Virus record (IMG/VR): IMGVR_UViG_3300044839_000032
Coordinates: 1-52,138 of that record
Strand: one strand, 5' to 3'
Source of the DNA: a virus
Lineage: Duplodnaviria; Caudoviricetes
Length of the DNA: 52,138 nucleotides
Program-made: the position numbers and the translations under genes
Part shown: in pieces, positions 1-52,138 of the stretch
How the letters are laid out: every line of letters starts with the position of its first letter
Numbering within the stretch: position 1 is the first letter of the stretch
The notes under the pieces: model-generated
Databases searched by the model: none
What the model was told of the DNA's origin: nothing
The model's input: only the letters and a program-made list of their open reading frames with translations

Positions 1-120
1 CGCCAGGGAACCCAAGGGGTCACACCTTCGTTCCTCGCGCTGAACAACTACCCGCTGTTTTCCGAACCCGTCGAAACGGTTGGTGAATTCAATGGTTCGG
101 CGAACTTTCGTTCGCCGAAC

Positions 121-1449
121 CTACCTCCGGCTGCGGAGCGGTTTGCGCCGCTTGCGCACGACCGGCACACCTTCGCTGCGGGCAGCACTGGTCGGGGTTC
201 TGACGGCACCTTCCTGTAAGCGTGGCTCGCGCACTGCCGCGATTGAGCTGTCGATCGTGATCGTCGCGTGCGGCAGAGCGTTCGCGCGCACCTTGTGATT
301 GCGCCAGTCGAGTTCCCACACGTCCGCAAGAACTGGCGGATCACTCCACGATTCCTGCGGACGCGCGACTGTGTAGTACTTCCCCTGCACGCTGTCAGCA
401 GTCACTTCGATGCGCAAAAAACCATGACGCGAATCGACGTACGATTCGAGCGTAGGCGCGCCGGTCATTCCTCCAAGTTGAACCGGCGGAACGATCTTCT
501 GACCGTTCACCTTCACCACGTGATGGAGGTTGTGATAGCCGCCCGCGCCGGCGACGATGTACGGCACGTCTCGACCATCCTGCACGCGCGTGAAGCGCTG
601 ATAGTTGTGCACGTGGCCGGCGAAGATGATGTCGGGAATCCTTCCGGATTGGTTCTCCGCCGCCGCCAGAGCATCCTCCATCGCCTTGCTGCTCGCATGA
701 TGATCGTCGCCCGAAAGAATCGGGTGGTGCATCGTGACAAATACAGGCTTGTTCTGGTCCGCTGCCTCGAGCTCGCCGACCAGCCAGTTCAACTGGTCCG
801 GATGCACAGCACCGCCCTCCGGCACGTTCGTATACAAGCCGATGATGGTGGCCAATGGCGTCAGTAGCGTCCAAAATACGTTTGGCTGCGTCATGGCGGT
901 ACGCGTACTCTCACCCGCATCTGGAGTAACGACTCCCGGCTCCTTCTGACAGAAATTTCGCACGAACGCCTGGAGTGATGATTCGGGCGCCACTGCGTCA
1001 CCGTCGTGGTTTCCCGGTACAGCAAAAATCGGCGCGAGATAATGCTCGTAGGGCTGATAGAACTGGCCGAAATACTCAGATGCCTGACCGTTGAAGTAAA
1101 CGCAGTCGCCGAGCAGATAGAAGAATGCCGGATCTGCCTCCGGATGGGCTGGGTCGCTTCGAAAATCGCGCTCCATTCCGTTCGCAACAAGCTGCTGCGG
1201 AACGGGGTCCTTGATGCCGCCGATGTCGCCGTCGATGTGAAAGACCAGCGTCTTCGCCTGTTCGATGGCGGAGATTTGATCCGCAGGCAGGATCTCGGCG
1301 AGATCTAGTCGATATGGTTTCTTACCCGTTGGCCTCGGCAGAGGTTGGAACCTGCGCGAAGAGAAACTGCTGTTATTCACCGCGACCGAGAGCGCTTCCG
1401 CTGACAGACGGCGGCGACCGAATTGGTGGCGTCCATTGGTTTCCGGCAT
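121..1449 (-). CDS. Calcineurin-like metallophosphoesterase (purple acid phosphatase-like), host flank
   Basis: Motifs GDIG, LGDCVY, VPGNHD, HHP and GHVH. Start moved to ATG 1449 (SD GGGAGG upstream) because the longer ORF runs across the att repeat. Confidence 0.85.
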   Translation of the reverse strand: MPETNGRHQFGRRRLSAEALSVAVNNSSFSSRRFQPLPRPTGKKPYRLDLAEILPADQISAIEQAKTLVFHIDGDIGGIKDPVPQQLVANGMERDFRSDPAHPEADPAFFYLLGDCVYFNGQASEYFGQFYQPYEHYLAPIFAVPGNHDGDAVAPESSLQAFVRNFCQKEPGVVTPDAGESTRTAMTQPNVFWTLLTPLATIIGLYTNVPEGGAVHPDQLNWLVGELEAADQNKPVFVTMHHPILSGDDHHASSKAMEDALAAAENQSGRIPDIIFAGHVHNYQRFTRVQDGRDVPYIVAGAGGYHNLHHVVKVNGQKIVPPVQLGGMTGAPTLESYVDSRHGFLRIEVTADSVQGKYYTVARPQESWSDPPVLADVWELDWRNHKVRANALPHATITIDSSIAAVREPRLQEGAVRTPTSAARSEGVPVVRKRRKPLRSRR

Positions 1450-1513
1450 GTTTGCCTCCCTTTTCAGGAAGACGGACACTCTCTTGGATTCCCGCAGAAT
1501 GTTCGAAGTTTCC

Positions 1514-1537
1514 AAGTGGTGCCCAGGGACGGAATTG
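1514..1537. repeat. att site (left): duplicated 3' end of tRNA-Phe
   Basis: AAGTGGTGCCCAGGGACGGAATTG, identical to 47293-47316. Confidence 0.95.
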
Positions 1538-1622
1538 GATTCAGACGCGGTTCGCAGTTTGTGTAAGTTACTGAAAACACAATACCGCAGAAGCTCTCGA
1601 AACGGCAAAAAAGCCGATCGGA

Positions 1623-1642
1623 CACCCAAATCTCACCCAAAT
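1623..1642 (+). repeat. Putative integrase arm-type binding sites (left end)
   Basis: CACCCAAAT-CT-CACCCAAAT; a related pair with the same 11-bp period lies at 47231-47250. Confidence 0.5.
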
Positions 1643-1743
1643 TCAGCCCGACAGCGTACCATCTCCGGTGCCGGAAGATGCTCCGGCTAGGCCAGGATTC
1701 AGGGAGATACGGCGACGCGATCTCTCCCCAAAAGGGAGAGAAA

Positions 1744-1971
1744 ATGGAAGATGTAACCCTGAACCCCGAGTACTGTTACAGCACGAAGGAGCTAGCTTTC
1801 CGTTGGAACCTCAGTTCAGAAACCCTGCGGCGGATCTTCCTGAAGGAGCCGGGCGTCATGATCTTCCGAGAGCAGCAAGCAGGGAAACGGGTCTACCGTA
1901 CGATGAGGATTCCAGGTGCTGTCGCGATCCGGGTTAAGAACCGGATGACGGTAATCGACAAGTCCCGGTAG
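1744..1971 (+). CDS. Excisionase-like winged-helix/MerR-type HTH protein
   Basis: 75 aa with YSTKELAFRWNLSSETLRRIF HTH signature; first gene inside the att repeat; SD GGGAGA before ATG 1744. Confidence 0.7.
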   Translation: MEDVTLNPEYCYSTKELAFRWNLSSETLRRIFLKEPGVMIFREQQAGKRVYRTMRIPGAVAIRVKNRMTVIDKSR

Positions 1972-2036
1972 CAACACCCGCCCGTGGCCGGTTATCTCGG
2001 CGCGGGCAACTCCAAAGAGAGAGGGAGCCCCCCGAC

Positions 2037-2942
2037 ATGCAGGACTGTCCCAAGTGCGGATTCACCGGCGTCATGCACGACGTGAACACGGGCTGCTGGC
2101 AATGCGGCTGGAGACCCGAGCTCGGAGCTGAACTTCCCGAGACCGTCGAAGACGTCGACCGCAAGGTTCAGTTCCTACGTTCGTTCTTCGCGAACGAGGG
2201 CCGCCTTCTTCTCTTTGGGTTTGTCCTTCTAGTCCTTCTCTTCTACAGCACGGTCAAATCGATGAAAGACTTCTTGCTGCTCACCGGCCTCTTTGTCGCC
2301 GCCGCTCTCGCGATCCTCCTCATGGTTCGTTCGGTCCGAGCCAAGGCGATGCGTGTGAAGGCCGTCCCACCGGACCGCTTTTACCTTCGGAACACAGGCT
2401 CCAGTTACACCTTGCTACCGCCGGGACATCCCCGCCTTCCGCAAGCATCTGACGTTGAAGTTTCGATCCGGCCGGACCGTCAGCTTTTCCAGACCCCTGC
2501 CGGACCTCGAATGCTTCGATGGCAACCGGACCCAGAGAACTTAGAAGCGTACGTGGAGTTCTACCGCCCCCTGCGTGGGGCTGAAGCGAAGACCGAGTTC
2601 ATTCAAGGCGTCGAAGAGTTCTTCACCTTGAACCACAACCCGACCATTGGCTTTCTGCAGAACCGCTATGCCGATCACTTGGGCGTGCAAATCCTCACGC
2701 TCGACCTTCCCCCGGAACCGGCGAAGGAAAAGCCGCAACCTATCGACCGTCGTTCGAAGGCCGAGAAAGAGATCGACCGGATGTTCGCGGGCGTGAAGAC
2801 GGCCGCTGAAGCCAGGCGACGCTGGCATGCATTGAAGCAGGACCCCGACCTATCGGCCGCCCTTCAGGACCCGGAGGTTGGACCCAAGTTGAACGGCAAG
2901 TACGAGGAGCTGATCACGAGGATCGCCGAGGGCGACATCTAA
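2037..2942 (+). CDS. Hypothetical membrane protein with N-terminal Zn ribbon
   Basis: CPKC...CWQC, then two hydrophobic helices; SD present; lies just upstream of a coupling-protein gene. Confidence 0.65.
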   Translation: MQDCPKCGFTGVMHDVNTGCWQCGWRPELGAELPETVEDVDRKVQFLRSFFANEGRLLLFGFVLLVLLFYSTVKSMKDFLLLTGLFVAAALAILLMVRSVRAKAMRVKAVPPDRFYLRNTGSSYTLLPPGHPRLPQASDVEVSIRPDRQLFQTPAGPRMLRWQPDPENLEAYVEFYRPLRGAEAKTEFIQGVEEFFTLNHNPTIGFLQNRYADHLGVQILTLDLPPEPAKEKPQPIDRRSKAEKEIDRMFAGVKTAAEARRRWHALKQDPDLSAALQDPEVGPKLNGKYEELITRIAEGDI

Positions 2943-2977
2943 GGTCCATGCCCTGCCCTGTCTCTCGAAGGCACGAA

Positions 2978-2998
2978 TCGCGAAAAAATTTTTCGCGA
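2978..2998. repeat. Perfect inverted repeat TCGCGAAAAA-A-TTTTTCGCGA (candidate origin/binding element)
   Basis: 10-bp arms, 1-nt spacer, intergenic. Confidence 0.7.
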
Positions 2999-3027
2999 CC
3001 AAAGGCGTCCGAGTGGCCGCGAACATT

Positions 3028-3179
3028 AGCCGTATCCGGCTTTCACCTTTCGCCGACCGTGCCGCTCCTATCGTCGGGAGAGTCCCACTAATTTCTATCG
3101 AAATGACCCTATCGGGCTTCGCATCCGCTCGGTGTGCCTCTCCCGACGCTCCGCGCCCCTATCGGGGGTTCGCTATCGC
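3028..3179. other. Cluster of hairpins sharing a TATC tetraloop (candidate oriT or single-strand origin)
   Basis: AGCCG-TATC-CGGCT (3028), ATTTC-TATC-GAAAT (3091), CCC-TATC-GGG (3107), CCCC-TATC-GGGG (3156), GC-TATC-GC (3172). Confidence 0.55.
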
Positions 3180-3216
3180 TCCGCACGGTCGGCGATACCA
3201 AGGTTAGGAGGACCAA

Positions 3217-4893
3217 GTGACTAGAAAAGTCTCCGTTGAGGACATCCTTGAGTCACTGAAACAGACGCACATGCACGTGATCGGCAGTTCCGGTTACGGC
3301 AAGTCTAAGTTCCTCGAATGGCTCATGCGCCATTTGACCAAGTCCACGGACGCAGGCTTCTGCTTGTTCGACTGGCACGGGACGCTCTACCGAGACGTTC
3401 TCAGATACCTTGCCGGCACGGCCTTCAAACTCCGCCCGGTTTACATCCTTGATCCTTCGGACGGCCGTTTCGTGACCGGCTTCAACCCCTTCTCGACTAC
3501 CGACGAGGACATGAGTGCCCAGGTCTCTCGAAGGATCGATGCGACCGTCAAGCCGTGGGGAGCAACCTCGACCGACGAGACCCCCCAGCTCTCCCGCGTG
3601 CTTCGGATGCTCTACTCCTTCGCGGCCGAGGCTCACGCGACCTTGCCGAATGCCCACCTCATGCTCTATGCGGCAAACCAGAACCTTAGGACCTATGCCG
3701 CATCACTTGTGAAAGACGACTACATCCGGCAACAGCTCCGAGACTTTGCCGAGTTCTCCGATTCCTACTTGCGGCAATACGTCTCATCGACGATGAACCG
3801 ACTGGACCGGTTTCTCGCTCCTACCGCTGTGAGGAGAATGCTCGGCAGGGAATCCGGCAACATCTCTATCCGGCAGATACTCGACGAGAACGGCATCTTG
3901 CTTGTGAACCTCTCGGCATCAGGCAACCTCACCAGCGAATCCGGCAAGCTGATTGCCGCACTCCTCATGAACGAGTTTCGAGAAGCGGCACTTGCGAGAG
4001 CAGGGACGAAGAAGCGGTTCGTCCTCTTCCTCGATGAGTTCCAAGAGTACGTCACCCACGACATCGCGCAGATGTTGGACCAGGTCCGAAAAGGCGGGTT
4101 GAACCTCGTGCTATCGCACCAGCACCTGGCGCAGCTCGGCGACGATGAATCGCTCCAGTCCTCGATCGCGACGAATGCCCGGATCAAGGCTGTCTTTGGC
4201 GGGCTGGATTACGAGACTGCCGCGATGGTCGCAAACGAGATCCGCTTGAAGTCGATCAATCGCAGGCAGGTTGAACGGCAAATCTACGGCCACACGGTCC
4301 TCGGCCACTACGTCGAGACTTTCATCAACAAGAGCACGGGCTATGCATCAACCGAAAGCACCAGCGTGAACGCCAACGCGGGGCAAAGCGGCGGGTACGT
4401 GGACGACGAGCCGGAGGTTACGGGTTGGAGCGAGGCCGGCGGAACGACCACGACCTCGACCGACACGAACTCCAGCAGCGAAACCGAATCCCGGCTCCTG
4501 ATGCCGATCGACGGCAAGGAGCTGAAGTCCGAGCAGGCCGTCTCCCAGGCCGAGAAGATCGCGCACGAAGCCTTCAACATCATGACCATGAAACCCCGAG
4601 AGTTGTACCTAAAGCTCCCGGCCATGCCCCAGGCGGTTTGGCAGAGGGTTCCTGAGATCAAGAGCCGCGGCGTCTTTGCAGAGACCTTGAAAGCCTACGA
4701 AGAGAAGGCGTACGAACGTTCGCACGCCCTCCCGCCCGAAGAGGTCGATAAGGCGATGGTCCAATCCCGCGATGACTTCTTTCAAAAGGCTCTGAATTAC
4801 GGTGCGACCTTGAAGCCGAAGAAAGAAGACGGGACCGACGAGGCACCGAAAGAAGGTCGCACCAAAAAACCTCCGCGTCCGCGTTCCAATTAA
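3217..4893 (+). CDS. VirD4/TraD-like type IV coupling protein ATPase (copy 1)
   Basis: Walker A GSSGYGKS, Walker B FLDEFQ, RKGG..LSHQHLAQL motif; SD AGGAGG before GTG. Confidence 0.85.
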   Translation: MTRKVSVEDILESLKQTHMHVIGSSGYGKSKFLEWLMRHLTKSTDAGFCLFDWHGTLYRDVLRYLAGTAFKLRPVYILDPSDGRFVTGFNPFSTTDEDMSAQVSRRIDATVKPWGATSTDETPQLSRVLRMLYSFAAEAHATLPNAHLMLYAANQNLRTYAASLVKDDYIRQQLRDFAEFSDSYLRQYVSSTMNRLDRFLAPTAVRRMLGRESGNISIRQILDENGILLVNLSASGNLTSESGKLIAALLMNEFREAALARAGTKKRFVLFLDEFQEYVTHDIAQMLDQVRKGGLNLVLSHQHLAQLGDDESLQSSIATNARIKAVFGGLDYETAAMVANEIRLKSINRRQVERQIYGHTVLGHYVETFINKSTGYASTESTSVNANAGQSGGYVDDEPEVTGWSEAGGTTTTSTDTNSSSETESRLLMPIDGKELKSEQAVSQAEKIAHEAFNIMTMKPRELYLKLPAMPQAVWQRVPEIKSRGVFAETLKAYEEKAYERSHALPPEEVDKAMVQSRDDFFQKALNYGATLKPKKEDGTDEAPKEGRTKKPPRPRSN

Positions 4894-4899
4894 AGCTCC

Positions 4900-4944
4900 C
4901 AATCCACAGACCCACCTTGTCAAATTCCGCAGGGCTTGTACCGT
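4900..4944 (+). promoter_or_regulatory. Putative promoter (TTGTCA-16-TACCGT) preceded by a DnaA-box-like site; likely leaderless mRNA
   Basis: CAATCCACAG at 4900; the ATG lies 6 nt after the -10 hexamer. Confidence 0.5.
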
Positions 4945-4950
4945 TAGGGC

Positions 4951-5775
4951 ATGCCCAAGACGGACGTTATTCTTTCCAAATGCCGCGCGGAGATTCTTCG
5001 GCTTTTTGCAAGCTATGTGAATCTGACAGGGTCGCATATTCAGCACCTGACCGGCCGCCCCGCCAAGACAATTGAGCGTGACCTTCGTTGGCTTCGCGAA
5101 AACGGCTATCTCGTTTGTAAAGATCATCCGCTCGAGAAGTTCGGTCCGCTCGTTTGGCGTCTCGCGCAACAGGGCTGGGATTGGTGTTTAGACGAGAAGC
5201 TCTTCGACAAGCGGGTCAATGCTACGGATGATAAAGGCGACGGCAACCTCCCGCACGATCTTGTGCTGACCGACCTGCATATCAAGTTCCACGACCTTTA
5301 CGGCGACGACCTCTATTGGACCCAGCTTTACCAGCACTGCTACCGTCGTTTTGACTCAGGCGTGAATGATCGCGTGAACATGGACGCGTTCACGTCGTTT
5401 CCAGTCGGCAATGAACACGTGGTGTTCTGCGTGGAGGCCGAGAAGAGCCGCGACTCGAAGAAGTTCGGTAAGTCTGCGCGCGGTTCAAAGGCCGAAGCCT
5501 ACGACAACTACGCGAAGGGCCACTTCCAGAAAGAGTACGGACCGGGCAGTGATTTCCGCGTTCTCTGGACCTTTAGCACCGCTGTTAAAGCGGCGAACTT
5601 CGCTGGCAAACTGCACGACGAAGGCGGCTCAAGACGGCATTGGATTCTCGATGAGAACCTTATCTCGACGCTCACCAGAGATAGTCAAGCCTTCCTTACG
5701 CCGAAGGATGTTGAGTACCAGCAAGCGCGTCATCGCTGGAACGCACAGCGTCTCTATTCGCTAGATGAGGCGTAG
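4951..5775 (+). CDS. Replication-relaxation (Replic_Relax-like) protein, putative relaxase
   Basis: N-terminal wHTH, LPHDLVLTD, then a PD-(D/E)XK-like MDAF...VEAEKS; sits between two coupling ATPases. Confidence 0.75.
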   Translation: MPKTDVILSKCRAEILRLFASYVNLTGSHIQHLTGRPAKTIERDLRWLRENGYLVCKDHPLEKFGPLVWRLAQQGWDWCLDEKLFDKRVNATDDKGDGNLPHDLVLTDLHIKFHDLYGDDLYWTQLYQHCYRRFDSGVNDRVNMDAFTSFPVGNEHVVFCVEAEKSRDSKKFGKSARGSKAEAYDNYAKGHFQKEYGPGSDFRVLWTFSTAVKAANFAGKLHDEGGSRRHWILDENLISTLTRDSQAFLTPKDVEYQQARHRWNAQRLYSLDEA

Positions 5776-5956
5776 TTGTTATGATGAAATTCGCACGTCT
5801 TACTGCTAGGAGTCAAAGCTTCCTGGCACACCCTTCACACCCGTCCCCCCGGGCGTTCCCCGCTCTGCCGGAGCTACTGAGGAATGCGTCCGGCGGCTGG
5901 CTGATTCCTCAGACTTCTTGCTGGTGCAGGTGGGGACGGGGCTGACGGATTTTTCT

Positions 5957-7321
5957 ATGCTTACTACCGTTGGACTTAATCGCACGAGCTTTGAACGCTG
6001 GAACCAGCCGGTTGAAGTCGATACCGCAAAACACACGGCGGTCATTGGCACCACAGGAGCGGGTAAGACAACCGTCCTCAAGGCCATGATCCTTGCGGAG
6101 ATCGAAGCCGGCCACGGCGTAACCGTGATGGAGCCGCACGGCTCTTTGATCGATGACCTGTTAGATGCGATTCCGCCTCATCGTCGGAATGACGTGATCC
6201 TCTACGACCCCGGCGACCCCTTGAACTCGATCGGGATGAATCCGCTCGAAGGCGAGGACAAGCCGAAGCTTCTTGCGGAGGCAGAGAAGATCGTATCGAG
6301 CGTTTGGAAAGATGCGTGGGGACCGCAGACCTCTTTCCTCTTTCGGAACTTCGGAGAAGCAATTCTCGAAGTGGAATCCGAACCTACATTTCTGCACATC
6401 TACAAGGCGTTCATGGTGAAGGAGTACCGCGACCATCTCGCCGCGAGAGTAACGAGCCCTACCCTCAAGCTCTTCTTCGACAAGTACGACGACTGGGACA
6501 AGCGGCAACAGGAACAGGCCGCGGCTCCCGGCACAAACAAGCTCGACACCTTCATGCAGGTGCCTTTGAGGTACGCAGTTACCCAACGTCACGGCCTCGA
6601 TTTTTCGAAGGTGATGGACGGCTCGCAGATACTTCTTTGCCGCTTTGCGAAGGGCCGGATCGGACCGACTGCAGGAGCCTTTCTCGGTTCGGTTGTGATC
6701 GCAAAGATTCTCTACGCCGCGCTCGCGAGAGAGAAGACGAGCCACCGGCCGCCGCATCGCGTCTTCATCGACGAAGCCGGGAACTTCATGTGCGGATCAG
6801 CGCACGAACAACTTCTCACCGAGGCTAGGAAATACAACGTCTCTCTAACCATGGGCTTTCAGACCAGGAGCCAGCTCACGCCCGAAACCCTGTCTGCTGT
6901 CTTCGGCAACATCGCGTCGCTCTTAATCGCGCGGGTTGGAGCAAAAGACGCGGAGGAGCTCGGGCTTGAGATCGGCGTGCCGGCCGAGACTCTCCAGAAC
7001 TTGCGGAACTTCTGGTGGTACGCCCGGACGGTAAAGGACGGCTTACGAATCGAACCTATCCAGATGGAAGGTTTGAGGTTGAAAGAGATCCCGAAGAACG
7101 AGGAGGTGACACGGAAGATCATCGAACGAAGCAACACGAGATACGCCACTCCCATCTCTGTCATCGAGAAGAACATCAGGACATTCCTTGAAGGAGGAAA
7201 GCGTGAAACTTCAGTCAGTGGACAAAGCCAACGACCTCAGAAAGCAGTTCGACACGGCCAGGGAGGGGGCGGTCAAAGACCTCCTCGCCCAGCGCGCCGA
7301 GATCGACGCGCAGTTGCATGA
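5957..7321 (+). CDS. VirD4/TraD-like type IV coupling protein ATPase (copy 2)
   Basis: Walker A GTTGAGKT, EPHGSL, Walker B FIDEAG, EARKY..MGFQTRSQL. Start ATG 5957 chosen (ORF open from 5918); no clear SD. Confidence 0.85.
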   Translation: MLTTVGLNRTSFERWNQPVEVDTAKHTAVIGTTGAGKTTVLKAMILAEIEAGHGVTVMEPHGSLIDDLLDAIPPHRRNDVILYDPGDPLNSIGMNPLEGEDKPKLLAEAEKIVSSVWKDAWGPQTSFLFRNFGEAILEVESEPTFLHIYKAFMVKEYRDHLAARVTSPTLKLFFDKYDDWDKRQQEQAAAPGTNKLDTFMQVPLRYAVTQRHGLDFSKVMDGSQILLCRFAKGRIGPTAGAFLGSVVIAKILYAALAREKTSHRPPHRVFIDEAGNFMCGSAHEQLLTEARKYNVSLTMGFQTRSQLTPETLSAVFGNIASLLIARVGAKDAEELGLEIGVPAETLQNLRNFWWYARTVKDGLRIEPIQMEGLRLKEIPKNEEVTRKIIERSNTRYATPISVIEKNIRTFLEGGKRETSVSGQSQRPQKAVRHGQGGGGQRPPRPARRDRRAVA

Positions 7322-7379
7322 GTTCGGACACGAGGTAGCTGCGAAGCGCGGCAGGAAACCGAGAGCGCAGCAGCAGTGA
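7203..7379 (+). CDS. Small coiled-coil protein with AT-hook-like KRGRKPR motif
   Basis: Strong SD AAGGAGG before GTG 7203; followed by a terminator. Confidence 0.6.
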   Translation: MKLQSVDKANDLRKQFDTAREGAVKDLLAQRAEIDAQLHEFGHEVAAKRGRKPRAQQQ

Positions 7380-7390
7380 AGTGGAAATGA

Positions 7391-7425
7391 AAAAGCCCCG
7401 GATTGGCCCCGGGGCTTTGTTTTTT
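7391..7425. terminator. Bidirectional rho-independent terminator
   Basis: AAAGCCCCGG/CCGGGGCTTT stem with flanking A and T tracts, between convergent genes. Confidence 0.8.
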
Positions 7426-7442
7426 ACTGCGATGAATCGAGG

Positions 7443-8474
7443 CTATGAAACGGATGCGGCTTCTTCGTCGGCCGGTTCCCAAACCGCCATCTCGCCTTCC
7501 GGTTCCGGCGCAATTCCGAGCATCTCGCGGAGATCAGTCGTCTCGTCGGGTTGCTTGCCTTCCGGGGGAATGCGTACATCAACGTGCAGGGCTCCAGCGT
7601 TCAGAAGCCTGACCGCCAAGTCCTTCGCGCCGTCGATCCCGGCCTCGTCGCCGTCGAGCAGAAGCGTGATGTGATTGAAGCGGGTAAGCGCGATCACTTG
7701 AGCGTCCGTTGCGCGGTTGCCCATGAGAGCTACCGCGTTCATCACACCCTCTCTGACGCACGCCATAACACCCCAAAAACTTTCGCACACGATCACTGAA
7801 TCTCCCTCGACCCGGTGCAGGTTGTAGAGCACCTGGCCGCGATGAAATCCCTTCGGAAACCGCCACCGTTCCGCATGGGGAATGTCAGGATCGATGGACC
7901 GCCCGGCGTACCCGATCAACTGCCCTTCGGGGTTGTGAATGGGGAAGACAACCCGCCCGGCCATCGACCCCTTTCCTGGGAAGAATCCGACACCGAGGTA
8001 TTCGCATTCTTCCTCGTCGAAGTTGCGCCCCGTCAAGTATTCGTGCTTGTGATCGATGTCCTTCAGCTCAAACTTCAACGGCTCGTTCGTTTCGTCGGTA
8101 GGCGTTTCGGCCACTTCGACCTGAGCCACTGCCGCCGGCGAAGTGCTAGCCACTCCAAACCATTCGACCAGGCGTTCAGCCGCTTCGTACTGCGGAACGG
8201 ATTCCATGACCGAAGTGAAGTAGACAATGTCCCCGCCCTTCCTGCCCTTCCGAGCAGAGCAACAGCTTGTGGAGTTGCACTTGAAGTAGTTCTCCCTCAC
8301 GTTCACGGTGAAGTCGTCGTTCGGCTTGTCCTCATGCGTGGGGAGCGGACACTTGCCGCGCCGCCATGTGGACCCCGCCTTCAGCGCGACCCCGTACCTT
8401 CCGAGAACACTCTCGAACGTGATCCGTTGCTTGAGCCGGTCAAAATCGATGGGCTTCCTTCTCGTCTCTGGCAT
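7443..8474 (-). CDS. DNA primase (Zn-binding domain + TOPRIM), phage/plasmid type
   Basis: CPLPTH..FKC...C Zn finger, GRVVFPI..GYAGR, VCESFWG, LLLDGDEAG, QPD; SD AGGAGG before ATG 8474. Confidence 0.85.
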   Translation of the reverse strand: MPETRRKPIDFDRLKQRITFESVLGRYGVALKAGSTWRRGKCPLPTHEDKPNDDFTVNVRENYFKCNSTSCCSARKGRKGGDIVYFTSVMESVPQYEAAERLVEWFGVASTSPAAVAQVEVAETPTDETNEPLKFELKDIDHKHEYLTGRNFDEEECEYLGVGFFPGKGSMAGRVVFPIHNPEGQLIGYAGRSIDPDIPHAERWRFPKGFHRGQVLYNLHRVEGDSVIVCESFWGVMACVREGVMNAVALMGNRATDAQVIALTRFNHITLLLDGDEAGIDGAKDLAVRLLNAGALHVDVRIPPEGKQPDETTDLREMLGIAPEPEGEMAVWEPADEEAASVS

Positions 8475-8968
8475 AGCCAGCCTCCTTGTCAAACGCCAGC
8501 ACAGGCATTGTGCAGGTCTGCTTTGACAATAGGCTTCTTATAGGATTTGAGAAGGCCCGCTAATCCACAAGAAGCGCTAGAACCACAATCACGCTGGAAT
8601 CACCGTCATGCCTTCGAAGGCACCACCTGATCGCACCTAACTCTTATGTCGCGTGACAGTTAGAAAATCAGCCAAGCGTCGGGTTATCTCGCTTTTAGCG
8701 AGAGTACGTGCTTCTTCTATCGCACGTTCAGTCTGGCGTCCCAGCCAGTCCAGTCAAGGGGATCGTTCCGCGCCCAGGAGAGGTCGCGGTCATAGGTAAC
8801 CGGCAGGTCGATGCTTCGCTGATTATATCGACCCGCCACCTAAGACACGCTCCTACCTCTGCGCTCCACGACCCCTGTGACAGTCCTGGCTTGCGGGCCG
8901 CACATCCCGAACGTGCGATAGAAAAACTGTCGCCCGTGTGCTAGTCCCGCGCGGAACACACAAACGAC

Positions 8969-9169
8969 ATGAACAAGTTTATTGTCATTCTGTCGGAGCC
9001 TGCCTACTACGGTTATACCGTCGAAGCAGAGGACGCACGAGCCGCGGGAGAGGAAGCCTTGCGGTTGTTCTATTCCGGGGTCAATATCAACCCATACGAC
9101 TACGGCCAATTGACCGTATCGACGGTCGAACCCGTCGAGTATTCATCCCTTCCGGCGCCTAAGCCTTGA
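8969..9169 (+). CDS. Hypothetical protein
   Basis: 66-aa ORF at the start of the plus-strand phage block. Confidence 0.55.
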   Translation: MNKFIVILSEPAYYGYTVEAEDARAAGEEALRLFYSGVNINPYDYGQLTVSTVEPVEYSSLPAPKP

Positions 9170-9193
9170 CCGTCCCCGCCACTTTGTTACTGT
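9166..9193 (+). promoter_or_regulatory. Sigma70-type promoter TTGACC-16-TACTGT with extended -10 TG
   Basis: Sequence match upstream of the methyltransferase gene. Confidence 0.55.
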
Positions 9194-9235
9194 TGTAATA
9201 ACCCTCATCATCAAACCTAATCACCTCATATTTCC

Positions 9236-9874
9236 ATGCCTCACCCCGTTGGCTCGTACAGCAACGGCTCGAAGACCATTCTCCATCTTTGTGCCGACAC
9301 TGGCTCCGATACCAAACCCTATCAAGACGCCGGTTATAACGTGATCCTCATCGGCAGCAATATCGGCGTCGAAAACTACCATCCGCCTGCCGACGTTTAC
9401 GGCATCATCGCTAATCCCGTCTGCACGGAATTCAGCGTCGCGACTGGCTACCAGCACCAGGGCGACTACGAAAAAGGGCTCCTTCTCGTCCGCGAGTGTC
9501 GCCGTGTGATCGCGGAATGTGACCCGGTGTTCTGGGCTATTGAGAACCCAGCCACAGGACGGCTCAGGCAATTCCTAGGCACGCCCGATATGACGTATGA
9601 GCCTTGGCACTTCGGTTCCCCTTGGACAAAACGGACGGCGCTCTGGGGTAAGTTCAATCGTCCCGCTCCGCTATACCGGAAGTGGGAGGACGTACCGAAG
9701 ATACCAGAACTCTACGTTCGCCCCGGCAGAACGAAACCCTCCCTAGCATTTCTTCATAAGAGCGCCGTCCAGCACATCCCGGAGTTTCAGTGCTTCGCCC
9801 CGGAGAGTGACATGGAGTTCCGATCTCTCTGCTCGCAAAAGTTCGCTCAGGCTTTCTTTGAAGCTAACCGTTGA
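9236..9874 (+). CDS. Phage C5-cytosine DNA methyltransferase-like protein
   Basis: ILHLCADTGS (degenerate motif I), ANPVCTEFS (catalytic Cys), AIENP, KRTALWG. Confidence 0.7.
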   Translation: MPHPVGSYSNGSKTILHLCADTGSDTKPYQDAGYNVILIGSNIGVENYHPPADVYGIIANPVCTEFSVATGYQHQGDYEKGLLLVRECRRVIAECDPVFWAIENPATGRLRQFLGTPDMTYEPWHFGSPWTKRTALWGKFNRPAPLYRKWEDVPKIPELYVRPGRTKPSLAFLHKSAVQHIPEFQCFAPESDMEFRSLCSQKFAQAFFEANR

Positions 9875-9889
9875 CGATACGCCCCACCC

Positions 9890-9917
9890 TTGACGCCACC
9901 GCATGAGCTGGTAGGGT
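9890..9917 (+). promoter_or_regulatory. Promoter TTGACG-16-TAGGGT with extended -10
   Basis: Sequence match; ATG 9924 lies 6 nt downstream (leaderless). Confidence 0.55.
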
Positions 9918-9923
9918 TAAGTT

Positions 9924-10067
9924 ATGCCGAGCCGATCACAATTCAAGACCGCCAAAGAGTACAACGCATGGTTCCGCGACTACTGGAAAACGCGCCGGAA
10001 GAAGCAACGCCACTACATGCGAGCCTATCGCCGGAAGCAGTTATCAACAGCCCCGCAGGAAGCCTGA
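9924..10067 (+). CDS. Small basic protein (47 aa), possible DNA-binding regulator; not in the ORF track
   Basis: MPSRSQFKTAKEYNAWFRDYWKTRRKKQRHYMRAYRRKQLSTAPQEA, directly after a promoter. Confidence 0.55.
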   Translation: MPSRSQFKTAKEYNAWFRDYWKTRRKKQRHYMRAYRRKQLSTAPQEA

Positions 10068-10088
10068 TTTTCCAAGCCCTTTTAGCCC

Positions 10089-10116
10089 TTGACGAAGTTA
10101 TTACGCTTGCTACACT
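10089..10116 (+). promoter_or_regulatory. Near-consensus early promoter TTGACG-16-TACACT with extended -10 TG
   Basis: Sequence match; DnaA-box-like TTATCAACAG at 10041. Confidence 0.65.
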
Positions 10117-10252
10117 GAAGATGCTCCTTGAGGTTGATGGCGTGGCGGTCCCCAATGCAGTGCAGGACCCGCGCGAAAGGACACAGGCCACCCCTGGGTT
10201 TGCCACCAAACGCCAACCTGTCGGCATCGCTCACCAATCAATTCACCATGTC

Positions 10253-10489
10253 ATGGCAAAACAAGAAGCGACTTATCTATGCGACGTTTGCGGCAGTAGC
10301 TATGCTACCGGGGCCGACGTACGCGGTTCTGTTTCTGTCTATAGTTCTCACGGCTCTTTCATTTGCGGCGATGTCTGCGATGAGTGCGCCGACCGCGTTC
10401 TAAAGACTCTAGTCAGAGCCTTCCCAGGTATCGCCTTTAGTGAGCACTCGCACGATACGAAGGCGATGGAATCCAAAAAATCAATCTAG
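10253..10489 (+). CDS. Small Zn-finger protein
   Basis: CDVC...CDEC; start reassigned to ATG 10253, downstream of the promoter. Confidence 0.6.
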   Translation: MAKQEATYLCDVCGSSYATGADVRGSVSVYSSHGSFICGDVCDECADRVLKTLVRAFPGIAFSEHSHDTKAMESKKSI

Positions 10490-10573
10490 TCGAACAAAAA
10501 ACGTTCTCACTCTCCGGCGCTGTGGCAGTTATCTGAGAAGGTTTCTGCCCCGCCGAAGAGTCCCACCCCTCCC

Positions 10574-11377
10574 ATGAAGTTCGAAATTAAACACCGTTTC
10601 TCTAATGAAGTTCTGTTCTCAATCGAAACTGATTCTTGGAAGCTGGCAGTAGAAGCGGCGATCAAATCCAAAGCCAACCTCCGCTTCGCCAACCTCAGCT
10701 TCGCCAACCTCAGCTCCGCCGACCTCAGCTTCGCCGACCTCAGCTCCGCCAACCTCCGCTTCGCCAACCTCAGCTTCGCCAACCTCAGCTCCGCCGACCT
10801 CAGCTCCGCCGACCTCAGCTCCGCCAACCTCCGCTCCGCCGACCTCAGCTCCGCCAACCTCCGCTCCGCCGACCTCAGCTCCGCCGACCTCAGCTTCGCC
10901 GACCTCCGCTCCGCCGACCTCAGCTCCGCCGACCTCCGCTCCGCCGACCTCAGCTCCGCCAACCTCCGCTCCGCCAAGAACATCCCGCAGTCCTACGTTA
11001 ACCTCGCTTCGAGGGACATCCTCTTTGTCCTCCTGAACCTTAAGAAGGAAGTTCCCGCGCTCAGAAAGAGCCTAATCGCGGGCAGGGTGAACGGTTCACA
11101 GTACGAGGGCGATTGCGCCTGTCTCATTGGAACGCTCGCAAATGCTGACGGCGGTCTCGACAAAGTTTGCTCCGCGATTCCGTTCTACCAAATGGGAACC
11201 GAGAATCCAGGCGAGGCATGGTTCCTAAACATCAGAGAAGGAGACACCCCGGAAACCAACCCGTTCTCAGCGCACGCCGTTGCTCTTTGCGACCTTGTCA
11301 TCAAGAACAAGATGCACGAGTGGGCTCTTCTGCCGAACCCGTTTGAAAAGGCCGCGAAGACCACTCCCGAAGCATGA
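10574..11377 (+). CDS. Pentapeptide-repeat protein
   Basis: About 20 tandem A(N/D)L(S/R)(S/F) repeats, plus a C-terminal domain with CACLIGT. Confidence 0.9.
   Translation: MKFEIKHRFSNEVLFSIETDSWKLAVEAAIKSKANLRFANLSFANLSSADLSFADLSSANLRFANLSFANLSSADLSSADLSSANLRSADLSSANLRSADLSSADLSFADLRSADLSSADLRSADLSSANLRSAKNIPQSYVNLASRDILFVLLNLKKEVPALRKSLIAGRVNGSQYEGDCACLIGTLANADGGLDKVCSAIPFYQMGTENPGEAWFLNIREGDTPETNPFSAHAVALCDLVIKNKMHEWALLPNPFEKAAKTTPEA
10673..10975 (+). repeat. 15-bp tandem coding repeat (GCC(A/G)ACCTC(A/C)GCT(C/T)C)
   Basis: Visible tandem array encoding the pentapeptides. Confidence 0.9.
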
Positions 11378-11529
11378 AGCCTCGCTACTTCAACCGTAAG
11401 CCAGACGAGCCGCTTCTATTCTGGAACTGGCCCATCTTCAAGAACGGCCGCTGGTCCCAATACGTCCCTGACGAAGAACCGCAGATGACCGAGAAGGAGG
11501 CGCGCGAAATAGAAACCAACAACAACTAA
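11374..11529 (+). CDS. Hypothetical protein (51 aa), not in the ORF track
   Basis: ATGA overlap with the upstream stop; ends 1 nt before the ERF start. Confidence 0.55.
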   Translation: MKPRYFNRKPDEPLLFWNWPIFKNGRWSQYVPDEEPQMTEKEAREIETNNN

Positions 11530-11530
11530 G

Positions 11531-12088
11531 ATGCAACAATCACCAACTACCACCGAGATCACGAAGGCCCTTATCGGCTTTCACGACGAAGTAGGGACCA
11601 TCTCGAAAGACGCGGCCAATCCCTTCTTCAAAAGCTCCTACGCCAGCCTGTCGAACATCCTTGAATCCATCAAGGAGCCGCTCACGAAGAACGGCCTCAC
11701 GTTCGTTCAGTTCCCCGAAGGTTCGAACGGCTTGACCACCCGCTTGATGCACGAATCCGGCGAGTGGCTCGAAGCGACCTACACCATGGTCCCCGCGAAG
11801 AACGACCCCCAGGGACTTGGCTCCGCGATTACCTACCAACGCCGCTATTCTCTCGGCGCGGTCCTCGGCCTGAACATCGACACCGACGACGACGGCAACG
11901 CCGCGAGCCAGCCCGCCTCGACGACGCACACTTTCACGGCGCCCGCAAAGCCGAACTACAAGAAGCTTATCGAAGAGACGAAGAACATGACCGAGTTGAA
12001 GAAGGTCTGGGCTTCTCTCCCTGTCGAATCAAAGGTCGATCTGGAGGAGGTCAAGAACGCAATCAAAGCGAAGCATGAAAACGCTTAA
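11531..12088 (+). CDS. ERF-family single-strand annealing protein
   Basis: NPFFKSSYASL and GSAITYQRRYSL...DDDGN signatures. Confidence 0.9.
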   Translation: MQQSPTTTEITKALIGFHDEVGTISKDAANPFFKSSYASLSNILESIKEPLTKNGLTFVQFPEGSNGLTTRLMHESGEWLEATYTMVPAKNDPQGLGSAITYQRRYSLGAVLGLNIDTDDDGNAASQPASTTHTFTAPAKPNYKKLIEETKNMTELKKVWASLPVESKVDLEEVKNAIKAKHENA

Positions 12089-12707
12089 GTTCGAGACGCG
12101 CGACGAGTGGCTTTTCGGCCGCATAGGAAAGATCACCGGTACCCGCCTCAAGGACATCGTTGTGAAGCGCGGAACCGGAAAGAAGATCGGCTACTACGAG
12201 CTGATCGCCGAACGCCTGGGCGTACCGCCGGACGGCGAGAACCCCATGGAGCGCGGCGCACGTCTCGAAGCCGAAGCTATCGAACGCTTCATCGTTGAGA
12301 CCGGAAAGAACGTGGACACGAGCCTTGTGATCTGGACGCGCGATGACAACGAGAACATCGCAATATCCCCAGACGGCATCGTCTCCGAGGAGGAGGCGGT
12401 AGAGGTCAAGTGCCTCTCGTCGGCCCGCCACATCGAAGCCCTCCTCACGAACTCAATTCCCGATGAGTATGAGTACCAAGTGCTCCAGTACTTCATCGTG
12501 AACGAGAACCTGAAGACGCTGAACGTAGTTTGCTACGACCCCCGCTTCGTAGCCCTCTACGCTTCGACCGGCTCGAAGAAGCAGCTCGACTTCTTCGTCA
12601 TTGAAGTGAAGCGGGAGAGCCTTACCGAGCAGATCACCGAGTACCTGGAGTACGAACGAAAGACCCTCGCAGAAGTCGAACAGATCGTAAATCAACTCAC
12701 TTTCTAA
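12075..12707 (+). CDS. YqaJ-like (lambda exonuclease family) nuclease
   Basis: EWLFGRIGKITGT, MERG..LE, SPDG, EVKC, YEYQV. Confidence 0.88.
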   Translation: MKTLKFETRDEWLFGRIGKITGTRLKDIVVKRGTGKKIGYYELIAERLGVPPDGENPMERGARLEAEAIERFIVETGKNVDTSLVIWTRDDNENIAISPDGIVSEEEAVEVKCLSSARHIEALLTNSIPDEYEYQVLQYFIVNENLKTLNVVCYDPRFVALYASTGSKKQLDFFVIEVKRESLTEQITEYLEYERKTLAEVEQIVNQLTF

Positions 12708-12709
12708 CC

Positions 12710-12991
12710 ATGGCAGACAAGATCCTCGTCGACGGCATGATCGTCAGAAACCCCAACCCGAAAGCCCCCACTTGGGTAAAAGCCAGCATCTCGTTCAACG
12801 TCGGCAAGTTCATCGAGTTCGCCGACCAGCACCAGAAGAACGGTTGGTTAAACGTGGACATGAACCTCTCTCAGAAGGGAGAGCTGTACGCGTCGCTAAA
12901 CGAGTTCACGCCGAAGGCTCATACCGACGCGGGAACTGCCGAGCAGCCTCCCATCATCAACCTAGACGGCGACGACGAAGTTCCCTTCTAA
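12710..12991 (+). CDS. Putative phage single-stranded DNA-binding protein
   Basis: Follows ERF/YqaJ; acidic C-terminal tail DGDDEVPF. Confidence 0.6.
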   Translation: MADKILVDGMIVRNPNPKAPTWVKASISFNVGKFIEFADQHQKNGWLNVDMNLSQKGELYASLNEFTPKAHTDAGTAEQPPIINLDGDDEVPF

Positions 12992-13004
12992 ATCCACTCA
13001 CCCC

Positions 13005-13154
13005 ATGAGCGAACTCGAAGAGATCGACATCAGCGAGCCCTGCGACCTGTGCCACCAACCCCCCATCAACTGCGAATGTGTGGAAGAGACAGTTGAAACG
13101 ATAGACGACCGCCTCGTCGAAGCGGAGATAGACGACTTCCTCGGTACGGTCTAA
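13005..13154 (+). CDS. Small acidic Cys-containing hypothetical protein, not in the ORF track
   Basis: 49 aa, CDLC..CEC; fills the gap between genes. Confidence 0.45.
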   Translation: MSELEEIDISEPCDLCHQPPINCECVEETVETIDDRLVEAEIDDFLGTV

Positions 13155-13214
13155 CCCATCACTCACCCCACCGGGCAGGTCAGTCGGCTGCCCCTCTCAT
13201 CACCAACGAACACC

Positions 13215-13571
13215 ATGAAGTGCCCGTACTGCGGCAACGATGCGGAATGGGTAGACAACGCGACCGTGTACGGAAAGCGGTTTGGTAAGTCATACATGAT
13301 GTGGGTTTGCCGGCCGTGTGACGCTCGCGTCGGGTGTCACCAGAACACGCAGAAGCCGCTCGGGACGCTCGCGAACAAGGAACTTCGCGACGCACGCATG
13401 CGCGTCCACGCACTCATCGACCCCCTTTGGAAGTCAAAGCACTTCAGCCGCGGCAGGGTCTACAACATGCTCTCTGATGCTTTCGGTGAACCGGTCCATG
13501 TCGGCGAAAGCGACCTCTCACGTTGCGCCGAGATTCTCGAAACCGCCCCGAAACTATTTCAACTCCCATGA
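13215..13571 (+). CDS. DUF3268-like zinc-finger protein
   Basis: CPYCG...CRPCDARVGCH..PLGTLAN.ELR..R..H...DPLW. Confidence 0.75.
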   Translation: MKCPYCGNDAEWVDNATVYGKRFGKSYMMWVCRPCDARVGCHQNTQKPLGTLANKELRDARMRVHALIDPLWKSKHFSRGRVYNMLSDAFGEPVHVGESDLSRCAEILETAPKLFQLP

Positions 13572-13873
13572 ACGCCACAGACACTTCAACAGCCGCCTAC
13601 GACTCAATCCGTGAACTTCTGAACGAGAAGCAAAGGGTAGTCAGAAGCGCCCTCAAGAGATGCGGCCCGATGACGGATAAGCAGATCGCGGATTTTCTCG
13701 GTTGGGAAATCAACCGGGTAACACCTCGACGCGGCGAACTCGGAAAGATGGGCGCGCTCATCGACCTCGGAACCGTGCCCGGACACACCGGAAGACCTGT
13801 CCACCTCTGGAAGCTGAAGGAAGAACCTGTAGAAGCAAAGGCCGCCATCACTAACCAACCAACACTCATATGA
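13568..13873 (+). CDS. Winged-helix DNA-binding protein
   Basis: TSTAAY..., MTDKQIADFLGWEINRVTPRRGEL; ATGA overlap at the start. Confidence 0.7.
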   Translation: MNATDTSTAAYDSIRELLNEKQRVVRSALKRCGPMTDKQIADFLGWEINRVTPRRGELGKMGALIDLGTVPGHTGRPVHLWKLKEEPVEAKAAITNQPTLI

Positions 13874-14364
13874 CTCAATTCAAGGAAGGCGACCGCGTAC
13901 GTCTCAAACGGTCGTGTTCAGGCGGGATCGAGGGAGAGATTTACACCCTCGGTTATCTCCTCGGTCTTTCCAGTCTCTATGCTCTCATTGACAGTGGTCG
14001 CCGTGAAGTCGGCACTTCTGGCAAAGGTTGCTTGTGCGAAAGCAATTGGCTGCTCGTGGAGCGCGGCATGACCAACTATCTCGCCACCTTCGACGGAGCT
14101 GCCGGTTGCCCACTTGGAGGCTGGACGTACACCACCGTCCCATCATTAACAAACAAAACAACTCCCAAAATGAAGCTCACCAACCTCGTAAAGAAGCTCG
14201 TAGATTCAGACACCCAGACCCTCATCAAAGCCGGATTCATCAACGGCGACCTTGAACTCACCTCGACCGGAAAGGAAGAACTGTTCGCCATCATCTTTGA
14301 AGGGAACAAAGCGGCTCTCGTTACCGCCGCGCAAGCCGTCCTCGACGAACAAGCCGCGAAGTAA
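13870..14364 (+). CDS. Hypothetical phage protein
   Basis: Coupled ORF in the early operon. Confidence 0.6.
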   Translation: MTQFKEGDRVRLKRSCSGGIEGEIYTLGYLLGLSSLYALIDSGRREVGTSGKGCLCESNWLLVERGMTNYLATFDGAAGCPLGGWTYTTVPSLTNKTTPKMKLTNLVKKLVDSDTQTLIKAGFINGDLELTSTGKEELFAIIFEGNKAALVTAAQAVLDEQAAK

Positions 14365-14374
14365 ACCCCCTTCC

Positions 14375-14536
14375 ATGACCCGCTCTTACACCGTAGACAA
14401 CCGCCCGGACGTACCTATCCGCTGTTCCTCCTGCGATCTAGAGTTACCCATGAGAAAGGTCCGCCGGAAAACCGCCACCTGTCTCGATTGTAAAAGGGAG
14501 CAAGCGGCGAAGAGACACCAACTTAGAAAGGCATGA
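14375..14536 (+). CDS. Small Zn-finger protein
   Basis: CSSC...CLDC. Confidence 0.5.
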   Translation: MTRSYTVDNRPDVPIRCSSCDLELPMRKVRRKTATCLDCKREQAAKRHQLRKA

Positions 14537-14934
14537 AGGAACCCCTCTCACCGGCAGCCAAAGCGTTCAAGAAGGTGAAGAAGGAGTCGGTCTCGGCCTG
14601 GCTGAAGAAGGCAGATGGGGTTTTTTCCCGGTACATTCGCCAACGCGATGGCGGCCAGTGCTTCACCTGTCCGTATCGAAACGAATGGAAGAAGCTTCAG
14701 AACGGCCACTTCTGTCCGCGTCAGCACATGGCGACCCGGTTCGACGAGCGGAACAACAATGCTCAGTGCTTTGCGTGCAATATGTACTACGGCGGGCGAC
14801 CGGATGCCTACGCCGTCCGCCTCGAAGCGAAGTACGGACCCGGCATTGTGAAGGAACTCCACGATCTCGCCCGGACTACTAAGCAATGGACCGTCCCCGA
14901 ACTTCAATCACTCATCACCAAATACACACCATGA
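14533..14934 (+). CDS. ninG: NinG/Rap-like HNH recombination endonuclease
   Basis: FSRYIRQRD..CFTC...NGHF..R...TRFDERN..AQCFACN. Confidence 0.85.
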   Translation: MKEPLSPAAKAFKKVKKESVSAWLKKADGVFSRYIRQRDGGQCFTCPYRNEWKKLQNGHFCPRQHMATRFDERNNNAQCFACNMYYGGRPDAYAVRLEAKYGPGIVKELHDLARTTKQWTVPELQSLITKYTP

Positions 14935-16720
14935 TCTCCACGAAGAAACTCAGATACGTTCGCCTGCTCCGCAAGACCTCGGTAGGTCGCATGGCTTGGT
15001 TCGAGGTCGAGGTCGGCGGAGTAACCTTCAAGGTCAAAAAGCGGATCAGCGACCTTCCGGCACACGCTCAACATTTACTTCCATGACCACCAACCCAATC
15101 ACATCTAAGAAGCTGGAGGAGTTCTTGGAGCTCTGCGTCCGGTACAACGTCGGCGGAAAGGCGCATATCGCTACCCGAGCCTTCCTCTCCCAAGCCATAG
15201 ACGAAGCGTATGAGGCTGGAGTGGAAGTTCAAAAGGCGCATGACCGCGAACTTATCGGCCAGCTCCTATCGCCACAGTTCAACGCAGCCAAAGCTGCTCT
15301 TCTCGAAGCCCAGCAGCAAACAGCAAAGGAGATTCTGGAAGCGATACGAGCCCACCTCGCCAAGCGCGACGCCGCCTACGGTGACAAGCTCCACTTCGTA
15401 TTCTTCGAGGGCACCGAAAAGAACAACATGCTGAACACCTACCGCCAAGCCTTCACCGAAATCCTCGCCCTCATCTCCTCCAAATATCTCACCCCCAGCT
15501 CGGAAGGGGAAACCAAGAACAACGAAGCATGAACACCGAACTCATAAAAACCGGACTCGCCTTGGCCGACGCGGGCCTAGTGAACAACCCGACCGTTTGC
15601 ATCAAGGGAATGTCATCGTTCGCTTGCGTATGCGCCCCTTGCATGGAACATCTGCGCGCGGTCGTGGCGGTCTTCGCGGCCGAAGTCTTCTCGGACCCAT
15701 CACCAACCAATCAACTAGAAGCATGAACGAAGACCTCTACGAGTTCCTCAAAGAAATCATCCTTTTTTTACCGACACGGGCTACGACCGGACTCGTCTCG
15801 GGCTTCTCCTCGACCACGCGCGGAACAGCATGAACAACGAAAAACCGGAACTCACCTGTCAATCCGTAGAGAAACACCTCCAGACCTGTGAGCTACATCC
15901 GATGGAGAAGGCTCGCTGGACCGGACCCGCAAGCGAGCATGAACCCCGCGAGTACCTGGACAAAATCGCGCAGGAAGCAGCAGAGACCAACCAACCAGGG
16001 GAGAGAACATCGGGCGGAGGTTATGGATACCGCGATCCGAAAACCGGTCAACAAATTCACGCGATCTTTATCGAGAGCAAGAAGACTAACCAACCAGATC
16101 AAGCATGATCATTCTCGCAGCCGTTCTCGGAGCTATCAGCGGGACAATCGCGGCCGGACTCCTGCTTTACGTTAGCGAGCGGATCGCTTGGCACCTCTGG
16201 GCGAAGAAGCGTCAAGAAGCAATCGACCGCAACCCGAACAACCGCATCAAGCACCATGCCTAACCTCCCTGATTTCTCGAAAAAACCGGAAGACCCTTCC
16301 CTTCAACGACACTGCAAGAGATGCCATAGAAACATCTCTGAAGAACCTTTAAGCCACAACAAGATCTGTGGAGGCTTTGCCGGACCCTGCTGGCCGTGGT
16401 GTAGTTATCCCGAAGGGAAGGACTTGCCGGAAAACAAGGGACAGGTACAGTAAAGGCATGGCCTCACTCGATGGAATCGCGAACGCCCGGAACTCGATCA
16501 GCGAGGCGGAAGCGAGGACCCGCGAGCGAATTCACAACCCGGCCAAGGTCTGCGGCATGTGCGGCGGACCCTATGAGTACCGGCTCGTCATCGGTCTCAG
16601 CTCCTGCGAACACGACGGCAAGCAATCAACCAACACACCCCAACCATGTTGAACTTCATTCTCGGCTTTTTCACCTGCGTTCTCGTGCAGGCGATCATCA
16701 TCCGCAACGCGAACAACTGA
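14931..16720 (+). other. Run of short, translationally coupled hypothetical phage ORFs (e.g. 14931-15086, 15083-15532, 15529-15726, 15830-16108, 16256-16453)
   Basis: Repeated ATGA stop/start overlaps; no recognisable motifs beyond Cys pairs. Confidence 0.55.
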
Positions 16721-17136
16721 TGCCCCGTAAGCCCTCGATCAAACAAGCGAAGGCGATGGCGAACCTGTTGGAAAACGGTGGGAACGTCACGCGGGCCATG
16801 CTCGACGCGAACTTCTCTCCGGCCACTGCCAACAACCCGAAGAACCTAACCGAGAGCAAGGCGTTCAAAGAGAACTTCGCGGACCGTATCCCTGACGATC
16901 TCCTCGCCAAACGCCACCTCGAACTGCTGAACAAGCGCGAAGTCGTAAAGACCTTCAGCCACGAGACCGGAGAGACGGAAGTCGAGATAACCGACCAGCC
17001 GGACACCCAGGCAGTCTCAAAGGCTCTCGACATGGCCTACAAGCTCAAGGGCTCGTACGCTCCAGACAAGTCACTGACTCTGAGCCTCACGATCCCGGAC
17101 ATCATCAAAACTCTCGAAGAAGATGCAGGGACGTGA
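16720..17136 (+). CDS. terS: Terminase small subunit
   Basis: GNVTRAMLDANFSPATANNP HTH; ALDMAYKLKGSY; position upstream of TerL; start ATG 16720. Confidence 0.75.
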   Translation: MPRKPSIKQAKAMANLLENGGNVTRAMLDANFSPATANNPKNLTESKAFKENFADRIPDDLLAKRHLELLNKREVVKTFSHETGETEVEITDQPDTQAVSKALDMAYKLKGSYAPDKSLTLSLTIPDIIKTLEEDAGT

Positions 17137-17323
17137 TCTAACGATTCACATTCGCGGCAACCGCGGCCCCGCCCGGTTCAAGGCCGTCATTCGTCTCCGT
17201 CGCCAAGCAGACACTCCCTACTCCCAAGCCATGATGCAGAACTTCGTCGAGCGCATGGAGCTCGTCCTCGATGACGACATTCTCGGCATCGTCGAGAAGA
17301 TCACCGTGAACACGCAGGAATGA
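17123..17323 (+). CDS. Hypothetical protein
   Basis: Overlaps TerS and TerL in an operon arrangement. Confidence 0.5.
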   Translation: MQGRDLTIHIRGNRGPARFKAVIRLRRQADTPYSQAMMQNFVERMELVLDDDILGIVEKITVNTQE

Positions 17324-18918
17324 CCGATGCGGAAGCAAAACTAAAGCTATCCGACCGGCTCTGGAGACTCTCCCACCTTTACAAGATCAAGACGAAGGAC
17401 ATGCGCCTTCGGACCTTCCGGCCGAACCCCGCCCAGGTTGCCTACCTCGCTGAAGAATCTGACCGGGACATCATCGTCAAAGCCCGGCAACTCGGCATGA
17501 CGACCTTGAAGGCCGTCGAGCTGCTCGACTTCTCCGTCACGACTCCGAACGCGAACGCCTGTCTGATCGCCCACGAGCGGGACAAGGTTCAGAAGCTCTT
17601 CGAGATCATCAGGCTCGCCTACGACAAGATGCCGGCAGAGCTTAGACCGGTAGCCAAGTACGACAACCGCAACGAGCTTTCCTTCCCCGCTCTCAATTCA
17701 AAGGTGTTCGTCGCGCTCGATACTAGAGGCGAAACCATCCACAACCTGCACGTCTCTGAGGTCGCCTATATCGAGCGGGCCGAAGAGAAGATGTTGGGTA
17801 TTCTGGAATCCGTCCCGAAGGACGGGATCATTTCGTTCGAGTCAACCGCGAACGGCATGAGCGGTTACTTCTACGACACCTGGGAGGACTCCCGTTCAGA
17901 GTTCCGTAAGCACTTCCTAGCGTGGTTCCTAGACCCTGAATACTCAGAACCCACCCAGAGCACGCTTTCAGACCTTGTCGCCCAGTACGAGCCACTACAG
18001 CTCCAGTACGGGCTCATACCGAAGATATGGGAGCAGTGCCATCTTTCTCCCGAACAGTTTGCCTTTTACATCGGTAAGGTCCGCCGGCACAAAGCCAAGG
18101 TCGTTCAGGAGTACCCCTCGACCGCGCTTGAAGCCTTCATCGCTTCCGGCCGGAACGTCTTTCACCCCTCGGACCTTCAGAAGCACCAGCCCCGGTTGCC
18201 CGTTGAGCGCATGTACCAGTCGCTCATGATCTACGAGAAGCCGCAACCAGGCTTCCGGTACACCATGGGGATCGACCCGGCTGAAGGAACCGGTAGGGAC
18301 AACTCGGTCATCGAGGTTTTGAATGCCTACACGGGCGAACAGGCGGCCGAGTTCGCAGACAACCAGATCCAGCCTGACCAACTGGCCGACTACGCCATCT
18401 CCATCGGCAAGATGTTCAACAACGCCTTCATGGTCCCTGAGGTGAATGCCCACGGTCTCGCGTTCGTGAACCGCGTCAAAACGAAATACGCGAACGTCTA
18501 CCGGAGGGAGCACTTCGACAAGACCAGCAACAGCTCCAGCTACTCGCTCGGTTGGAAGACAACGATGGTTACTAAACCGATTCTCGTCGATGACCTCGAA
18601 GAGGCCGTCAGAGTTGAAACGGTCCACGTCAGGTCCGAAGAGGCGCTGAAGGAGATGAAGGTATTCGTCCGTCTCGAGGAATCAGGCAGGCACGGATTTG
18701 GAGCCGAGGGCTCGAAGAAGGACGACCGGGTTATTGCCATGGGACTGGCTCTTCAGGGTGTGAAGCATCTTCCCAAGATGGCGACGCCAAAGAGCGACGC
18801 GCAGAAGCGGTTGGAGGAGTACGTCAGGGATCAGCAGGTCGCTCAGTACTTTCCGAATCGTCAGGAACCAGCAAGGGGCAGAAAGAGGTATCGAATCAGG
18901 GGTCGCGAAGCGACTTAG
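17320..18918 (+). CDS. terL: Terminase large subunit
   Basis: KARQLGMTT Walker A, LHVSEVA Walker B, ESTANG, GIDPAEG.GRDNS nuclease motif, DDRVIA. Confidence 0.95.
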   Translation: MTDAEAKLKLSDRLWRLSHLYKIKTKDMRLRTFRPNPAQVAYLAEESDRDIIVKARQLGMTTLKAVELLDFSVTTPNANACLIAHERDKVQKLFEIIRLAYDKMPAELRPVAKYDNRNELSFPALNSKVFVALDTRGETIHNLHVSEVAYIERAEEKMLGILESVPKDGIISFESTANGMSGYFYDTWEDSRSEFRKHFLAWFLDPEYSEPTQSTLSDLVAQYEPLQLQYGLIPKIWEQCHLSPEQFAFYIGKVRRHKAKVVQEYPSTALEAFIASGRNVFHPSDLQKHQPRLPVERMYQSLMIYEKPQPGFRYTMGIDPAEGTGRDNSVIEVLNAYTGEQAAEFADNQIQPDQLADYAISIGKMFNNAFMVPEVNAHGLAFVNRVKTKYANVYRREHFDKTSNSSSYSLGWKTTMVTKPILVDDLEEAVRVETVHVRSEEALKEMKVFVRLEESGRHGFGAEGSKKDDRVIAMGLALQGVKHLPKMATPKSDAQKRLEEYVRDQQVAQYFPNRQEPARGRKRYRIRGREAT

Positions 18919-18919
18919 G

Positions 18920-18966
18920 TAATCCACAGCTTTCGTAAGCCGCCGTTTGACGCCCATGCTATAAAT
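18920..18966 (+). promoter_or_regulatory. Putative late promoter: DnaA-box-like site + extended -10 TGCTATAAAT
   Basis: 29/47 ungapped identity to 23128-23174. Confidence 0.6.
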
Positions 18967-18983
18967 AACTCAACTCTCCCTCG

Positions 18984-21104
18984 ATGCCTCGCACCAAACC
19001 CTCCGCAAAAGCTTCATCGAAAGATACCGAGTCATCTGATACGGCTCCAGCCACGTCCCAGAACGTGAAGCCGTTGCCAGACGAGAAGGAAAATGGTTCG
19101 AGCTACTCCCCGACCGGGACCGAAGGCAAGGTCCAGAAGCAGTACCTCCGCAGGAAGCAGGAGATCCTCCAAAGCCGTACCAACGTCTCCGGCATCAACA
19201 TCGACCAGAAGATGCGGGAGTGGGACAAGAACTACTTCAACCGCGACGCAGACATCCCGCCGGCCGAGGTAGACGTTGACCAGAGACCTATCGCCATCAA
19301 CCGAGCGTACGGCAAGATCCAAACAGCCCTTGGAATCCTCGTAGACCGCAACCCGACGTACGTTCTAAACGAGAACATCGCGAAGTTCAGGGGAAACCGC
19401 GAGATCATCCGCGCCCTCGCTAACGCTTCATGGAAGAACTCGAACAGCCTCGGCCAGTTCAAGCTCTCCGTCTTCAACTGCGCCAAGCGCGGTTTCTTCG
19501 TCGGAAGGACCTACAACCGCATCATCGCGAACATGGGCCGGTTCCCGAAGACCATGGAGTCGAACGGCCGCATCAAGTACGAGAGCCGTCTCGTCACCCA
19601 CATGGACGACATCGGCTACGTGAACCTCGACAACCGGAACGTTTGGATCGACGAAGCCGCCCGGCCTGAAGATATGTACTCGATCAGAGACTGGATGTGG
19701 CGCGAGGTCTGGCACATCGACGACATCAAGGCCACGTTCCCGATCACTGAGTTCCCGAACATGAAGTACGTCCACTCCGGCGGCAACACCCAGGAGACGA
19801 TCTACGGCAGCTCCCAGAGCGAAGGCAACATGTCCGTGACTCAGGCCCGTGAGCACAAGAAGGGCATGACCGAGATCTTCTTCTACGAGAACTACAAGAC
19901 GGATTGGTTCATCATCGAGATCAACGGCATCATGGTGGTTTGGGAGCCGCTCCCCCAGTACCACAAGCGCATCTCGCTCGTTACCGGCCTTTGGTCCCTG
20001 CGTTCTGCTGAGGACATCTACGGCATCGGCGTTATCGAGGCGATGGAGCGATCCGAATCCCTCATTGATCGCATCAACAACATGGACCTTCGCCAGCTCC
20101 TGCTTTCGATCAACCCGCCCGGCTTTTACTCAGGAACCGAGGACTTCGAGAACGAAGAGATCAGGCTCAAAGCAGGCGTACTTCGTCGAACCCTCAACCC
20201 GAGAGATGTCAATTGGCTCATAGTCCCGAAGCCTGACGATGGCGCATCAAAGCGCATCGCACAGATCCAGCAGGACGAGGACAGGGACACAGGTATCACG
20301 AGAGCCGTTGAAGGCGACCCCTCGGCGCAGAACAGCAACGACACCGCCTTCGAACTCGGCCTCGACAAAGAAGCCGCCTTAAAGCGTCTCCGAATCCCCC
20401 TGAAGTCCTTCCAAAGCGCCCTCGAATGGGAGGCGAAGAACCGCATCGCGCTCATTCAGCAGACCTACTCTGATTTTCAGGTTGAACACATCGCTGACCA
20501 AGACGACATCTTTGATTACCTTGACGAGGTGAAGAAGGACCCGTCGTATTACTACATCGAGAACGAAGGCAAGGCAGGCGGGGAGAAGTTTTTCAAGAAG
20601 CAGTACCGCGAAGTCTCGCTCGCCGTCGAGCAGGACGAGAAGGGTAACTTCATCGAGACAGACCATGAGGCGTTCTTCAAAGTAAAACCCGAATGGCTCG
20701 CGTGGTCCGGGTCCGTGAGCGTCGATATGGACTCGCTCTTGGTTCAGTCAGATCAGGTGGAACAGGCCCAGACCATCAAGCTCACGAACCTACTCATGCC
20801 TATCTTCCAGCTCGGTCCTGAGATCGGAAAGAAGCCGGCCGAGCAGCTCCTTCAGGCGCACAACAAGGACCCGAAGAAGTGGCTCCCTGACGCGTGGCTG
20901 AACCCTCCTCAGAAAGAGGCCAAGCCAAACCTTCCGCCCGCTCTCGCGGCCCTTCAGGACCGGAATGCCGCGGCTCCAGGCGGCGGAGCAAACGCGAACC
21001 CGACCGCTCCATCTTCTTCAGCTCCCCAGTCTCAGACCCTAGTACCTCCGGGCGCAGTCGATACCGGAACACCACGCGGAATGCCGAATGCCACCGCTGC
21101 GTGA
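18984..21104 (+). CDS. Portal protein (podovirus-type)
   Basis: 706 aa directly after TerL; YGIGVIE, DRDTGIT...TAFE pattern; low-complexity termini. Confidence 0.8.
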   Translation: MPRTKPSAKASSKDTESSDTAPATSQNVKPLPDEKENGSSYSPTGTEGKVQKQYLRRKQEILQSRTNVSGINIDQKMREWDKNYFNRDADIPPAEVDVDQRPIAINRAYGKIQTALGILVDRNPTYVLNENIAKFRGNREIIRALANASWKNSNSLGQFKLSVFNCAKRGFFVGRTYNRIIANMGRFPKTMESNGRIKYESRLVTHMDDIGYVNLDNRNVWIDEAARPEDMYSIRDWMWREVWHIDDIKATFPITEFPNMKYVHSGGNTQETIYGSSQSEGNMSVTQAREHKKGMTEIFFYENYKTDWFIIEINGIMVVWEPLPQYHKRISLVTGLWSLRSAEDIYGIGVIEAMERSESLIDRINNMDLRQLLLSINPPGFYSGTEDFENEEIRLKAGVLRRTLNPRDVNWLIVPKPDDGASKRIAQIQQDEDRDTGITRAVEGDPSAQNSNDTAFELGLDKEAALKRLRIPLKSFQSALEWEAKNRIALIQQTYSDFQVEHIADQDDIFDYLDEVKKDPSYYYIENEGKAGGEKFFKKQYREVSLAVEQDEKGNFIETDHEAFFKVKPEWLAWSGSVSVDMDSLLVQSDQVEQAQTIKLTNLLMPIFQLGPEIGKKPAEQLLQAHNKDPKKWLPDAWLNPPQKEAKPNLPPALAALQDRNAAAPGGGANANPTAPSSSAPQSQTLVPPGAVDTGTPRGMPNATAA

Positions 21105-21324
21105 GAATCGGCACTTCCGTGCCCAGTGTGCCCTCATCGTCGAGCAGCATGAGGACACCATCAAAGCGATCCTCGAAGACGAGATGGCCACCATGTCCAA
21201 GGACGCCACGATCGGAGACAGCGAGTTCGAGATCGTGAAGTCAGCGATCTACACCGCAGGTCTCAAAGAAGGCATGAAGCGCGTACTAGCCAAACTTCAC
21301 GAATATGCCCGAAGAGAAAATTGA
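21088..21324 (+). CDS. Hypothetical protein (post-portal)
   Basis: Overlaps the portal stop. Confidence 0.6.
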   Translation: MPPLRENRHFRAQCALIVEQHEDTIKAILEDEMATMSKDATIGDSEFEIVKSAIYTAGLKEGMKRVLAKLHEYARREN

Positions 21325-21724
21325 ACGAACCTGGCAGATCAAGGCTCCGAACACCGGAACTATTTTTGAGTTCCGGCCCATCTTCCTTGCGAACGAGGAG
21401 AGCGGCGAAGTCGAGTGCAAAGAGATCCAGGTGAAGGTTGACGGCAAGGTCCACAAGTTCGCCTACGACAACCTCTACATGTTCATGTACTTCGTCTCGA
21501 ACGAAGAGATGCGCCGGAAGCTCATGCAGCGATACGAACAGCAAATTACGAGCATTCCCTACGACGTGACCTTCAAGCTCGACAAGCAAGAACGCGAGTC
21601 CGGCCACGCCCAGCGACGCATCACGCTCCAGGTTGGAGAGATCGCCATGGCCATGGTCCGCGCTGAAGCCGAGATGCTGCGAAGCAAGGACCCCACCATT
21701 CAAAAGATATTCAAAGGAACATAA
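21305..21724 (+). CDS. Hypothetical protein
   Basis: 139-aa ORF with phage-like codon usage. Confidence 0.6.
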   Translation: MPEEKIERTWQIKAPNTGTIFEFRPIFLANEESGEVECKEIQVKVDGKVHKFAYDNLYMFMYFVSNEEMRRKLMQRYEQQITSIPYDVTFKLDKQERESGHAQRRITLQVGEIAMAMVRAEAEMLRSKDPTIQKIFKGT

Positions 21725-21750
21725 AGGTCGTAACCCAAAACAACACCAAC

Positions 21751-21909
21751 ATGGATGAAACCCCAAACGTCCCCGAAGTCCAGGAGGAAGCCGCCGAGCA
21801 AGCCCCTGAGGTTGTGGCTCCGACTGTTGAAGCGCCTGAAGCCGAAGAAGCGGCCGTTGAAGCTGCCGGCCCGGAAGAAGTAGCACCAGAAGAAGAAACC
21901 ACGGTCTAA
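21751..21909 (+). CDS. Small, very acidic Glu/Ala/Pro-rich protein, not in the ORF track
   Basis: MDETPNVPEVQEEAAEQAPEVV..., 52 aa. Confidence 0.55.
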   Translation: MDETPNVPEVQEEAAEQAPEVVAPTVEAPEAEEAAVEAAGPEEVAPEEETTV

Positions 21910-21949
21910 AACCCGTGGTCCACGTCGCAAGTAACCCAATACAACATCA

Positions 21950-22648
21950 ATGCAGAAATGCGAAACGTGCGGCAAGGATTACAAGAACCTCGCCGCTCAT
22001 CAAAGGTCCGCGCACCCTGAACCTGTAGGCGAGATGGCTGGTACGGGCACCGTGCCAACTAGTCCCACAACTGCCCTCCCAACCGCCCCAGATCATTCTT
22101 CGACCGAAGCCATGATGGGCGAGATTCTCGGCTTGGTGCGGACCATCACGGAGAAGCAGGAAGCAGCGGACAAGCGGATTGACCGAATCGAGACCGGCGG
22201 CGCGAACGACTTCAAGCACGGCAAGAACGCTACGGACGTTGAAGCCGCGGACCGCTCGAAAGAGAACATCAACCCGCGTGTCGTCCAGATTGTCGAAGAA
22301 ACCCTCGGCGATGACTTCAAGGTGGAGCTGAAGCCCCACCGCGACCGCCCAGGCTTCGAGTTCACCGTCATCGTTCCTTCACGCCTCTCTGATCTCCCGA
22401 CCGACGACAGACCCGTGATGGACCTCACAAGCACCCACCCAAGGAAGTACAAGCTCGACCAGTACGGTGAGGTGATCTTCGAGACCTATCACCCAGAAGA
22501 CCGCAGGACCAGAGCTGTCTCCTCTACCGACAGCTACGACGTGATCCGCGAGCACTGTGAGCGTATCCGCGCCCACATCATCGCCACGTTCCAGAAGACG
22601 AACCGGCCAGTCCCCGAGTTCAAGCTCCGAGCGAGCCACCAACTCTAA
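21950..22648 (+). CDS. Hypothetical protein with N-terminal C2H2 zinc finger
   Basis: CETCGKDYKNLAAHQRSAH. Confidence 0.65.
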   Translation: MQKCETCGKDYKNLAAHQRSAHPEPVGEMAGTGTVPTSPTTALPTAPDHSSTEAMMGEILGLVRTITEKQEAADKRIDRIETGGANDFKHGKNATDVEAADRSKENINPRVVQIVEETLGDDFKVELKPHRDRPGFEFTVIVPSRLSDLPTDDRPVMDLTSTHPRKYKLDQYGEVIFETYHPEDRRTRAVSSTDSYDVIREHCERIRAHIIATFQKTNRPVPEFKLRASHQL

Positions 22649-23121
22649 TGGCAAGCCTTGCGATCAAGAACCGGCATCTCGTCGGCCTCTGCACCTGGCT
22701 TCAGGGCCTCGCCCTCGCCGGGAAGGAGAGCCGCGAGCGTACCCGCTTTGTAGACCTTTGCATTCCCCGAATCAGTGAGCTTGAGGGGTTGAAAGGTCAG
22801 GTTGTTGAGAAGTACTGCCTGAAGAACGAGGACGGCAGTCGGAAGACCATCGAGAAGGACGGCCGCATTCACTGGGACATTCCAGCCGACCAGGAAGCAG
22901 CGTTCCGAAAGGACCTCGAAGAGCTTGAGAACGAAGAGTTCCTCATCGATCTCCTTGACGGCAACATCTCGAAGGTGAACACCGTCCGCAATCTCGTTTT
23001 GAACACGGACTTCAAGTTCGGTCCAGCCGAGGAAGACGACGAAGCAGAGCGTGACGCGAAGGTCCGTCTGGCGCATGACTACTCCGAGTGGTGTATCGCG
23101 TTTGAGACACTCGAAGCGTAG
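22648..23121 (+). CDS. Hypothetical phage protein
   Basis: TAATG coupling to the previous gene. Confidence 0.6.
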   Translation: MASLAIKNRHLVGLCTWLQGLALAGKESRERTRFVDLCIPRISELEGLKGQVVEKYCLKNEDGSRKTIEKDGRIHWDIPADQEAAFRKDLEELENEEFLIDLLDGNISKVNTVRNLVLNTDFKFGPAEEDDEAERDAKVRLAHDYSEWCIAFETLEA

Positions 23122-23127
23122 GCCAAG

Positions 23128-23174
23128 TTATCAACAGAAACCGAAAGCGACAGTATGTGAACGGTGGTATAAAT
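23128..23174 (+). promoter_or_regulatory. Putative late promoter: TTATCAACAG + extended -10 TGGTATAAAT
   Basis: Aligns with 18920-18966. Confidence 0.6.
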
Positions 23175-23202
23175 CAATCAAGTCGGTACCGTACCTTCAC
23201 AG

Positions 23203-23343
23203 TAGAAACCTAGATCTCCGGGGATCAGGGCTAAGTGCTGGCAGAGAGCAATCTCGGTCAGTTTGTGCTCTGGCAGTAACGGTTCCCCGGAGGTCCCGTT
23301 GCAGCCGGCACTTAGCTCTCGATCCTCACGAGAGCTTTTTCTA
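23203..23343 (+). ncRNA. Structured RNA (long stem closing a four-way junction) in the leader of the scaffold/capsid operon
   Basis: 23222-23242 pairs with 23304-23325 (G-U pairs on the plus strand); internal GAGA-GCAA-TCTC GNRA hairpin and two more stems. Confidence 0.55.
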
Positions 23344-23413
23344 TATCGGGAGAACGCCACTCCTTGTCAGCCGGACGCACGTTGCGCGAGGCACAAATGG
23401 TTGTTAATAGAAA

Positions 23414-24103
23414 ATGCCTGAACCAATTGAGGAGAAATCTGAAGTCGTAAAACTTCAGGAACAGATCGCGAACCTTGAGAAAGGCATAGCGACTGAACGA
23501 GGACAGCGACACGAGACCGAGACGAAGTACTCAACCCTCGACACCGAGTTACGAGAACTCAAAGCGAAGGTTGGCACAGCGCTCGATCCGAAGCCCGTTG
23601 AACTCAAGCCCGACGACGAAGAGAAACTTGAAGCCTTTGCCAAGAAAAAGGGGTTCGTCACAGCCGAAGAGCTGCAAACCGAGCGAGCACGTCTCGCCGA
23701 ACAGACGATCAAATCCTACGAGACGCAAGCGGTCACAGAGTTTCTTGAGAAACACCCCGAAGCGGACGACAACGAGGTGTGGGCCAAAGTCCAGGAGGAG
23801 TTTCAGCTTTACAAGCAGCCGAACAACCTCGTGACCTACCGAGCCTTGCTCAATCGCGTCTGGGAAGACGTGAACGACAAGAAAGGCAAGGCCAGAGAGG
23901 AAGGGAAAGCCGCCGCGAAAGCCGAAGCAGCCACCAACGCACGCTTAGCCCTCGGTGGAGGAACCCAGCCATCGGATACCGATGACACGGACTCTCCCGA
24001 GAGTCTCCAGAAGAAATATCCACATCTCTCCAAAGAACAGATCGCATCGACCAAATCAGAACTGGCCGCGATCATCAAGGAGCGAAACAAAGACAAAAAA
24101 TAA
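23414..24103 (+). CDS. Capsid scaffolding protein
   Basis: Charged coiled-coil protein upstream of the capsid genes. Confidence 0.7.
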   Translation: MPEPIEEKSEVVKLQEQIANLEKGIATERGQRHETETKYSTLDTELRELKAKVGTALDPKPVELKPDDEEKLEAFAKKKGFVTAEELQTERARLAEQTIKSYETQAVTEFLEKHPEADDNEVWAKVQEEFQLYKQPNNLVTYRALLNRVWEDVNDKKGKAREEGKAAAKAEAATNARLALGGGTQPSDTDDTDSPESLQKKYPHLSKEQIASTKSELAAIIKERNKDKK

Positions 24104-24532
24104 ATGGTCAAACTCTCCGACTCCCTTTATGGCAAGCTCCCGACCCTCACCGGCACGGTAGCGAGCCTTACGGCCGTCAAAGGGTCCTTGGTAGCCGCAG
24201 ACCTCACGAACGCGAAACTTGTCGCCGTGACCGGTTCTGTCGGTACTACCCAGACCTTGATGGGCGTCCTTTCAAAGGCGGTCGCAAGCACCGACACTCT
24301 TGCCGAATGGAAACCGCTGAACTCCGGCGTGTACTGCATCGTGGACTGCACGAACAACACTGCCGCGAACCAGCTTTTCAAGCGTCAAGCGATGACCGAT
24401 GCCTCGACCGTCGCAAATACCTCCACCGACATCACGACTAACCTCGGGGTGTTCATGCCGCTCAAGGTCGTGGGCGCAGCCGCAGATAAAAAGCTGTACG
24501 GGTACTTCATTACCCTCGGCCAAACTACCTAA
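24104..24532 (+). CDS. Putative capsid decoration/cement protein
   Basis: 142 aa, Thr/Ala/Val-rich, between scaffold and capsid genes. Confidence 0.55.
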   Translation: MVKLSDSLYGKLPTLTGTVASLTAVKGSLVAADLTNAKLVAVTGSVGTTQTLMGVLSKAVASTDTLAEWKPLNSGVYCIVDCTNNTAANQLFKRQAMTDASTVANTSTDITTNLGVFMPLKVVGAAADKKLYGYFITLGQTT

Positions 24533-24539
24533 CATCTAA

Positions 24540-25544
24540 ATGAGCGCTAACCCTACAGCGGTCCCCTTCGACATCAACGCCGCGGCCGACCTGACCGACC
24601 TCTCCATTCAGGAGATCTGGATCAAGTCCCCGGCTGATGTGAAGGAGTACTTCCGCGACTACTACTACTCCGAACCGGTCTCTGACTACATCGTGAAGGA
24701 CTCGTCCCTCACCTCTGTCTCGACCTTCGGCAAGATCCCAGAGAACGGCAACATTCCGGCAGGCTCCCCGGCGCAAGGTTTCAAGCAGACCTACACTCAG
24801 AGCTTCTTCGCCGGCATGATCCGTGTCACCCGTCCGATGTGGCGCTACGGCGTCCAGGCGCGCAAATTGACTCAGCTCGTCGACGAAGAGCGGAAAGACG
24901 CCATGCGTTTCCGCGAAACCGTCTTGGCGAACGTGTTGAACAACGCGACCTCCACGTCCTACACCGAAACTTCCGGTCCGTTCGCTTACTCCGTAACGAA
25001 CACCGGTGGCGATGGTGTTGCCTTGCAGTCTGCCTCCCACACCCGTGAGGACGGCGGCACCAACTGGGCGAACGTCATCACTGACGGCACCACGAACAAC
25101 ATGAGCTTCGACTACAGCGCATGGAAAGCAGCCTTGAAGACCGCTCAGGCGATCAAAGGCGGCGTCGGCGAAATCTTGGACGTCGCACCCGATGCGATTC
25201 TCGTCAAGAAGAACTCGTCCGCTCACTTCCGCGCGCAGGAAGTTCTGAAGTCAATCGAGAAAGGCGAACGGCCTGGTACCACGAACCGCGACGGTTCGAT
25301 CAGCGCTTCGTTCGAGATCCGCGCAAATCCGTATCTGACCTCAGACACGGCATGGGGCGCGATCGACACGAACCTCATCGGTCCGAAGTTCGGCCTCCAG
25401 TACAAGGAGGGAATGCCTCTCACGATGGACCCTCAGTTCATCGACTACGACACGAAGGAGATCAAGTACTCGATCGGATGCGACTTTGCTTACGGCTTCA
25501 ACGACGTACGCAACCTCACCTGGTCAACTGGCTTGAACGCCTAG
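24540..25544 (+). CDS. Major capsid protein (HK97 fold)
   Basis: 334 aa; position; FGKIPENG, GDGVALQSASH, NPYLTS..AW, C-terminal DFAYGFNDVR. Confidence 0.8.
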   Translation: MSANPTAVPFDINAAADLTDLSIQEIWIKSPADVKEYFRDYYYSEPVSDYIVKDSSLTSVSTFGKIPENGNIPAGSPAQGFKQTYTQSFFAGMIRVTRPMWRYGVQARKLTQLVDEERKDAMRFRETVLANVLNNATSTSYTETSGPFAYSVTNTGGDGVALQSASHTREDGGTNWANVITDGTTNNMSFDYSAWKAALKTAQAIKGGVGEILDVAPDAILVKKNSSAHFRAQEVLKSIEKGERPGTTNRDGSISASFEIRANPYLTSDTAWGAIDTNLIGPKFGLQYKEGMPLTMDPQFIDYDTKEIKYSIGCDFAYGFNDVRNLTWSTGLNA

Positions 25545-25621
25545 TTCCGCTTTGAGGGTGTGCGTGAACACCCTCCCAACTTACGAGACCGCTCTTTCCG
25601 CCGAGCCTCTCGCCCCAGGAC

Positions 25622-25963
25622 ATGCGGAAACTCCTTAACAACAAGAACTCAACCAAAGCCGAGCGAAGATTCCATGAAAGCCTCAAGGCCCATCGGATCC
25701 CCTTCCTCTTCAGAAAGAAGGTGCTCGGCCGCGAGATCGACTTCCTCATCGGCAAGATCGCTATCGAGATCGACGGCCACGAACAGGACCGAGCCAAGAA
25801 CAAACTCCTGCTCGAAGCCGGGTACTCGCTGGTCCATCTCTCGAACCGCGAAGTCCTCGAACAAAACTACTCAAACATCATCAAACAATGTCTACAGCAC
25901 GTCCATCAGCTCAAACCTCTAACGTCAACGTTCTCGGTCTCGACGGCAACGTTGAAACCGTAG
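25622..25963 (+). CDS. DUF559/Vsr-like endonuclease
   Basis: STKAERRF...EIDFLI..IAIEIDG.....KNKLL..AGYSLVHL. Confidence 0.7.
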   Translation: MRKLLNNKNSTKAERRFHESLKAHRIPFLFRKKVLGREIDFLIGKIAIEIDGHEQDRAKNKLLLEAGYSLVHLSNREVLEQNYSNIIKQCLQHVHQLKPLTSTFSVSTATLKP

Positions 25964-26562
25964 GAACCCCGTCCATAACTGTCCTCATGCGTGATCCGAA
26001 TAACGACGTTCTTCTTGCGAGCGGAACCACGGTCCCAACCGCCGGTGACGCCGGATACGGTCCGGGCGCAGAGTTCATCAAGACGAACGGATCGACCGGA
26101 ACCACGATCTATACGAACGAAGGAACGGCCTCGGCCGCAGCCTTCCATGCTTCGGCTCCGACCGAAACCGTAACCGTAACTTCCGCGACCATCGCGACCA
26201 CGAGCACCACGATTGGCTACGCCGTTGCCCCGAAAACAGGCGCTCTGATCTCCGTAGACTTTGCGGGCAAAGATGCTCTTACGACTTCGGACTCGAACTA
26301 CATCACCTGGACCATCACGAACCTCGGTCAGGCAGGCGCGGGTTCGACCGCGATGCTTGCTACCTCTCCGGCAGGTATCAACACCACGAAGGTAACCGGT
26401 GGAACCGCGATAACTGCAGACGGCGTTTACGCGCTCACCCTCTCAGGCACTGCCGGCAACCTCGCAGTTGCCCAAGGTGACCAGTTGAAGATCACCGCGA
26501 CCGCGACCGGCACTTTGGCGAACACCGTCACCTTCCCTCGCTACCAGCTCCGCTTCGCCTAA
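25888..26562 (+). CDS. Virion structural protein (Thr/Gly/Ala-rich)
   Basis: Composition and position in the morphogenesis operon. Confidence 0.6.
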   Translation: MSTARPSAQTSNVNVLGLDGNVETVGTPSITVLMRDPNNDVLLASGTTVPTAGDAGYGPGAEFIKTNGSTGTTIYTNEGTASAAAFHASAPTETVTVTSATIATTSTTIGYAVAPKTGALISVDFAGKDALTTSDSNYITWTITNLGQAGAGSTAMLATSPAGINTTKVTGGTAITADGVYALTLSGTAGNLAVAQGDQLKITATATGTLANTVTFPRYQLRFA

Positions 26563-26579
26563 ACCAATCACTTACCCGA

Positions 26580-26975
26580 ATGTTCAACCCCGACATCGAA
26601 CTTCAGCAGCCGCGCTCCGTCCGAGCCAGCGCCGTTCTCACGAGCGCCTATGTGGTGGGCACCAACACAGTGAGCTTCGGTCGCCACAATGCTCTCGGCA
26701 TCGAAGTCAGCTACACCAAAGGCGATGAAACCTCCATGCAGATGAAGGTGGAGGTCTCGAACGACGGCGGTACGACCTGGGCACAGGAGACAACCGAGAC
26801 CACGACCGCTGGAACCGTGGCGGTGGCCCTTGCCGAACGGTCCTACTCGGCAACCGGCGTTTACTCGACCTTCCTTCGACCCCTGCGCGCGGGACTTGCC
26901 CGAATCAGCGTCAAAGCCACTGGTGGAACTCCAACCGGAACCGTCGCGATCCGGGCCTACCCAAGCTGGGCTTAA
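26580..26975 (+). CDS. Putative virion structural protein
   Basis: Beta-rich; VEVSNDGGTTW. Confidence 0.55.
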   Translation: MFNPDIELQQPRSVRASAVLTSAYVVGTNTVSFGRHNALGIEVSYTKGDETSMQMKVEVSNDGGTTWAQETTETTTAGTVAVALAERSYSATGVYSTFLRPLRAGLARISVKATGGTPTGTVAIRAYPSWA

Positions 26976-27697
26976 TGGTTGACCGCGAGCTACAAGCGGA
27001 AGAGAAGAACCTCGAAGCCTCGGTCGCCTTCTTACGATCTGAAAACCAGCGTGAAGCAGCTCTCCTTTCAAAGCTTCTCGCGAAGAAGAAGGCGGCTGAG
27101 ACCGGGGCCAGAGCAGCCGAGAAGAAGGCTCTCACCGCCGTAGCTCGCCTCGACGACCTAAAAGCCGCCCATGACACGGAGAAGGCCGCTAGAGCTGCTC
27201 TCAGAGGCTCTCAGAGCAGCGAACGAGCCCTCCACGCCGAGGAGCTTAACCAACTCAAGACCGACCATCAGCAAGCTCAAGGCGAGATTGCCAATCTGCA
27301 TGAGGTGATCGCAACTCTTGAGGCCAAGAAAACGGACCTTGAATCGACGGTAGAAACGCTCCAGGCGAACATCAACGCGAAAGCGGAACTGGCGCAAGGT
27401 TTCGTCGAGCTCACCCGGGAGATCGCGACTCTAGAAGATCGCCGCGATTCTCTTCTTTCTGACATTTCCCGCATTACCGAAGAAGGTGAAGCGACGAAAA
27501 GAACCACTGCAACGGACCTCGCGACGCTCGAATCCTCTGCCGCCTCAGCCCGCGCAGAACTGGCGGAAGCGGAGAGCCGCAAGAAGCTCATCGACGACGA
27601 GTGCCAGCGCAAAAGCGCGGATCTCCTCATCGCCATCGAGCGCATCGAAGCCGAATATCAAAAGGCGTTCCCCGGTCTACGCCTTCTTCTCATCTAG
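26975..27697 (+). CDS. Coiled-coil protein
   Basis: Heptad-rich Ala/Glu/Leu sequence. Confidence 0.6.
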   Translation: MVDRELQAEEKNLEASVAFLRSENQREAALLSKLLAKKKAAETGARAAEKKALTAVARLDDLKAAHDTEKAARAALRGSQSSERALHAEELNQLKTDHQQAQGEIANLHEVIATLEAKKTDLESTVETLQANINAKAELAQGFVELTREIATLEDRRDSLLSDISRITEEGEATKRTTATDLATLESSAASARAELAEAESRKKLIDDECQRKSADLLIAIERIEAEYQKAFPGLRLLLI

Positions 27698-27700
27698 CCC

Positions 27701-29983
27701 ATGCTCGCACCTGACATCAACTACAGCGGACTGACCACGGCAGAGAAAGCGTTCGTTCAGAACCTCGCCGGCCTTTCCTACGCGAACGGCGACATCCTTT
27801 ATTACAACAACGGCCTTCAACGTCTGCCGAAAGGCGTTGATGGACTGTTCCTCTCGCTTGCGAGCGGTTTGCCTTCCTGGACGGCCGCTTCAGCATCAGG
27901 CATCACGACTTTAAATACTCTCACCGCTGCGACGCAGACCTTTGCAAACGCGAATGACACGAACGTCACCCTCTCGATCGGCTCCGCAACTTCGACTCAC
28001 ACCTTCACAATGGGCTGGACGGGCACACTTGCCGCCGCTCGCTTGAATGCGAACGTTGTTCAAGCCATCACGAACGATACGAACGTAACGGGCTCGATCA
28101 CGAGCCAGAACCTGACCCTCGGTTGGACCGGAACCCTCGCAGCAGGACGGTTGAACTCGAACGTAGTCCAGGCGATAACCAACGACACCAACGTTACCGG
28201 CTCCATCACCGCACAGAACCTGACCATTGCATGGTCTGGCACCCTTGCGCCATCACGCGGCGGGTTCGGAACCAGCGTCTCAGGCATCGCAAAAGGAGGC
28301 GTCGTAACCGGATCAGGCGCGGGAACCTTCGCCATCACCACAGTAGGCAGCGACGGGCAGGTTCTAAGCGCCGACTCAGCCTCTACCGGCGGCGTGAAGT
28401 GGATTGCAGCAGGTGGAACCGGCACTGTCACCACGCTCTCCGTAGTTTCTGCGAACGGTTTTGCCGGCTCTGTTGCAAACGCGACCACGACTCCGGCGAT
28501 CACGCTCACAACGACCATTACCGGCACCCTTCAAGGCAACGGCACGGCTATCTCCGCATCGAAAGTGACCCTGACCCAGCCTGCAACCGGCTCAACTCTG
28601 ACGATCCTCGACGGCAAGACCGCGACCTTCAACAACACGATGACCTTTGCGGGCACCGACGCCCAGACGTACACCTTCCCGAGCACGAGCGCGACGATCG
28701 CCCGCACCGACGCGGCAAACACCTTCACCGGCGTTCAGACGATGACCTCTCCGGCTTTAACGACCCCAGCGATCACGGGACTCGCCACAGGTTCAGGTGT
28801 TGCTTCTGCAGCCACCGTCTCAACACTCGTATCGAGGGATGCGAACGCCAACACATCACTCAACAATCTTCTCGAAGGCTACTCGACCACTACGACAGCA
28901 GCCGGAACGACCACTCTCACGGTTGGAAGCACCTACGCGCAATTCTTCACCGGCTCAACGACGCAGACCGTCACCTTGCCCGCCACGTCAACTCTCGTAC
29001 TTGGACAGCAGTTCCTCATCGTGAACAACAGCACCGGCGCGGTTACCGTGAACTCCTCTGGAGCAAACGCTGTGGTAGTTCTCGCAGGTAGCACCTCGGC
29101 CGTCATCACCTGCATTCTGACCTCCGGTACAACCGCGGCCTCGTGGAGCGTTTCCTACTACGGCGATGTTGTAACGAGCGGTAAGAAACTGAGCGTCTCG
29201 AACTCTCTGACCCTCGCGGGAACAGACGGAAAGTCTCTCACCCTGACGAACAGCCTCACGGTCACAACGAACGACGGAACGCTCGCTTTTGGCGCGGCCT
29301 CGAAGACCTTGACCGTCAACAACAGCCTCACGCTTGCAGGCACGGATTCAACAACCATGACATTCCCAGGTACCTCGGCGACCATCGCAAGAACTGACGC
29401 CGGCCAGACCTTCACTGGTACGAACATCTTCACTTCTCCGAAGCTTCTGACCTCGGTACTCGACACCAACGGCAACAACTTCATCACGCTGAACGCGACC
29501 GGTTCAGCCGTGAACTATCTCGACCTCACGAACACGGCGACAGGCACTACCGGTCCGCTTCTTCAATCCAAGGGCGAGACGAACGTTGACCTGCGCATCG
29601 GCGCAGCCGGAACCGGCAAGATCGCGATGCAGTCACGCGTGAACTTCGGCGCAAAGACTGCCTACTTCACGGAAACCGACAATGGCAACTCAGGGACTTC
29701 GAAGACGATCGACTGGACCACATCGAACAAGCAGAAGATCACTACGACCGGGAACTGCACCCTGACCTTCACGGCCCCAGACGGACCTTGCAGCCTTGTT
29801 CTCCGCATCGTTCATGAGGCTTCAGCAACCGCCTACACCTACACCTACCCGGCGACAGTGAAGTGGCCTGGAGGCGCAGCGGGGAAACTGACTACAACGA
29901 ACACTTCGGGTGCGGTTGACATCGTGAGCCTCTACTTCGACGGCACAAACTACAACGCCACGGGATTGGCGACCTTCAGCTAA
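27701..29983 (+). CDS. Tail fibre/spike-like protein with internal repeats
   Basis: 760 aa, very Thr/Ser/Gly-rich; repeated NDTNVT..I...GWTGTLA units; C-terminal TIDW..SNKQ...VKWPGG...VDIVS.YFDGTNY domain. Confidence 0.75.
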   Translation: MLAPDINYSGLTTAEKAFVQNLAGLSYANGDILYYNNGLQRLPKGVDGLFLSLASGLPSWTAASASGITTLNTLTAATQTFANANDTNVTLSIGSATSTHTFTMGWTGTLAAARLNANVVQAITNDTNVTGSITSQNLTLGWTGTLAAGRLNSNVVQAITNDTNVTGSITAQNLTIAWSGTLAPSRGGFGTSVSGIAKGGVVTGSGAGTFAITTVGSDGQVLSADSASTGGVKWIAAGGTGTVTTLSVVSANGFAGSVANATTTPAITLTTTITGTLQGNGTAISASKVTLTQPATGSTLTILDGKTATFNNTMTFAGTDAQTYTFPSTSATIARTDAANTFTGVQTMTSPALTTPAITGLATGSGVASAATVSTLVSRDANANTSLNNLLEGYSTTTTAAGTTTLTVGSTYAQFFTGSTTQTVTLPATSTLVLGQQFLIVNNSTGAVTVNSSGANAVVVLAGSTSAVITCILTSGTTAASWSVSYYGDVVTSGKKLSVSNSLTLAGTDGKSLTLTNSLTVTTNDGTLAFGAASKTLTVNNSLTLAGTDSTTMTFPGTSATIARTDAGQTFTGTNIFTSPKLLTSVLDTNGNNFITLNATGSAVNYLDLTNTATGTTGPLLQSKGETNVDLRIGAAGTGKIAMQSRVNFGAKTAYFTETDNGNSGTSKTIDWTTSNKQKITTTGNCTLTFTAPDGPCSLVLRIVHEASATAYTYTYPATVKWPGGAAGKLTTTNTSGAVDIVSLYFDGTNYNATGLATFS

Positions 29984-30819
29984 TGGCAAACACTGTTCAA
30001 GCACTCGTAGTAGCAGGTGGAGGCGGCGGAGGCCACAACCAAGCCGGAGGCGGCGGGGCTGGAGGCTATCAATACAACGCCACTTTTACAGTCACTGCCC
30101 AGGCTTACACCGTGACCGTAGGAGGTGGAGGGGCTGGAGCCACTACCGCAACGCGCGGCGTGAACGGCTCGAACAGCGTCTTCGACTCAATCACTGCAAC
30201 AGGCGGTGGTGGTGGTGGAAGCGCTGGTGATGGCACGAACAACGAGTCAGGGGCAAACGGCGGTTCTGGTGGTGGAGGTGGAGCAGGTGCAGTAAACGGC
30301 GCAGCGGGTACCGGAAGCCAAGGCAGTAACGGCGGAACAGGCTTCTCGACAGGGGCTCCATTTTCAGGAGGCGGCGGTGGAGGTTCTTCTGCCGCTGGGA
30401 CAAACGGTTCTTCTGGAGTAAACGCCGCAGGTGGCGCAGGAACTTCTAACTCGATCACAGGTGCCGCTGTCACCTACGCCGGTGGTGGTGGAGCTGGTGC
30501 CAACTCTGGAACAGGCGGTGCCGGTGGCTCCGGTGGTGGTGGAGCAGGCGGAATCTTGAACAGTGGTGGAACGGCCGGAGCAGCAAATACAGGAGGAGGC
30601 GGTGGCGGTGATGGAGGTTCGGGCGCGCCAGGCGGAGGAGCAGGAGGTTCCGGTGTGGTCATTCTCGCTTACCCGACCGCAGGCTCTGTAAGCGCAACGG
30701 GAGGAACAATCACCACGTCAGGCGGTAACACCATTCACACTTTCAACAGCTCCGGGACTTTTACGGTCTCTATCGCTTCGGCTGCGAGCAACAACATGTT
30801 CCAAGGAGCCAACTTTTAA
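29983..30819 (+). CDS. Glycine-rich virion (tail-associated) protein
   Basis: LVVAGGGGGG...GGSGVVILAY...IHTFNSSGTF. Confidence 0.75.
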   Translation: MANTVQALVVAGGGGGGHNQAGGGGAGGYQYNATFTVTAQAYTVTVGGGGAGATTATRGVNGSNSVFDSITATGGGGGGSAGDGTNNESGANGGSGGGGGAGAVNGAAGTGSQGSNGGTGFSTGAPFSGGGGGGSSAAGTNGSSGVNAAGGAGTSNSITGAAVTYAGGGGAGANSGTGGAGGSGGGGAGGILNSGGTAGAANTGGGGGGDGGSGAPGGGAGGSGVVILAYPTAGSVSATGGTITTSGGNTIHTFNSSGTFTVSIASAASNNMFQGANF

Positions 30820-30825
30820 CCGTTC

Positions 30826-31266
30826 ATGAACCCCGAGAACATCTACTACGTCCCAACACTCGTCACCCGGATCTTGCAGTACCCGTTGTTCAAACTCGCT
30901 GTTGGAATCTCGCTATTCTTCCTCCATTTCTTCTTCGATTCGCTGAACACGTCGGCCACCATCGCTGTCTTCGCACTCATCTTCATGGACAGCATCACCG
31001 GGGTCATGGCTGCCTTCCGAACCGGCACAGCCATCGAGTCGCACAAGCTTCTCCGCACCGCCATCAAGATCGCTGTTTATTCACTCATGATCTCGGCCGG
31101 CTTCCTCTCCGAAAAGGCAATTCCGATCCACGGTATCGACGAGACCATCATCGCCGCCCTTGCCGTGACCGAACTTTTCTCTATTCTCGAAAACACGGCT
31201 CGCGCCGGGTACACGGTCGCCGCGCGGCTCCTCGACAGATTCAACAAAAACCTAGAAGCCCAATGA
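30826..31266 (+). CDS. Phage holin family protein
   Basis: Several TM helices; DSITGV.AA...S...K, ELFSILEN..RAG. Confidence 0.75.
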   Translation: MNPENIYYVPTLVTRILQYPLFKLAVGISLFFLHFFFDSLNTSATIAVFALIFMDSITGVMAAFRTGTAIESHKLLRTAIKIAVYSLMISAGFLSEKAIPIHGIDETIIAALAVTELFSILENTARAGYTVAARLLDRFNKNLEAQ

Positions 31267-31784
31267 TCGACGACCGCCAACAACAGAACGAGTACGACTT
31301 CCTGAACCGTCAGCCGGGCGCTCTTCAGCCTGTTCCATTCGATCCGCAGACTTTGCCCGGCCTTATCGCCGATCTGACGCCCACACCCCAGACCCAGACG
31401 AACGTCATCAGGAAGAAGTTCTCTGATTTCTCGAAGGCTGCTACCTCAAATGACGTGACCCTTTTTTCACTTCCGAAGCACTGCATCATCTTGACGATCG
31501 CCGCGAACGTGACCCAAGCCTTTGCCGGGGCAGCCATCGCCACCTATACGATCTCGGTGGGCAAGAGCGGCAGCTCAACAGGTCTCCTCACCGCTCAGAG
31601 CGTGACCACAACCGGCTTCAAGAACGCGGTCGGAACCGACTTCACTACGAACCGACCCATGTACAGCGTGACCGGGCCGACCTCGATCGTCGCAACCGCC
31701 ACTTCGACGGGAGCGAACCTCAGCGTCGCAACCGCCGGCTCCATCGACTTCTACGTCGTTTACTACTCATTCCCTCAACTCTGA
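31263..31784 (+). CDS. Putative virion structural protein
   Basis: Beta-rich C-terminal domain; in the structural operon. Confidence 0.5.
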   Translation: MIDDRQQQNEYDFLNRQPGALQPVPFDPQTLPGLIADLTPTPQTQTNVIRKKFSDFSKAATSNDVTLFSLPKHCIILTIAANVTQAFAGAAIATYTISVGKSGSSTGLLTAQSVTTTGFKNAVGTDFTTNRPMYSVTGPTSIVATATSTGANLSVATAGSIDFYVVYYSFPQL

Positions 31785-33385
31785 TGCCGAAGATCATCTG
31801 GTCAAATTTCAGCGGAATGTCATCGACCTCGGTCTACGACAACTCCAAACTCGCACCCGACGACGCGTTCCAATCTGCCACCGCCGTGGACACGATCAAG
31901 ACTCCTGGCGTTCTTCGCGTAGGCATTGGAGCAGGAACAGACTTCACGAACATCAGCGGTATCCGAACTCCGATGATTAAGGTTGTAAACTACTTTGCGG
32001 GAGCCTCTTTCCCCGATCTGTTCGGGTTCGGCATCGAGGCAGGAACCACGGTCTACGACGCAAGGGTCCACAAGCTCGACCTCGTGACCGACACGTTCGC
32101 CAACACTGGCGGCTGGCCCTACACCATCGGCGGCAACCTCACGACCGGCCACGTCGGGCATACCCACTTCGTAGGTGAGGACGTGACCATGTTCAAAGAG
32201 AACGGCGTCACGAAGCTCATGGCCGCCTGGACTGACGGAACAGACGGCGACCTTTTCGTCTCGACCCTCGATCTCGCAACCAAGAGCGACACCTACTTCG
32301 CGGATAACTCTCCGGGCCACGTTGCCCTCGGCCGTTTCCCTCACCCGATTGTCAGAGGCGACAACGGCTACTACTACGTCGCAGACGGCCCTTCGATTCA
32401 CAAGATAGATGGCTCGACCGCCCCCGCAACCATCACCCTCTCCGCGATCGACCTCCCGACCGGCTGGATCATCTACGACATGTTGAACTTCAAGGGTCTG
32501 TGCTGGATTCTGGCCCGCCAGCAGTTCAACTACATTCCGAACGACCCGACCGGAAATGCCGCGTTTGAAACAGCAGTCTTCCAGTGGAACTATGTTTCAA
32601 ATCGAGCCGCCGACTTCTCAGGCTTCACCGCAGGCTCTCCATTTTTCCTTGAGAACTCCGCCGAGGGCAGCGCCGCGAACATCGGCAAGCTGTTCCTACT
32701 GCTGAACGTCGTCCACACGATGACCTACACGATCTCCGGCCGGACCCAGATCCGCAGGTTCTCAGGCGCGGAGTTCGTGCCGGCCGCAGAGATTGCGGGG
32801 AACTACCTCCCGGCCAGAGGCGGACTGACCGGCTACAAAGGCCAGGTCGCATGGCTTGCGATCACGACCGGAACCTTCTGCACCTACGGCAGCATCTCGC
32901 CAGACTACCCGCCCAGATACAACTTCATCGGCAAGCTCCCAAGCACCAGCAACACATCCGCAGGCTTTCTTTCGATCGACTACAGCGGCAACTACTACGG
33001 TTGCTACCAGGACACCAAGGTAGGTCTCTTAAACGGCATGGCCACTTCTGCCTCTCTCACAACCTTCGTGAAGGAGATGCCGAAGCTCTCGCGCGTCAAG
33101 AACGCCTCGATTTTGTACCGGCCCATCACTGACGTAACCGCCTCCACGCTCACCTTCACGTTCTACAAGAACTACTCTACGACTGCCGTCGCAGGAACCT
33201 TTCAGCTCACACATGCAAAGGACGGAGCCAGCGGCCTCAAGTTCTTTGAGCTAAGTGGAAAGAACTTCCAGAACGCTAATGCGATGCGTTGGACCGCGAC
33301 CTGGGCGTTGCATGCCAATGCCGTCGATGCCATCGAGCCTTACCGCATCGAGATGGAATATGACCAGCTCGTGAAAAAGAAGTAA
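31784..33385 (+). CDS. Putative tail nozzle/packaged-DNA stabilisation protein (beta-propeller-like)
   Basis: 533 aa, beta/aromatic-rich, N-terminal NFSGM; position in a podovirus-like gene order. Confidence 0.55.
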   Translation: MPKIIWSNFSGMSSTSVYDNSKLAPDDAFQSATAVDTIKTPGVLRVGIGAGTDFTNISGIRTPMIKVVNYFAGASFPDLFGFGIEAGTTVYDARVHKLDLVTDTFANTGGWPYTIGGNLTTGHVGHTHFVGEDVTMFKENGVTKLMAAWTDGTDGDLFVSTLDLATKSDTYFADNSPGHVALGRFPHPIVRGDNGYYYVADGPSIHKIDGSTAPATITLSAIDLPTGWIIYDMLNFKGLCWILARQQFNYIPNDPTGNAAFETAVFQWNYVSNRAADFSGFTAGSPFFLENSAEGSAANIGKLFLLLNVVHTMTYTISGRTQIRRFSGAEFVPAAEIAGNYLPARGGLTGYKGQVAWLAITTGTFCTYGSISPDYPPRYNFIGKLPSTSNTSAGFLSIDYSGNYYGCYQDTKVGLLNGMATSASLTTFVKEMPKLSRVKNASILYRPITDVTASTLTFTFYKNYSTTAVAGTFQLTHAKDGASGLKFFELSGKNFQNANAMRWTATWALHANAVDAIEPYRIEMEYDQLVKKK

Positions 33386-33431
33386 TGCACAGGTTCTTCA
33401 CAGTCCGACCTTCTATACTCAAATCAAGCCC

Positions 33432-34598
33432 ATGGCCGTAACACTAGCCGACATCAACAACCGAATAAACGATATGCGCCGCGACAACGGCAGCGCGAGC
33501 GTCGATATGACCGCTGAGGGCTTCCGGGCGATCAACGCCACCCTTCAGGTCTGGCAGCAAATGCACGACTGGGAGTTCTCAATTGAAGAGCAGACCCTGA
33601 ACTACCACTCTGGGATTGATCGGTATACCCTCGCCTCGAACTTCAAAGCTCCACTTGGAATGAAGTATTACAAGGGCTCGCAGCGGGATCCCTTCGCTCT
33701 CGTCTCTGATACGAACTTCAACCAGACGAACGAACGGCTGAAGCCCCTCCGCTACGCCATCTCAACCACCGCCCAAGGCCAGACGCTCCGGCTCAAGGCC
33801 GTTGGGACAAAGAGCGTCATCAACGCGGCAAGCGCCTACAACAACACGGGCACGTGGGTAGGAGCGAGCGGCGTGACGAACGTAGCGACTGATTCTTACG
33901 AGTACTTTGATCTCGGATCTTCGGTGAGCTTCGACTCAAGTTCCATGACGGCCGGAACCCTGACGAACAGCACATTCACCGCCGTTGACCTCTCCCGCTT
34001 CCAGAACCGCTCCGCCGTCTATTTCAATATCTACTTTGCCACCATCACGAACCTCACCTCCGTCTCCCTGAAGTGGGGAACTGACGCCTCAAACTACTGG
34101 ACCTACACCTCGACCTCTGACTACCTCGGGACCGCTTTTGTTGCGAACCTATGGACTCGCATCAAGTCGCCGTGGAACTCTGCAACGAAGGTGGGAACGC
34201 CGACGATCACAAGCATCAAATACCTTCAGGTCACGTTGAACTACGGCGGCTCTACCACCGCGACCGGCTTTCGCATCGAGAACTTCTTCGTCTCCGAAGA
34301 CACCCCCGTCACGTTCACTTACTACTCGCTGAACATGGTCAAAGCCGCATCCGGCGGCGCGAAGACGATGATCTTCTCGAACTCTGCGAACACAACCGAC
34401 ACGCCGCTCTGGTCCGGCACCTGGGATTACGTGAACGAAGCCTTCGCGAACTCCGTTCTCGAGTACATCTTCTGGATGACAGGTGAGTACGACGACCTCG
34501 GTACGACTTTGAAGCACATTCAACCAATCGTAGACAACCTGAAAAGGAGGCTTCCATCGCGTCGAAAGTACGCCGAATTAACCATCATCGATAACTAA
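33432..34598 (+). CDS. Putative head-tail adaptor with inserted beta-sandwich domain
   Basis: N-terminal TLADI....N.......HDWEF...Y.L..NF adaptor-like pattern. Confidence 0.55.
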   Translation: MAVTLADINNRINDMRRDNGSASVDMTAEGFRAINATLQVWQQMHDWEFSIEEQTLNYHSGIDRYTLASNFKAPLGMKYYKGSQRDPFALVSDTNFNQTNERLKPLRYAISTTAQGQTLRLKAVGTKSVINAASAYNNTGTWVGASGVTNVATDSYEYFDLGSSVSFDSSSMTAGTLTNSTFTAVDLSRFQNRSAVYFNIYFATITNLTSVSLKWGTDASNYWTYTSTSDYLGTAFVANLWTRIKSPWNSATKVGTPTITSIKYLQVTLNYGGSTTATGFRIENFFVSEDTPVTFTYYSLNMVKAASGGAKTMIFSNSANTTDTPLWSGTWDYVNEAFANSVLEYIFWMTGEYDDLGTTLKHIQPIVDNLKRRLPSRRKYAELTIIDN

Positions 34599-34599
34599 C

Positions 34600-36255
34600 A
34601 TGGCACTCACTGACCCAACACTCACTCCTCCCGGCATGGGCGGAACAGGAACCGCCTCTCTGTCTGCCGGCATGGGAGGTTCAGGTATCGGCGGCCCCGG
34701 AAACGGCGGCCAGGCATGGACCCCAAAGAACGATGAGTACGGCAACCCGCTCAGTGTCTCCGGCTCTGCCCCAGCGGTCACACCGAGTAACGGCCTCGCG
34801 ATCGGCGCGGGCGGTTCCTCAACGAGCATCGACCCCTCAGGCGGCAACACAACCTTGAGTGGCTACCTGGGCGGGAAGCAACTGAACGCACCTGAGTCCT
34901 CGACGATCATGGACGCTTACAACCAGCGTCAGCTTCAGGCTCAAAACGCCGGCGCTGCCGAACGCTCTGGAATCACAGCCGACTACGGGCAGCAGATCGA
35001 AGACACGAAGACCGACAACCAGAGAACGCTTACGGGTCATCAGGAAGAGGCTCGAAGCCTCGGCCCCGCGTCCCTTGCTGCTGTTCTCGGACTCGAAAGC
35101 GCGAACGCCGACAAACGCGTCCGAGCTTTGGAACGGAACCGCGACATCGCTCTTGCGAACTCAAACACGAACGAAGCCGGCCGCATCGATAAGCTCATCA
35201 CCGACGAGCAAACCGCGATCACAACAGCGAGACAGAACTACCTTCAAACCATCTTCTCATCGAACGCAGAGAACCGCGCGCAAGTCGGTTTTCAGACCCC
35301 GGATCAGCAATCCGTTCGTCAGCTCATGATGCAGGCCCCTGACGCGAAGATCAGCCCAACCGACACGCTCGAAAGCGCTCTTCAGAAGTACCAAGGCTCT
35401 TCAGCTTTCCAGCGCCAGCTCAGTACTCCAGTATCGATCCCCTTCGGTGCCAGCTATCTCCAGTACAACCAGAAGACCGGCAAGTACGAACAGCAGAACG
35501 GCGTCTTCGACAACAGCAACGGAACCGGCTCCGCGGCCGCTGGCAGCAACGCGCCCTTCGATCCGACCAACACTCTCGATTCCTACACGCTCCAATATCT
35601 TCAGACCGGCGAACTGCCGTCGAAGATCGCGCAGAACCCGCAATACACAGCACCGATCATTCAGAGAGCGAACCAGCTTTCCGGCCAACTCGGTCTCGGC
35701 AACTTCGACCCTGCACAGCGAAAAGCGTCCGTCACCGCCGACACGACCTCTTTGAACGACCTTCAAGCCCGTCTCGATAATTCTCAGGCATCGCTTCCGA
35801 CCATCATCGCGAACGGGAAGTTGCTTCTCGACGGCATGAAGAAGGCCGGCATCAACGACCAGAACTCTCCGCTCATCAACCAGTATCAAAACGCGCTGAA
35901 CAAAAAGCTGATTGGCTCTGGTGACCTGGCTGCGTTCAACAACTCCCTCACGACGATCCGAAACGAGTACGCGCGCCTTCTGATGGGAAAAGGTTCACCG
36001 ACCGACAAGGCCACGAATGACGCCGACTCCGCCGTTCCAAACAACATCAGCGCCGCCGATCTCGCGAAGGTTCTCGACCGTATCAGCGGCGAGGGAAAGA
36101 ACGTCATTGGTTCTCTGACCGACCAGATTGGAACTATCAAGAAGCGTATCAGTCCGTACAACTTCAGTTCTCCGACCACTTCACGATCGCTTTCACCGTC
36201 GTCATCAAAGACCACATCAACGACATCAGCGCCAACCGGTTGGGCTGGCCTCTAA
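34600..36255 (+). CDS. Putative DNA ejection/internal virion protein
   Basis: Gly-rich N-terminus; Gln/Ala/Asn-rich helical body. Confidence 0.55.
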   Translation: MALTDPTLTPPGMGGTGTASLSAGMGGSGIGGPGNGGQAWTPKNDEYGNPLSVSGSAPAVTPSNGLAIGAGGSSTSIDPSGGNTTLSGYLGGKQLNAPESSTIMDAYNQRQLQAQNAGAAERSGITADYGQQIEDTKTDNQRTLTGHQEEARSLGPASLAAVLGLESANADKRVRALERNRDIALANSNTNEAGRIDKLITDEQTAITTARQNYLQTIFSSNAENRAQVGFQTPDQQSVRQLMMQAPDAKISPTDTLESALQKYQGSSAFQRQLSTPVSIPFGASYLQYNQKTGKYEQQNGVFDNSNGTGSAAAGSNAPFDPTNTLDSYTLQYLQTGELPSKIAQNPQYTAPIIQRANQLSGQLGLGNFDPAQRKASVTADTTSLNDLQARLDNSQASLPTIIANGKLLLDGMKKAGINDQNSPLINQYQNALNKKLIGSGDLAAFNNSLTTIRNEYARLLMGKGSPTDKATNDADSAVPNNISAADLAKVLDRISGEGKNVIGSLTDQIGTIKKRISPYNFSSPTTSRSLSPSSSKTTSTTSAPTGWAGL

Positions 36256-36258
36256 CCA

Positions 36259-38505
36259 ATGGACGTATCAGTCACTCCACAAGCACCAACGAGGAGCCTG
36301 ACGCCTGAACCGACTCCCCCCCCGGACGGCTCTTCGCTTCCACCTCCCACGAACCTTGATAAAGGCGTCGTTGCCTTGACGCACGCGATCCGCAACATCG
36401 AGACGGGCAACAAGGACATCAAAGGAAAGAGCGGAGAGCTTGCGAGCAGATACCAGTTCATGCCGGAAACGTGGAAGGCGTGGGCAGGAAAGTATCTCGG
36501 CGACCCGAATGCTGCACTCTCACCCGAGAATCAGAACTTCGTCGCGTACAGCCACATCAAGTCTCTTCGCGATCAGGGCTACAACCCCGACCAGATTCTC
36601 TCGATCTGGAACCACGGCAGTCCGAAGTACGACGGTCAGGTTGGAGTGAACAAAGCGGGCGTGAAGTTCGACGTTCCTGCCTATGTACAGCGAGGCATGG
36701 CCGAGTTTCAAAAGGAAGCCGCCGCCATCAAACAGGCTGGAGGTGTACCTATAGCAAATGCCGCGACTGGCGATCCTTCTCAGACCGATCCCAATGATCC
36801 CCTCGGCGGCAAATCCTTCGAGGAACTCTATGGGCAAACCGCGGGCGACCAGCCAGCACCACAACAGGGACTCGGAGAACGCGCACTTTCCTTCGCGGGA
36901 AACGTCGGCTCCAGTCTGATGACCGGGCTTGGTAATGCGGTGACACACCCGATCGACACCGCCGCAACACTCGCGAAAGACACGGCGATGCCGTTTGCTC
37001 GCGTGGGTACGTCGCTCGCCAAAGCTGACCAAGGGCTTTTTCATCTCGGAAGCGCCCTGTTTCGCAAACTGACCGGCGACCATGAAGGCTACGCCAGCGA
37101 ACTTCAGAAAGCCCTGAAAACCGTAGATCCCAGCAAGCCCACGCACCTTCCCTTTCTTGGTGACGTTCCGACGTTGGGCCAGTACGGAGACATGCGCCGC
37201 GATCTTGCGGATACCGCCGGTTCAGCGGCGAGCGCCGCAGGTACGCTCATGGGCGGCGGTGAACTCGGAGCAGCCGCGAAACTTGGCGTCGCCGGACGCG
37301 TTCTCAAAACCGCAGGCGAAGGAGCAATTGGCGGAGCCCTCGTAGGCGGGGGCCAAGGCCTCTCCTCCGGCCTCGGGGATCCCAACGCTTCCGCCGGCGA
37401 CGTAGCAACGCGCGCTCTGACAGGAACGATCGCTGGAGGAGTGATAGGAGGCGTCGCAGGAGGAGCACTCGGAACTACTTCCGCTGCGCTCAAGGGCGTC
37501 AAAGACTTCGTAAGTCCCTCGGTTGAAGCAGCACTCACGAAGGGTTTGCGACCAGGCAGGGCGGCGGAGACCTTCGGAAAAACTCTCGAAGATGCGCTGC
37601 CCTACGTGCGCGAAGCTGAAGGCACGACCGGCAAACCAATCGAATCTGTCGCCGCTCTTGATGACGCAGTAAAGAACGCCAAGCAATCGGTCTGGAAGAA
37701 GTACGAACAGGTACTCGGCCCTAATGCAAACGCAACCATCGACGGCAACGTGATCGCAGACAAGATCGAGAGTTCCATCGATCCTCGCTTCGACCGTCAG
37801 GACCCTTCCGCCGCGGCTCGTATCCGCGCTTATGCGAAGACCTACCGACGCGACATTCCCCTTTCCGAAGCTGAAGATGCGTTGCAGTCCGTGAACGCGG
37901 ACCTTCACACCTATTACGCGAAGAACAAGGTCGGCCAGCAAGTCGCCGCAAGCGACCCGTCTCAGTCCTACGTGGTGAACGAAGGCAACGCGCTTCGAGA
38001 CGCTCTAAACGAGAAGCTCGGGCAGCTCTCCGGCAAAGACGCCGCGCAGTTGAAGAAGGCTTACGGCTCCCTCTCAAAACTTCAGGAGATGACCTCGAAA
38101 CAACGCGGAAACGTGGCCAACGCCGCGCCGGTCGGCCTCGGGGAGCAGATTGGAATGGCGCGTGGTCTCGGCAAGATCGTCACCGGCCACCCACTCGAAG
38201 GCGCGGCCGACATCTTCGGCAGCCAGTACCTTCGCGACAAGAACAACCCAGATACCCTAGTCAAAGGCGCATTCGACAAGCTCCGCAAGAAGTCGTTCGA
38301 CCCTGCATCGACTGCCATTCGTTCCGTCAGCTCCGACTACCCAATTGCAAAGAACCTGAAGACACTGGCGCTACCAAGTCCTCAGCCCGGATCGCCGAAC
38401 GTGAGCGTACAACTTCCCATCAACATGCCCGCCCGCAGCTTGAGCAGCATTCAAGCTGGAGAAGGCGCGGCCGGCTCGACACTCGCGCGCAGCCTTTCCC
38501 GTTAA
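36259..38505 (+). CDS. Ejection protein with lysozyme-like (transglycosylase) domain
   Basis: AIRNIETG..., YQFMPETW, WNHG; Gly/Ala-rich membrane-like segments. Confidence 0.7.
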   Translation: MDVSVTPQAPTRSLTPEPTPPPDGSSLPPPTNLDKGVVALTHAIRNIETGNKDIKGKSGELASRYQFMPETWKAWAGKYLGDPNAALSPENQNFVAYSHIKSLRDQGYNPDQILSIWNHGSPKYDGQVGVNKAGVKFDVPAYVQRGMAEFQKEAAAIKQAGGVPIANAATGDPSQTDPNDPLGGKSFEELYGQTAGDQPAPQQGLGERALSFAGNVGSSLMTGLGNAVTHPIDTAATLAKDTAMPFARVGTSLAKADQGLFHLGSALFRKLTGDHEGYASELQKALKTVDPSKPTHLPFLGDVPTLGQYGDMRRDLADTAGSAASAAGTLMGGGELGAAAKLGVAGRVLKTAGEGAIGGALVGGGQGLSSGLGDPNASAGDVATRALTGTIAGGVIGGVAGGALGTTSAALKGVKDFVSPSVEAALTKGLRPGRAAETFGKTLEDALPYVREAEGTTGKPIESVAALDDAVKNAKQSVWKKYEQVLGPNANATIDGNVIADKIESSIDPRFDRQDPSAAARIRAYAKTYRRDIPLSEAEDALQSVNADLHTYYAKNKVGQQVAASDPSQSYVVNEGNALRDALNEKLGQLSGKDAAQLKKAYGSLSKLQEMTSKQRGNVANAAPVGLGEQIGMARGLGKIVTGHPLEGAADIFGSQYLRDKNNPDTLVKGAFDKLRKKSFDPASTAIRSVSSDYPIAKNLKTLALPSPQPGSPNVSVQLPINMPARSLSSIQAGEGAAGSTLARSLSR

Positions 38506-38547
38506 GCACAGCCTCTCCCTTGCGCGTTCCAGTCCGCGCGCTAGTAT
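38502..38547 (+). promoter_or_regulatory. Promoter TTGCGC-16-TAGTAT with upstream DnaA-box-like TTAAGCACAG
   Basis: Same 40-nt box-to--10 spacing as at 18920 and 23128. Confidence 0.5.
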
Positions 38548-38568
38548 CAAATCAATCCCATATATTCA

Positions 38569-39429
38569 ATGAACCCAGAAGTAACCCTCGGCGCAGTTGA
38601 ACGACCCCTCGACCTAAGAGACATCGACCTCGGCCAGGTTCAAGCTCCCGTACCCAGACCGGCCGTTTTCATAGAGGACGTTTCACACCTTCCGACCTAC
38701 TACCAAGGCCAGCAACCAGCATGCGGGCCGCACGCCGCTTCATGGTTCAAGGCCCGAAAAGACTCTCGCGAAAACAACGCCACCTACAGCTACAACCCCT
38801 CAAGCTACAGTCCGGAGTTCGGTTGGAAAGAGGTCAAGACCTTCGACGGCTACCCGCTCGACTCTGGGACCGACATGCGCTCGCTTTTCAAGTGGCTGCA
38901 GAACATCGGCCCCTGCGACATCGGCCTCATGCCGAACAACGTAGACCAATCACTTGAGGCTTACTCAGACCCTTCTACCGTCACCCCTCAGATGCTTCAG
39001 AACGCGAGCGGAAAGAAGATCGGACCATATGCGTTCCTCACCGATCTTTCCTTTGATGGAGTGTGCGACGCCATTTGGCAGACCAAGGAGGTCATCTTGC
39101 TCATCAGGTGCGACTCCGGGTTTTTCCGGACGAACACTCCGACCTTCACCTCTCCTCTCTACGGTCACTTCGTAACCGCCTTTAACTACGACCAGACCTA
39201 CGTCTACATCAAGGACTCCACGGAAAAGGACCCGGCCCTATCCGTGAAGAAGATCCACAGAATGTACTTCCAGCCTCAGTTCATCAGGGAAGGTGGAACG
39301 GCCGTGAATCTCCACCCCCTCGTCGTCGCCGTCGCGACCAACAAGAACGCAATCATCAGACAGCTCATCGCGCTCTACACCATGCTTTTGAAGTTCGCAC
39401 CAAAGGTCGCAACACCTTCACAGACCTAA
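38569..39429 (+). CDS. Papain-fold (C1-like) cysteine peptidase, candidate endolysin
   Basis: YQGQQPACGPHA (oxyanion Gln, catalytic Cys), GHFV (His), IKDS; next to a holin-like gene. Confidence 0.7.
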   Translation: MNPEVTLGAVERPLDLRDIDLGQVQAPVPRPAVFIEDVSHLPTYYQGQQPACGPHAASWFKARKDSRENNATYSYNPSSYSPEFGWKEVKTFDGYPLDSGTDMRSLFKWLQNIGPCDIGLMPNNVDQSLEAYSDPSTVTPQMLQNASGKKIGPYAFLTDLSFDGVCDAIWQTKEVILLIRCDSGFFRTNTPTFTSPLYGHFVTAFNYDQTYVYIKDSTEKDPALSVKKIHRMYFQPQFIREGGTAVNLHPLVVAVATNKNAIIRQLIALYTMLLKFAPKVATPSQT

Positions 39430-39630
39430 ATGCCAACAAAAGCCTGGTACCAATCAAAGACCATCTGGTTTAACGCCTTGACCATTCTCCTTGCAGTCGC
39501 TACCTACTTCGGCTGGACCCCTGACCAGCAGCTGATGACGAACGTAGCTGGCTTCCTTGTAGCCGCGTCCCCGTTCATCAACCTCGCTCTCCGCTTCTTT
39601 ACCCATCGAGCGATCGCCTCCAACAGCTAG
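39430..39630 (+). CDS. Small two-TM holin-like protein
   Basis: KAWYQSKTIWFN...INLALRFFT pattern. Confidence 0.65.
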   Translation: MPTKAWYQSKTIWFNALTILLAVATYFGWTPDQQLMTNVAGFLVAASPFINLALRFFTHRAIASNS

Positions 39631-39740
39631 TTCCCTGACGGTCTGCGTCGGAACCTCACGTCTGGCGCAGCGGTCAGCGAGATAGCGCATAGCGCGCCCT
39701 CCCGACTGAAGCACCTTCACAACCTACATGAGGGACGCCC

Positions 39741-40061
39741 ATGCTCTTTAAGCACTCCTCCGCACTCTCTTACACGAGAGGCATGAACGGCATTACCCAA
39801 GTTCACGGCCTCTACTGGCTCCTGGACTTCATCGAAGCCCATCAGAAACGCATCAAGAAGAACTCTCGCTTCAAGAAGGTCCAACGCTGGGTCCACCGCG
39901 TCCAGTTCCGGAGAGCAACGATCTATTGCTATGCGGGCGATTCCGACGATGACCCACTCGTCTTTCCTCAGAAGCTCTACACCGCCGTCACCGAACCAGA
40001 GATCACGCTCTATCTCATCGATGGAGTTCTCATGACGAAGGAGGAGCGCGATGCACTGTGA
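39741..40061 (+). CDS. DUF6876-like hypothetical protein
   Basis: YTRG...YWLLD.I..HQ...EITLYLIDGVLM; family assignment from memory. Confidence 0.5.
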   Translation: MLFKHSSALSYTRGMNGITQVHGLYWLLDFIEAHQKRIKKNSRFKKVQRWVHRVQFRRATIYCYAGDSDDDPLVFPQKLYTAVTEPEITLYLIDGVLMTKEERDAL

Positions 40062-40293
40062 GAAATGCGGCGTCCGCTTCAGTCCCCTTATTCATATCTT
40101 CCGCGTTCCATTCCTCGGCTGGTTCTGCGGCGCCTGCATCGACGAAATCGAGATCCGAAAGGAGACACGGTGTTCCGATATGAACGCTACAAGAAGACCC
40201 GCTTCTGGGCCGTGTACGAGGGCGAGACCCTCATCTGTCTCACGGTCTACCTCAAAGGCGCACTCACGCTCATCGAACGCATCACCGGCGTAA
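40051..40293 (+). CDS. Small Zn-ribbon protein
   Basis: SD GGAGG; CEKC...CGAC; 3' part overlaps the next gene. Confidence 0.45.
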   Translation: MHCEKCGVRFSPLIHIFRVPFLGWFCGACIDEIEIRKETRCSDMNATRRPASGPCTRARPSSVSRSTSKAHSRSSNASPA

Positions 40294-40385
40294 GACCCGA
40301 CCCGCCGCTTCGCAAACAGCGAGCTCCTCTTCCGCCGATCTACCGCCCCAAACAAGAACCGCTCTTCATCAACGACTCAAAGTGA
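40170..40385 (+). CDS. Hypothetical protein
   Basis: SD AAGGAG before GTG 40170; RFWAVYEG..LICLTVYLKGA. Confidence 0.55.
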   Translation: MFRYERYKKTRFWAVYEGETLICLTVYLKGALTLIERITGVRPDPPLRKQRAPLPPIYRPKQEPLFINDSK

Positions 40386-40399
40386 AAGGAGTGTCCCAA

Positions 40400-40786
40400 T
40401 TGTTCAACTACAACCGCGTCATCGTCAGTGGATACCTCGGCAAAGACCCGGAAACCGCTCCCGCCGGAGCAACTACCGCTACAAAGTTCTCCCTTGCTGT
40501 AACCGACCGCTGGAAGGACGCCGCCGGCGAGAAGCAGGAGCGGACCAACTGGCTCTCGATCGTCGTCTGGAACGGCAACGGCGAGAACGCTTCCCAGTAC
40601 CTCAGGAAGGGCTCCCACGTCCTCATCGAAGGCTCGCTCCGAACCTCCGAATGGGAAGACAAGGAATCCGGCCAGAAACGCTGGAAGACCGAAGTCCACG
40701 CCTCGCAGGTCATCTTCCTCGACAAGAAGCCGGACGAGACTCAGGCCTCTCTGCCTTCGACCTCCCGACGCAAGAAGGCCACATGA
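40400..40786 (+). CDS. ssb: Single-stranded DNA-binding protein (bacterial type, no acidic tail)
   Basis: NRVIVSGYLGKDPE, FSLAV, YLRKGSHVLIEGSLRT; SD AAGGAG before TTG 40400. Confidence 0.9.
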   Translation: MFNYNRVIVSGYLGKDPETAPAGATTATKFSLAVTDRWKDAAGEKQERTNWLSIVVWNGNGENASQYLRKGSHVLIEGSLRTSEWEDKESGQKRWKTEVHASQVIFLDKKPDETQASLPSTSRRKKAT

Positions 40787-40998
40787 GCTTCGAACCTCGC
40801 GTCGTTATCTGCACCTGCGAACATAACAAGCTCTTCCACCTCATCACGAAATCCGTTCCCGCCGGGCCTTGCGAGCTGTGCAACTGCAACAGTTTCACGC
40901 CCGAGAAACGCTGTCGCTGCGGCCACGGCAAGAAGGCCCACGCCAAAGGCCGCTGTCATGAAGGAGATGGTTGCAAAGAGTTCCGACCCACCACTTAA
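40783..40998 (+). CDS. Cys/His-rich metal-binding protein
   Basis: Two CxCxH...H...C...CxxF-like repeats. Confidence 0.55.
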   Translation: MSFEPRVVICTCEHNKLFHLITKSVPAGPCELCNCNSFTPEKRCRCGHGKKAHAKGRCHEGDGCKEFRPTT

Positions 40999-41057
40999 CA
41001 GAAAGGAGACTGACCACACGGAGTCCCTGGGCTCGACAAGAGCCGACATGATCATTC

Positions 41058-41083
41058 AAGCCCCGCAATCTCGCGGGGCTTTT
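41058..41083. terminator. Rho-independent terminator between convergent genes
   Basis: AAGCCCCGC/GCGGGGCTT stem followed by T residues. Confidence 0.7.
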
Positions 41084-41705
41084 ACTTACACGGCTTCTGA
41101 ATCTTTCCCACAATTTCGCCGCTGCTCACATCGTAAAACTTAAACAGCCAAGTGCAGTCCTCAGCCGACACAACCGTCGTGGCGCTCGCAAAGTCGTACT
41201 TCTTTTTCGCTTTCTGATCCTGTGCCGCATTCTGGAAGTGCGTGTTCATGTTGTACGTGACACCCTCGCCCAGCTCGTGCAGCTTCTTTGGTACGCTCAG
41301 GCTATCCACTTGCATCGTCTCGACGCCGGTCGCCGTCACCACAAGCGCTGTAAAGGGGTACTCCCAACCCTTCTTTCCTTCATGGGTGATTGCCTTTGGC
41401 GTGTCTTTGAACATCTCGAAGACCCACTCGCCACCATCACCGTTTTCGTTCATGAGTCTGTTTGTTGCCCCGTGGATATTCATCGATACGAGCGTCTGAC
41501 TGACTCCCGTGTTCGAGATGTATGCGACCTTCCACGATCCGGCCTTCGCCACCGGTTCTATCCTCTTCCACGCGTCGATCAGCGAGAGCCTAGCCGCGTC
41601 CGTTCCGCCGCCCGTGCTCACCGTAGGAGCGGCGCTGTTGTCTGTTTCGTGCTTTCCGCAGGCCAGGACCACGAGTACCGCCGCAAGAATCGTCAGTTTT
41701 CTCAT
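41082..41705 (-). CDS. Lipoprotein of unknown function
   Basis: Signal peptide MRKLTILAAVLVVLA-C (lipobox); purine-rich SD. Confidence 0.7.
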   Translation of the reverse strand: MRKLTILAAVLVVLACGKHETDNSAAPTVSTGGGTDAARLSLIDAWKRIEPVAKAGSWKVAYISNTGVSQTLVSMNIHGATNRLMNENGDGGEWVFEMFKDTPKAITHEGKKGWEYPFTALVVTATGVETMQVDSLSVPKKLHELGEGVTYNMNTHFQNAAQDQKAKKKYDFASATTVVSAEDCTWLFKFYDVSSGEIVGKIQKPCK

Positions 41706-41828
41706 CTACCTTCCCTCGCGGGTCATTCTACCCGCAGACACCTGTCCCCACCCTGACCCTTCCATTTTCCGGTCAGCGCGCTAGGCTTAACCTATCCGGT
41801 TCTGCCTTCCCCGTGAGCGAAGGCCTCG

Positions 41829-42257
41829 ATGAGTAACACCATCAAAACCCTCTGCGTGAGCGTGTTAGTAATCGCGGCACTCTGCCCGATGAAGACAACG
41901 ACGGCGCAGACTTCATATGAATCAAGACCAGAACAAGCAAGCAGCACAACCGTCATCGCGACGGTCACTTCGTATTCCTCTGTCGATTCTTGCCATTATC
42001 CTAGCTGTGTCATGGCTTCTGGTCGGCCCGCTTACGTTGGTGCTGTTGCCTGTCCTCGCCGGGTTCCTCTGGGTACGGTGGTGCATATCGCGGGAACGCG
42101 TCTTGTTTGCGAAGATCGCACGGCTAAACGCTTCGATGGCCGGTACGACATCTTTCAGGGATACGGCGAACCCGCTCACCAGAAAGCCCTCCGGTTTGGC
42201 AAACAAACCCTAGAAGTCCATGTCGAAGCTCAAAGTATCAATCTCCCGAAAGTTTAA
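41829..42257 (+). CDS. 3D-domain (MltA/RlpA-like) protein with signal anchor
   Basis: TVTSYSS..., ASGR...GAVACP..VPLGT..., CEDR...RYDIF. Confidence 0.75.
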   Translation: MSNTIKTLCVSVLVIAALCPMKTTTAQTSYESRPEQASSTTVIATVTSYSSVDSCHYPSCVMASGRPAYVGAVACPRRVPLGTVVHIAGTRLVCEDRTAKRFDGRYDIFQGYGEPAHQKALRFGKQTLEVHVEAQSINLPKV

Positions 42258-42348
42258 GTGCGACTCCTGCAAGCGTATGGTTTCTGTTGTCCGGTCAGGC
42301 GACGGACTCGAAGGCCAGGTCTGCGATGAGTGTGCGGGGGTCAAGTAG
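42220..42348 (+). CDS. Small Zn-finger protein (42 aa), not in the ORF track
   Basis: MSKLKVSISRKFKCDSCK...VCDECAGVK. Confidence 0.45.
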   Translation: MSKLKVSISRKFKCDSCKRMVSVVRSGDGLEGQVCDECAGVK

Positions 42349-42495
42349 CCGCCAGAATGTCACTGCTCTTGCCTGAGTACGCGGAGAGACCCGACAATCC
42401 GCGACACCCAGAATCCCCTGTCTGGAGCGCAACTCGCCTTATATCGCATTTAAATCGAAGTTTTGATGAAGCCGGATTTAGGGGATAACTCGGCC

Positions 42496-42523
42496 TTGCA
42501 AGCCGCCGCCGCACAGGTACGAT
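42496..42523 (+). promoter_or_regulatory. Promoter TTGCAA-16-TACGAT facing a long non-coding region
   Basis: Sequence match; reverse DnaA-box-like GGGGATAA at 42481. Confidence 0.55.
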
Positions 42524-42529
42524 AGAAGA

Positions 42530-43206
42530 GTTCCCTTGGAAACTGCTTTCACCAGTTTCATCCTATTGTGGCGGATGGAACGCTCAGATGAGTCCGTGCC
42601 ACAATCACGGGCTCTTTTGTTTCTTGACTCCGGGTTTACGGTGCAACTCCAGACTCGTCGGTGAACACTCCGACGAAACCCGGCGTCAGGGCGCAAAGCT
42701 CTGAATGGTTGTGCGTTGATGGGGGAAGCGACGCGAAGATATTCGTGGAAGGCATGCCGACGAGACACCATACATGTCGGCTACCACGCGAGAGAATGGA
42801 CTAGGTGGTGTTGGAAAGTTCTCTCCTCCCCACCAGCGCACAACCGAGATCGTTCCTTGAAGCGAGAGAGATGTTTCGTGCCTCAAAAATGCGGAGGCGG
42901 GAAGCGAACCCGCCCATAACATCTAAAACACGAGGTTCCGCCGCAACTCTGACTACCTCTCTCACTTCAGCGAATTAGATCGCTGGGAACGCTCGCTAGA
43001 TAGAGCGCCGGATTTCTCCGGGAAGGTATCTAGCCCTTCGAAATACTCGACTCAACTCCGGCTCATGTCCGAGGAACACCAGTACCCTGACCTTTTCAGG
43101 GGTGGGCAACCCTCATGAGAGGAGGAAGGAGAGGAAGAAGGGGCCTGCCTTTGGTTCCAATGGGGGGAGCCGGTAGGGTGTCGCACAATATCTTTTTTAC
43201 GACATA
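42530..43206 (+). ncRNA. Putative large structured non-coding RNA (~670 nt)
   Basis: No convincing ORF; more than 10 hairpins and nested long-range stems (42707-42725/42827-42845; 42858-42870/42957-42969); upstream promoter. Confidence 0.55.
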
Positions 43207-43530
43207 TCAGTTCGCCGGCGAGAGGTAATCGTCGGCCGACTTCTTCTTTGTGAGGTTTTCCATAGCTTCTTCGAACATCGCCTTCTCTTCAGCCGCTCTT
43301 CGCCTCATCTTTTCTTTTCCATCCTCGAGCGCAGCTAGGAGCTCCTCTTCCCGGATCTCGCGCCGTTCCCGCTTCTCGAAGAACGGCTCCAGCGCTTCCT
43401 CGAAGTCGGCCTTGATCTGTTTCATGTTCGAGCGATACGTGAGGATCACGCTTTCAAGCTCAGCGATCCGCCCTATCATCTCGGCGGTCTCAGGGTCCTC
43501 AATCGCTTCGCTCACCTTTCGTCTCGGCAC
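43207..43530 (-). CDS. Coiled-coil hypothetical protein
   Basis: Charged helical 107-aa ORF; SD GGAG. Confidence 0.6.
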   Translation of the reverse strand: MPRRKVSEAIEDPETAEMIGRIAELESVILTYRSNMKQIKADFEEALEPFFEKRERREIREEELLAALEDGKEKMRRRAAEEKAMFEEAMENLTKKKSADDYLSPAN

Positions 43531-43780
43531 GCTCCGATTCTAACCGCGCGACGATCCGCTGAACCTTGATGTTCGCCATCTCTTCGGTCAACGCTCGTTC
43601 ATCTACGTCCGGGTGACCTTCGAGGTACCCGTGCCACATGCCGCCAATCTTCTTTACCGTGATCTTCATCCGAAGAGTCTGCGGGGGAACCTCTGCTTTG
43701 TTCAACTCTTCGGGAATGAACCTGAGGGTGCGCGCGGCTTGCCCGGCTTCCGGTTCTACGGAGCGAAGAGCGGAACCCAT
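43499..43780 (-). CDS. Hypothetical protein (start uncertain)
   Basis: The 3' half (KITVKKIGGMWHGYLEGHP...) looks coding. Confidence 0.45.
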   Translation of the reverse strand: MGSALRSVEPEAGQAARTLRFIPEELNKAEVPPQTLRMKITVKKIGGMWHGYLEGHPDVDERALTEEMANIKVQRIVARLESERAETKGERSD

Positions 43781-43948
43781 AAGAGTCACTTCAAAATAAA
43801 TCCGGCGAAACTGCACAACCCCTTGTGCATCCTCCTTTGACGCGTTTCCGTTCCGAGCTACGGTCTTTTTCGCGTTCGGCCCGTGAGGATGTTTCGAGCT
43901 TAGTGGTAAGCGCGCTCCTCGCAACCCTCCGGGCCGGGCGTCTCACTC

Positions 43949-44164
43949 ATGACCAAGCTAGAAGCATTCATCAAGGCGAAGGGCATCAAGCCCGCCCACC
44001 TCGCCCTCCACGCCGATTACTCCCGCCAGCACCTTCTAAGGATTCGGAAAGGAACCATGGAACCCACCCGGAAATGCATCAAGGCCATCGTCTCAGCCTG
44101 TCGGAGACTGGCCCACGAACCTGTCACGGCGTCCGATCTCTTCGACCTGGACGACCCGGAGTAA
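43949..44164 (+). CDS. Cro/CI (XRE) HTH transcriptional regulator
   Basis: IKAKGIKPAHLALHADYSRQHLLRIRKGTMEP...DLF. Confidence 0.75.
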   Translation: MTKLEAFIKAKGIKPAHLALHADYSRQHLLRIRKGTMEPTRKCIKAIVSACRRLAHEPVTASDLFDLDDPE

Positions 44165-44175
44165 AATGCCCGGTC

Positions 44176-44349
44176 GTGAACGCCGCCCAGCTCATTCTCG
44201 ACTACGTGGACTTTTGCGACCGGCGCGGCCCGGTTCTCGAACTCTCCGAGTACGTGGTCGTCTGGAGAGTAGCGAACGAGATCGCCGAGGAGACGGCGCC
44301 GGAGGATCGCGAAATGGTCCTCGCCAGCATCCTTCCGAACCGCGAGTAG
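44176..44349 (+). CDS. Hypothetical protein
   Basis: Short acidic ORF after the HTH gene. Confidence 0.4.
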   Translation: MNAAQLILDYVDFCDRRGPVLELSEYVVVWRVANEIAEETAPEDREMVLASILPNRE

Positions 44350-44402
44350 CTCTCCATCCGGTAGAATCGCCCGAACTCCATGTCTTTCGAGGGGGCGGGT
44401 GG

Positions 44403-46028
44403 ATGAAGAATCTCCTCTACTACGGGGACAATCTAGATGTTCTGCGGCGGCACATCGACGACGAAGTCGCCGACCTTGTCTATTTGGACCCGCCCTTCAA
44501 CTCCAGCCAGGACTACAACGTCCTTTTTGCAGAGCATGACGGGACCAAGGCCGCTGCCCAAATCAAAGCTTTCGGTGACACTTGGAAGTGGGACGAGTCA
44601 GCCGCCCGCGCTTACCAAGAGGTAGTCGAGTCGGGCGGTCGGGTGTCCGAGGTTCTGCAGGCCTTTCGCGCATACCTCGACCGTACGGACATGCTTGCGT
44701 ATCTTTCCATGATGGCCCCGCGCCTCATTGAGCTGCGGCGGGTCATGAAGCCAACGGCGTCCATCTACCTTCATTGTGACGCGACCGCTAGCCACTACCT
44801 CAAGGTGGTCATGGATGCGACCTTCGGCCCTGAGAACTTCCGAAACGAGATCATCTGGCAGCGGACCCTCGCGAAAGGACTTCAGACCCGCAAGCTCGCA
44901 CAGAATCACGACGTAATCCTTGTTTACCAGAAGTCCGATCAGGCGTATTTCAATCTCGACTCTACCTTCCAGCCTTACGACGAGGATGACCTATCCGAGA
45001 AGACAGCCGGAAAGTACGCTTCCCGCGATGAAGACGGCCGGCGGTTCCAGCTCACCAGCCTCCTTAATCCGAACACCGACCGGCCGAACCTGAAGTATGA
45101 ATTCCTCGGCGTCACCCGCGTCTGGCGCTGGACGCAGGAGCGCATGCAGGCAGCCTATGAAGCGGGCTTCGTGATCCAGACTCAGCCCGGCACGGTCCCA
45201 CGGTTCAAGCGGTATCTCGACGAACAGCGAGGGATGCCACTCCACGACGTTTGGACCGACATCCCGCCCATCAACGCGCGCGCGAAGGAACGCCTCGGGT
45301 ATCCCACACAGAAGCCTGTCGCTCTTCTTGAGCGCATCGTGAACATTAGTTGTCCTCCGGGCGGCGTCGTGCTCGATCCATTCTGCGGTTGCGGGACGTC
45401 GATCTCCGCAGGCCAACGACTGGACCGTCCATGGATAGGAATCGACATCACTCACCTTGCTATAGGACTGATCCGAAGCCGTCTTCGCGGCGAGTTCGGC
45501 GAAGAGATCGCGAAGACATACCGGGTCATCGGCGAACCGACAACCGTAGAAGATGCGATGGAGCTCGCGCATGAAGACCCGTACCAGTTCCAATGGTGGG
45601 CGCTCGGTTTGGTCGGAGCCCGCCGGGACGAGGAAAAGAAGGGAGCCGACCGAGGTATCGACGGCAAACTCGCCTTTCACGACGAGGGTCTTGCCGGGAA
45701 AACGAAGAACGTCGTCATCTCCGTCAAAGCCGGGAAGCTTCACGCGAACCACGTGCGGGACTTGCGCGGAGTCATCGAAAGAGACCGCGCCGAGATCGGC
45801 GTGCTTATTTCGATGGAAGAACCCACGAAGCCGATGCGGTCGGAAGCAGCGAACGCAGGTTTCTACAAGTCGCCGTATGGCACCGACCACCCCCGGCTCC
45901 AGTTCCTCACTATCCACGATCTTCTCCACGGGAAAGGCATCGACTACCCAGCTCCCAGGCAGACTAACGTCACGACCAAACGCGCACGCCGTCACGTGAA
46001 GGATGACGAAGCCCGCAAGCTTTTTTAA
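44403..46028 (+). CDS. N6-adenine/N4-cytosine DNA methyltransferase (beta class) with C-terminal PD-(D/E)XK restriction-endonuclease-like domain
   Basis: YLDPPF, YPTQKP, LDPFCGCGT; C-terminal ADRGIDG...ISVKAG; start ATG 44403. Confidence 0.88.
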   Translation: MKNLLYYGDNLDVLRRHIDDEVADLVYLDPPFNSSQDYNVLFAEHDGTKAAAQIKAFGDTWKWDESAARAYQEVVESGGRVSEVLQAFRAYLDRTDMLAYLSMMAPRLIELRRVMKPTASIYLHCDATASHYLKVVMDATFGPENFRNEIIWQRTLAKGLQTRKLAQNHDVILVYQKSDQAYFNLDSTFQPYDEDDLSEKTAGKYASRDEDGRRFQLTSLLNPNTDRPNLKYEFLGVTRVWRWTQERMQAAYEAGFVIQTQPGTVPRFKRYLDEQRGMPLHDVWTDIPPINARAKERLGYPTQKPVALLERIVNISCPPGGVVLDPFCGCGTSISAGQRLDRPWIGIDITHLAIGLIRSRLRGEFGEEIAKTYRVIGEPTTVEDAMELAHEDPYQFQWWALGLVGARRDEEKKGADRGIDGKLAFHDEGLAGKTKNVVISVKAGKLHANHVRDLRGVIERDRAEIGVLISMEEPTKPMRSEAANAGFYKSPYGTDHPRLQFLTIHDLLHGKGIDYPAPRQTNVTTKRARRHVKDDEARKLF

Positions 46029-46044
46029 AGAGAAAGGCGACGCT

Positions 46045-47199
46045 TTACGCGCCGCCCTGAATCACTTTGAACTTTTGCTGTTGCTTCGGCCACGTTGCCC
46101 GGACACGTTCCGTGAGCCGCACTTGTCTGGCCTGAACCCACGCTGAGTAGTGCTTCTCGACGATCTTCACCGAGTTGCCGAGGATCGCGGCTACGTCCTC
46201 GATAGGAACGCCGTTCGCCAAAAGGCTGGTTGCGAGGGTGTCCCTGAATCTGTGGGCGACCATCATGTTCGTTCCCTTCGAAACGCGAGCGTCCTTCAGC
46301 ACTCTCCGAAGGGTTCTCTGCCAGCTTGAAACGGCCGACAGGGGCTTGCCGTTGCCCGACCAGAAAAAGTAACGGGAGTTACTGTTCTTCGTCGCTTGGT
46401 ACCTGAGCGCATCAGCCACATCAGGCGGAAGAGGCACGAACACCGCTTGCCCCGTCTTTCCCGTCCGAAGCATCAGGTCATCGCCATGCAACCGCTCAGT
46501 TTCGAGACAGGTTGCGTCCTGAATCCTGAGTCCCGAATACCGAAGCAAGAGGACGAAGCACTTGATCCGGTCCGGCCGGTTGTGGCCGTGGTCCCCGTGA
46601 TGCGAATACTTCTCGCACGCCGTGATGATCCGGCCCATTTCCTGATCTGTGTACGGCAGGGTTGGGGGTTCGTCGATCTCAGGGGTTTTGAACTCAGCCG
46701 CCGTATTTTTCGCGATCCACTCAGCAGCGGTGCAGAAGCCCATGAACTGCTTCAGAAGCTCCAGCCGTTTCGCGGCAGTCGCCGGCATCATCTTCCATGA
46801 CGCCTTGAAGGTCGCCAGCTCCGCAAAGGTCAGCTGCTTCACGTATCTAAAGCCCCTGCCTTCGCACCAGGAGACCACCTGACGGCCGATGAACCTCCGG
46901 TAGAGGCGCATGGAGCTTTCGGCTAGGTTCCGGCTCTCAGCCTCAGCCAGGAACAGTTTCGTGGCTTCCTCGATTGTGACGAGCTTCTGATAGCCCCCGC
47001 CGATCTTGCCGGACTTGATCCACTCTCTAATCTCGTTCTGCGCGGCCTCCCACGAGGTCTGGTCCATGTTCCGGCGAACCGACTCTCCACCGAGGGAGCC
47101 TTCAACGTAGATAGGACAGGCGCAACGCCGGTAGCTTCTGCCTCGTTTCGGATTCTCTTTCTGGCATGCGGTTCCGTGCCGCCGATACAGCGTGAGCAT
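46045..47199 (-). CDS. int: Tyrosine recombinase/integrase
   Basis: SGLRIQD (R), KTG (K), HRFRDT (HxxR), LGN, HY; adjacent to the tRNA att site. Confidence 0.95.
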   Translation of the reverse strand: MLTLYRRHGTACQKENPKRGRSYRRCACPIYVEGSLGGESVRRNMDQTSWEAAQNEIREWIKSGKIGGGYQKLVTIEEATKLFLAEAESRNLAESSMRLYRRFIGRQVVSWCEGRGFRYVKQLTFAELATFKASWKMMPATAAKRLELLKQFMGFCTAAEWIAKNTAAEFKTPEIDEPPTLPYTDQEMGRIITACEKYSHHGDHGHNRPDRIKCFVLLLRYSGLRIQDATCLETERLHGDDLMLRTGKTGQAVFVPLPPDVADALRYQATKNSNSRYFFWSGNGKPLSAVSSWQRTLRRVLKDARVSKGTNMMVAHRFRDTLATSLLANGVPIEDVAAILGNSVKIVEKHYSAWVQARQVRLTERVRATWPKQQQKFKVIQGGA

Positions 47200-47230
47200 G
47201 TCGCCCTCCGAACAGCATTGTTGGGCGAAC

Positions 47231-47250
47231 CACGCAAATCACACTCAACA
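47231..47250 (+). repeat. Putative integrase arm-type binding sites (right end)
   Basis: CACGCAAAT-CA-CACTCAACA, similar to 1623-1642. Confidence 0.45.
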
Positions 47251-47295
47251 CCGTTGCTCCAGAAGCTAAACCACTGATTCCTAAGAGGATAAAAG

Positions 47296-47371
<76 letters not shown>

Positions 47372-47457
47372 CCGAGGGGTGGGCGGGGAAACGGGCGCGG
47401 AAAATACCACGCGGAAGCGGGGGTGTAAATCGCCGGGGCGCGGCTTTCATTCCGATC

Positions 47458-48351
47458 TCAGCGGGTGCGGTCGCGGACGATCGTGGCGAGGTCGCGGAGC
47501 GGGGCGGCGGCAGGGCCGAGGTTGGAGATCGAGGAGAGCGACGTCTCGACGAGTTCGTCGCTGAGCTTCTTCGCGCCGTCGACGCCGGCGAGTTTGACGA
47601 ACGTCAGGCGGTCGGTGTCTTTGCCGACGTCTTTGCCGAGTTGTTCGGGACTGCCCACCACGTCGAGGATGTCGTCGGTGATCTGGAACGCCAGGCCGAG
47701 GTTCTTGGCGAAGATCTCGATGCGTCCGAGGGCGGCGGGCGAGGTGTTGGCGAGCATTGCGCCGACGGCGGCGGCGGCGACGAAGAGCGCGCCGGTTTTG
47801 CGGGAGTGGATGAATTCGAGCGTATCGAAATCGAGGCGCGACGTTTCGCTGTGCAGGTCGACCGCTTCGCCGGCGATCGTGCCGTCCCAGCCGACGGCAT
47901 CGACGACGCGTTTGATCACCTGCAGCATCGGCCACTGACGCGGCGTCAGCGCCGCGTAGTTCTTCGCCACGAGTCCATATGCGTGATTGAGAAGCGCGAC
48001 CGACGACAGAATCGCCAGGTCCTCGCCGAATTCGCGATGCAATGTCGGTTGTCCGCGGCGGAGGAGCGCGTCGTCCATCGACGGCAGGTCATCGAGGATC
48101 AGCGACGACGCGTGGATCATCTCCATCGCCGCGGCAGCGTCGGCGAGTTTCTCCGGTTTGCAGCCGGCCGCCTCCCCTGCCGCCATCAGCAGGACGCCGC
48201 GCACGCGCTTGCCGGATGAGGTCAGCGCGCGCTTGAGAGGATCGGCCAGCGGCTTCGGGGCGCCGGCGCGAAGGGCGATGTTTTTGAGCGTTTCGTCGAT
48301 CAGCGCGCGCCGCGCCGCGAAGTAGTCGTTCACTCGGGCGCATGGTAGCAT
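47458..48351 (-). CDS. Polyprenyl diphosphate synthase (FPP/GGPP synthase family)
   Basis: [31 protein letters not shown]. The start may be GTG 48333. Confidence 0.92.
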
Positions 48352-48377
48352 CGGCCCACTTCGGCAACGGGAACTCT

Positions 48378-51300
48378 ATGAACCTGAGACACTTCGGGCG
48401 CGCGCAGCAGATGTGGCTGCTGGTCGCTGCCTGCTTCGGCATGTTCGCGTTGTTCCTGCTCCTGGTGCCGGGAATGACGTTCGCGCTTTGGTGGCCGACG
48501 ATGCTCGCGGCGCTCGTGGCCTGCGCCATCACCGTCATGGCGTTTCAGTGGTGGCTGGGCGCGGTACTGGCCCGGCGCGACTCCTCGATCCAACTTCTGA
48601 ATCGCATCACCGCGGGCGATTTATCGATCGCCGCGCGCGAAATTCAACTGACCACGCAATCGGCGCGGATGTCCGCGGCGATGCGCGCATTGGTGTCGAA
48701 TCTGGAGCGGACCATCCGCCGTTTCGCGCAGCTCGCCACCGACGTCGCAACGGCCAGTGGCCAAATCAGCGGACGTTCGCGCGTGCTCGCGCGCGGCGCC
48801 GGCGAGCAACTCGTCTCGACCGAATCGACCTCGGCGTCGGTCGGCCAGATCGACCAGACCATCAACAACGTGCGCACGTCGATGGAGGAGCTGTCCGCGA
48901 ATGCCGAGGAGACGTCGACCTCGGTGCTGGAGATGTCGGCGTCGATCGAGGAGGTCAGCCGCATCGCCGACACGCTGGCCGAGTTCGTGGAGCAAACGTC
49001 GTCCGCATTCGAAGAGATGAGCGCATCGATCTCGCAGGTCGCGGCGAACACGGAAAGCTTCTCGTCGTTCGCGACACAGACCGCCAGCTCGATGGTGGAG
49101 ATGAATGCGACCACCGAGGAGATCGGCAAGTCCGCGAAGCAATCGGCGGAGCTCGCGCGCTACGTGAAGGACGCCGCAAGCGAAGGACGCGTCGCCGTCA
49201 GCGGCACCGTCGAAGGAATGCGCAAGATTCAGGTCGCCGTCGACGAGGCGAAAGCCGCGCTCGGCGAGCTGGCCAATCGGTCGCAGGAGATCGGCGAGAT
49301 CGTGCGCGTCATCGACGAGATCGCGGGTCAGACCAATTTGCTCGCGCTGAACGCCGCGATCATTGCCGCGCAGGCTGGCGAGCGCGGAAAAGGATTCGCG
49401 GTGGTCGCCGACGAGATCCGCGATCTCTCCGAGCGCACCTCGGTATCGACTGACGAAATCCGCACGCTGATTCAGAACGTGCAGCGTGCTGTCGATCGCG
49501 CCGCCGAGCAGATGACCATCAGCAGCGATCGCGTGTTCGACGGCGTGGCGCTGACCGCGCGCGCGGAACAGACGCTCGACAAGATCCTCGACATGACCGC
49601 GCGCTCGACGAACTCGATCGCCGAGATTGCGCGTGCGACCGAGGAGCAGTCGCGCGGCAGCAAGGCGGCAACGGCGGCGATCGAAGAAGTGACGAAGATG
49701 GTGCAGCAGACGGCGAGCGCGACGCAGCAGCAGTCGCAGACGGCGCGCAAAGTCGGCGAGCAGACGTCGATGGTGCGCGACTACACCAAGCACCTCAAGC
49801 GCGCGATGTCGGAGCAGGAAACGGGTAGCCGCGCCATCAGCCGGGCCATGGAAAACATCATGGGCCTCGTGCAGAACGTTCTCGAATCAACCTCGGTGCT
49901 GGCAACCGAAAGCTCGGCCATCGTGAAGGCGATGGGCGTGATCCAGCAGGCCACGCGCGAGTCGAATGTGTCGATCGGCGATCTCAATCAGATGGCCAAC
50001 ACGCTGTCGCATGAGTCGACGCTGCTGAATTCGGAGCTGGATCGCTTCACGCTGCCGACGCCGACCGAGGGTGGCAAGCTGACGACATCCACGGTGCTGT
50101 GGCAGCAACTGACGCTCGATCCGATCCAGGTCGGAGCTGCGGCCCTCGGATACATGTCGAAGACGATTCACGCGCACCTGGTGATGTACGGCGAAGGCGC
50201 GGAGCTGATTCCCGGACTCGCCGAGCGCTGGGAAGTGCTCGAGCAAGGACACGTCTACCGATTCCATCTGCGTCATGGCGTCCGCTTCCACAACGGGCGC
50301 ACGCTCGAAGCGAAAGATGTTCACGACTCACTCGTGCGGCTGCTGCTTCCCGAACTGAATTCGCAGTCGAGCTGGATCATGCGCGAGGTGCGCGGCGCGG
50401 CGGACGTAATCGCGGGCCGCACGCGCACGCTTTCCGGAATCCAGGTTCACGATCAACACACGGTAGACATCATCCTCGATGAGCCGCTGGCGTTTTTCCT
50501 GTCGCTGCTGACGATGCACGAAGCCGCGATCATTCCGGCCGAGGAAGCGCGCGATCCGGAGCGCTTCCGGCTGCACCCCGTCGGCGCCGGTCCGTTCCGT
50601 TTGGCCGAGGCGACGGAGGGCGAACGCGTTCGCGTGCAGCGCAATCGCGACTACTACGTTCCCGGCATCCCGCATCTCGACGAGCTGGAGTTCCGGCTCG
50701 ACCTGCGCAGCTTCCGCGACGTGGCCGAGGCGTTTCTCCGCGGCGAGGTGGACGTCGCGCATGGCGTGCCGCTGAACATCGTCAGCGAGCTTCGCACCGA
50801 TCCGCGCATCGCGCCGTACATTCTGACCACGATCCAATTGCACACGTCGTACTTCGGCTACGACTGCACCGTTGCGCCGTTCAACCGCGTGGAAGTGCGG
50901 CAGGCGATCAATCACGCCATCAACCGCGACCGGATTAACGAGCGCGTCTTCGCCGGCCTCGGCGTCGTGGCGAAGTCGCTGCTGCCGCCCGGACTCCTCG
51001 GCTACGACGCGAATCTGCGCGGCATCGAACACGATCCGGAACGCGCTCGTTCACTGCTGCGCCAGGCCGGAGTCAGCGGACTCCGCGTCGAGTACCGCAC
51101 GTGGGACACGGACGAGTTCAACAACTCCGGCCAGCTTCCGCTGATCATCGAAGACCTCGCCGCAATCGGCATCGATGTAAACGTGACCATGCATTCCGCG
51201 GTCGATGCGCGCAAGCCGCTGTTCAAGCCGGGACACGGCACGTTCTACTGCGCCAACTGGTATGCCGACTTCCCCGACTCCGACAATTTCTTCTACGTCT

Positions 51301-51569
51301 TCTTCCACAGCGACGCGCGTTCCGCGCGAGGCCTCTATTTCAGTAGCGCCGCCGTCGACGCGCAGATCATCGAGGCGCGGCGGACGAATGATCCCGATCG
51401 CCGCGCGGAGATTTACCGGCAACTCAATCAAATGGTGATCCGCGAAGCACCGCTGGCGACGCTGTTCCACGAGCGCTTCTTCGTACTGCAGAAGCCGGAA
51501 GTGCGCGGACTGCGGACGTCGCTGGCGCCGCCGCCGGTGCGGTATCACGGGACGTGGATCGAGGAGTAA
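48378..51569 (+). CDS. Methyl-accepting chemotaxis protein fused to a C-terminal family-5 solute-binding domain
   Basis: Two TM helices, HAMP-like linker, [34 protein letters not shown]; then PGLAERWE...[23 protein letters not shown]. Confidence 0.88.
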
Positions 51570-52138
51570 CGGCGGGTTCGTCCCGAGATGTAGACCCCTC
51601 CGACGATCATCGCTCCGGCAAGCAACGCGATTGGTCGAATTTGTTCCTGTAAAAAAATCGCCGCGAGGATCACGGCGAAGACCGGCTGCAAGTACGTGTA
51701 CGCGGCGACGACGGAGCTCTCCGCATACTTCAGCGCCCACGCGTTCATCAGGTACGCGGCGATGGTCGGTCCGGCGACTACGAACGCGAGCGACCACCAA
51801 GCGTTCGGCGGGATCGCGCGCCACGGCTCGTGCAACATTGGCCACGCGGCGATCGGGAGCATGACGATCGATGCGATCGCGAACATCCGCGCGATCACGC
51901 GGCGCGCGGACATTCGCGCCATCGCCGGTTTCGAAAAGACGAGGTAGAGCGCGTACGACAGCGAGTTGCCGACGATCATGAGATCGCCGAGGAGCGACTT
52001 CGCGGTTCCGCTGAAGCCCTCGCCGCCAATCAGCACGATCGCCCCGGCTGCGGACAGCGCGATGCCGCCAACCTTCACAACCGTCGGACGTTCGCGCCCG
52101 AGGACGATGGCGGCGGCGAGAGCGAAGATCGGAATCGT
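51545..52138 (-). CDS. EamA/DMT family transporter (5' end outside the window)
   Basis: Multiple TM helices; [20 protein letters not shown]. Confidence 0.85.

Follow-up and report, generated by a model that had tools for sequence, protein, structure and literature searches.

The window (the whole 52,138-nt stretch of DNA that was analyzed) holds a single 45.8-kb prophage at positions 1538-47292, flanked by 24-bp repeats and integrated at a tRNA-Phe gene in the chromosome of a soil bacterium of the Thermoanaerobaculia (Acidobacteriota). A blastn-short comparison of 47200-47420 with 1-47000 gave a single 24/24 match (E = 3e-8), and in relatives the host synteny picks up again at 47255-47295. 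With a tyrosine integrase, repeats at the 3' end of a tRNA gene, a terminase, a capsid gene, and a holin, the element has the makeup of an integrated temperate tailed phage. After excision, the genes outside the lytic block form one arc, continuous through attP, which carries the xis-like gene, two HerA/FtsK-like ATPases, a primase, ssb, a methyltransferase, and the integrase (Table 1).

Table 1. Features of the prophage, with positions in the window, SD energies (kcal/mol, curated starts), and leaders; the left and right arcs were annotated with Pfam, PHROGs, and PADLOC
Feature	Position	Strand	SD energy	Leader-start codon	Remarks
attL	1514-1537				24-bp direct repeat identical to 47293-47316
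Left SD arc	1744-7379	+			syntenic homologs in G433a, G433b, G050, G004a
xis-like small gene	1744-1971	+	-9.0	AAAAGGGAGAGAAA-ATG	named from position only
orf301	2037-2942	+	-8.6		
HerA/FtsK/TrwB-like ATPase	3217-4893	+	-10.2	TTAGGAGGACCAA-GTG	
orf274	4951-5775	+	-2.6		weak
Second ATPase	5957-7321	+	-6.2		
orf58	7203-7379	+	-12.4	GAAGGAGGAAAGC-GTG	
Terminator-like hairpin, bidirectional	7392-7418				between convergent orf58 and primase; 10-11 pairs on either strand, then T run
DNA primase	7443-8474	-	-11.9	ACAAGGAGGCTGGCT (minus strand, ATG at 8474)	phrog_47, E = 1e-37; SD site AAGGAGG
Divergent intergenic region	8475-8968				primase / SD-less block; presumed control region
SD-less block	8969-39630	+			40 co-directional genes, 30.7 kb
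Early block genes	9236, 10574, 11531	+			methyltransferase-like, pentapeptide-repeat, ERF
Further early block genes	12075, 13215, 14533	+			YqaJ, DUF3268, NinG
Packaging/virion genes	17320, 18984, 24540	+			TerL, portal-size, capsid
Late block genes	30826, 31784-38505, 38569, 39430	+			holin (30826), tail-size genes (31784-38505), gene 38569, small membrane protein (39430)
Right SD arc, start	39741-40786	+	-6.1, -12.5, -11.8 (as listed for this segment)		Pfam and PHROGs; DUF6876 at 39741
Zinc-ribbon orf80	40051	+		GAAGGAGGAGCGCG-ATG	
Overlapping ORF	40170	+		AAAGGAGACACG-GTG	AAAGGAG upstream
ssb	40400	+		GAAAGGAGTGTCCCAA-TTG	
Rest of right arc	41082-46028	mixed			
Lipoprotein-like gene	41082-41705	-			
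orf142	within 41082-46028	+			
Three small ORFs	within 41082-46028	-			
DNA methyltransferase fused to Mrr/NA-iREase-like domain	44403-46028	+			
Tyrosine integrase	46045-47199	-	-10.0	TTCGGAGGGCGAC-ATG	PF00589, phrog_1; SD site GGAGG
attR	47293-47316				overlaps tRNA-Phe 3' end
tRNA-Phe	47296-47371	-			ARAGORN

The integrase is 76% identical to its homolog in a sister prophage, G433a, and 73% identical over the N-terminal part to one in L004, beside the same tRNA. The gene that the earlier note called xis matched no family, and the label rests on its position. No sigma-70 consensus promoter was called in the region between the primase and the block (8475-8968), where an ORF at 8708-8944 is doubtful.

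Two styles of translation initiation partition the element. SD energy was calculated as the duplex energy of positions -20 to -3 with the 16S tail CACCUCCUUUC, read from a host relative. As the earlier note had proposed, this pairing energy separates the two styles: with curated starts, it averages -0.62 kcal/mol in the block (40 genes), versus -7.5 in the left arc (7 genes) and -7.6 in the right arc (10 genes; block versus arcs, Mann-Whitney p = 1e-7). The curated arc starts were partly picked with the SD in view, and the test was redone with an identical rule for both sets. The first ORF start then reached -6 or lower in 7 of 17 arc genes versus 1 of 40 block genes (Fisher p = 5e-4), and the best candidate within 41 codons reached -8 or lower in 11 of 17 versus 1 of 40 (p = 7e-7). 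The association of backbone with SD is a tendency that holds for 7 to 11 of the 17 genes. The SD leaders quoted in the earlier note (xis-like gene, 2037, 3217, 7203, primase, 40051, 40170, ssb, lipoprotein, methyltransferase, and int) are all present, that of the primase on the minus strand. The arcs are not uniform, as the SD is weak at 4951, 41829, 42771, and 43530. Genes 39741, 40051, and ssb have a block-like C-over-G skew at third positions and yet have SD sites; composition and initiation style therefore co-segregate imperfectly. The left border of the block may be fuzzy, given that 9890 has homologs in the backbone-only element G004a.

Within the block, 39 of 40 genes start with ATG (the sole exception being 9890, with TTG), and none has a usable SD at its curated start. 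The A/C-rich, G-poor leaders described earlier at 9236, 10574, 18984, 24540, and 38569 are where they were said to be, and the capsid gene, which had been singled out for its missing SD, has no G in the 20 nt of its leader. At -20 to -1, G accounts for 12.8% of block leaders (2.6 G per 20 nt), about half of the regional 25.4%; the drop is confined to about -19 to +20 around the starts. Block leaders pair with the anti-SD more weakly than does the block's own background (p = 3e-5). Predicted folding from -20 to +20 is also minimal (-2.88 kcal/mol at the 40 block starts versus -7.33 in 169 windows from inside these genes; p = 9e-12), and additional ATGs near the starts are depleted (0.15 versus 0.38 per window; p = 0.016). 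The words AAC, CAA, AAAC, CCAA, and AACA are enriched, with no fixed motif or position found in the block leaders.

The host itself uses the SD. Its 16S tail is canonical (GGATCACCTCCTTTCT, from a host relative), and internal GGAGG is strongly avoided (observed/expected, 0.40; z = -10.6). Its ribosomal-protein and EF-Tu genes bear SD sites (AGGGAGG at -10.9 for EF-Tu). Usage is moderate, with 31-39% of starts at -6 or lower. In a set of 285 host starts, 110 reached this value, and leader G is about 31% (block versus host, p = 1e-8); leaders with two or fewer G's make up 1 of 55 in the host versus 21 of 40 in the block. Neither the 16S tail, the ribosomal-protein leaders, nor the GGAGG counts gave any sign of a second kind of ribosome. 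The suggestion that the two gene sets are tuned to different ribosomes or hosts is partly supported, in that the closest relatives of the block's genes are SD-less, but there is one host, with a canonical anti-SD tail and SD in use; the accompanying reference to Patescibacteria found no support in the analysis. Full-length bS1 is encoded in 5 of 5 Thermoanaerobaculia genomes. In unrelated HK97-type prophages of the same host class, the first start of the capsid gene reaches -6 or lower in 11 of 16 cases, so the SD-less style is not common to every phage of the class. None of the RNA runs searched contains this sequence.

Three further Thermoanaerobaculia prophages, G433a, G433b, and G050, show this partition too, with the style changing at the same syntenic borders; their backbones (xis-like gene, ATPases, orf58, DUF6876, ssb, and int) are 30-86% identical to that of this prophage. 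G433a has its own TerS, TerL, and head and tail genes, and all that it has in common with this block is the small gene 39430 plus a weak 9890 match; G433b and G050 have two to three early genes in common with it. First starts at -6 or lower number 1/33, 1/31, and 2/21 in the blocks of G433a, G433b, and G050, respectively, and 5/18, 4/13, and 5/9 in their flanks, although gene calls there are automatic and noisy and the p-values are modest (0.0002 to 0.03). In G433b the style switches at the same right border, on the 39741 side. The closest metagenomic relatives of block genes are SD-less at 27-59% GC. In the capsid family (54 loci, 31-56% GC), 7 of 143 orthologous starts reach -6 or lower, and leader G holds steady at 11-13% while rising GC swaps A for C; leaders of the low-GC relatives of the block are A-rich (47% A). 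For ERF, an SD is found in 0 of 12 close homologs versus 58 of 68 distant ones, and for the G433a head protein, in 0 of 18 relatives with at least 65% identity versus 19 of 42 more distant ones. Relatives without an integrase show the SD-less style genome-wide.

We consider it probable (roughly 0.6) that a lineage of temperate phages of the Thermoanaerobaculia has conserved, as a design of its lytic block, initiation that needs no SD and relies on unstructured leaders. Each block start would be an AUG in a G-depleted window of about 40 nt that can hardly fold and offers the anti-SD tail nothing to pair with. Recruitment of the 30S subunit would most likely go through single-stranded A/C-rich RNA, by bS1 (whose role is inferred) or standby binding, and the start would then be chosen through local unfoldedness and the AUG. 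The remainder of the excised circle is an integration, replication, and accessory backbone that keeps host-type SD sites and whose parts occur in other Thermoanaerobaculia genomes.

Elements of this scheme have precedents. Tobacco mosaic virus omega, a (CAA)n leader, is a CA-rich translational enhancer. ACA motifs are described as boosting translation (Yang et al. 2014, PMC3879156), and the words enriched in block leaders resemble such enhancers, which act via single-stranded RNA and bS1; the known ones work alongside an SD, whereas block leaders have none. According to Scharff et al. (2011, PMC3121790), a local lack of structure is enough for SD-independent initiation. The non-SD genes described there likewise combine absent anti-SD pairing (here, 0-1 of 40 block starts at -6 or lower), a folding minimum at the AUG, and structured internal windows. 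They are, as described, scattered genes in many genomes, unlike this contiguous 30-kb, 40-gene block, known from sequence, beside SD modules in an SD-using host. Hockenberry et al. (preprint 10.1101/2021.04.21.440840) describe phage genes as equaling or surpassing host SD strength and phages of SD-using hosts as SD-rich; the weak start-codon folding found here fits the virulent-phage signature of that preprint, but the lytic genes of this temperate phage lack the SD in an SD-using host.

Jha et al. reportedly characterized Bacteroidota-type translation start regions in 2021. Bacteroidetes are described as starting without an SD, with A-rich leaders, AUG depletion, and A enriched at -3, -6, -12, and -13 (Baez et al. 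2019, PMC6847099). Together with Cellulophaga phages they share with the block the missing SD, the AUG depletion near the start, and leaders poor in purine G, but here the host is an SD-using acidobacterium and leaders are rich in both A and C. Of the four positions, only -6 has raised A in the 40 block leaders (22/40; uncorrected p = 0.01); there is no peak at -3, -12, or -13 (12, 9, and 19 of 40). Of the marks of a Bacteroidota-type start region, the block thus has AUG depletion but neither the full set of A peaks nor an SD-blind ribosome.

Could the missing SD be an artifact of wrongly assigned starts that hide it, or of a tightly packed operon in which stop-start coupling makes it dispensable? 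At 25 of 39 block junctions, no more than 17 nt separate the start from the upstream stop, or the two overlap, which favors coupling and also suggests that most block starts are not leaderless, as these genes abut or overlap their upstream neighbors in a co-directional array. However, SDs are just as absent (mean, -0.19) from the 14 genes that start 30-292 nt after the previous stop, and we reject termination-reinitiation coupling as the cause. The identical-rule test, in which the best candidates still gave a single block gene, N termini that match those of orthologs to within a few codons, and leaders weaker than background make such an artifact highly improbable. It is about as hard to credit the earlier note's idea that the absent SD is a safety device, holding down translation of the lytic genes while the phage is integrated. 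Under strict SD dependence of the host, read-through transcription would profit SD-less genes little. Yet ATG use, minimal folding, and ATG depletion make the starts look accessible, G depletion (to zero in the capsid leader) goes far beyond what losing an SD requires, and relatives without an integrase have the same style.

A passive relic of a host jump, in which modules came recently from phages of SD-ignoring hosts such as Bacteroidota, retain a style that simply happens to work, and leave a partition that records ancestry only, is unlikely, although several observations agree with it. The phages closest to the capsid module and ERF are SD-less, have low GC (27-50%), and carry no integrase. 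The capsid family is missing from all 401 Acidobacteriota and all 401 Thermoanaerobaculia genomes searched. Inside the genes of five complete low-GC relatives, SD motifs are not avoided (SD-core ratio, 0.99); GGAGG avoidance in the block (0.77) is intermediate relative to the host (0.40); and phages of SD-blind Cellulophaga likewise lack SDs in the Hockenberry et al. preprint. Against it, relatives show no enrichment of the -7 promoter word of Bacteroidota (z from -0.2 to 2.0), a block at 57% GC with C-rich leaders implies long evolution at high GC with G kept out, SD-less relatives at high GC (52-62%) exist, and a single recent jump is inadequate for three sister prophages with largely nonhomologous lytic blocks in the same style. 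Less likely still is a translational takeover, in which induction disables SD-dependent initiation (through the 16S tail or SD-bearing mRNAs) and SD-free lytic mRNAs capture the ribosomes. If it were true, host and lysogeny/backbone messages would be silenced, and the start regions would encode, at the style border, a boundary of temporal control. The partition does fit expression class and is kept at syntenic borders in four prophages, SD-bearing prophages also live in the same host class, and many ORFs of block and backbone have no known function. T4, whose gene classes also differ in SD type, offers a precedent for SD-based sorting of phage mRNAs in RegB, described as cleaving GGAG in early messages (PMC1702504). 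But no ribonuclease, bS21-like, or other ribosome-acting family was matched by 65 ORFs with a cutoff of E <= 0.001 or by 22 of lower stringency (E <= 0.5), and primase and ssb, required in lytic replication, bear SDs. A GGAG-cutting enzyme should select for GGAG avoidance, so it counts against takeover by such cleavage that these motifs are no rarer inside block genes than in flanks (SD-core ratio, 0.87 in both; GGAGG, 0.77 versus 0.58). RegB-like sorting finds no support here: no RegB-like gene turned up among these ORFs, and the SD-free class shows no extra GGAG depletion.

We therefore return to SD-independent initiation as a conserved design. Block starts would, by this reading, be translated efficiently. 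The uniform style within the block may be upheld by selection, an effect inseparable from shared ancestry in an SD-less pool of genes, and an origin of the block in a phage gene pool independent of SD is plausible. Judged from the relatives, the SD-less style is heritable across GC content. The partition tracks module and expression class, lytic operon versus backbone, and one host ribosome reads both.

The general view is that the ribosome-binding signals of phage genes match or surpass those of their hosts. The prophage studied here is divided between two styles of start region, and the leaders quoted for the two styles in the earlier note are all present in the sequence. Leaders (-20 to -3) were scored for pairing with the 16S tail of a host relative (...GGATCACCTCCTTTCT), duplex energies of -6 kcal/mol or lower counting as Shine-Dalgarno (SD) sites; scored at every curated start, the block of lytic genes and the two flanking arcs do differ as had been proposed (p = 1e-7). 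Because some curated flank starts had been picked with an SD in view, one identical rule was then run on both sets. By this rule, the first start of the ORF reaches -6 or lower in 7/17 flank genes versus 1/40 block genes (Fisher p = 5e-4), and the best candidate within 41 codons reaches -8 or lower in 11/17 versus 1/40 (Fisher p = 7e-7). An older count (block 0/39, flanks 11/19) took in two antisense ORFs and left out the primase gene. Pairing is weaker in block leaders than in the background of the block itself (p = 3e-5). Their G content is 12.8%, compared to 25.4% in the region; the dip covers roughly -19 to +20 and has ended by -21.

Features of the prophage and its insertion site (energies are mean leader pairing in kcal/mol; gene counts, energies and ATG starts refer to curated starts)
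Feature	Position	Strand	Genes	Energy	ATG starts	Content or basis
Integrated element	1538-47292					ERF, YqaJ, NinG, large terminase, capsid, holin, ssb, DNA methyltransferase, tyrosine integrase (Pfam + PHROGs)
Left arc	1744-8474		7	-7.5	4	
Lytic block	8969-39630		40	-0.62	39	
Right arc	39741-47199		10	-7.6	7	
Two HerA/FtsK/TrwB-like ATPases	within 3217-7321					Pfam + PHROGs
Primase	7443-8474	minus				Pfam + PHROGs
Dropped ORFs	7387-7674; 7815-8543	plus				antisense to primase gene
Pentapeptide-repeat gene	10574-11377					
15-nt tandem repeat	10613-11047					~20 copies, inside pentapeptide-repeat gene
Morphogenesis module	17320-36255					
Overlapping ORFs, different frames	40051-40293; 40170-40385					zinc-ribbon start; GTG start; each with its own SD site
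DNA methyltransferase	44403-46028					N6_N4_Mtase with fused C-terminal Mrr / NA-iREase1-like nuclease-fold domain
24-bp exact repeat	1514-1537; 47293-47316					
tRNA-Phe gene	47296-47371	minus				

The exact 24-bp repeat, one copy of which overlaps the 3' end of the tRNA-Phe gene, defines a single integrated element of 45.8 kb. Once the element is excised as a circle, SD-bearing genes make up the arc that runs through attP and SD-free genes make up the remaining arc; thus, the two styles track module and expression class. Neither a promoter in 8475-8968 nor a terminator in 39631-39740 turned up in scans for such signals. Among public sequencing runs, none of RNA was listed as containing this sequence. 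The plus strand is C-rich along the whole prophage (2000-46000; GC skew of -0.05 to -0.2), even across minus-strand genes, with skew near zero in the host flank and this pattern absent from low-GC relatives. Of the two dropped ORFs, the one at 7815-8543 had tblastn "homologues" (33-36%) in sister prophages, an artefact that mirrors the conserved primase on the opposite strand. The tRNA-Phe site is an integration hotspot: the host relatives L004 and L014 have related integrases adjoining the same tRNA, and in a third, L012, 51 nt of tRNA-Phe are duplicated ~4.2 kb away from the complete gene.

Host relatives were found through the polyprenyl-synthase gene of the right flank, which, with chemoreceptor genes, is syntenic with 20 Thermoanaerobaculia (Acidobacteriota) assemblies (best match, 99% protein identity; taxonomy as labeled on metagenome-assembled genomes). 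The G+C content is ~57% in the element and ~64% in the right host flank. The earlier note had allowed that the host's own highly expressed genes might be equally SD-less; the ribosomal-protein operon of a host relative instead has mostly purine-rich leaders (EF-Tu, AGGGAGG at -10.9; L23, S3, and L29 with GGAGG), and its 16S tail is canonical. First starts reach -6 or lower in 110/285 called host genes (39%) and in 17/55 genes with unambiguous starts (31%). Leader G in the host is ~30%, and leaders with two or fewer G's number 1/55, versus 21/40 in the block (p about 1e-8 to 1e-10). Internal GGAGG is strongly avoided in host genes (observed/expected 0.40, z = -10.6 against a synonymous-shuffle null). 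We conclude that the host is not SD-less and that its SD use, on home-made gene calls for host and relatives alike, is moderate, not high. SD is also used by other phages of this host class. The HK97-type capsid family (PF05065) occurs at 18 places in 15/301 Thermoanaerobaculia genomes, one of them unpublished. Of these, 16 loci were analyzed, leaving out L285 (unpublished) and L295 (cut by a contig end); 11/16 have a first start of -6 or lower, and 11/16 have a candidate of -8 or lower, typically GGAGG-like.

The start regions of the block are also unusually open. The folding energy from -20 to +20 is -2.88 kcal/mol, compared to -7.33 in 169 windows taken inside the same genes (p = 9e-12) and to -9.1 and -6.8 in the start regions of the flanks. 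Additional ATG triplets are scarcer around block starts (0.15 versus 0.38 per window, p = 0.016). Stop-start coupling was considered as a cause and is ruled out, as 14 block genes lying 30 to 292 nt downstream of the previous stop are equally SD-less (mean, -0.19). We found no fixed leader motif or A-position code in block leaders beyond a weak A at -6 (22/40, uncorrected p = 0.01). The words AAC, CAA, AAAC, and CCAA are enriched in the pooled leaders of four prophages.

The same division recurs in sister prophages. Homologues of the second backbone ATPase occur in 54/301 Thermoanaerobaculia genomes (two of them unpublished), although many matches are ~30% identical and may belong to other kinds of element; the first ATPase, as a query in viral contigs, found one weak locus. 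Synteny with the window is clear at four loci: the prophages G433a, G433b, and G050 and the backbone-only element G004a. G433a shares the xis-like gene (64%; named from position only), both ATPases (43% and 42%), ssb (70%), integrase (76%), orf274, orf58, DUF6876, and the small membrane gene at 39430 (63%). A complete prophage, it carries small and large terminase, head, and tail genes of its own, none of which resembles the virion genes of the window. G433b and G050 carry subsets of this common set plus two or three early block genes each (13568, 15083, and 16256; 9236 and 13568, respectively). All three sisters change style at identical borders, one following the divergent primase gene and one preceding DUF6876-ssb. 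By automatic gene calls, first starts of -6 or lower number 1/33 in the block versus 5/18 in the flanks of G433a (p = 0.0002), 1/31 versus 4/13 in G433b (p = 0.03), and 2/21 versus 5/9 in G050 (p = 0.0007); leader G is 14 to 22% in blocks versus 24 to 34% in flanks. Among 60 scorable viral-contig relatives of the G433a head protein, SD sites precede 0/18 at 65% identity or more (41 to 59% G+C) and 19/42 of the remainder. Together with the sister-prophage pattern, the SD-free close relatives indicate that the style is heritable within a clade. It is present at high GC and is uniform within the lytic block of this lineage despite differing gene content.

G004a has the backbone with ssb (81%) and lacks a long lytic block; at ~26,000-47,000 of G004:C1 (L258, L259, and L263) lie an xis-like gene, ATPases, primase, and ssb, mostly SD-bearing. 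This element might represent a satellite-like island or else a prophage of the same lineage that has decayed. The twin ATPases and intervening orf274 constitute a conserved cassette (window 3217-7321; G433:C1 ~2,410,000; G004:C1 ~47,000), and the ATPases match PADLOC "mad8" (E = 5e-17 and 6e-16) and phrog_5156.

The closest relatives of the block genes are also SD-less. The capsid has 337 homologues in a large protein collection, many on contigs of 44 to 47 kb, and matches 59 viral-contig loci of 31 to 58% G+C; a protein atlas calls its cluster viral only. With three near-identical loci left out, orthologous starts at 54 capsid loci are SD-bearing (-6 or lower) in 7/143 cases and ATG in 141/143. 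Leader G in these relatives is 11 to 13% in every GC class, C replacing A as GC rises. Five complete low-GC metagenomic relatives (G006 to G010) have only the morphogenesis module in common with the window, lack a tyrosine integrase (0/5), and carry replication or DNA-modification genes of their own. SD sites are scarce throughout their genomes (first starts of -6 or lower, 4/70, 7/81, 6/72, 9/81, and 8/73), and internal SD avoidance is absent (SD-core ratio 0.99). ERF homologues of at least 60% identity have SD-free A/C-rich leaders in 12/12 cases, whereas 58/68 more distant ones have SD. Cultured relatives gave capsid matches of only 25 to 28%, none for portal, ERF of at most 42%, and TerL of 28% to Stx phages. 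The capsid family was found in 0/401 Acidobacteriota (phylum sample), 0/401 Thermoanaerobaculia (class sample), and 0/5 closest host relatives. The low-GC relatives show no enrichment of the Bacteroidota -7 word TAnnTTTG (z from -0.2 to 2.0), Pfam searches of 63 of their proteins gave no host clue, and the accompanying promoter scan found 0 occurrences of the strict sigma-70 pattern everywhere. G008 encodes a DnaE-type polymerase with an intein, ThyX, and dCTP deaminase (L157:15515-19618, minus), and G006 encodes a Tet/JBP oxygenase and associated glycosyltransferase (L150:10170-11919); this gene content suggests modified DNA in these phages.

How might such genes be translated? The usual suspect for ribosome recruitment is bS1, and full-length bS1 is encoded in 5/5 genomes of the class tested; recruitment to the block messages would probably proceed through this host-encoded protein. 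These messages may offer AUGs inside G-free single-stranded stretches. As a stretch with no G can form neither G-C nor G-U pairs, G-free leaders would be an effective means to hold a start open at 57 to 64% G+C. Local lack of structure is reported to be enough for SD-independent start selection (PMC3121790), and ACA/CA-rich single-stranded elements are reported to boost initiation (PMC3879156).

Other explanations account for parts of the pattern. Recent acquisition of the block from phages of SD-blind hosts would fit the SD-less low-GC relatives and the intermediate internal avoidance of the block (internal GGAGG ratios of 0.77 in the block, 0.69 in the other blocks, 0.58 in flanks, 0.40 in the host, and 0.93 in low-GC relatives). 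However, a host jump fits only in part, as it leaves unaccounted for both the long evolution at high GC and the recurrence in sister prophages. It is also attractive to suppose that SD-dependent initiation is shut off so that SD-free lytic messages gain ribosomes, for which RegB of T4 offers a precedent (PMC1702504). Yet profile searches of the ORFs found no nuclease or ribosome-acting family, GGAG avoidance is no greater in the block than in the flanks (SD-core 0.87 in both), and primase and ssb also have SD sites. The earlier note's suggestion that missing SD sites keep lytic genes poorly translated in the lysogen is contradicted by block starts that look optimized and by the use of this style in relatives that lack an integrase. 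The style may be uniform through selection or through descent of all blocks from an SD-free gene pool; that nonhomologous blocks are uniform, while prophages of the same class use SD, somewhat favors functional constraint.

SD-independent initiation is already known, as are SD-less Bacteroidota and their phages (PMC6847099; PMC7797042; PMC9976891). In one survey, phages of SD-using hosts were SD-rich, and Cellulophaga phages lacked SD, as does their host (preprint 10.1101/2021.04.21.440840). In contrast to those SD-rich phages, a whole lytic program here lacks SD in an SD-using soil bacterium. Our literature searches found no temperate phage in an SD-using host that is split into SD-using and SD-free arcs, conserved across sister prophages.

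The split between this lytic block and an SD-bearing integration and replication backbone is retained in sister prophages whose virion genes differ. Such genes will be given wrong starts by gene callers trained on host SD motifs. As a heritable signal, start-region style could help to sort phage modules and possibly hosts, and the block leaders could serve as SD-independent expression elements in GC-rich bacteria. If the style is functional, it would represent a second, portable phage route to ribosome recruitment at high GC, and G-free leaders would offer a testable means of separating lysogenic from lytic programs at the level of translation.

Follow-up and report, generated by a model that had tools for sequence, protein, structure and literature searches.

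What uses the small hairpins with a TATC loop that crowd a 274-nt non-coding spacer (2943 to 3216) near one end of a tailed prophage? The window, i.e., the whole 52,138-nt stretch of DNA analyzed here, carries a 45.8-kb tailed prophage integrated at tRNA-Phe, with terminase, capsid, ERF, and YqaJ genes; its host is an Acidobacteriota-type soil bacterium. The spacer lies 1.4 kb inside attL and is single-copy in the window and also in the bacterial genome G001, which rules out a mobile repeat of the MITE or REP-like kind. It is followed on its 3′ side by the genes of a soluble TrwB-like ATPase, a probable, divergent Replic_Relax protein, and a second TrwB-like ATPase, and in the circular form of the prophage it is directly preceded by the integrase gene, attP, and orf97. 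All genes flanking the spacer are oriented along the plus strand. A sequence-only reading of this DNA had interpreted the hairpins as a multivalent recognition array for the relaxase or primase of the element.

The spacer holds a conserved structured stretch of ~220 bases in which inverted repeats are nested and small hairpins carry TATC loops (Table 1). The five TATC hairpins listed earlier and the CTCC..GGAG arrangement around a sixth TATC were all located, as were the perfect 21-bp inverted repeat that precedes the array and the TTATC-looped hairpin upstream of orf301, whose closing pair is G.T. Absent from that reading was the dominant feature of the site, a nested long inverted repeat around the array that spans 3050 to 3195 (146 bp). 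Because the nested long repeats enclose the array, the feature ends at 3195 and not at 3179. The inner repeat outcompetes the overlapping CTCC..GGAG hairpin in all minimum-energy folds.

Table 1. Features of the spacer and of its neighboring genes (window coordinates)
Feature	Position	Strand	Basis or remark
orf97, first gene inside attL, small conserved protein	1678-1971	+	homologue comparison
Interrupted hairpin GCCCG-TG-GCCGG-TTATC-TCGGC-G-CGGGC between orf97 and orf301	1980-2007	+	sequence
orf301, N-terminal Cys-rich (zinc-ribbon-like) segment and one strongly hydrophobic segment	2037-2942	+	sequence
21-bp palindrome TCGCGAAAAA-A-TTTTTCGCGA	2978-2998		inverted-repeat search
Hairpin HP0, GCGTCC-GAGT-GGCCGC, one mismatch	3005-3020		sequence
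Hairpin HP1, AGCCG-TATC-CGGCT	3028-3041		sequence
Outer long inverted repeat, left arm (TCGCCGACCGTGC)	3050-3062		13 nt, 100% complementary to 3183-3195
CTCC-TATCGTCG-GGAG, alternative hairpin around sixth TATC, overlapping inner repeat arm	3065-3080		sequence
Inner long inverted repeat, left arm (CGTCGGGAGAGTCCCAC)	3072-3088		17 nt, 88% complementary to 3132-3148
Hairpin HP3, ATTTC-TATC-GAAAT	3091-3104		sequence
Hairpin HP4, CCC-TATC-GGG	3107-3116		kept in 3/4 group A sequences
Inner long inverted repeat, right arm	3132-3148		inverted-repeat search
Hairpin HP5, CCCC-TATC-GGGG	3156-3167		stem kept in 4/4 sequences
GC-TATC-GC, most widely shared motif (GCTATCGC)	3172-3179		spacer comparison
Outer long inverted repeat, right arm (GCACGGTCGGCGA)	3183-3195		inverted-repeat search
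ATPase1, soluble TrwB/VirD4-like P-loop ATPase	3217-4893	+	Pfam, fold matches
orf274, divergent Replic_Relax (MOBC-type), predicted N-terminal winged helix and PD-(D/E)XK-like domain	4951-5775	+	homologues, model
ATPase2, second TrwB/HerA-like ATPase	5918-7321	+	Pfam, PHROG

Six of the 108 TATC tetranucleotides in the window fall within 148 nt, versus 0.31 expected (Poisson, 8.9e-7; ~3e-4 when corrected for the number of windows), a count reached in 1 of 5,000 dinucleotide shuffles of the spacer. They are spaced by 36, 27, 14, 50, and 14 nt and lie mostly inside the large repeat. Perfect stems of 3 to 5 bp surround four of the six, and closure by a stem of at least 3 bp is far more frequent there than elsewhere in the window (4/6 versus 2/102; Fisher, 4e-5). 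Tetraloops other than TATC on such stems number only two in the spacer, both inside the A/T palindrome. Enrichment over shuffled sequence had been set beforehand as a check, and at least four hairpins (stem of at least 3 bp) with a common tetraloop arose in none of 5,000 shuffles. Folding of the whole spacer was more stable than that of all 200 shuffles on either strand, whether as RNA or as DNA (z scores of -4.1 to -6.1). The motif is also strongly oriented, with 50 TATC against 4 GATA over nine spacers.

These nine spacers fall into group A (the window, L002, L004, and L005), which provides four aligned sequences, and the diverged group B (L038, L040, L043, L046, and L065; L045 and L064 are the same contigs as L040 and L046, respectively). 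Single-nucleotide indels separate the four aligned spacers, ruling out the small open reading frame at 3013 to 3207. The spacer core is 88% and 87% identical to that of the window in L004 and L005, respectively, whereas identity is lower in the flanking genes (ATPase1, 81% and 75%; orf274, 64% and 68%; 3′ part of orf301, 69% and 66%). Sequence comparison thus indicates that the spacer is non-coding and under selection.

The same comparison indicates selection on pairing. Across group A, 90.8% of cells are paired, versus 37 to 46% when partners are slid, and six pairs are changed on both sides among the four sequences, a number matched by none of 500 shuffles. In the long repeat of group B, both sides are changed in 5 of 28 pairs, with further covariation in L065 (TCGGGTACCTG/CAGGTACCCGA). 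The selection on pairing proposed earlier is therefore supported. At the level of individual elements, the counterpart of HP3 in L005 is AAAC-TATC-GTTT, with four pairs changed on both sides, and its stem is mostly gone in L004 and L002. At the HP0 position, hairpins of different stem and loop sequence persist (GCGCCA-AAAA-TGGCGC in L004; TTCCGC-TATCA-GCGGAA in L005), and HP1 retains 4 bp in L004 and 5 bp in L005, with a broken closing pair in L002. The 21-bp palindrome is kept in group A with 1-nt changes, and its group B counterpart is the hairpin CGCCGA-A7-TCGGCG. The outer long repeat carries one compensatory change in L005, from C-G to T-A, and the 11-bp core of the inner repeat is unchanged in all four sequences. 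The interrupted hairpin between orf97 and orf301 is likewise conserved in the four group A sequences (loop TTACC in L002) and is retained in the distant loci L059 and L061 with loops GCCACT and GCCGCT. The TATC loop had been described as invariant, which holds within the window but not in L002, where three copies read TACC (the CTCC..GGAG hairpin), TAAC (HP5), and TAAC.

Groups A and B are linked by the motifs GCTATCGC and CGCTCCGCC, each present in 7 of 8 spacers; the 9-mer CGCTATCGC, with at most one mismatch, also occurs in 7 of the 8 spacers compared. Each of the five group B spacers carries a pair of GTATC copies, 11 nt apart, upstream of the large repeat. Since TATC copies of group B thus also occur outside hairpins, as direct repeats at 11-nt spacing, recognition may be of the sequence and not of the loop.

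The site lies directly upstream of ATPase1 in all nine loci. A Replic_Relax gene follows in the five that reach that far (the window, L002, L004, L005, and L038), and the second ATPase was seen in the window, L002, L004, L005, and L040, the last of which gave no orf274 match; L043, L046, and L065 are left out of this downstream-gene tally. As judged from gene order, the site travels with the module. Conservation in related elements, which the earlier reading had called for, extends to these eight other phage-like loci but stops short of genomes farther away in which orf97, ATPase1, and Replic_Relax are present, where 5 of 5 lack such a spacer and have coding sequence at the position. It is also missing from L006, which has the module (orf97, ATPase1, orf274, and ATPase2), and from L034 and L035, which have ATPase1 and orf274, plus ATPase2 in L034, and whose compared stretches showed no orf97. 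Among the five group C loci, L059, L060, and L061 have long-repeat candidates elsewhere, of uncertain coding status, and no TATC array at these candidates. When 401 genomes belonging to the host's class were searched at the DNA level, G001 was the only convincing case; three other hits (32 to 42 nt; E of 3e-4 to 1e-3) were taken as chance. Among viral contigs, the search with alignment A4 gave no confirmed match and the group A DNA pattern gave 0 matches. Two DNA sequencing runs contain a relative, with 208 differences in 2,497 nt; the runs listed as containing such sequence included no RNA run.

Among the neighboring genes, ATPase1 matches TrwB_AAD_bind (5.5e-11) and TraG-D_C (2e-6) in Pfam, and its model is matched best by the folds of TrwB (E, 2.8e-10), Cag-beta, and DotL, with HerA next. 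Its Walker A motif lies at residues 23 to 30, it has no hydrophobic segment, and no winged-helix recognition domain is evident in its C-terminal part, where the model is of low confidence. ATPase2 also matches TrwB_AAD_bind (1.4e-7) and TraG-D_C (4.2e-5), and both ATPases match phrog_5156 and lack a membrane anchor (no N-terminal membrane segment). For the window's own orf274, Pfam returned nothing at E values of up to 5, but 7 of 9 homologues (50 to 70% identical) hit PF13814, with a best E of 4.4e-14. Its model (pLDDT, 86.7) matches FokI, AF2093, and the winged helices of MarR and AspA, and the alignment shows no variation at residues D145, E162, E164, and Y184; tblastn of orf274 against phage and plasmid collections gave no match. 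Parts of PMC5357655 equate PF13814 with MobC and place it together with VirD4-type coupling proteins, and passages of PMC6736028 and PMC3424549 describe the PF13814 protein as having a PD-(D/E)XK fold.

Upstream, orf97 shows the highest conservation among the module genes (78 to 82% amino acid identity in L002, L004, and L005; 31 to 66% in 10 further loci). Inspection of its sequence is the main ground for regarding it as possibly a helix-turn-helix protein of the Xis/regulator-like kind; the Pfam scan of the window's orf97 gave no hit, and sub-threshold helix-turn-helix hits appeared in 1 of 8 homologues scanned. orf301, with a hydrophobic maximum of 2.79 at residue 79, is poorly conserved (47 to 61% amino acid identity in close relatives) and belongs to no Pfam or PHROG family. 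As judged from sequence and fold, this gene context is a mobilization-type set. Mating-pore (type IV secretion) genes, which a self-transmissible conjugative element would carry, were not found as Pfam families among the 39 open reading frames scanned (8 plus 31).

A similar gene neighborhood occurs in MOBC plasmids, of which we compared pTEF1 (NC_004669.1) and p1_EfsC8_rep9c (NZ_CP124915.1), both typed MOBC. In these plasmids, the gap between the coupling-protein and Replic_Relax genes carries four or five short direct repeats, 11 to 12 nt apart, adjoined by a nested inverted repeat of 139 to 142 bp with outer arms of 18 nt and inner arms of 25 to 36 nt. This enterococcal region, of the pAD1/pAM373 type, is reportedly the experimentally defined oriT2, nicked inside the large repeat (Francia and Clewell 2002; Francia et al. 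2013). Like oriT2, the spacer adjoins a TrwB/VirD4-like gene and, probably, one of the Replic_Relax family, in a non-coding region of ~270 to 700 bp with a nested inverted repeat of ~140 bp (146 bp here, with arms of 13 and 17 nt). Both also repeat a short motif in one orientation, at a spacing in group B (11 nt) close to that of the plasmids. Unlike the plasmid motifs, which form a tandem series beside the large repeat, those of the window are mostly hairpin loops inside it. The site is upstream of the first ATPase gene and not between coupling-protein and relaxase genes, two ATPases are present and neither has a membrane anchor, and the carrier is a tailed prophage in an Acidobacteriota-type host instead of a Gram-positive plasmid. 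In a blastn comparison, the spacer gave only 9-nt matches to the two enterococcal regions (E, 0.76), and hhalign of the orf274 profile against the pTEF1 Replic_Relax protein was not significant (E, 0.13). The layout of the spacer thus appears to resemble the MOBC plasmid coupling-protein/Replic_Relax region without sequence similarity.

We put at about even the chances that the spacer is a cis-acting DNA-processing site, either oriT-like or a nick-type replication origin, used by the downstream module. By analogy with the plasmids, its putative users would most likely be the neighboring Replic_Relax nuclease and the coupling-protein-like motors. The earlier assignment to a relaxase or a primase survives in its first half, given a conserved non-coding paired element next to a Replic_Relax-family gene and TrwB-like ATPases, in a layout like that of enterococcal MOBC plasmids; the primase option is left without a specific link. 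Beyond the observed anatomy, conservation, covariation, gene context, and MOBC-like layout, we infer four steps. A sequence-specific protein would bind the repeated TATC-core motifs, with the winged-helix domain of orf274 as the best candidate and orf97 as an alternative. The ~146-bp nested repeat and its internal hairpins would be extruded on supercoiled or unwound DNA, displaying several TATC copies in tetraloops. The PD-(D/E)XK domain would nick a single strand, within or next to the large repeat, and the two soluble TrwB-like ATPases would act on the nicked DNA.

Hairpin or cruciform presentation of a short conserved sequence, in or beside the loop, to a site-specific nickase is a feature of HUH double-strand origins and nic sites that the spacer would share. 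Unlike in HUH systems, the candidate nuclease here has a predicted PD-(D/E)XK fold and the loop comes in six copies, not one; an HUH, Rep, or Rep_trans initiator, which a rolling-circle origin of the HUH Rep type would need, was not found among the 39 open reading frames scanned. Streptomyces plasmid clt loci carry 8-bp recognition repeats for TraB, and KOPS are read by FtsK, in neither case with a need for inverted repeats. The spacer is similar to both in that a short, repeated, uniformly oriented motif adjoins the gene of a hexameric-motor-type ATPase, but ATPase1 is nearest to TrwB and not to FtsK, and inverted repeats are present. As to other kinds of site, attL and attR are located elsewhere, so that the spacer is no att site, the terminase gene is 14 kb away, which makes a pac or cos site unlikely, and GC skew is uniformly negative over the phage and hence locates no origin.

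Stable folds and covarying stems would also be expected of an RNA. The spacer may act at the RNA level, as a structured leader for the ATPase1 operon or as a site where a polycistronic early transcript is processed, with hairpins steering mRNA stability, RNase III-type processing, translation, or antitermination and with protein-bound UAUC loops. The plus strand indeed carries all flanking genes, in the window and L065 alike ~10 to 20 nt separate the long hairpin from the ribosome-binding site that follows it, the RNA folds are significantly stable (z scores of -4.1 for the plus and -4.9 for the minus strand), the stems covary, and the next intergenic gap upstream holds a comparable hairpin with a TTATC loop. 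Among known RNAs, CsrB/RsmZ-type sponges and lambda boxB sites show one loop motif many times and, as here, on different stems. Unlike in these RNAs, the long-repeat arms are conserved as sequence and not just as pairing (11/11 inner and 10/13 outer pairs invariant in group A) and the motif also occurs unpaired, in group B as direct repeats with 11-nt spacing, as is typical where a protein binds duplex DNA. Rfam 15 covariance models gave 0 matches at E up to 1 on both strands of 1500 to 9500, and the spacer has no terminator-like site, the three found between 1600 and 3600 lying at 2021 to 2033, 2196 to 2208, and 2731 to 2748. We therefore consider an RNA function unlikely.

The spacer could also be an operator or iteron array, in which a dimeric or multimeric regulator (orf97 or a repressor encoded elsewhere) would bind TATC-core repeats on duplex DNA and control early transcription or theta-type initiation, the hairpins being a by-product of partly palindromic sites. 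Fixed spacing of TATC pairs (14 nt twice in the window, at 3096/3110 and 3160/3174; 11 nt in L038, L040, L043, L046, and L065), the conservation of GCTATCGC as sequence, the TATC-bearing repeats in the divergent primase-side gap (8712 to 8729 and 8909 to 8926), and the top rank of orf97 in conservation among the module genes all speak for such an array. Protein sites do not require, however, that the flanks of TATC differ between copies and yet remain self-complementary (4/6), nor that both arms of HP3 and HP0 change together between relatives, and the 146-bp nested repeat with its covarying arms would be left unexplained. No sigma-70-like promoter was found in 1600 to 3600, in a scan that may not fit this host. 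On balance, an array of this kind seems quite improbable. Hairpin clusters are, finally, a known form of primase-dependent single-strand origins, such as those of phage G4 and the ssi sites of plasmids, and the spacer could accordingly be an initiation site read by the phage DnaG-like primase (7443 to 8492, minus strand). The minus-strand DNA fold has the strongest z score (-6.1), and the primase gene is retained 4 kb away in L004 and L005, the only two loci in which this linkage was compared because the others are too short. Nothing specific links the site to the primase, and it co-occurs with the Replic_Relax and ATPase genes directly beside it, so that we regard priming as very improbable.

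If the spacer is an oriT-like or nick-type site, a broader picture can be drawn, which we hold tentatively and with more doubt than belief. This tailed temperate phage of soil Acidobacteriota may carry a complete mobilizable-element backbone, ordered in the circular form as integrase, attP, a small helix-turn-helix-like protein, the oriT-like site, a TrwB-like ATPase, a MOBC-type nuclease, and a second ATPase, with TATC tetraloops as the multivalent code of a PD-(D/E)XK nickase. Prophage DNA could then leave the cell not only in virions but also by a second route, conjugative mobilization via a helper's pore; alternatively, the phage would have turned a relaxase/coupling-protein set into its own replication-initiation machine. 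To our knowledge, MOBC (restriction-endonuclease-like) relaxases are the least understood, with work on their origins limited to a few Gram-positive plasmids. The spacer would add a candidate site from a different phylum, inside tailed prophages, that combines a large nested repeat with a repeated TATC core. It is easily synthesized, making recognition of loops versus duplex repeats by a PD-(D/E)XK relaxase directly testable, and it opens to study the role of soluble coupling-protein-like ATPases in phages, as well as prophage conjugation or replication from the nick of a relaxase relative. As for the strand that folds, four of five single mismatches in stems, read by eye, are A.C on the plus strand, weakly hinting at the minus strand. 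The ATPase1 family comprised 344 proteins at E of at most 0.001 among 8,000 candidates scored, a size that suggests the module may be widespread among soil viruses.

Each hairpin listed in a sequence-only reading of this DNA, which described an array of stems closing an invariant TATC loop, is present, those of the array itself lying in the spacer, the noncoding gap that precedes the gene of a TrwB-like ATPase (ATPase1). TATC occurs 108 times in the 52,138 nt of the window; six copies fall within 148 nt of the spacer (0.31 expected), the maximum per 150 nt in the window, where the runner-up is three. The enrichment over shuffled sequence, which that reading had proposed as a check, is far above chance: six TATC arose in 1 of 5000 dinucleotide-preserving shuffles of the spacer, and four hairpins with one common tetraloop in 0 of 5000. 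Stems of at least 3 bp close 4 of the 6 spacer copies versus 2 of 102 in the rest of the window, and they surround 1.6% of the tetraloops that the window could form overall. The earlier reading did not report the larger structure, a nested inverted repeat with two TATC hairpins within its inner repeat and two further ones between the 3′ arms. The CTCC..GGAG hairpin overlaps an inner arm and is outcompeted by the inner repeat in every fold.

Features of the spacer and of the surrounding prophage (window positions)
Feature	Position	Strand	Remarks
'Metallophos' ORF	121-1629	-	502 aa; spans attL
attL	1514-1537		24-bp exact direct repeat
orf97	1678-1971	+	small protein gene, first inside attL
orf301	2037-2942	+
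Spacer	2943-3216		274-nt gap between orf301 and the 558-aa ATPase1 ORF
HP0 (hairpin)	3005-3020
HP1 (hairpin)	3028-3041
Outer inverted repeat	3050-3062/3183-3195		13 nt, perfect; encloses inner repeat
Inner inverted repeat	3072-3088/3132-3148		17 nt, 88% complementarity
HP3 (hairpin)	3091-3104
HP4 (hairpin)	3107-3116
ATPase1	3217-4893	+	Pfam TrwB_AAD_bind and TraG-D_C
orf274	4951-5775		between the two ATPase genes
Second ATPase	5918-7321		same kind as ATPase1
Methyltransferase-like ORF	9236-9874		small
Methylase-nuclease ORF	44166-46028		620 aa; adjoins integrase gene
Integrase	46045-47199		right end of prophage
attR	47293-47316		second copy of the 24-bp repeat
tRNA-Phe gene	47296-47371	-	3′ end overlapped by attR

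ATPase1-based scans returned loci from genomes (1), metagenomes (41), and viruses (3). In 3 of this whole set, blastn recovered the spacer (L004, 86.9%; L005, 85.6%; L002, 82.0%). One-nucleotide indels among these and the window sequence (group A, four sequences) indicate that the spacer region is noncoding, and conservation is higher in its core than in the flanking genes. On the proposed structure, 90.8% of cells are paired, versus 37 to 46% with the partners slid. Six pairs changed on both sides, a number reached by 0 of 500 shuffles. HP3 contributes four of these (ATTTC/GAAAT versus AAAC/GTTT in L005), HP0 one, and the outer repeat one, where C-G is replaced by T-A in L005. Coming from only four related sequences, this covariation suggests selection on pairing but does not prove it. 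The loop, in turn, proved not to be invariant: three loops of L002 read TACC, TAAC, and TAAC. HP1 and HP4 each have a broken closing pair in L002, and the HP3 stem is mostly lost in L004 and L002. A contig from another study (DNA runs X2 and X3) is ∼92% identical across window positions 2000-4500, with 208 differences and 2 gaps in 2497 nt; among the gaps listed, the single one is at 2029 and none lies in the spacer.

Diverged relatives (group B: L038; L040, on the same contig as L045; L043; L046, on the same contig as L064; and L065), with ATPase1 33 to 46% identical where measured, match the spacer of the window in layout and position. This layout includes a pair of GTATC copies at 11-nt spacing, a hairpin whose loop is A-rich, GCTATCGC, and a nested repeat of 130 to 150 bp, the inner arms of which covary (5 of 28 pairs changed on both sides). 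TATC-loop stems are TGCT/AGCA in L038, L040, and L065, and GTGC/GCAC in L040, at which place L065 carries GTGC-TAAC-GCAC. Of eight spacers compared across groups A and B, seven carry GCTATCGC and seven carry CGCTCCGCC. Over eight spacers, 14 of 46 TATC have stems of at least 3 bp, so the motif occurs unpaired as well as in potential loops; in nine spacers together, TATC outnumbers GATA by 50 to 4. GTGC-TATC-GCAC, letter-identical to the L040 hairpin, also occurs at 4108-4119, within the ATPase1 coding sequence.

A Replic_Relax alignment search matched 6 of 401 genomes of the host's class. Five further genomes from that search (group C) have orf97, ATPase1, and Replic_Relax, and in all five the spacer is absent at the matching position, where coding sequence is found instead. 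It is likewise absent from L006, a module carrier, and from L034 and L035, in both of which ATPase1 and orf274 are present and the stretch examined has no orf97. The site therefore occurs in only some lineages of the module.

The best fold matches of ATPase1 are TrwB (E 2.8e-10), Cag-beta, and DotL, followed by HerA, and no membrane segment was found in it. The orf274 product itself has no Pfam match; seven of nine homologues (50 to 70% identical) match Replic_Relax/PF13814 (best E, 4.4e-14). Its model (pLDDT 86.7) comprises a winged helix and a restriction-endonuclease-like domain, with FokI, AF2093, and MarR/AspA as best fold matches, and D145, E162, E164, and Y184 are invariant in the homologue alignment. 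Replic_Relax is described as a PD-(D/E)XK family mostly fused to an HTH domain (PMC3424549), PF13814 corresponds to the MobC relaxase superfamily, which accompanies VirD4-type coupling proteins (PMC5357655), and MOBC relaxases are BamHI-like with a DEE metal motif (PMC6736028). Some Bacillus phages encode Replic_Relax (PMC9658697, PMC7685451) and also FtsK-like proteins (PMC9658697), with putative roles. The orf301 product is Cys-rich at its N terminus and strongly hydrophobic in a single segment around residue 79; orf301 is the module's least conserved gene, and L059 has no gene of such size. That it is a membrane partner of the anchorless ATPases would be pure speculation. In L002 (3989-5652; a Thermoanaerobaculia genome), the ATPase1 homologue occupies two overlapping frames (196 and 381 aa), owing to a frameshift or else to faulty assembly.

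The window comes from a virus record. The 24-bp repeat at tRNA-Phe and a rise in G+C from ∼57% to 64% past 47 kb indicate a ∼45.8-kb prophage integrated in this gene, with the spacer 1.4 kb inside attL. Its genes include those for terminase, capsid, ERF, YqaJ, and a DnaG-like primase; no mating-pore, HUH, or Rep families were found among 39 ORFs scanned. On the circular phage, the integrase gene is followed by attP, orf97, orf301, the site, the first ATPase gene, the Replic_Relax gene, and the second ATPase gene, an order like that of the compact backbone described for integrative mobilizable elements (PMC5357655). The long 'Metallophos' ORF call is probably a chimera of host gene and phage DNA, because only its phage-side first ∼40 codons (about 1504-1623) match L002, L004, and L062. 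The 620-aa ORF fuses an N6/N4 DNA methylase domain to an Mrr-like restriction-endonuclease domain; the methyltransferase-like ORF at 9236-9874 is a second, small one.

The oriT2 of pAD1/pAM373 reportedly lies between the coupling-protein and relaxase genes, where a large inverted repeat adjoins short direct repeats. Two enterococcal plasmids typed MOBC, pTEF1 and p1_EfsC8_rep9c (relaxases 61% identical), carry repeats in the gap between 'TraM recognition domain' and 'replication-relaxation family' genes, the latter annotated as a winged-helix protein in p1_EfsC8_rep9c. pTEF1 has five direct repeats at 12-nt spacing, with outer arms of 18 nt and inner arms of 25 nt (span, 142 bp), whereas p1_EfsC8_rep9c has four of unlike sequence at 11-nt spacing, the same 18-nt outer arms, and inner arms of 36 nt (span, 139 bp). 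Like both, the window combines a 146-bp nested repeat of similar kind and size with several copies of a short, one-stranded motif, adjoining what are probably the same two gene families. The spacer has no sequence similarity to the two plasmid regions, and the protein-profile match of orf274 to the pTEF1 Replic_Relax protein was not significant; the likeness is one of architecture and context, with no homology of the site implied.

We regard the spacer as a putative DNA-processing site, either a transfer origin or a nick-type replication origin, a reading with about an even chance of being right. The Replic_Relax-like nuclease would bind and nick there, and the TrwB-like ATPases would next engage the DNA; we infer every step beyond the existence, conservation, and pairing of the site. 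With no pore found and no membrane anchors on the ATPases, the site may serve either helper-driven mobilization or replication. The spacer fold beats 200 of 200 shuffles on both strands, as RNA or as DNA (z -4.1, -4.6, -6.1, and -4.9). A structured RNA leader is an unlikely but tangible alternative. Four of five group A mismatches, read by eye, are A·C on the plus strand, a weak hint toward the minus strand. That the spacer is an array of operators or iterons bound as duplex DNA is somewhat less probable still. The earlier reading had proposed a recognition array for a relaxase or a primase; of these, a primase site is very improbable, even with a primase encoded by the prophage.

Outside subscription journals, no description of this module was found in the literature on MOBC, relaxases, prophages, and coupling proteins, as judged from the listing of papers; work on relaxase-encoding or mobilizable prophages, judged by titles and abstract openings, did not bear on this site, and that on Replic_Relax yielded annotation-level mentions in Bacillus phages only. 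Elsewhere in the window, the 740-nt divergent gap from the primase gene to the next plus-strand genes contains an 18-nt inverted repeat (8712-8729/8909-8926; 94% complementary, 179 nt between arms) that carries CTATCGCAC. Near it lie GGTTATC beside a 6-bp hairpin (∼8680-8708) and GACCG-TATCGA-CGGTC (∼9110-9125), and the region may be a second site for the same binding protein. A further hairpin (1980-2007) directly follows orf97, with counterparts in distant relatives (L059, 4267-4288; L061, 3619-3640); its loop, TTATC in the window, reads TTACC in L002, GCCACT in L059, and GCCGCT in L061.

Follow-up and report, generated by a model that had tools for sequence, protein, structure and literature searches.

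Genomic context and gene content

The window analysed here is an entire IMG/VR virus record of 52,138 bases. It contains a prophage of ~45.8 kb bounded by a 24-nt direct repeat (1514-1537 and 47293-47316), with the copy at 47293-47316 sitting at the 3′ end of a tRNA-Phe gene. This gene (47299-47371) is the only one to reach its gathering score when the whole window is searched with the covariance models of Rfam 15. The carrier, a temperate phage of Thermoanaerobaculia (Acidobacteriota), uses tRNA-Phe as its integration site and is organized as follows.

3217-4893 and 5918-7321: two TrwB/HerA-like ATPases
7443-8492, minus strand: DnaG/Toprim primase
After the primase, in order: ERF, YqaJ exonuclease and NinG, then terminase, capsid and tail genes
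After the tail genes: DUF6876 and SSB (40382-40786)
41829-42257: 3D-like protein, followed by a 42-aa zinc-ribbon ORF and the gene-free region
43207-43530, minus strand: 107-aa ORF, which with a 141-aa ORF lies 3′ of the gene-free region and convergent to it
Beyond the 141-aa ORF: HTH gene and a methylase fused to an Mrr-like domain
46045-47199, minus strand: integrase

The original prediction for this DNA described a phage block without a recognisable initiator, helicase or polymerase. This was mistaken, as the phage has replication genes: a DnaG/Toprim primase, two TrwB/HerA-like ATPases, ERF, a YqaJ exonuclease and SSB are encoded.

Coding content and fold of the gene-free region

No other gap between ORFs of at least 100 aa in the window is as long as 42258-43206 (949 nt), in agreement with the prediction that the longest ORF-free stretch lies here. 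None of the five short ORFs inside the gap (97, 78, 67, 57 and 54 aa) has a Pfam family match, and tblastn with three cargo ORFs of relatives and a 90-aa ORF upstream of the core in one relative, G224, detected no gene remnants in 42300-43300. Together with substitutions that keep base pairs (described below), these results give no sign of a conserved protein, in keeping with the predicted non-coding nature of the stretch.

Folding of the whole 677-nt region lies outside the range of dinucleotide shuffles (z -5.79; 0/20 as good). Its middle part contributes a similarly extreme value (z -5.12; 0/100), with lower values for the 3′ core (z -2.84; 2/200) and the 5′ leader (z -2.18; 6/200). A nearly equal value is obtained for the minus strand (z -5.61), so the strand is not given by folding energy alone. 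The nested long helices described originally are recovered as three inverted repeats: I1 (42616-42637/42676-42697; 22 nt, 77% complementary), I2 (42707-42724/42828-42845; 18 nt, 89%) and I3 (42853-42870/42957-42974; 18 nt, 83%). The short hairpins proposed with them are present in the MFE fold. One of these, CGCTC/GAGCG, competes with a helix GCTAGATA/TATCTAGC (42995-43002/43027-43034), and complementarity is kept in relatives for both, in the case of CGCTC/GAGCG by reading of the printed sequences.

No Rfam 15 family reaches its gathering score in the region, including GOLLD, ROOL, OLE, HEARO, raiA, group I and II introns, C4, RNAI, 6S and tmRNA. Of the Rfam matches to 42300-43300 at E up to 10, the six highest scored 11.7-17 bits, all far under their gathering scores. 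Among sequencing runs containing sampled words of the stretch, 24 DNA runs are listed, one of them with all words, and no RNA run.

Relatives, distribution and genomic placement

The region is also present in L003, a phage whose tail protein is 89% identical, and in which the 3′ 230 nt are 97% identical and the flanks 66-72%. Patterns from the conserved part located further copies in two viral contigs (L012 and L089), in a metagenome (L020) and twice in one Thermoanaerobaculia genome, and BLAST, nhmmer and a covariance model then added G003, G068, G224 and G790. In total, the 3′ core is found at 11 loci and the 5′ leader at 11 loci, in prophages of Thermoanaerobaculia (Acidobacteriota). The two parts do not always occur together. 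A pattern search in the order found the leader in G040 and G787, where another conserved 3′ domain follows the modules and the core model detects nothing in either genome (best 6.8 bits), and in G224 the core is present and the leader is absent within 900 nt.

The core occurs in 5/127 genomes of the order, in 4/401 sampled from the class and in 2/401 sampled from the phylum, and blastn gave no match in 50,697 deposited phage records. This phage ncRNA family is rare, modular and previously undescribed; literature searches gave no description of the RNA, and unnamed candidates in bioRxiv supplements might still include it. Several candidate relatives were rejected. A 17-nt pattern marked seven stretches, of which only the one in the L003 record is related and the other six are chance; a pattern for the core hairpin P2 marked 54 viral stretches, of which nhmmer kept 3, and 4/401 genomes of the phylum sample, of which 2 are true. 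A second, three-anchor pattern returned the same three viral records and nothing more. No relatives of the 107-aa and 141-aa ORFs were found in viral contigs, and a search for the 3D-like protein gave one locus, L002, without the RNA. A tRNA-Sec-like match (16.9 bits) and a minus-strand terminator-like site (42915-42895) in the window were dropped, both being absent from L003.

The unit occupies two different positions within this one group of phages. In the window, L003, L012, G001a, G001b and G790, SSB/3D-like genes lie on one side of it and HTH/integrase genes on the other. In G003, G068, L089 and the decayed element of G224, its neighbours are the second ATPase on one side and a small ORF plus the primase on the other. 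The genes 3′ of the unit are always convergent, and no neighbour protein is common to all members, including just downstream. Since it has two genome positions and no neighbour common to all members, the unit is probably a self-contained module.

Comparison of the relatives revises the proposal of a single large ncRNA of ~670 nt with its own promoter. A new structured ncRNA class is upheld by the lack of an Rfam match, by covariation, and by a promoter position, leader and core that are kept. The 670 nt, however, are a composite: the conserved parts are a ~100-nt leader and a ~220-nt 3′ core, and 42496-43206 is not one uniform RNA. The ~340 nt between leader and core (42628-42967) are cassette-like, being absent, different or replaced by ORFs in relatives.

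Promoter, leader and loop code

The 5′ part of the unit has the following features.

42496-42523, plus strand: promoter-like site, TTGCAA (42496-42501), 16-nt spacer and TACGAT (42518-42523), with a start inferred near 42530
42555-42581, plus strand: hairpin HL1, stem GUUUCAUC/GAUGGAAC, 11-nt loop
42565-42572, plus strand: loop code a, AUUGUGGC, in the HL1 loop, complementary to 42598-42605
42590-42625, plus strand: HL2, predicted intrinsic terminator, loop CCACAAU, followed by the U tract UUUUGUUUCUU
42598-42605, plus strand: loop code b, GCCACAAU

The promoter hexamers proposed originally are present and hold 8/12 consensus positions; the promoter scan needs 9/12 and leaves them unlisted. 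Relatives have TTGCAA, TTGAAG, TTGACA or TTGCAT and TACGAT, TATTCT, TATCGT or TATCAT at the same position, with the -10 position retained. The scan detected no minus-strand promoter-like site within 42350-43206, and reading of the relatives' sequences showed no conserved promoter 3′ of the leader terminator.

HL1 combines a conserved stem sequence with a variable loop. The window has a single occurrence of its pattern (0.01 expected); the hairpin was found in 11 leaders and is folded in 9/9 leaders tested. HL2 has a G+C-rich 9-bp stem (6 of 9 pairs G-C; 42590-42598/42606-42614), and its stem-loop (42590-42614) is followed by TTTTGTTTCTT, ~60 nt past the proposed start. As a hairpin followed by TTTTGTTTCT, HL2 is a predicted intrinsic (Rho-independent) terminator. 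A 9-11-bp hairpin of -14 to -19 kcal/mol lies just 5′ of the U tract in 9/9 leaders; the stem sequences differ among leaders and the U tract is conserved. This strong plus-strand terminator had been overlooked in the original prediction.

The HL1 loop is complementary to the HL2 loop and closing pair of the same leader over 6-8 contiguous Watson-Crick nt in 11/11 leaders (mean 7.45), against a mean of 3.17 nt in the 110 cross-pairs between leaders; these counts come from custom scripts, and the MAFFT leader alignment (A6) puts the terminator stems out of register. Only 7/110 cross-pairs reach at least 6 nt, and 4 of these 7 join members with an identical code. The code has nine distinct sequences among 11 leaders, and the two prophages of genome G001 carry different ones. 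Elsewhere in the phage, a search for a third copy of the loop code gave extra matches at chance level only, none of them consistent. An apparent second leader copy in L028 was rejected as a chance match inside the primase reading frame.

For pairing of the two loops, the lengths are compatible with an H-type pseudoknot, with loop L1 of 1-3 nt, stem S2 of 6-8 bp, L2 of 0-2 nt and L3 of 14-17 nt. In every member, however, the terminator hairpin (-14.2 to -19.2 kcal/mol) is more stable than the predicted pseudoknot helix (-4.9 to -13.6 kcal/mol), so read-through would depend on folding kinetics. The loop pairing could be either intramolecular, against the terminator, or between molecules. Full kissing over 7-8 bp of adjacent hairpins joined by 5-8 nt seems sterically unlikely, and the pairing would therefore compete with the terminator in one molecule or act between molecules. 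At the DNA level, the complementary loops also constitute an inverted repeat.

Cassette modules between leader and core

The variable middle part of the window copy comprises two modules and an intervening domain.

42624-42703, plus strand: module A, junction UUGA, helix CUCCGGGUUU/AAACCCGG (42628-42637/42676-42683), from repeat I1 and the fold
42655-42661/42670-42676, plus strand: inner hairpin of module A, UCGUCGG/CCGACGA, enclosed by the CUCCGGGUUU/AAACCCGG helix
42687-42703, plus strand: end hairpin of module A, CAGGGCGCAAAGCUCUG
42707-42845, plus strand: I2 domain, 12-bp closing helix, 6-bp second helix and three hairpins
42846-42985, plus strand: module B, junction GAGAUCGUUCCUUGA, helix P0 UGAAGCGAGAGAG/CUCUCUCACUUCA (42858-42870/42957-42969), from repeat I3
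42968-42985, plus strand: hairpin P1, CAGCGA/UCGCUG, closing module B after the variable P0 interior

In each module, ..GUUYYU-UGA opens and UCA closes a long helix, after which comes a CAG...CUG hairpin; members have one to three modules. The CAG...CUG hairpin of module A directly adjoins the core in L012, L020, G068 and G003. Hairpin CAGGGCGCAAGCUCUG does so in L012 and L020, and in the window its copy (42687-42703) is split off by I2 and the second module. In an unbiased search, the best upstream partner of the segment preceding P1 starts at the UGA after GUUYYU in 7/9 members, which recovers P0. The P0 helix sequences differ between members, its interior is 8 to ~240 nt of RNA or an ORF, and three versions of P1 are seen in the family.

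In G003 and G001b, the interior of P0 is an ORF. The G003 cargo is a 75-aa protein matching phrog_2293 (E 6.6e-16). The cargoes of G001a and G001b are small proteins that match the Pfam Acb2/Tad1 hairpin at 22.7 and 27.6 bits (cut-off 27), and comparison with the solved Vs.4 and Tad1 structures is weak (E 0.31 and 0.89); the Acb2/Tad1 assignment of these ORFs is borderline.

The I2 domain, a cloverleaf-like four-way junction, is optional in the family. It is found in the window, L003, G040 and G787, with alike outer architecture and differing inner sequences. Its likeness to tRNA varies between members. The G040 copy is a tRNA match at 32 bits (gathering score 29), and in L003 a canonical T arm adjoins the P0 3′ strand; in contrast, the I2 of the window has no plus-strand tRNA match at E up to 10, and ARAGORN found no tRNA in the I2-type regions of the window or of the relatives examined.

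Conserved 3′ core

The 3′ part of the unit has the following elements.

42986-43185, plus strand: 3′ core, ~220 nt
42995-43034, plus strand: P2, hairpin with a 5x5 internal loop
43035-43143, plus strand: P3, rod of ~110 nt with tip CCCUGA/UCAGGG (43085-43101)
43144-43177, plus strand: P4
43179-43185, plus strand: UGUCGCA, invariant
43178-43205, plus strand: 3′ hairpin GUGUCG/CGACAU with a U-rich loop, in the MFE fold

The 3′ hairpin ends 1 nt short of the stop codon of the convergent 107-aa ORF, and the partner arm 3′ of UGUCGCA is readable in 8/10 member sequences. The P3 rod is folded in 9/9 members tested, and the covariance model R1 recovers 10/10 members at 106-269 bits.

Homologues support the core fold by covariation. 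In the 10-member alignment (A5), which was fitted to the model and leans towards its structure, 90.5% of paired cells are complementary against 84.0% in shuffles, a value reached by 0/500. Both sides have changed in 17/52 core pairs (2/500 shuffles reach this), and the covariation score (0.274) exceeds that of shuffles (0.144; reached by 0/500) and that obtained with partners slid (0.035-0.085); the members are few and related, and the counted cells are not independent events. Pairs changed on both sides lie in the P2 outer helix (4), the P3 tip (4) and P4 (5). A proposed closing helix of the core is weakly supported, at 83% paired and mostly invariant. Among core pairs, G.U cells exceed A.C cells (44 versus 7), which, together with the promoter and the terminators, points to the plus strand as the RNA strand.

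Proposed function and alternative explanations

The explanation that we favour, and to which we give about an even chance, is that 42496-43206 encodes, on the plus strand, a modular structured phage ncRNA with an RNA-coded attenuator leader. From the sequences, we infer that the leader is a loop-coded attenuator gating read-through into the cassettes and core, and the match between the HL1 and terminator loops suggests an RNA-based self-recognition switch. On the nascent RNA, the HL1 loop would pair with the terminator loop as soon as the latter emerges, forming an H-type pseudoknot in which the terminator 5′ arm becomes loop 3. The terminator stem would thus be kept from closing, and the polymerase would continue into the cassettes and core. 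Terminated transcripts would be RNAs of ~95 nt with both loops free, and these may bind in trans to the matching loops on nascent transcripts, restoring termination. The predicted outcome is a dosage- and lineage-specific feedback, with a logic as in immunity or incompatibility systems. With efficient termination, the leader promoter may yield hardly any core RNA. The functional product would be the conserved core, to which relatives add small accessory proteins.

The presence of ORFs between leader and core in three relatives (G003, G001a and G001b), enclosed by P0 in G003 and G001b, also invites a protein-centred explanation. The unit would then serve to express small accessory genes, possibly with counter-defence roles, placed between a leader that attenuates at the 5′ end and a core that acts as stabiliser or terminator at the 3′ end; the window copy would have lost its cargo and its RNA would have no role of its own. 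The placement of the unit in an accessory zone near methylase and integrase genes fits this idea, which we nevertheless regard as rather unlikely. A cargo ORF is missing from 8/11 core-bearing loci (with incomplete upstream sequence for L020), tblastn with four relative ORFs found no remnant of a cargo gene in 42300-43300, and the Acb2/Tad1 assignment that points to counter-defence is borderline, with structure matches at E 0.31 and 0.89. Moreover, the long invariant stretches and complex junction of the core far exceed what a terminator needs, and its last hairpin is not followed by a U tract. It is far less probable (we would call it highly unlikely) that the element acts as DNA, with the conserved stretches and inverted repeats being protein-binding sites, such as operators or boundaries for cassette-exchange recombination, and the RNA folds incidental. 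Such sites could explain why the loop codes form an inverted repeat (31-34 bp apart), why cassettes appear to be exchanged at module junctions of repeated sequence, and why UGUCGCA is invariant. Yet the repeat spacing varies by 3 bp and each half coincides exactly with a hairpin loop, changes on both sides preserve the pairing of many helices, G.U outnumber A.C cells by 44 to 7, and no loop code has a consistent third copy. TGTCGCA as a repeated operator was rejected, as the window holds 3 copies against 7.9 expected.

A replication origin was part of the original prediction. Transcription from the promoter would prime or activate phage DNA replication, and the loop code would set copy number or incompatibility. 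ColE1 RNA II, for example, primes replication. The unit adjoins the primase gene in G003, G068, L089 and G224 and elsewhere lies 1.5-2 kb after SSB, and its lineage-specific complementary loops recall incompatibility determinants. There is also a precedent in extrachromosomal mycobacteriophage prophages, whose replication requires a non-coding RNA region (PMC7157519). However, the proposal of an RNA-primed origin finds no support in the unit itself, and we consider it improbable. An intrinsic terminator is predicted ~60 nt past the start, relatives carry ORFs and variable inserts within the unit, and no iterons or other direct-repeat array were found. The site has no A+T-rich stretch (G+C 53-56%); GC skew, suggested originally as a check, is monotone through it without a turn and is uninformative. 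Features of a ColE1-type primer origin are likewise missing, with no minus-strand promoter in 42350-43206 and no match to Rfam RNAI or other plasmid RNA families. The unit occupies two different genome positions, and the phage integrates at a tRNA gene, so that the prophage needs no origin of its own.

Beyond the attenuator explanation, the family could represent a new phage RNA chassis that combines a lineage-specific address, interchangeable cassettes and one of at least two alternative 3′ cores, a broader proposal to which we assign a low probability. If it were true, the two matching 5′ loops would let RNA molecules of the same phage recognise each other, and this recognition would switch the terminator or join RNAs head to tail into rings or chains, in the manner of the ROOL and GOLLD kissing loops. 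Cassettes such as tRNA-like domains or small ORFs, the latter perhaps including counter-defence proteins, would plug into helices between address and output. The result would be an RNA-level self/non-self system, in which co-resident prophages run separate programmes.

Implications and relation to known systems

To our knowledge, few large structured RNAs have been described from phages, mostly without an assigned function, and we know of almost no studied phage biology in Acidobacteriota. The new family adds a large structured phage RNA from this phylum. A terminator loop matched by the loop of an upstream hairpin, in nine versions that differ even within one genome, is the pattern expected of self/non-self RNA, as in immunity, incompatibility or assembly, and this feature is directly testable in vitro without growing the uncultured host. 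The cassette architecture is a further aspect of interest, with RNA domains and small ORFs swapped at fixed junctions in one transcript and a domain of one relative scoring as tRNA.

Complementary hairpin loops decide the fate of a nascent transcript in plasmid countertranscript attenuation and in ColE1 RNA I/RNA II. The fully complementary 6-8-nt loops described here are lineage-specific and would act on a nascent transcript in a comparable manner. In contrast to the plasmid systems, both loops are on one strand and in one RNA, and the new RNA has no antisense promoter (by the promoter scan) and no rep gene or origin features downstream. There are parallels in phages as well. Complementarity of the CI/c4 type differs between heteroimmune phages. 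The P4 CI, P1/P7 c4 and Gifsy-1 IsrK RNAs are phage-borne and place a regulatory hairpin and its complementary target in one transcript, with a short terminated or processed form acting on longer transcripts from its own unit; in P4, the pairing controls premature termination (PMC4825925). The new RNA shares self-complementarity within a transcript, and the proposed code-specific feedback of terminated leader RNA on nascent transcripts of its own unit resembles P4 CI and IsrK. It differs in having no covariance-model match to this group at E up to 10, in that the terminator's own loop is targeted, and in what follows downstream, which is a large structured RNA with cassettes instead of replication or antirepressor genes. 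By analogy, the new RNA may work like the C4/CI/IsrK family without being a member of it.

Among tRNA-like and Y-RNA-like modules, YrlA is distinct (18 bits against a gathering score of 69). ROOL, GOLLD and OLE are alike in being large, multi-domain and often phage-borne. The new family matches none of them in Rfam and is smaller (~400-700 nt) and rare (5/127 genomes of the order), and it has a leader terminator and interchangeable cassettes. In these ornate RNAs, loop-loop covariation proved to reflect kissing between molecules, which in ROOL and GOLLD leads to assembly (PMC12286853). Intermolecular kissing of the two leader loops could lead to assembly in a similar way.

Core and module variation among relatives

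Two leaders carrying the same modules terminate in a different conserved 3′ domain, found in locus L114 at about 2020-2160 and in locus L116 at about 900-800 on the minus strand. The model of the first core gave no match at this 3′ domain in either locus, and the domain that they share represents a second core type. In genome G224 (L111, 8141-13900), the core is retained and the leader is absent. The primase of this element is matched in fragments only, its neighbors on either side are a gene of the beta-lactamase family and one for a polyprenyl synthetase, and the copy looks like a decayed element.

Modules of two relatives contain tRNA-like features. In L114 (genome G040; 1697-1816), the domain corresponding to I2, the optional cloverleaf-like domain, reaches a tRNA score of 32 bits (gathering score 29). 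This domain has a canonical T arm, with a large insert replacing the anticodon arm, and ARAGORN called no tRNA there. A canonical T arm (GGTTCGACTCC) also ends the variable interior of the module helix P0 in locus L003 (about 16040-16080), lying directly 5′ of the 3′ strand of that helix. This region of L003 also gives a weak YrlA match that scores 18 bits, where the gathering score is 69.

Within the first core, the small CGCUC/GAGCG hairpin of the original prediction (window 42990-43007) and the outer helix of the core hairpin P2 are mutually exclusive. The complementarity of CGCUC/GAGCG is also preserved through changes in relatives, and this pairing could form in an alternative fold or belong to a knot.

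Prophage context

A 24-nt exact direct repeat is present in the window at 1514-1537 and 47293-47316, and one copy lies at the 3′ end of tRNA-Phe. This repeat is likely the attachment-site core of the prophage, which measures approximately 45.8 kb between the two copies. In the prophage of genome G790, a tmRNA gene adjoins the integrase (L110, 11940-12293); the probable integration site of this prophage is therefore ssrA and not a tRNA gene.

Genome G001 harbors two related prophages (L106 and L107), each with the RNA and a small ORF resembling the Acb2/Tad1 hairpin, and the loop codes of their leaders are not the same.

Further genes in the window include the following:

10574-11377, pentapeptide-repeat protein, early region
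42220-42348, 42-aa ORF with two CxxC pairs, just 5′ of the RNA
44166-46028, N6/N4 DNA methylase fused to an Mrr-like or inactive restriction-endonuclease domain, 620 aa

The pentapeptide-repeat gene adjoins those for ERF and the YqaJ exonuclease, and the methylase fusion sits between an HTH gene and the integrase. A 30-aa stretch that is 67% identical to the 42-aa ORF is encoded in G790.
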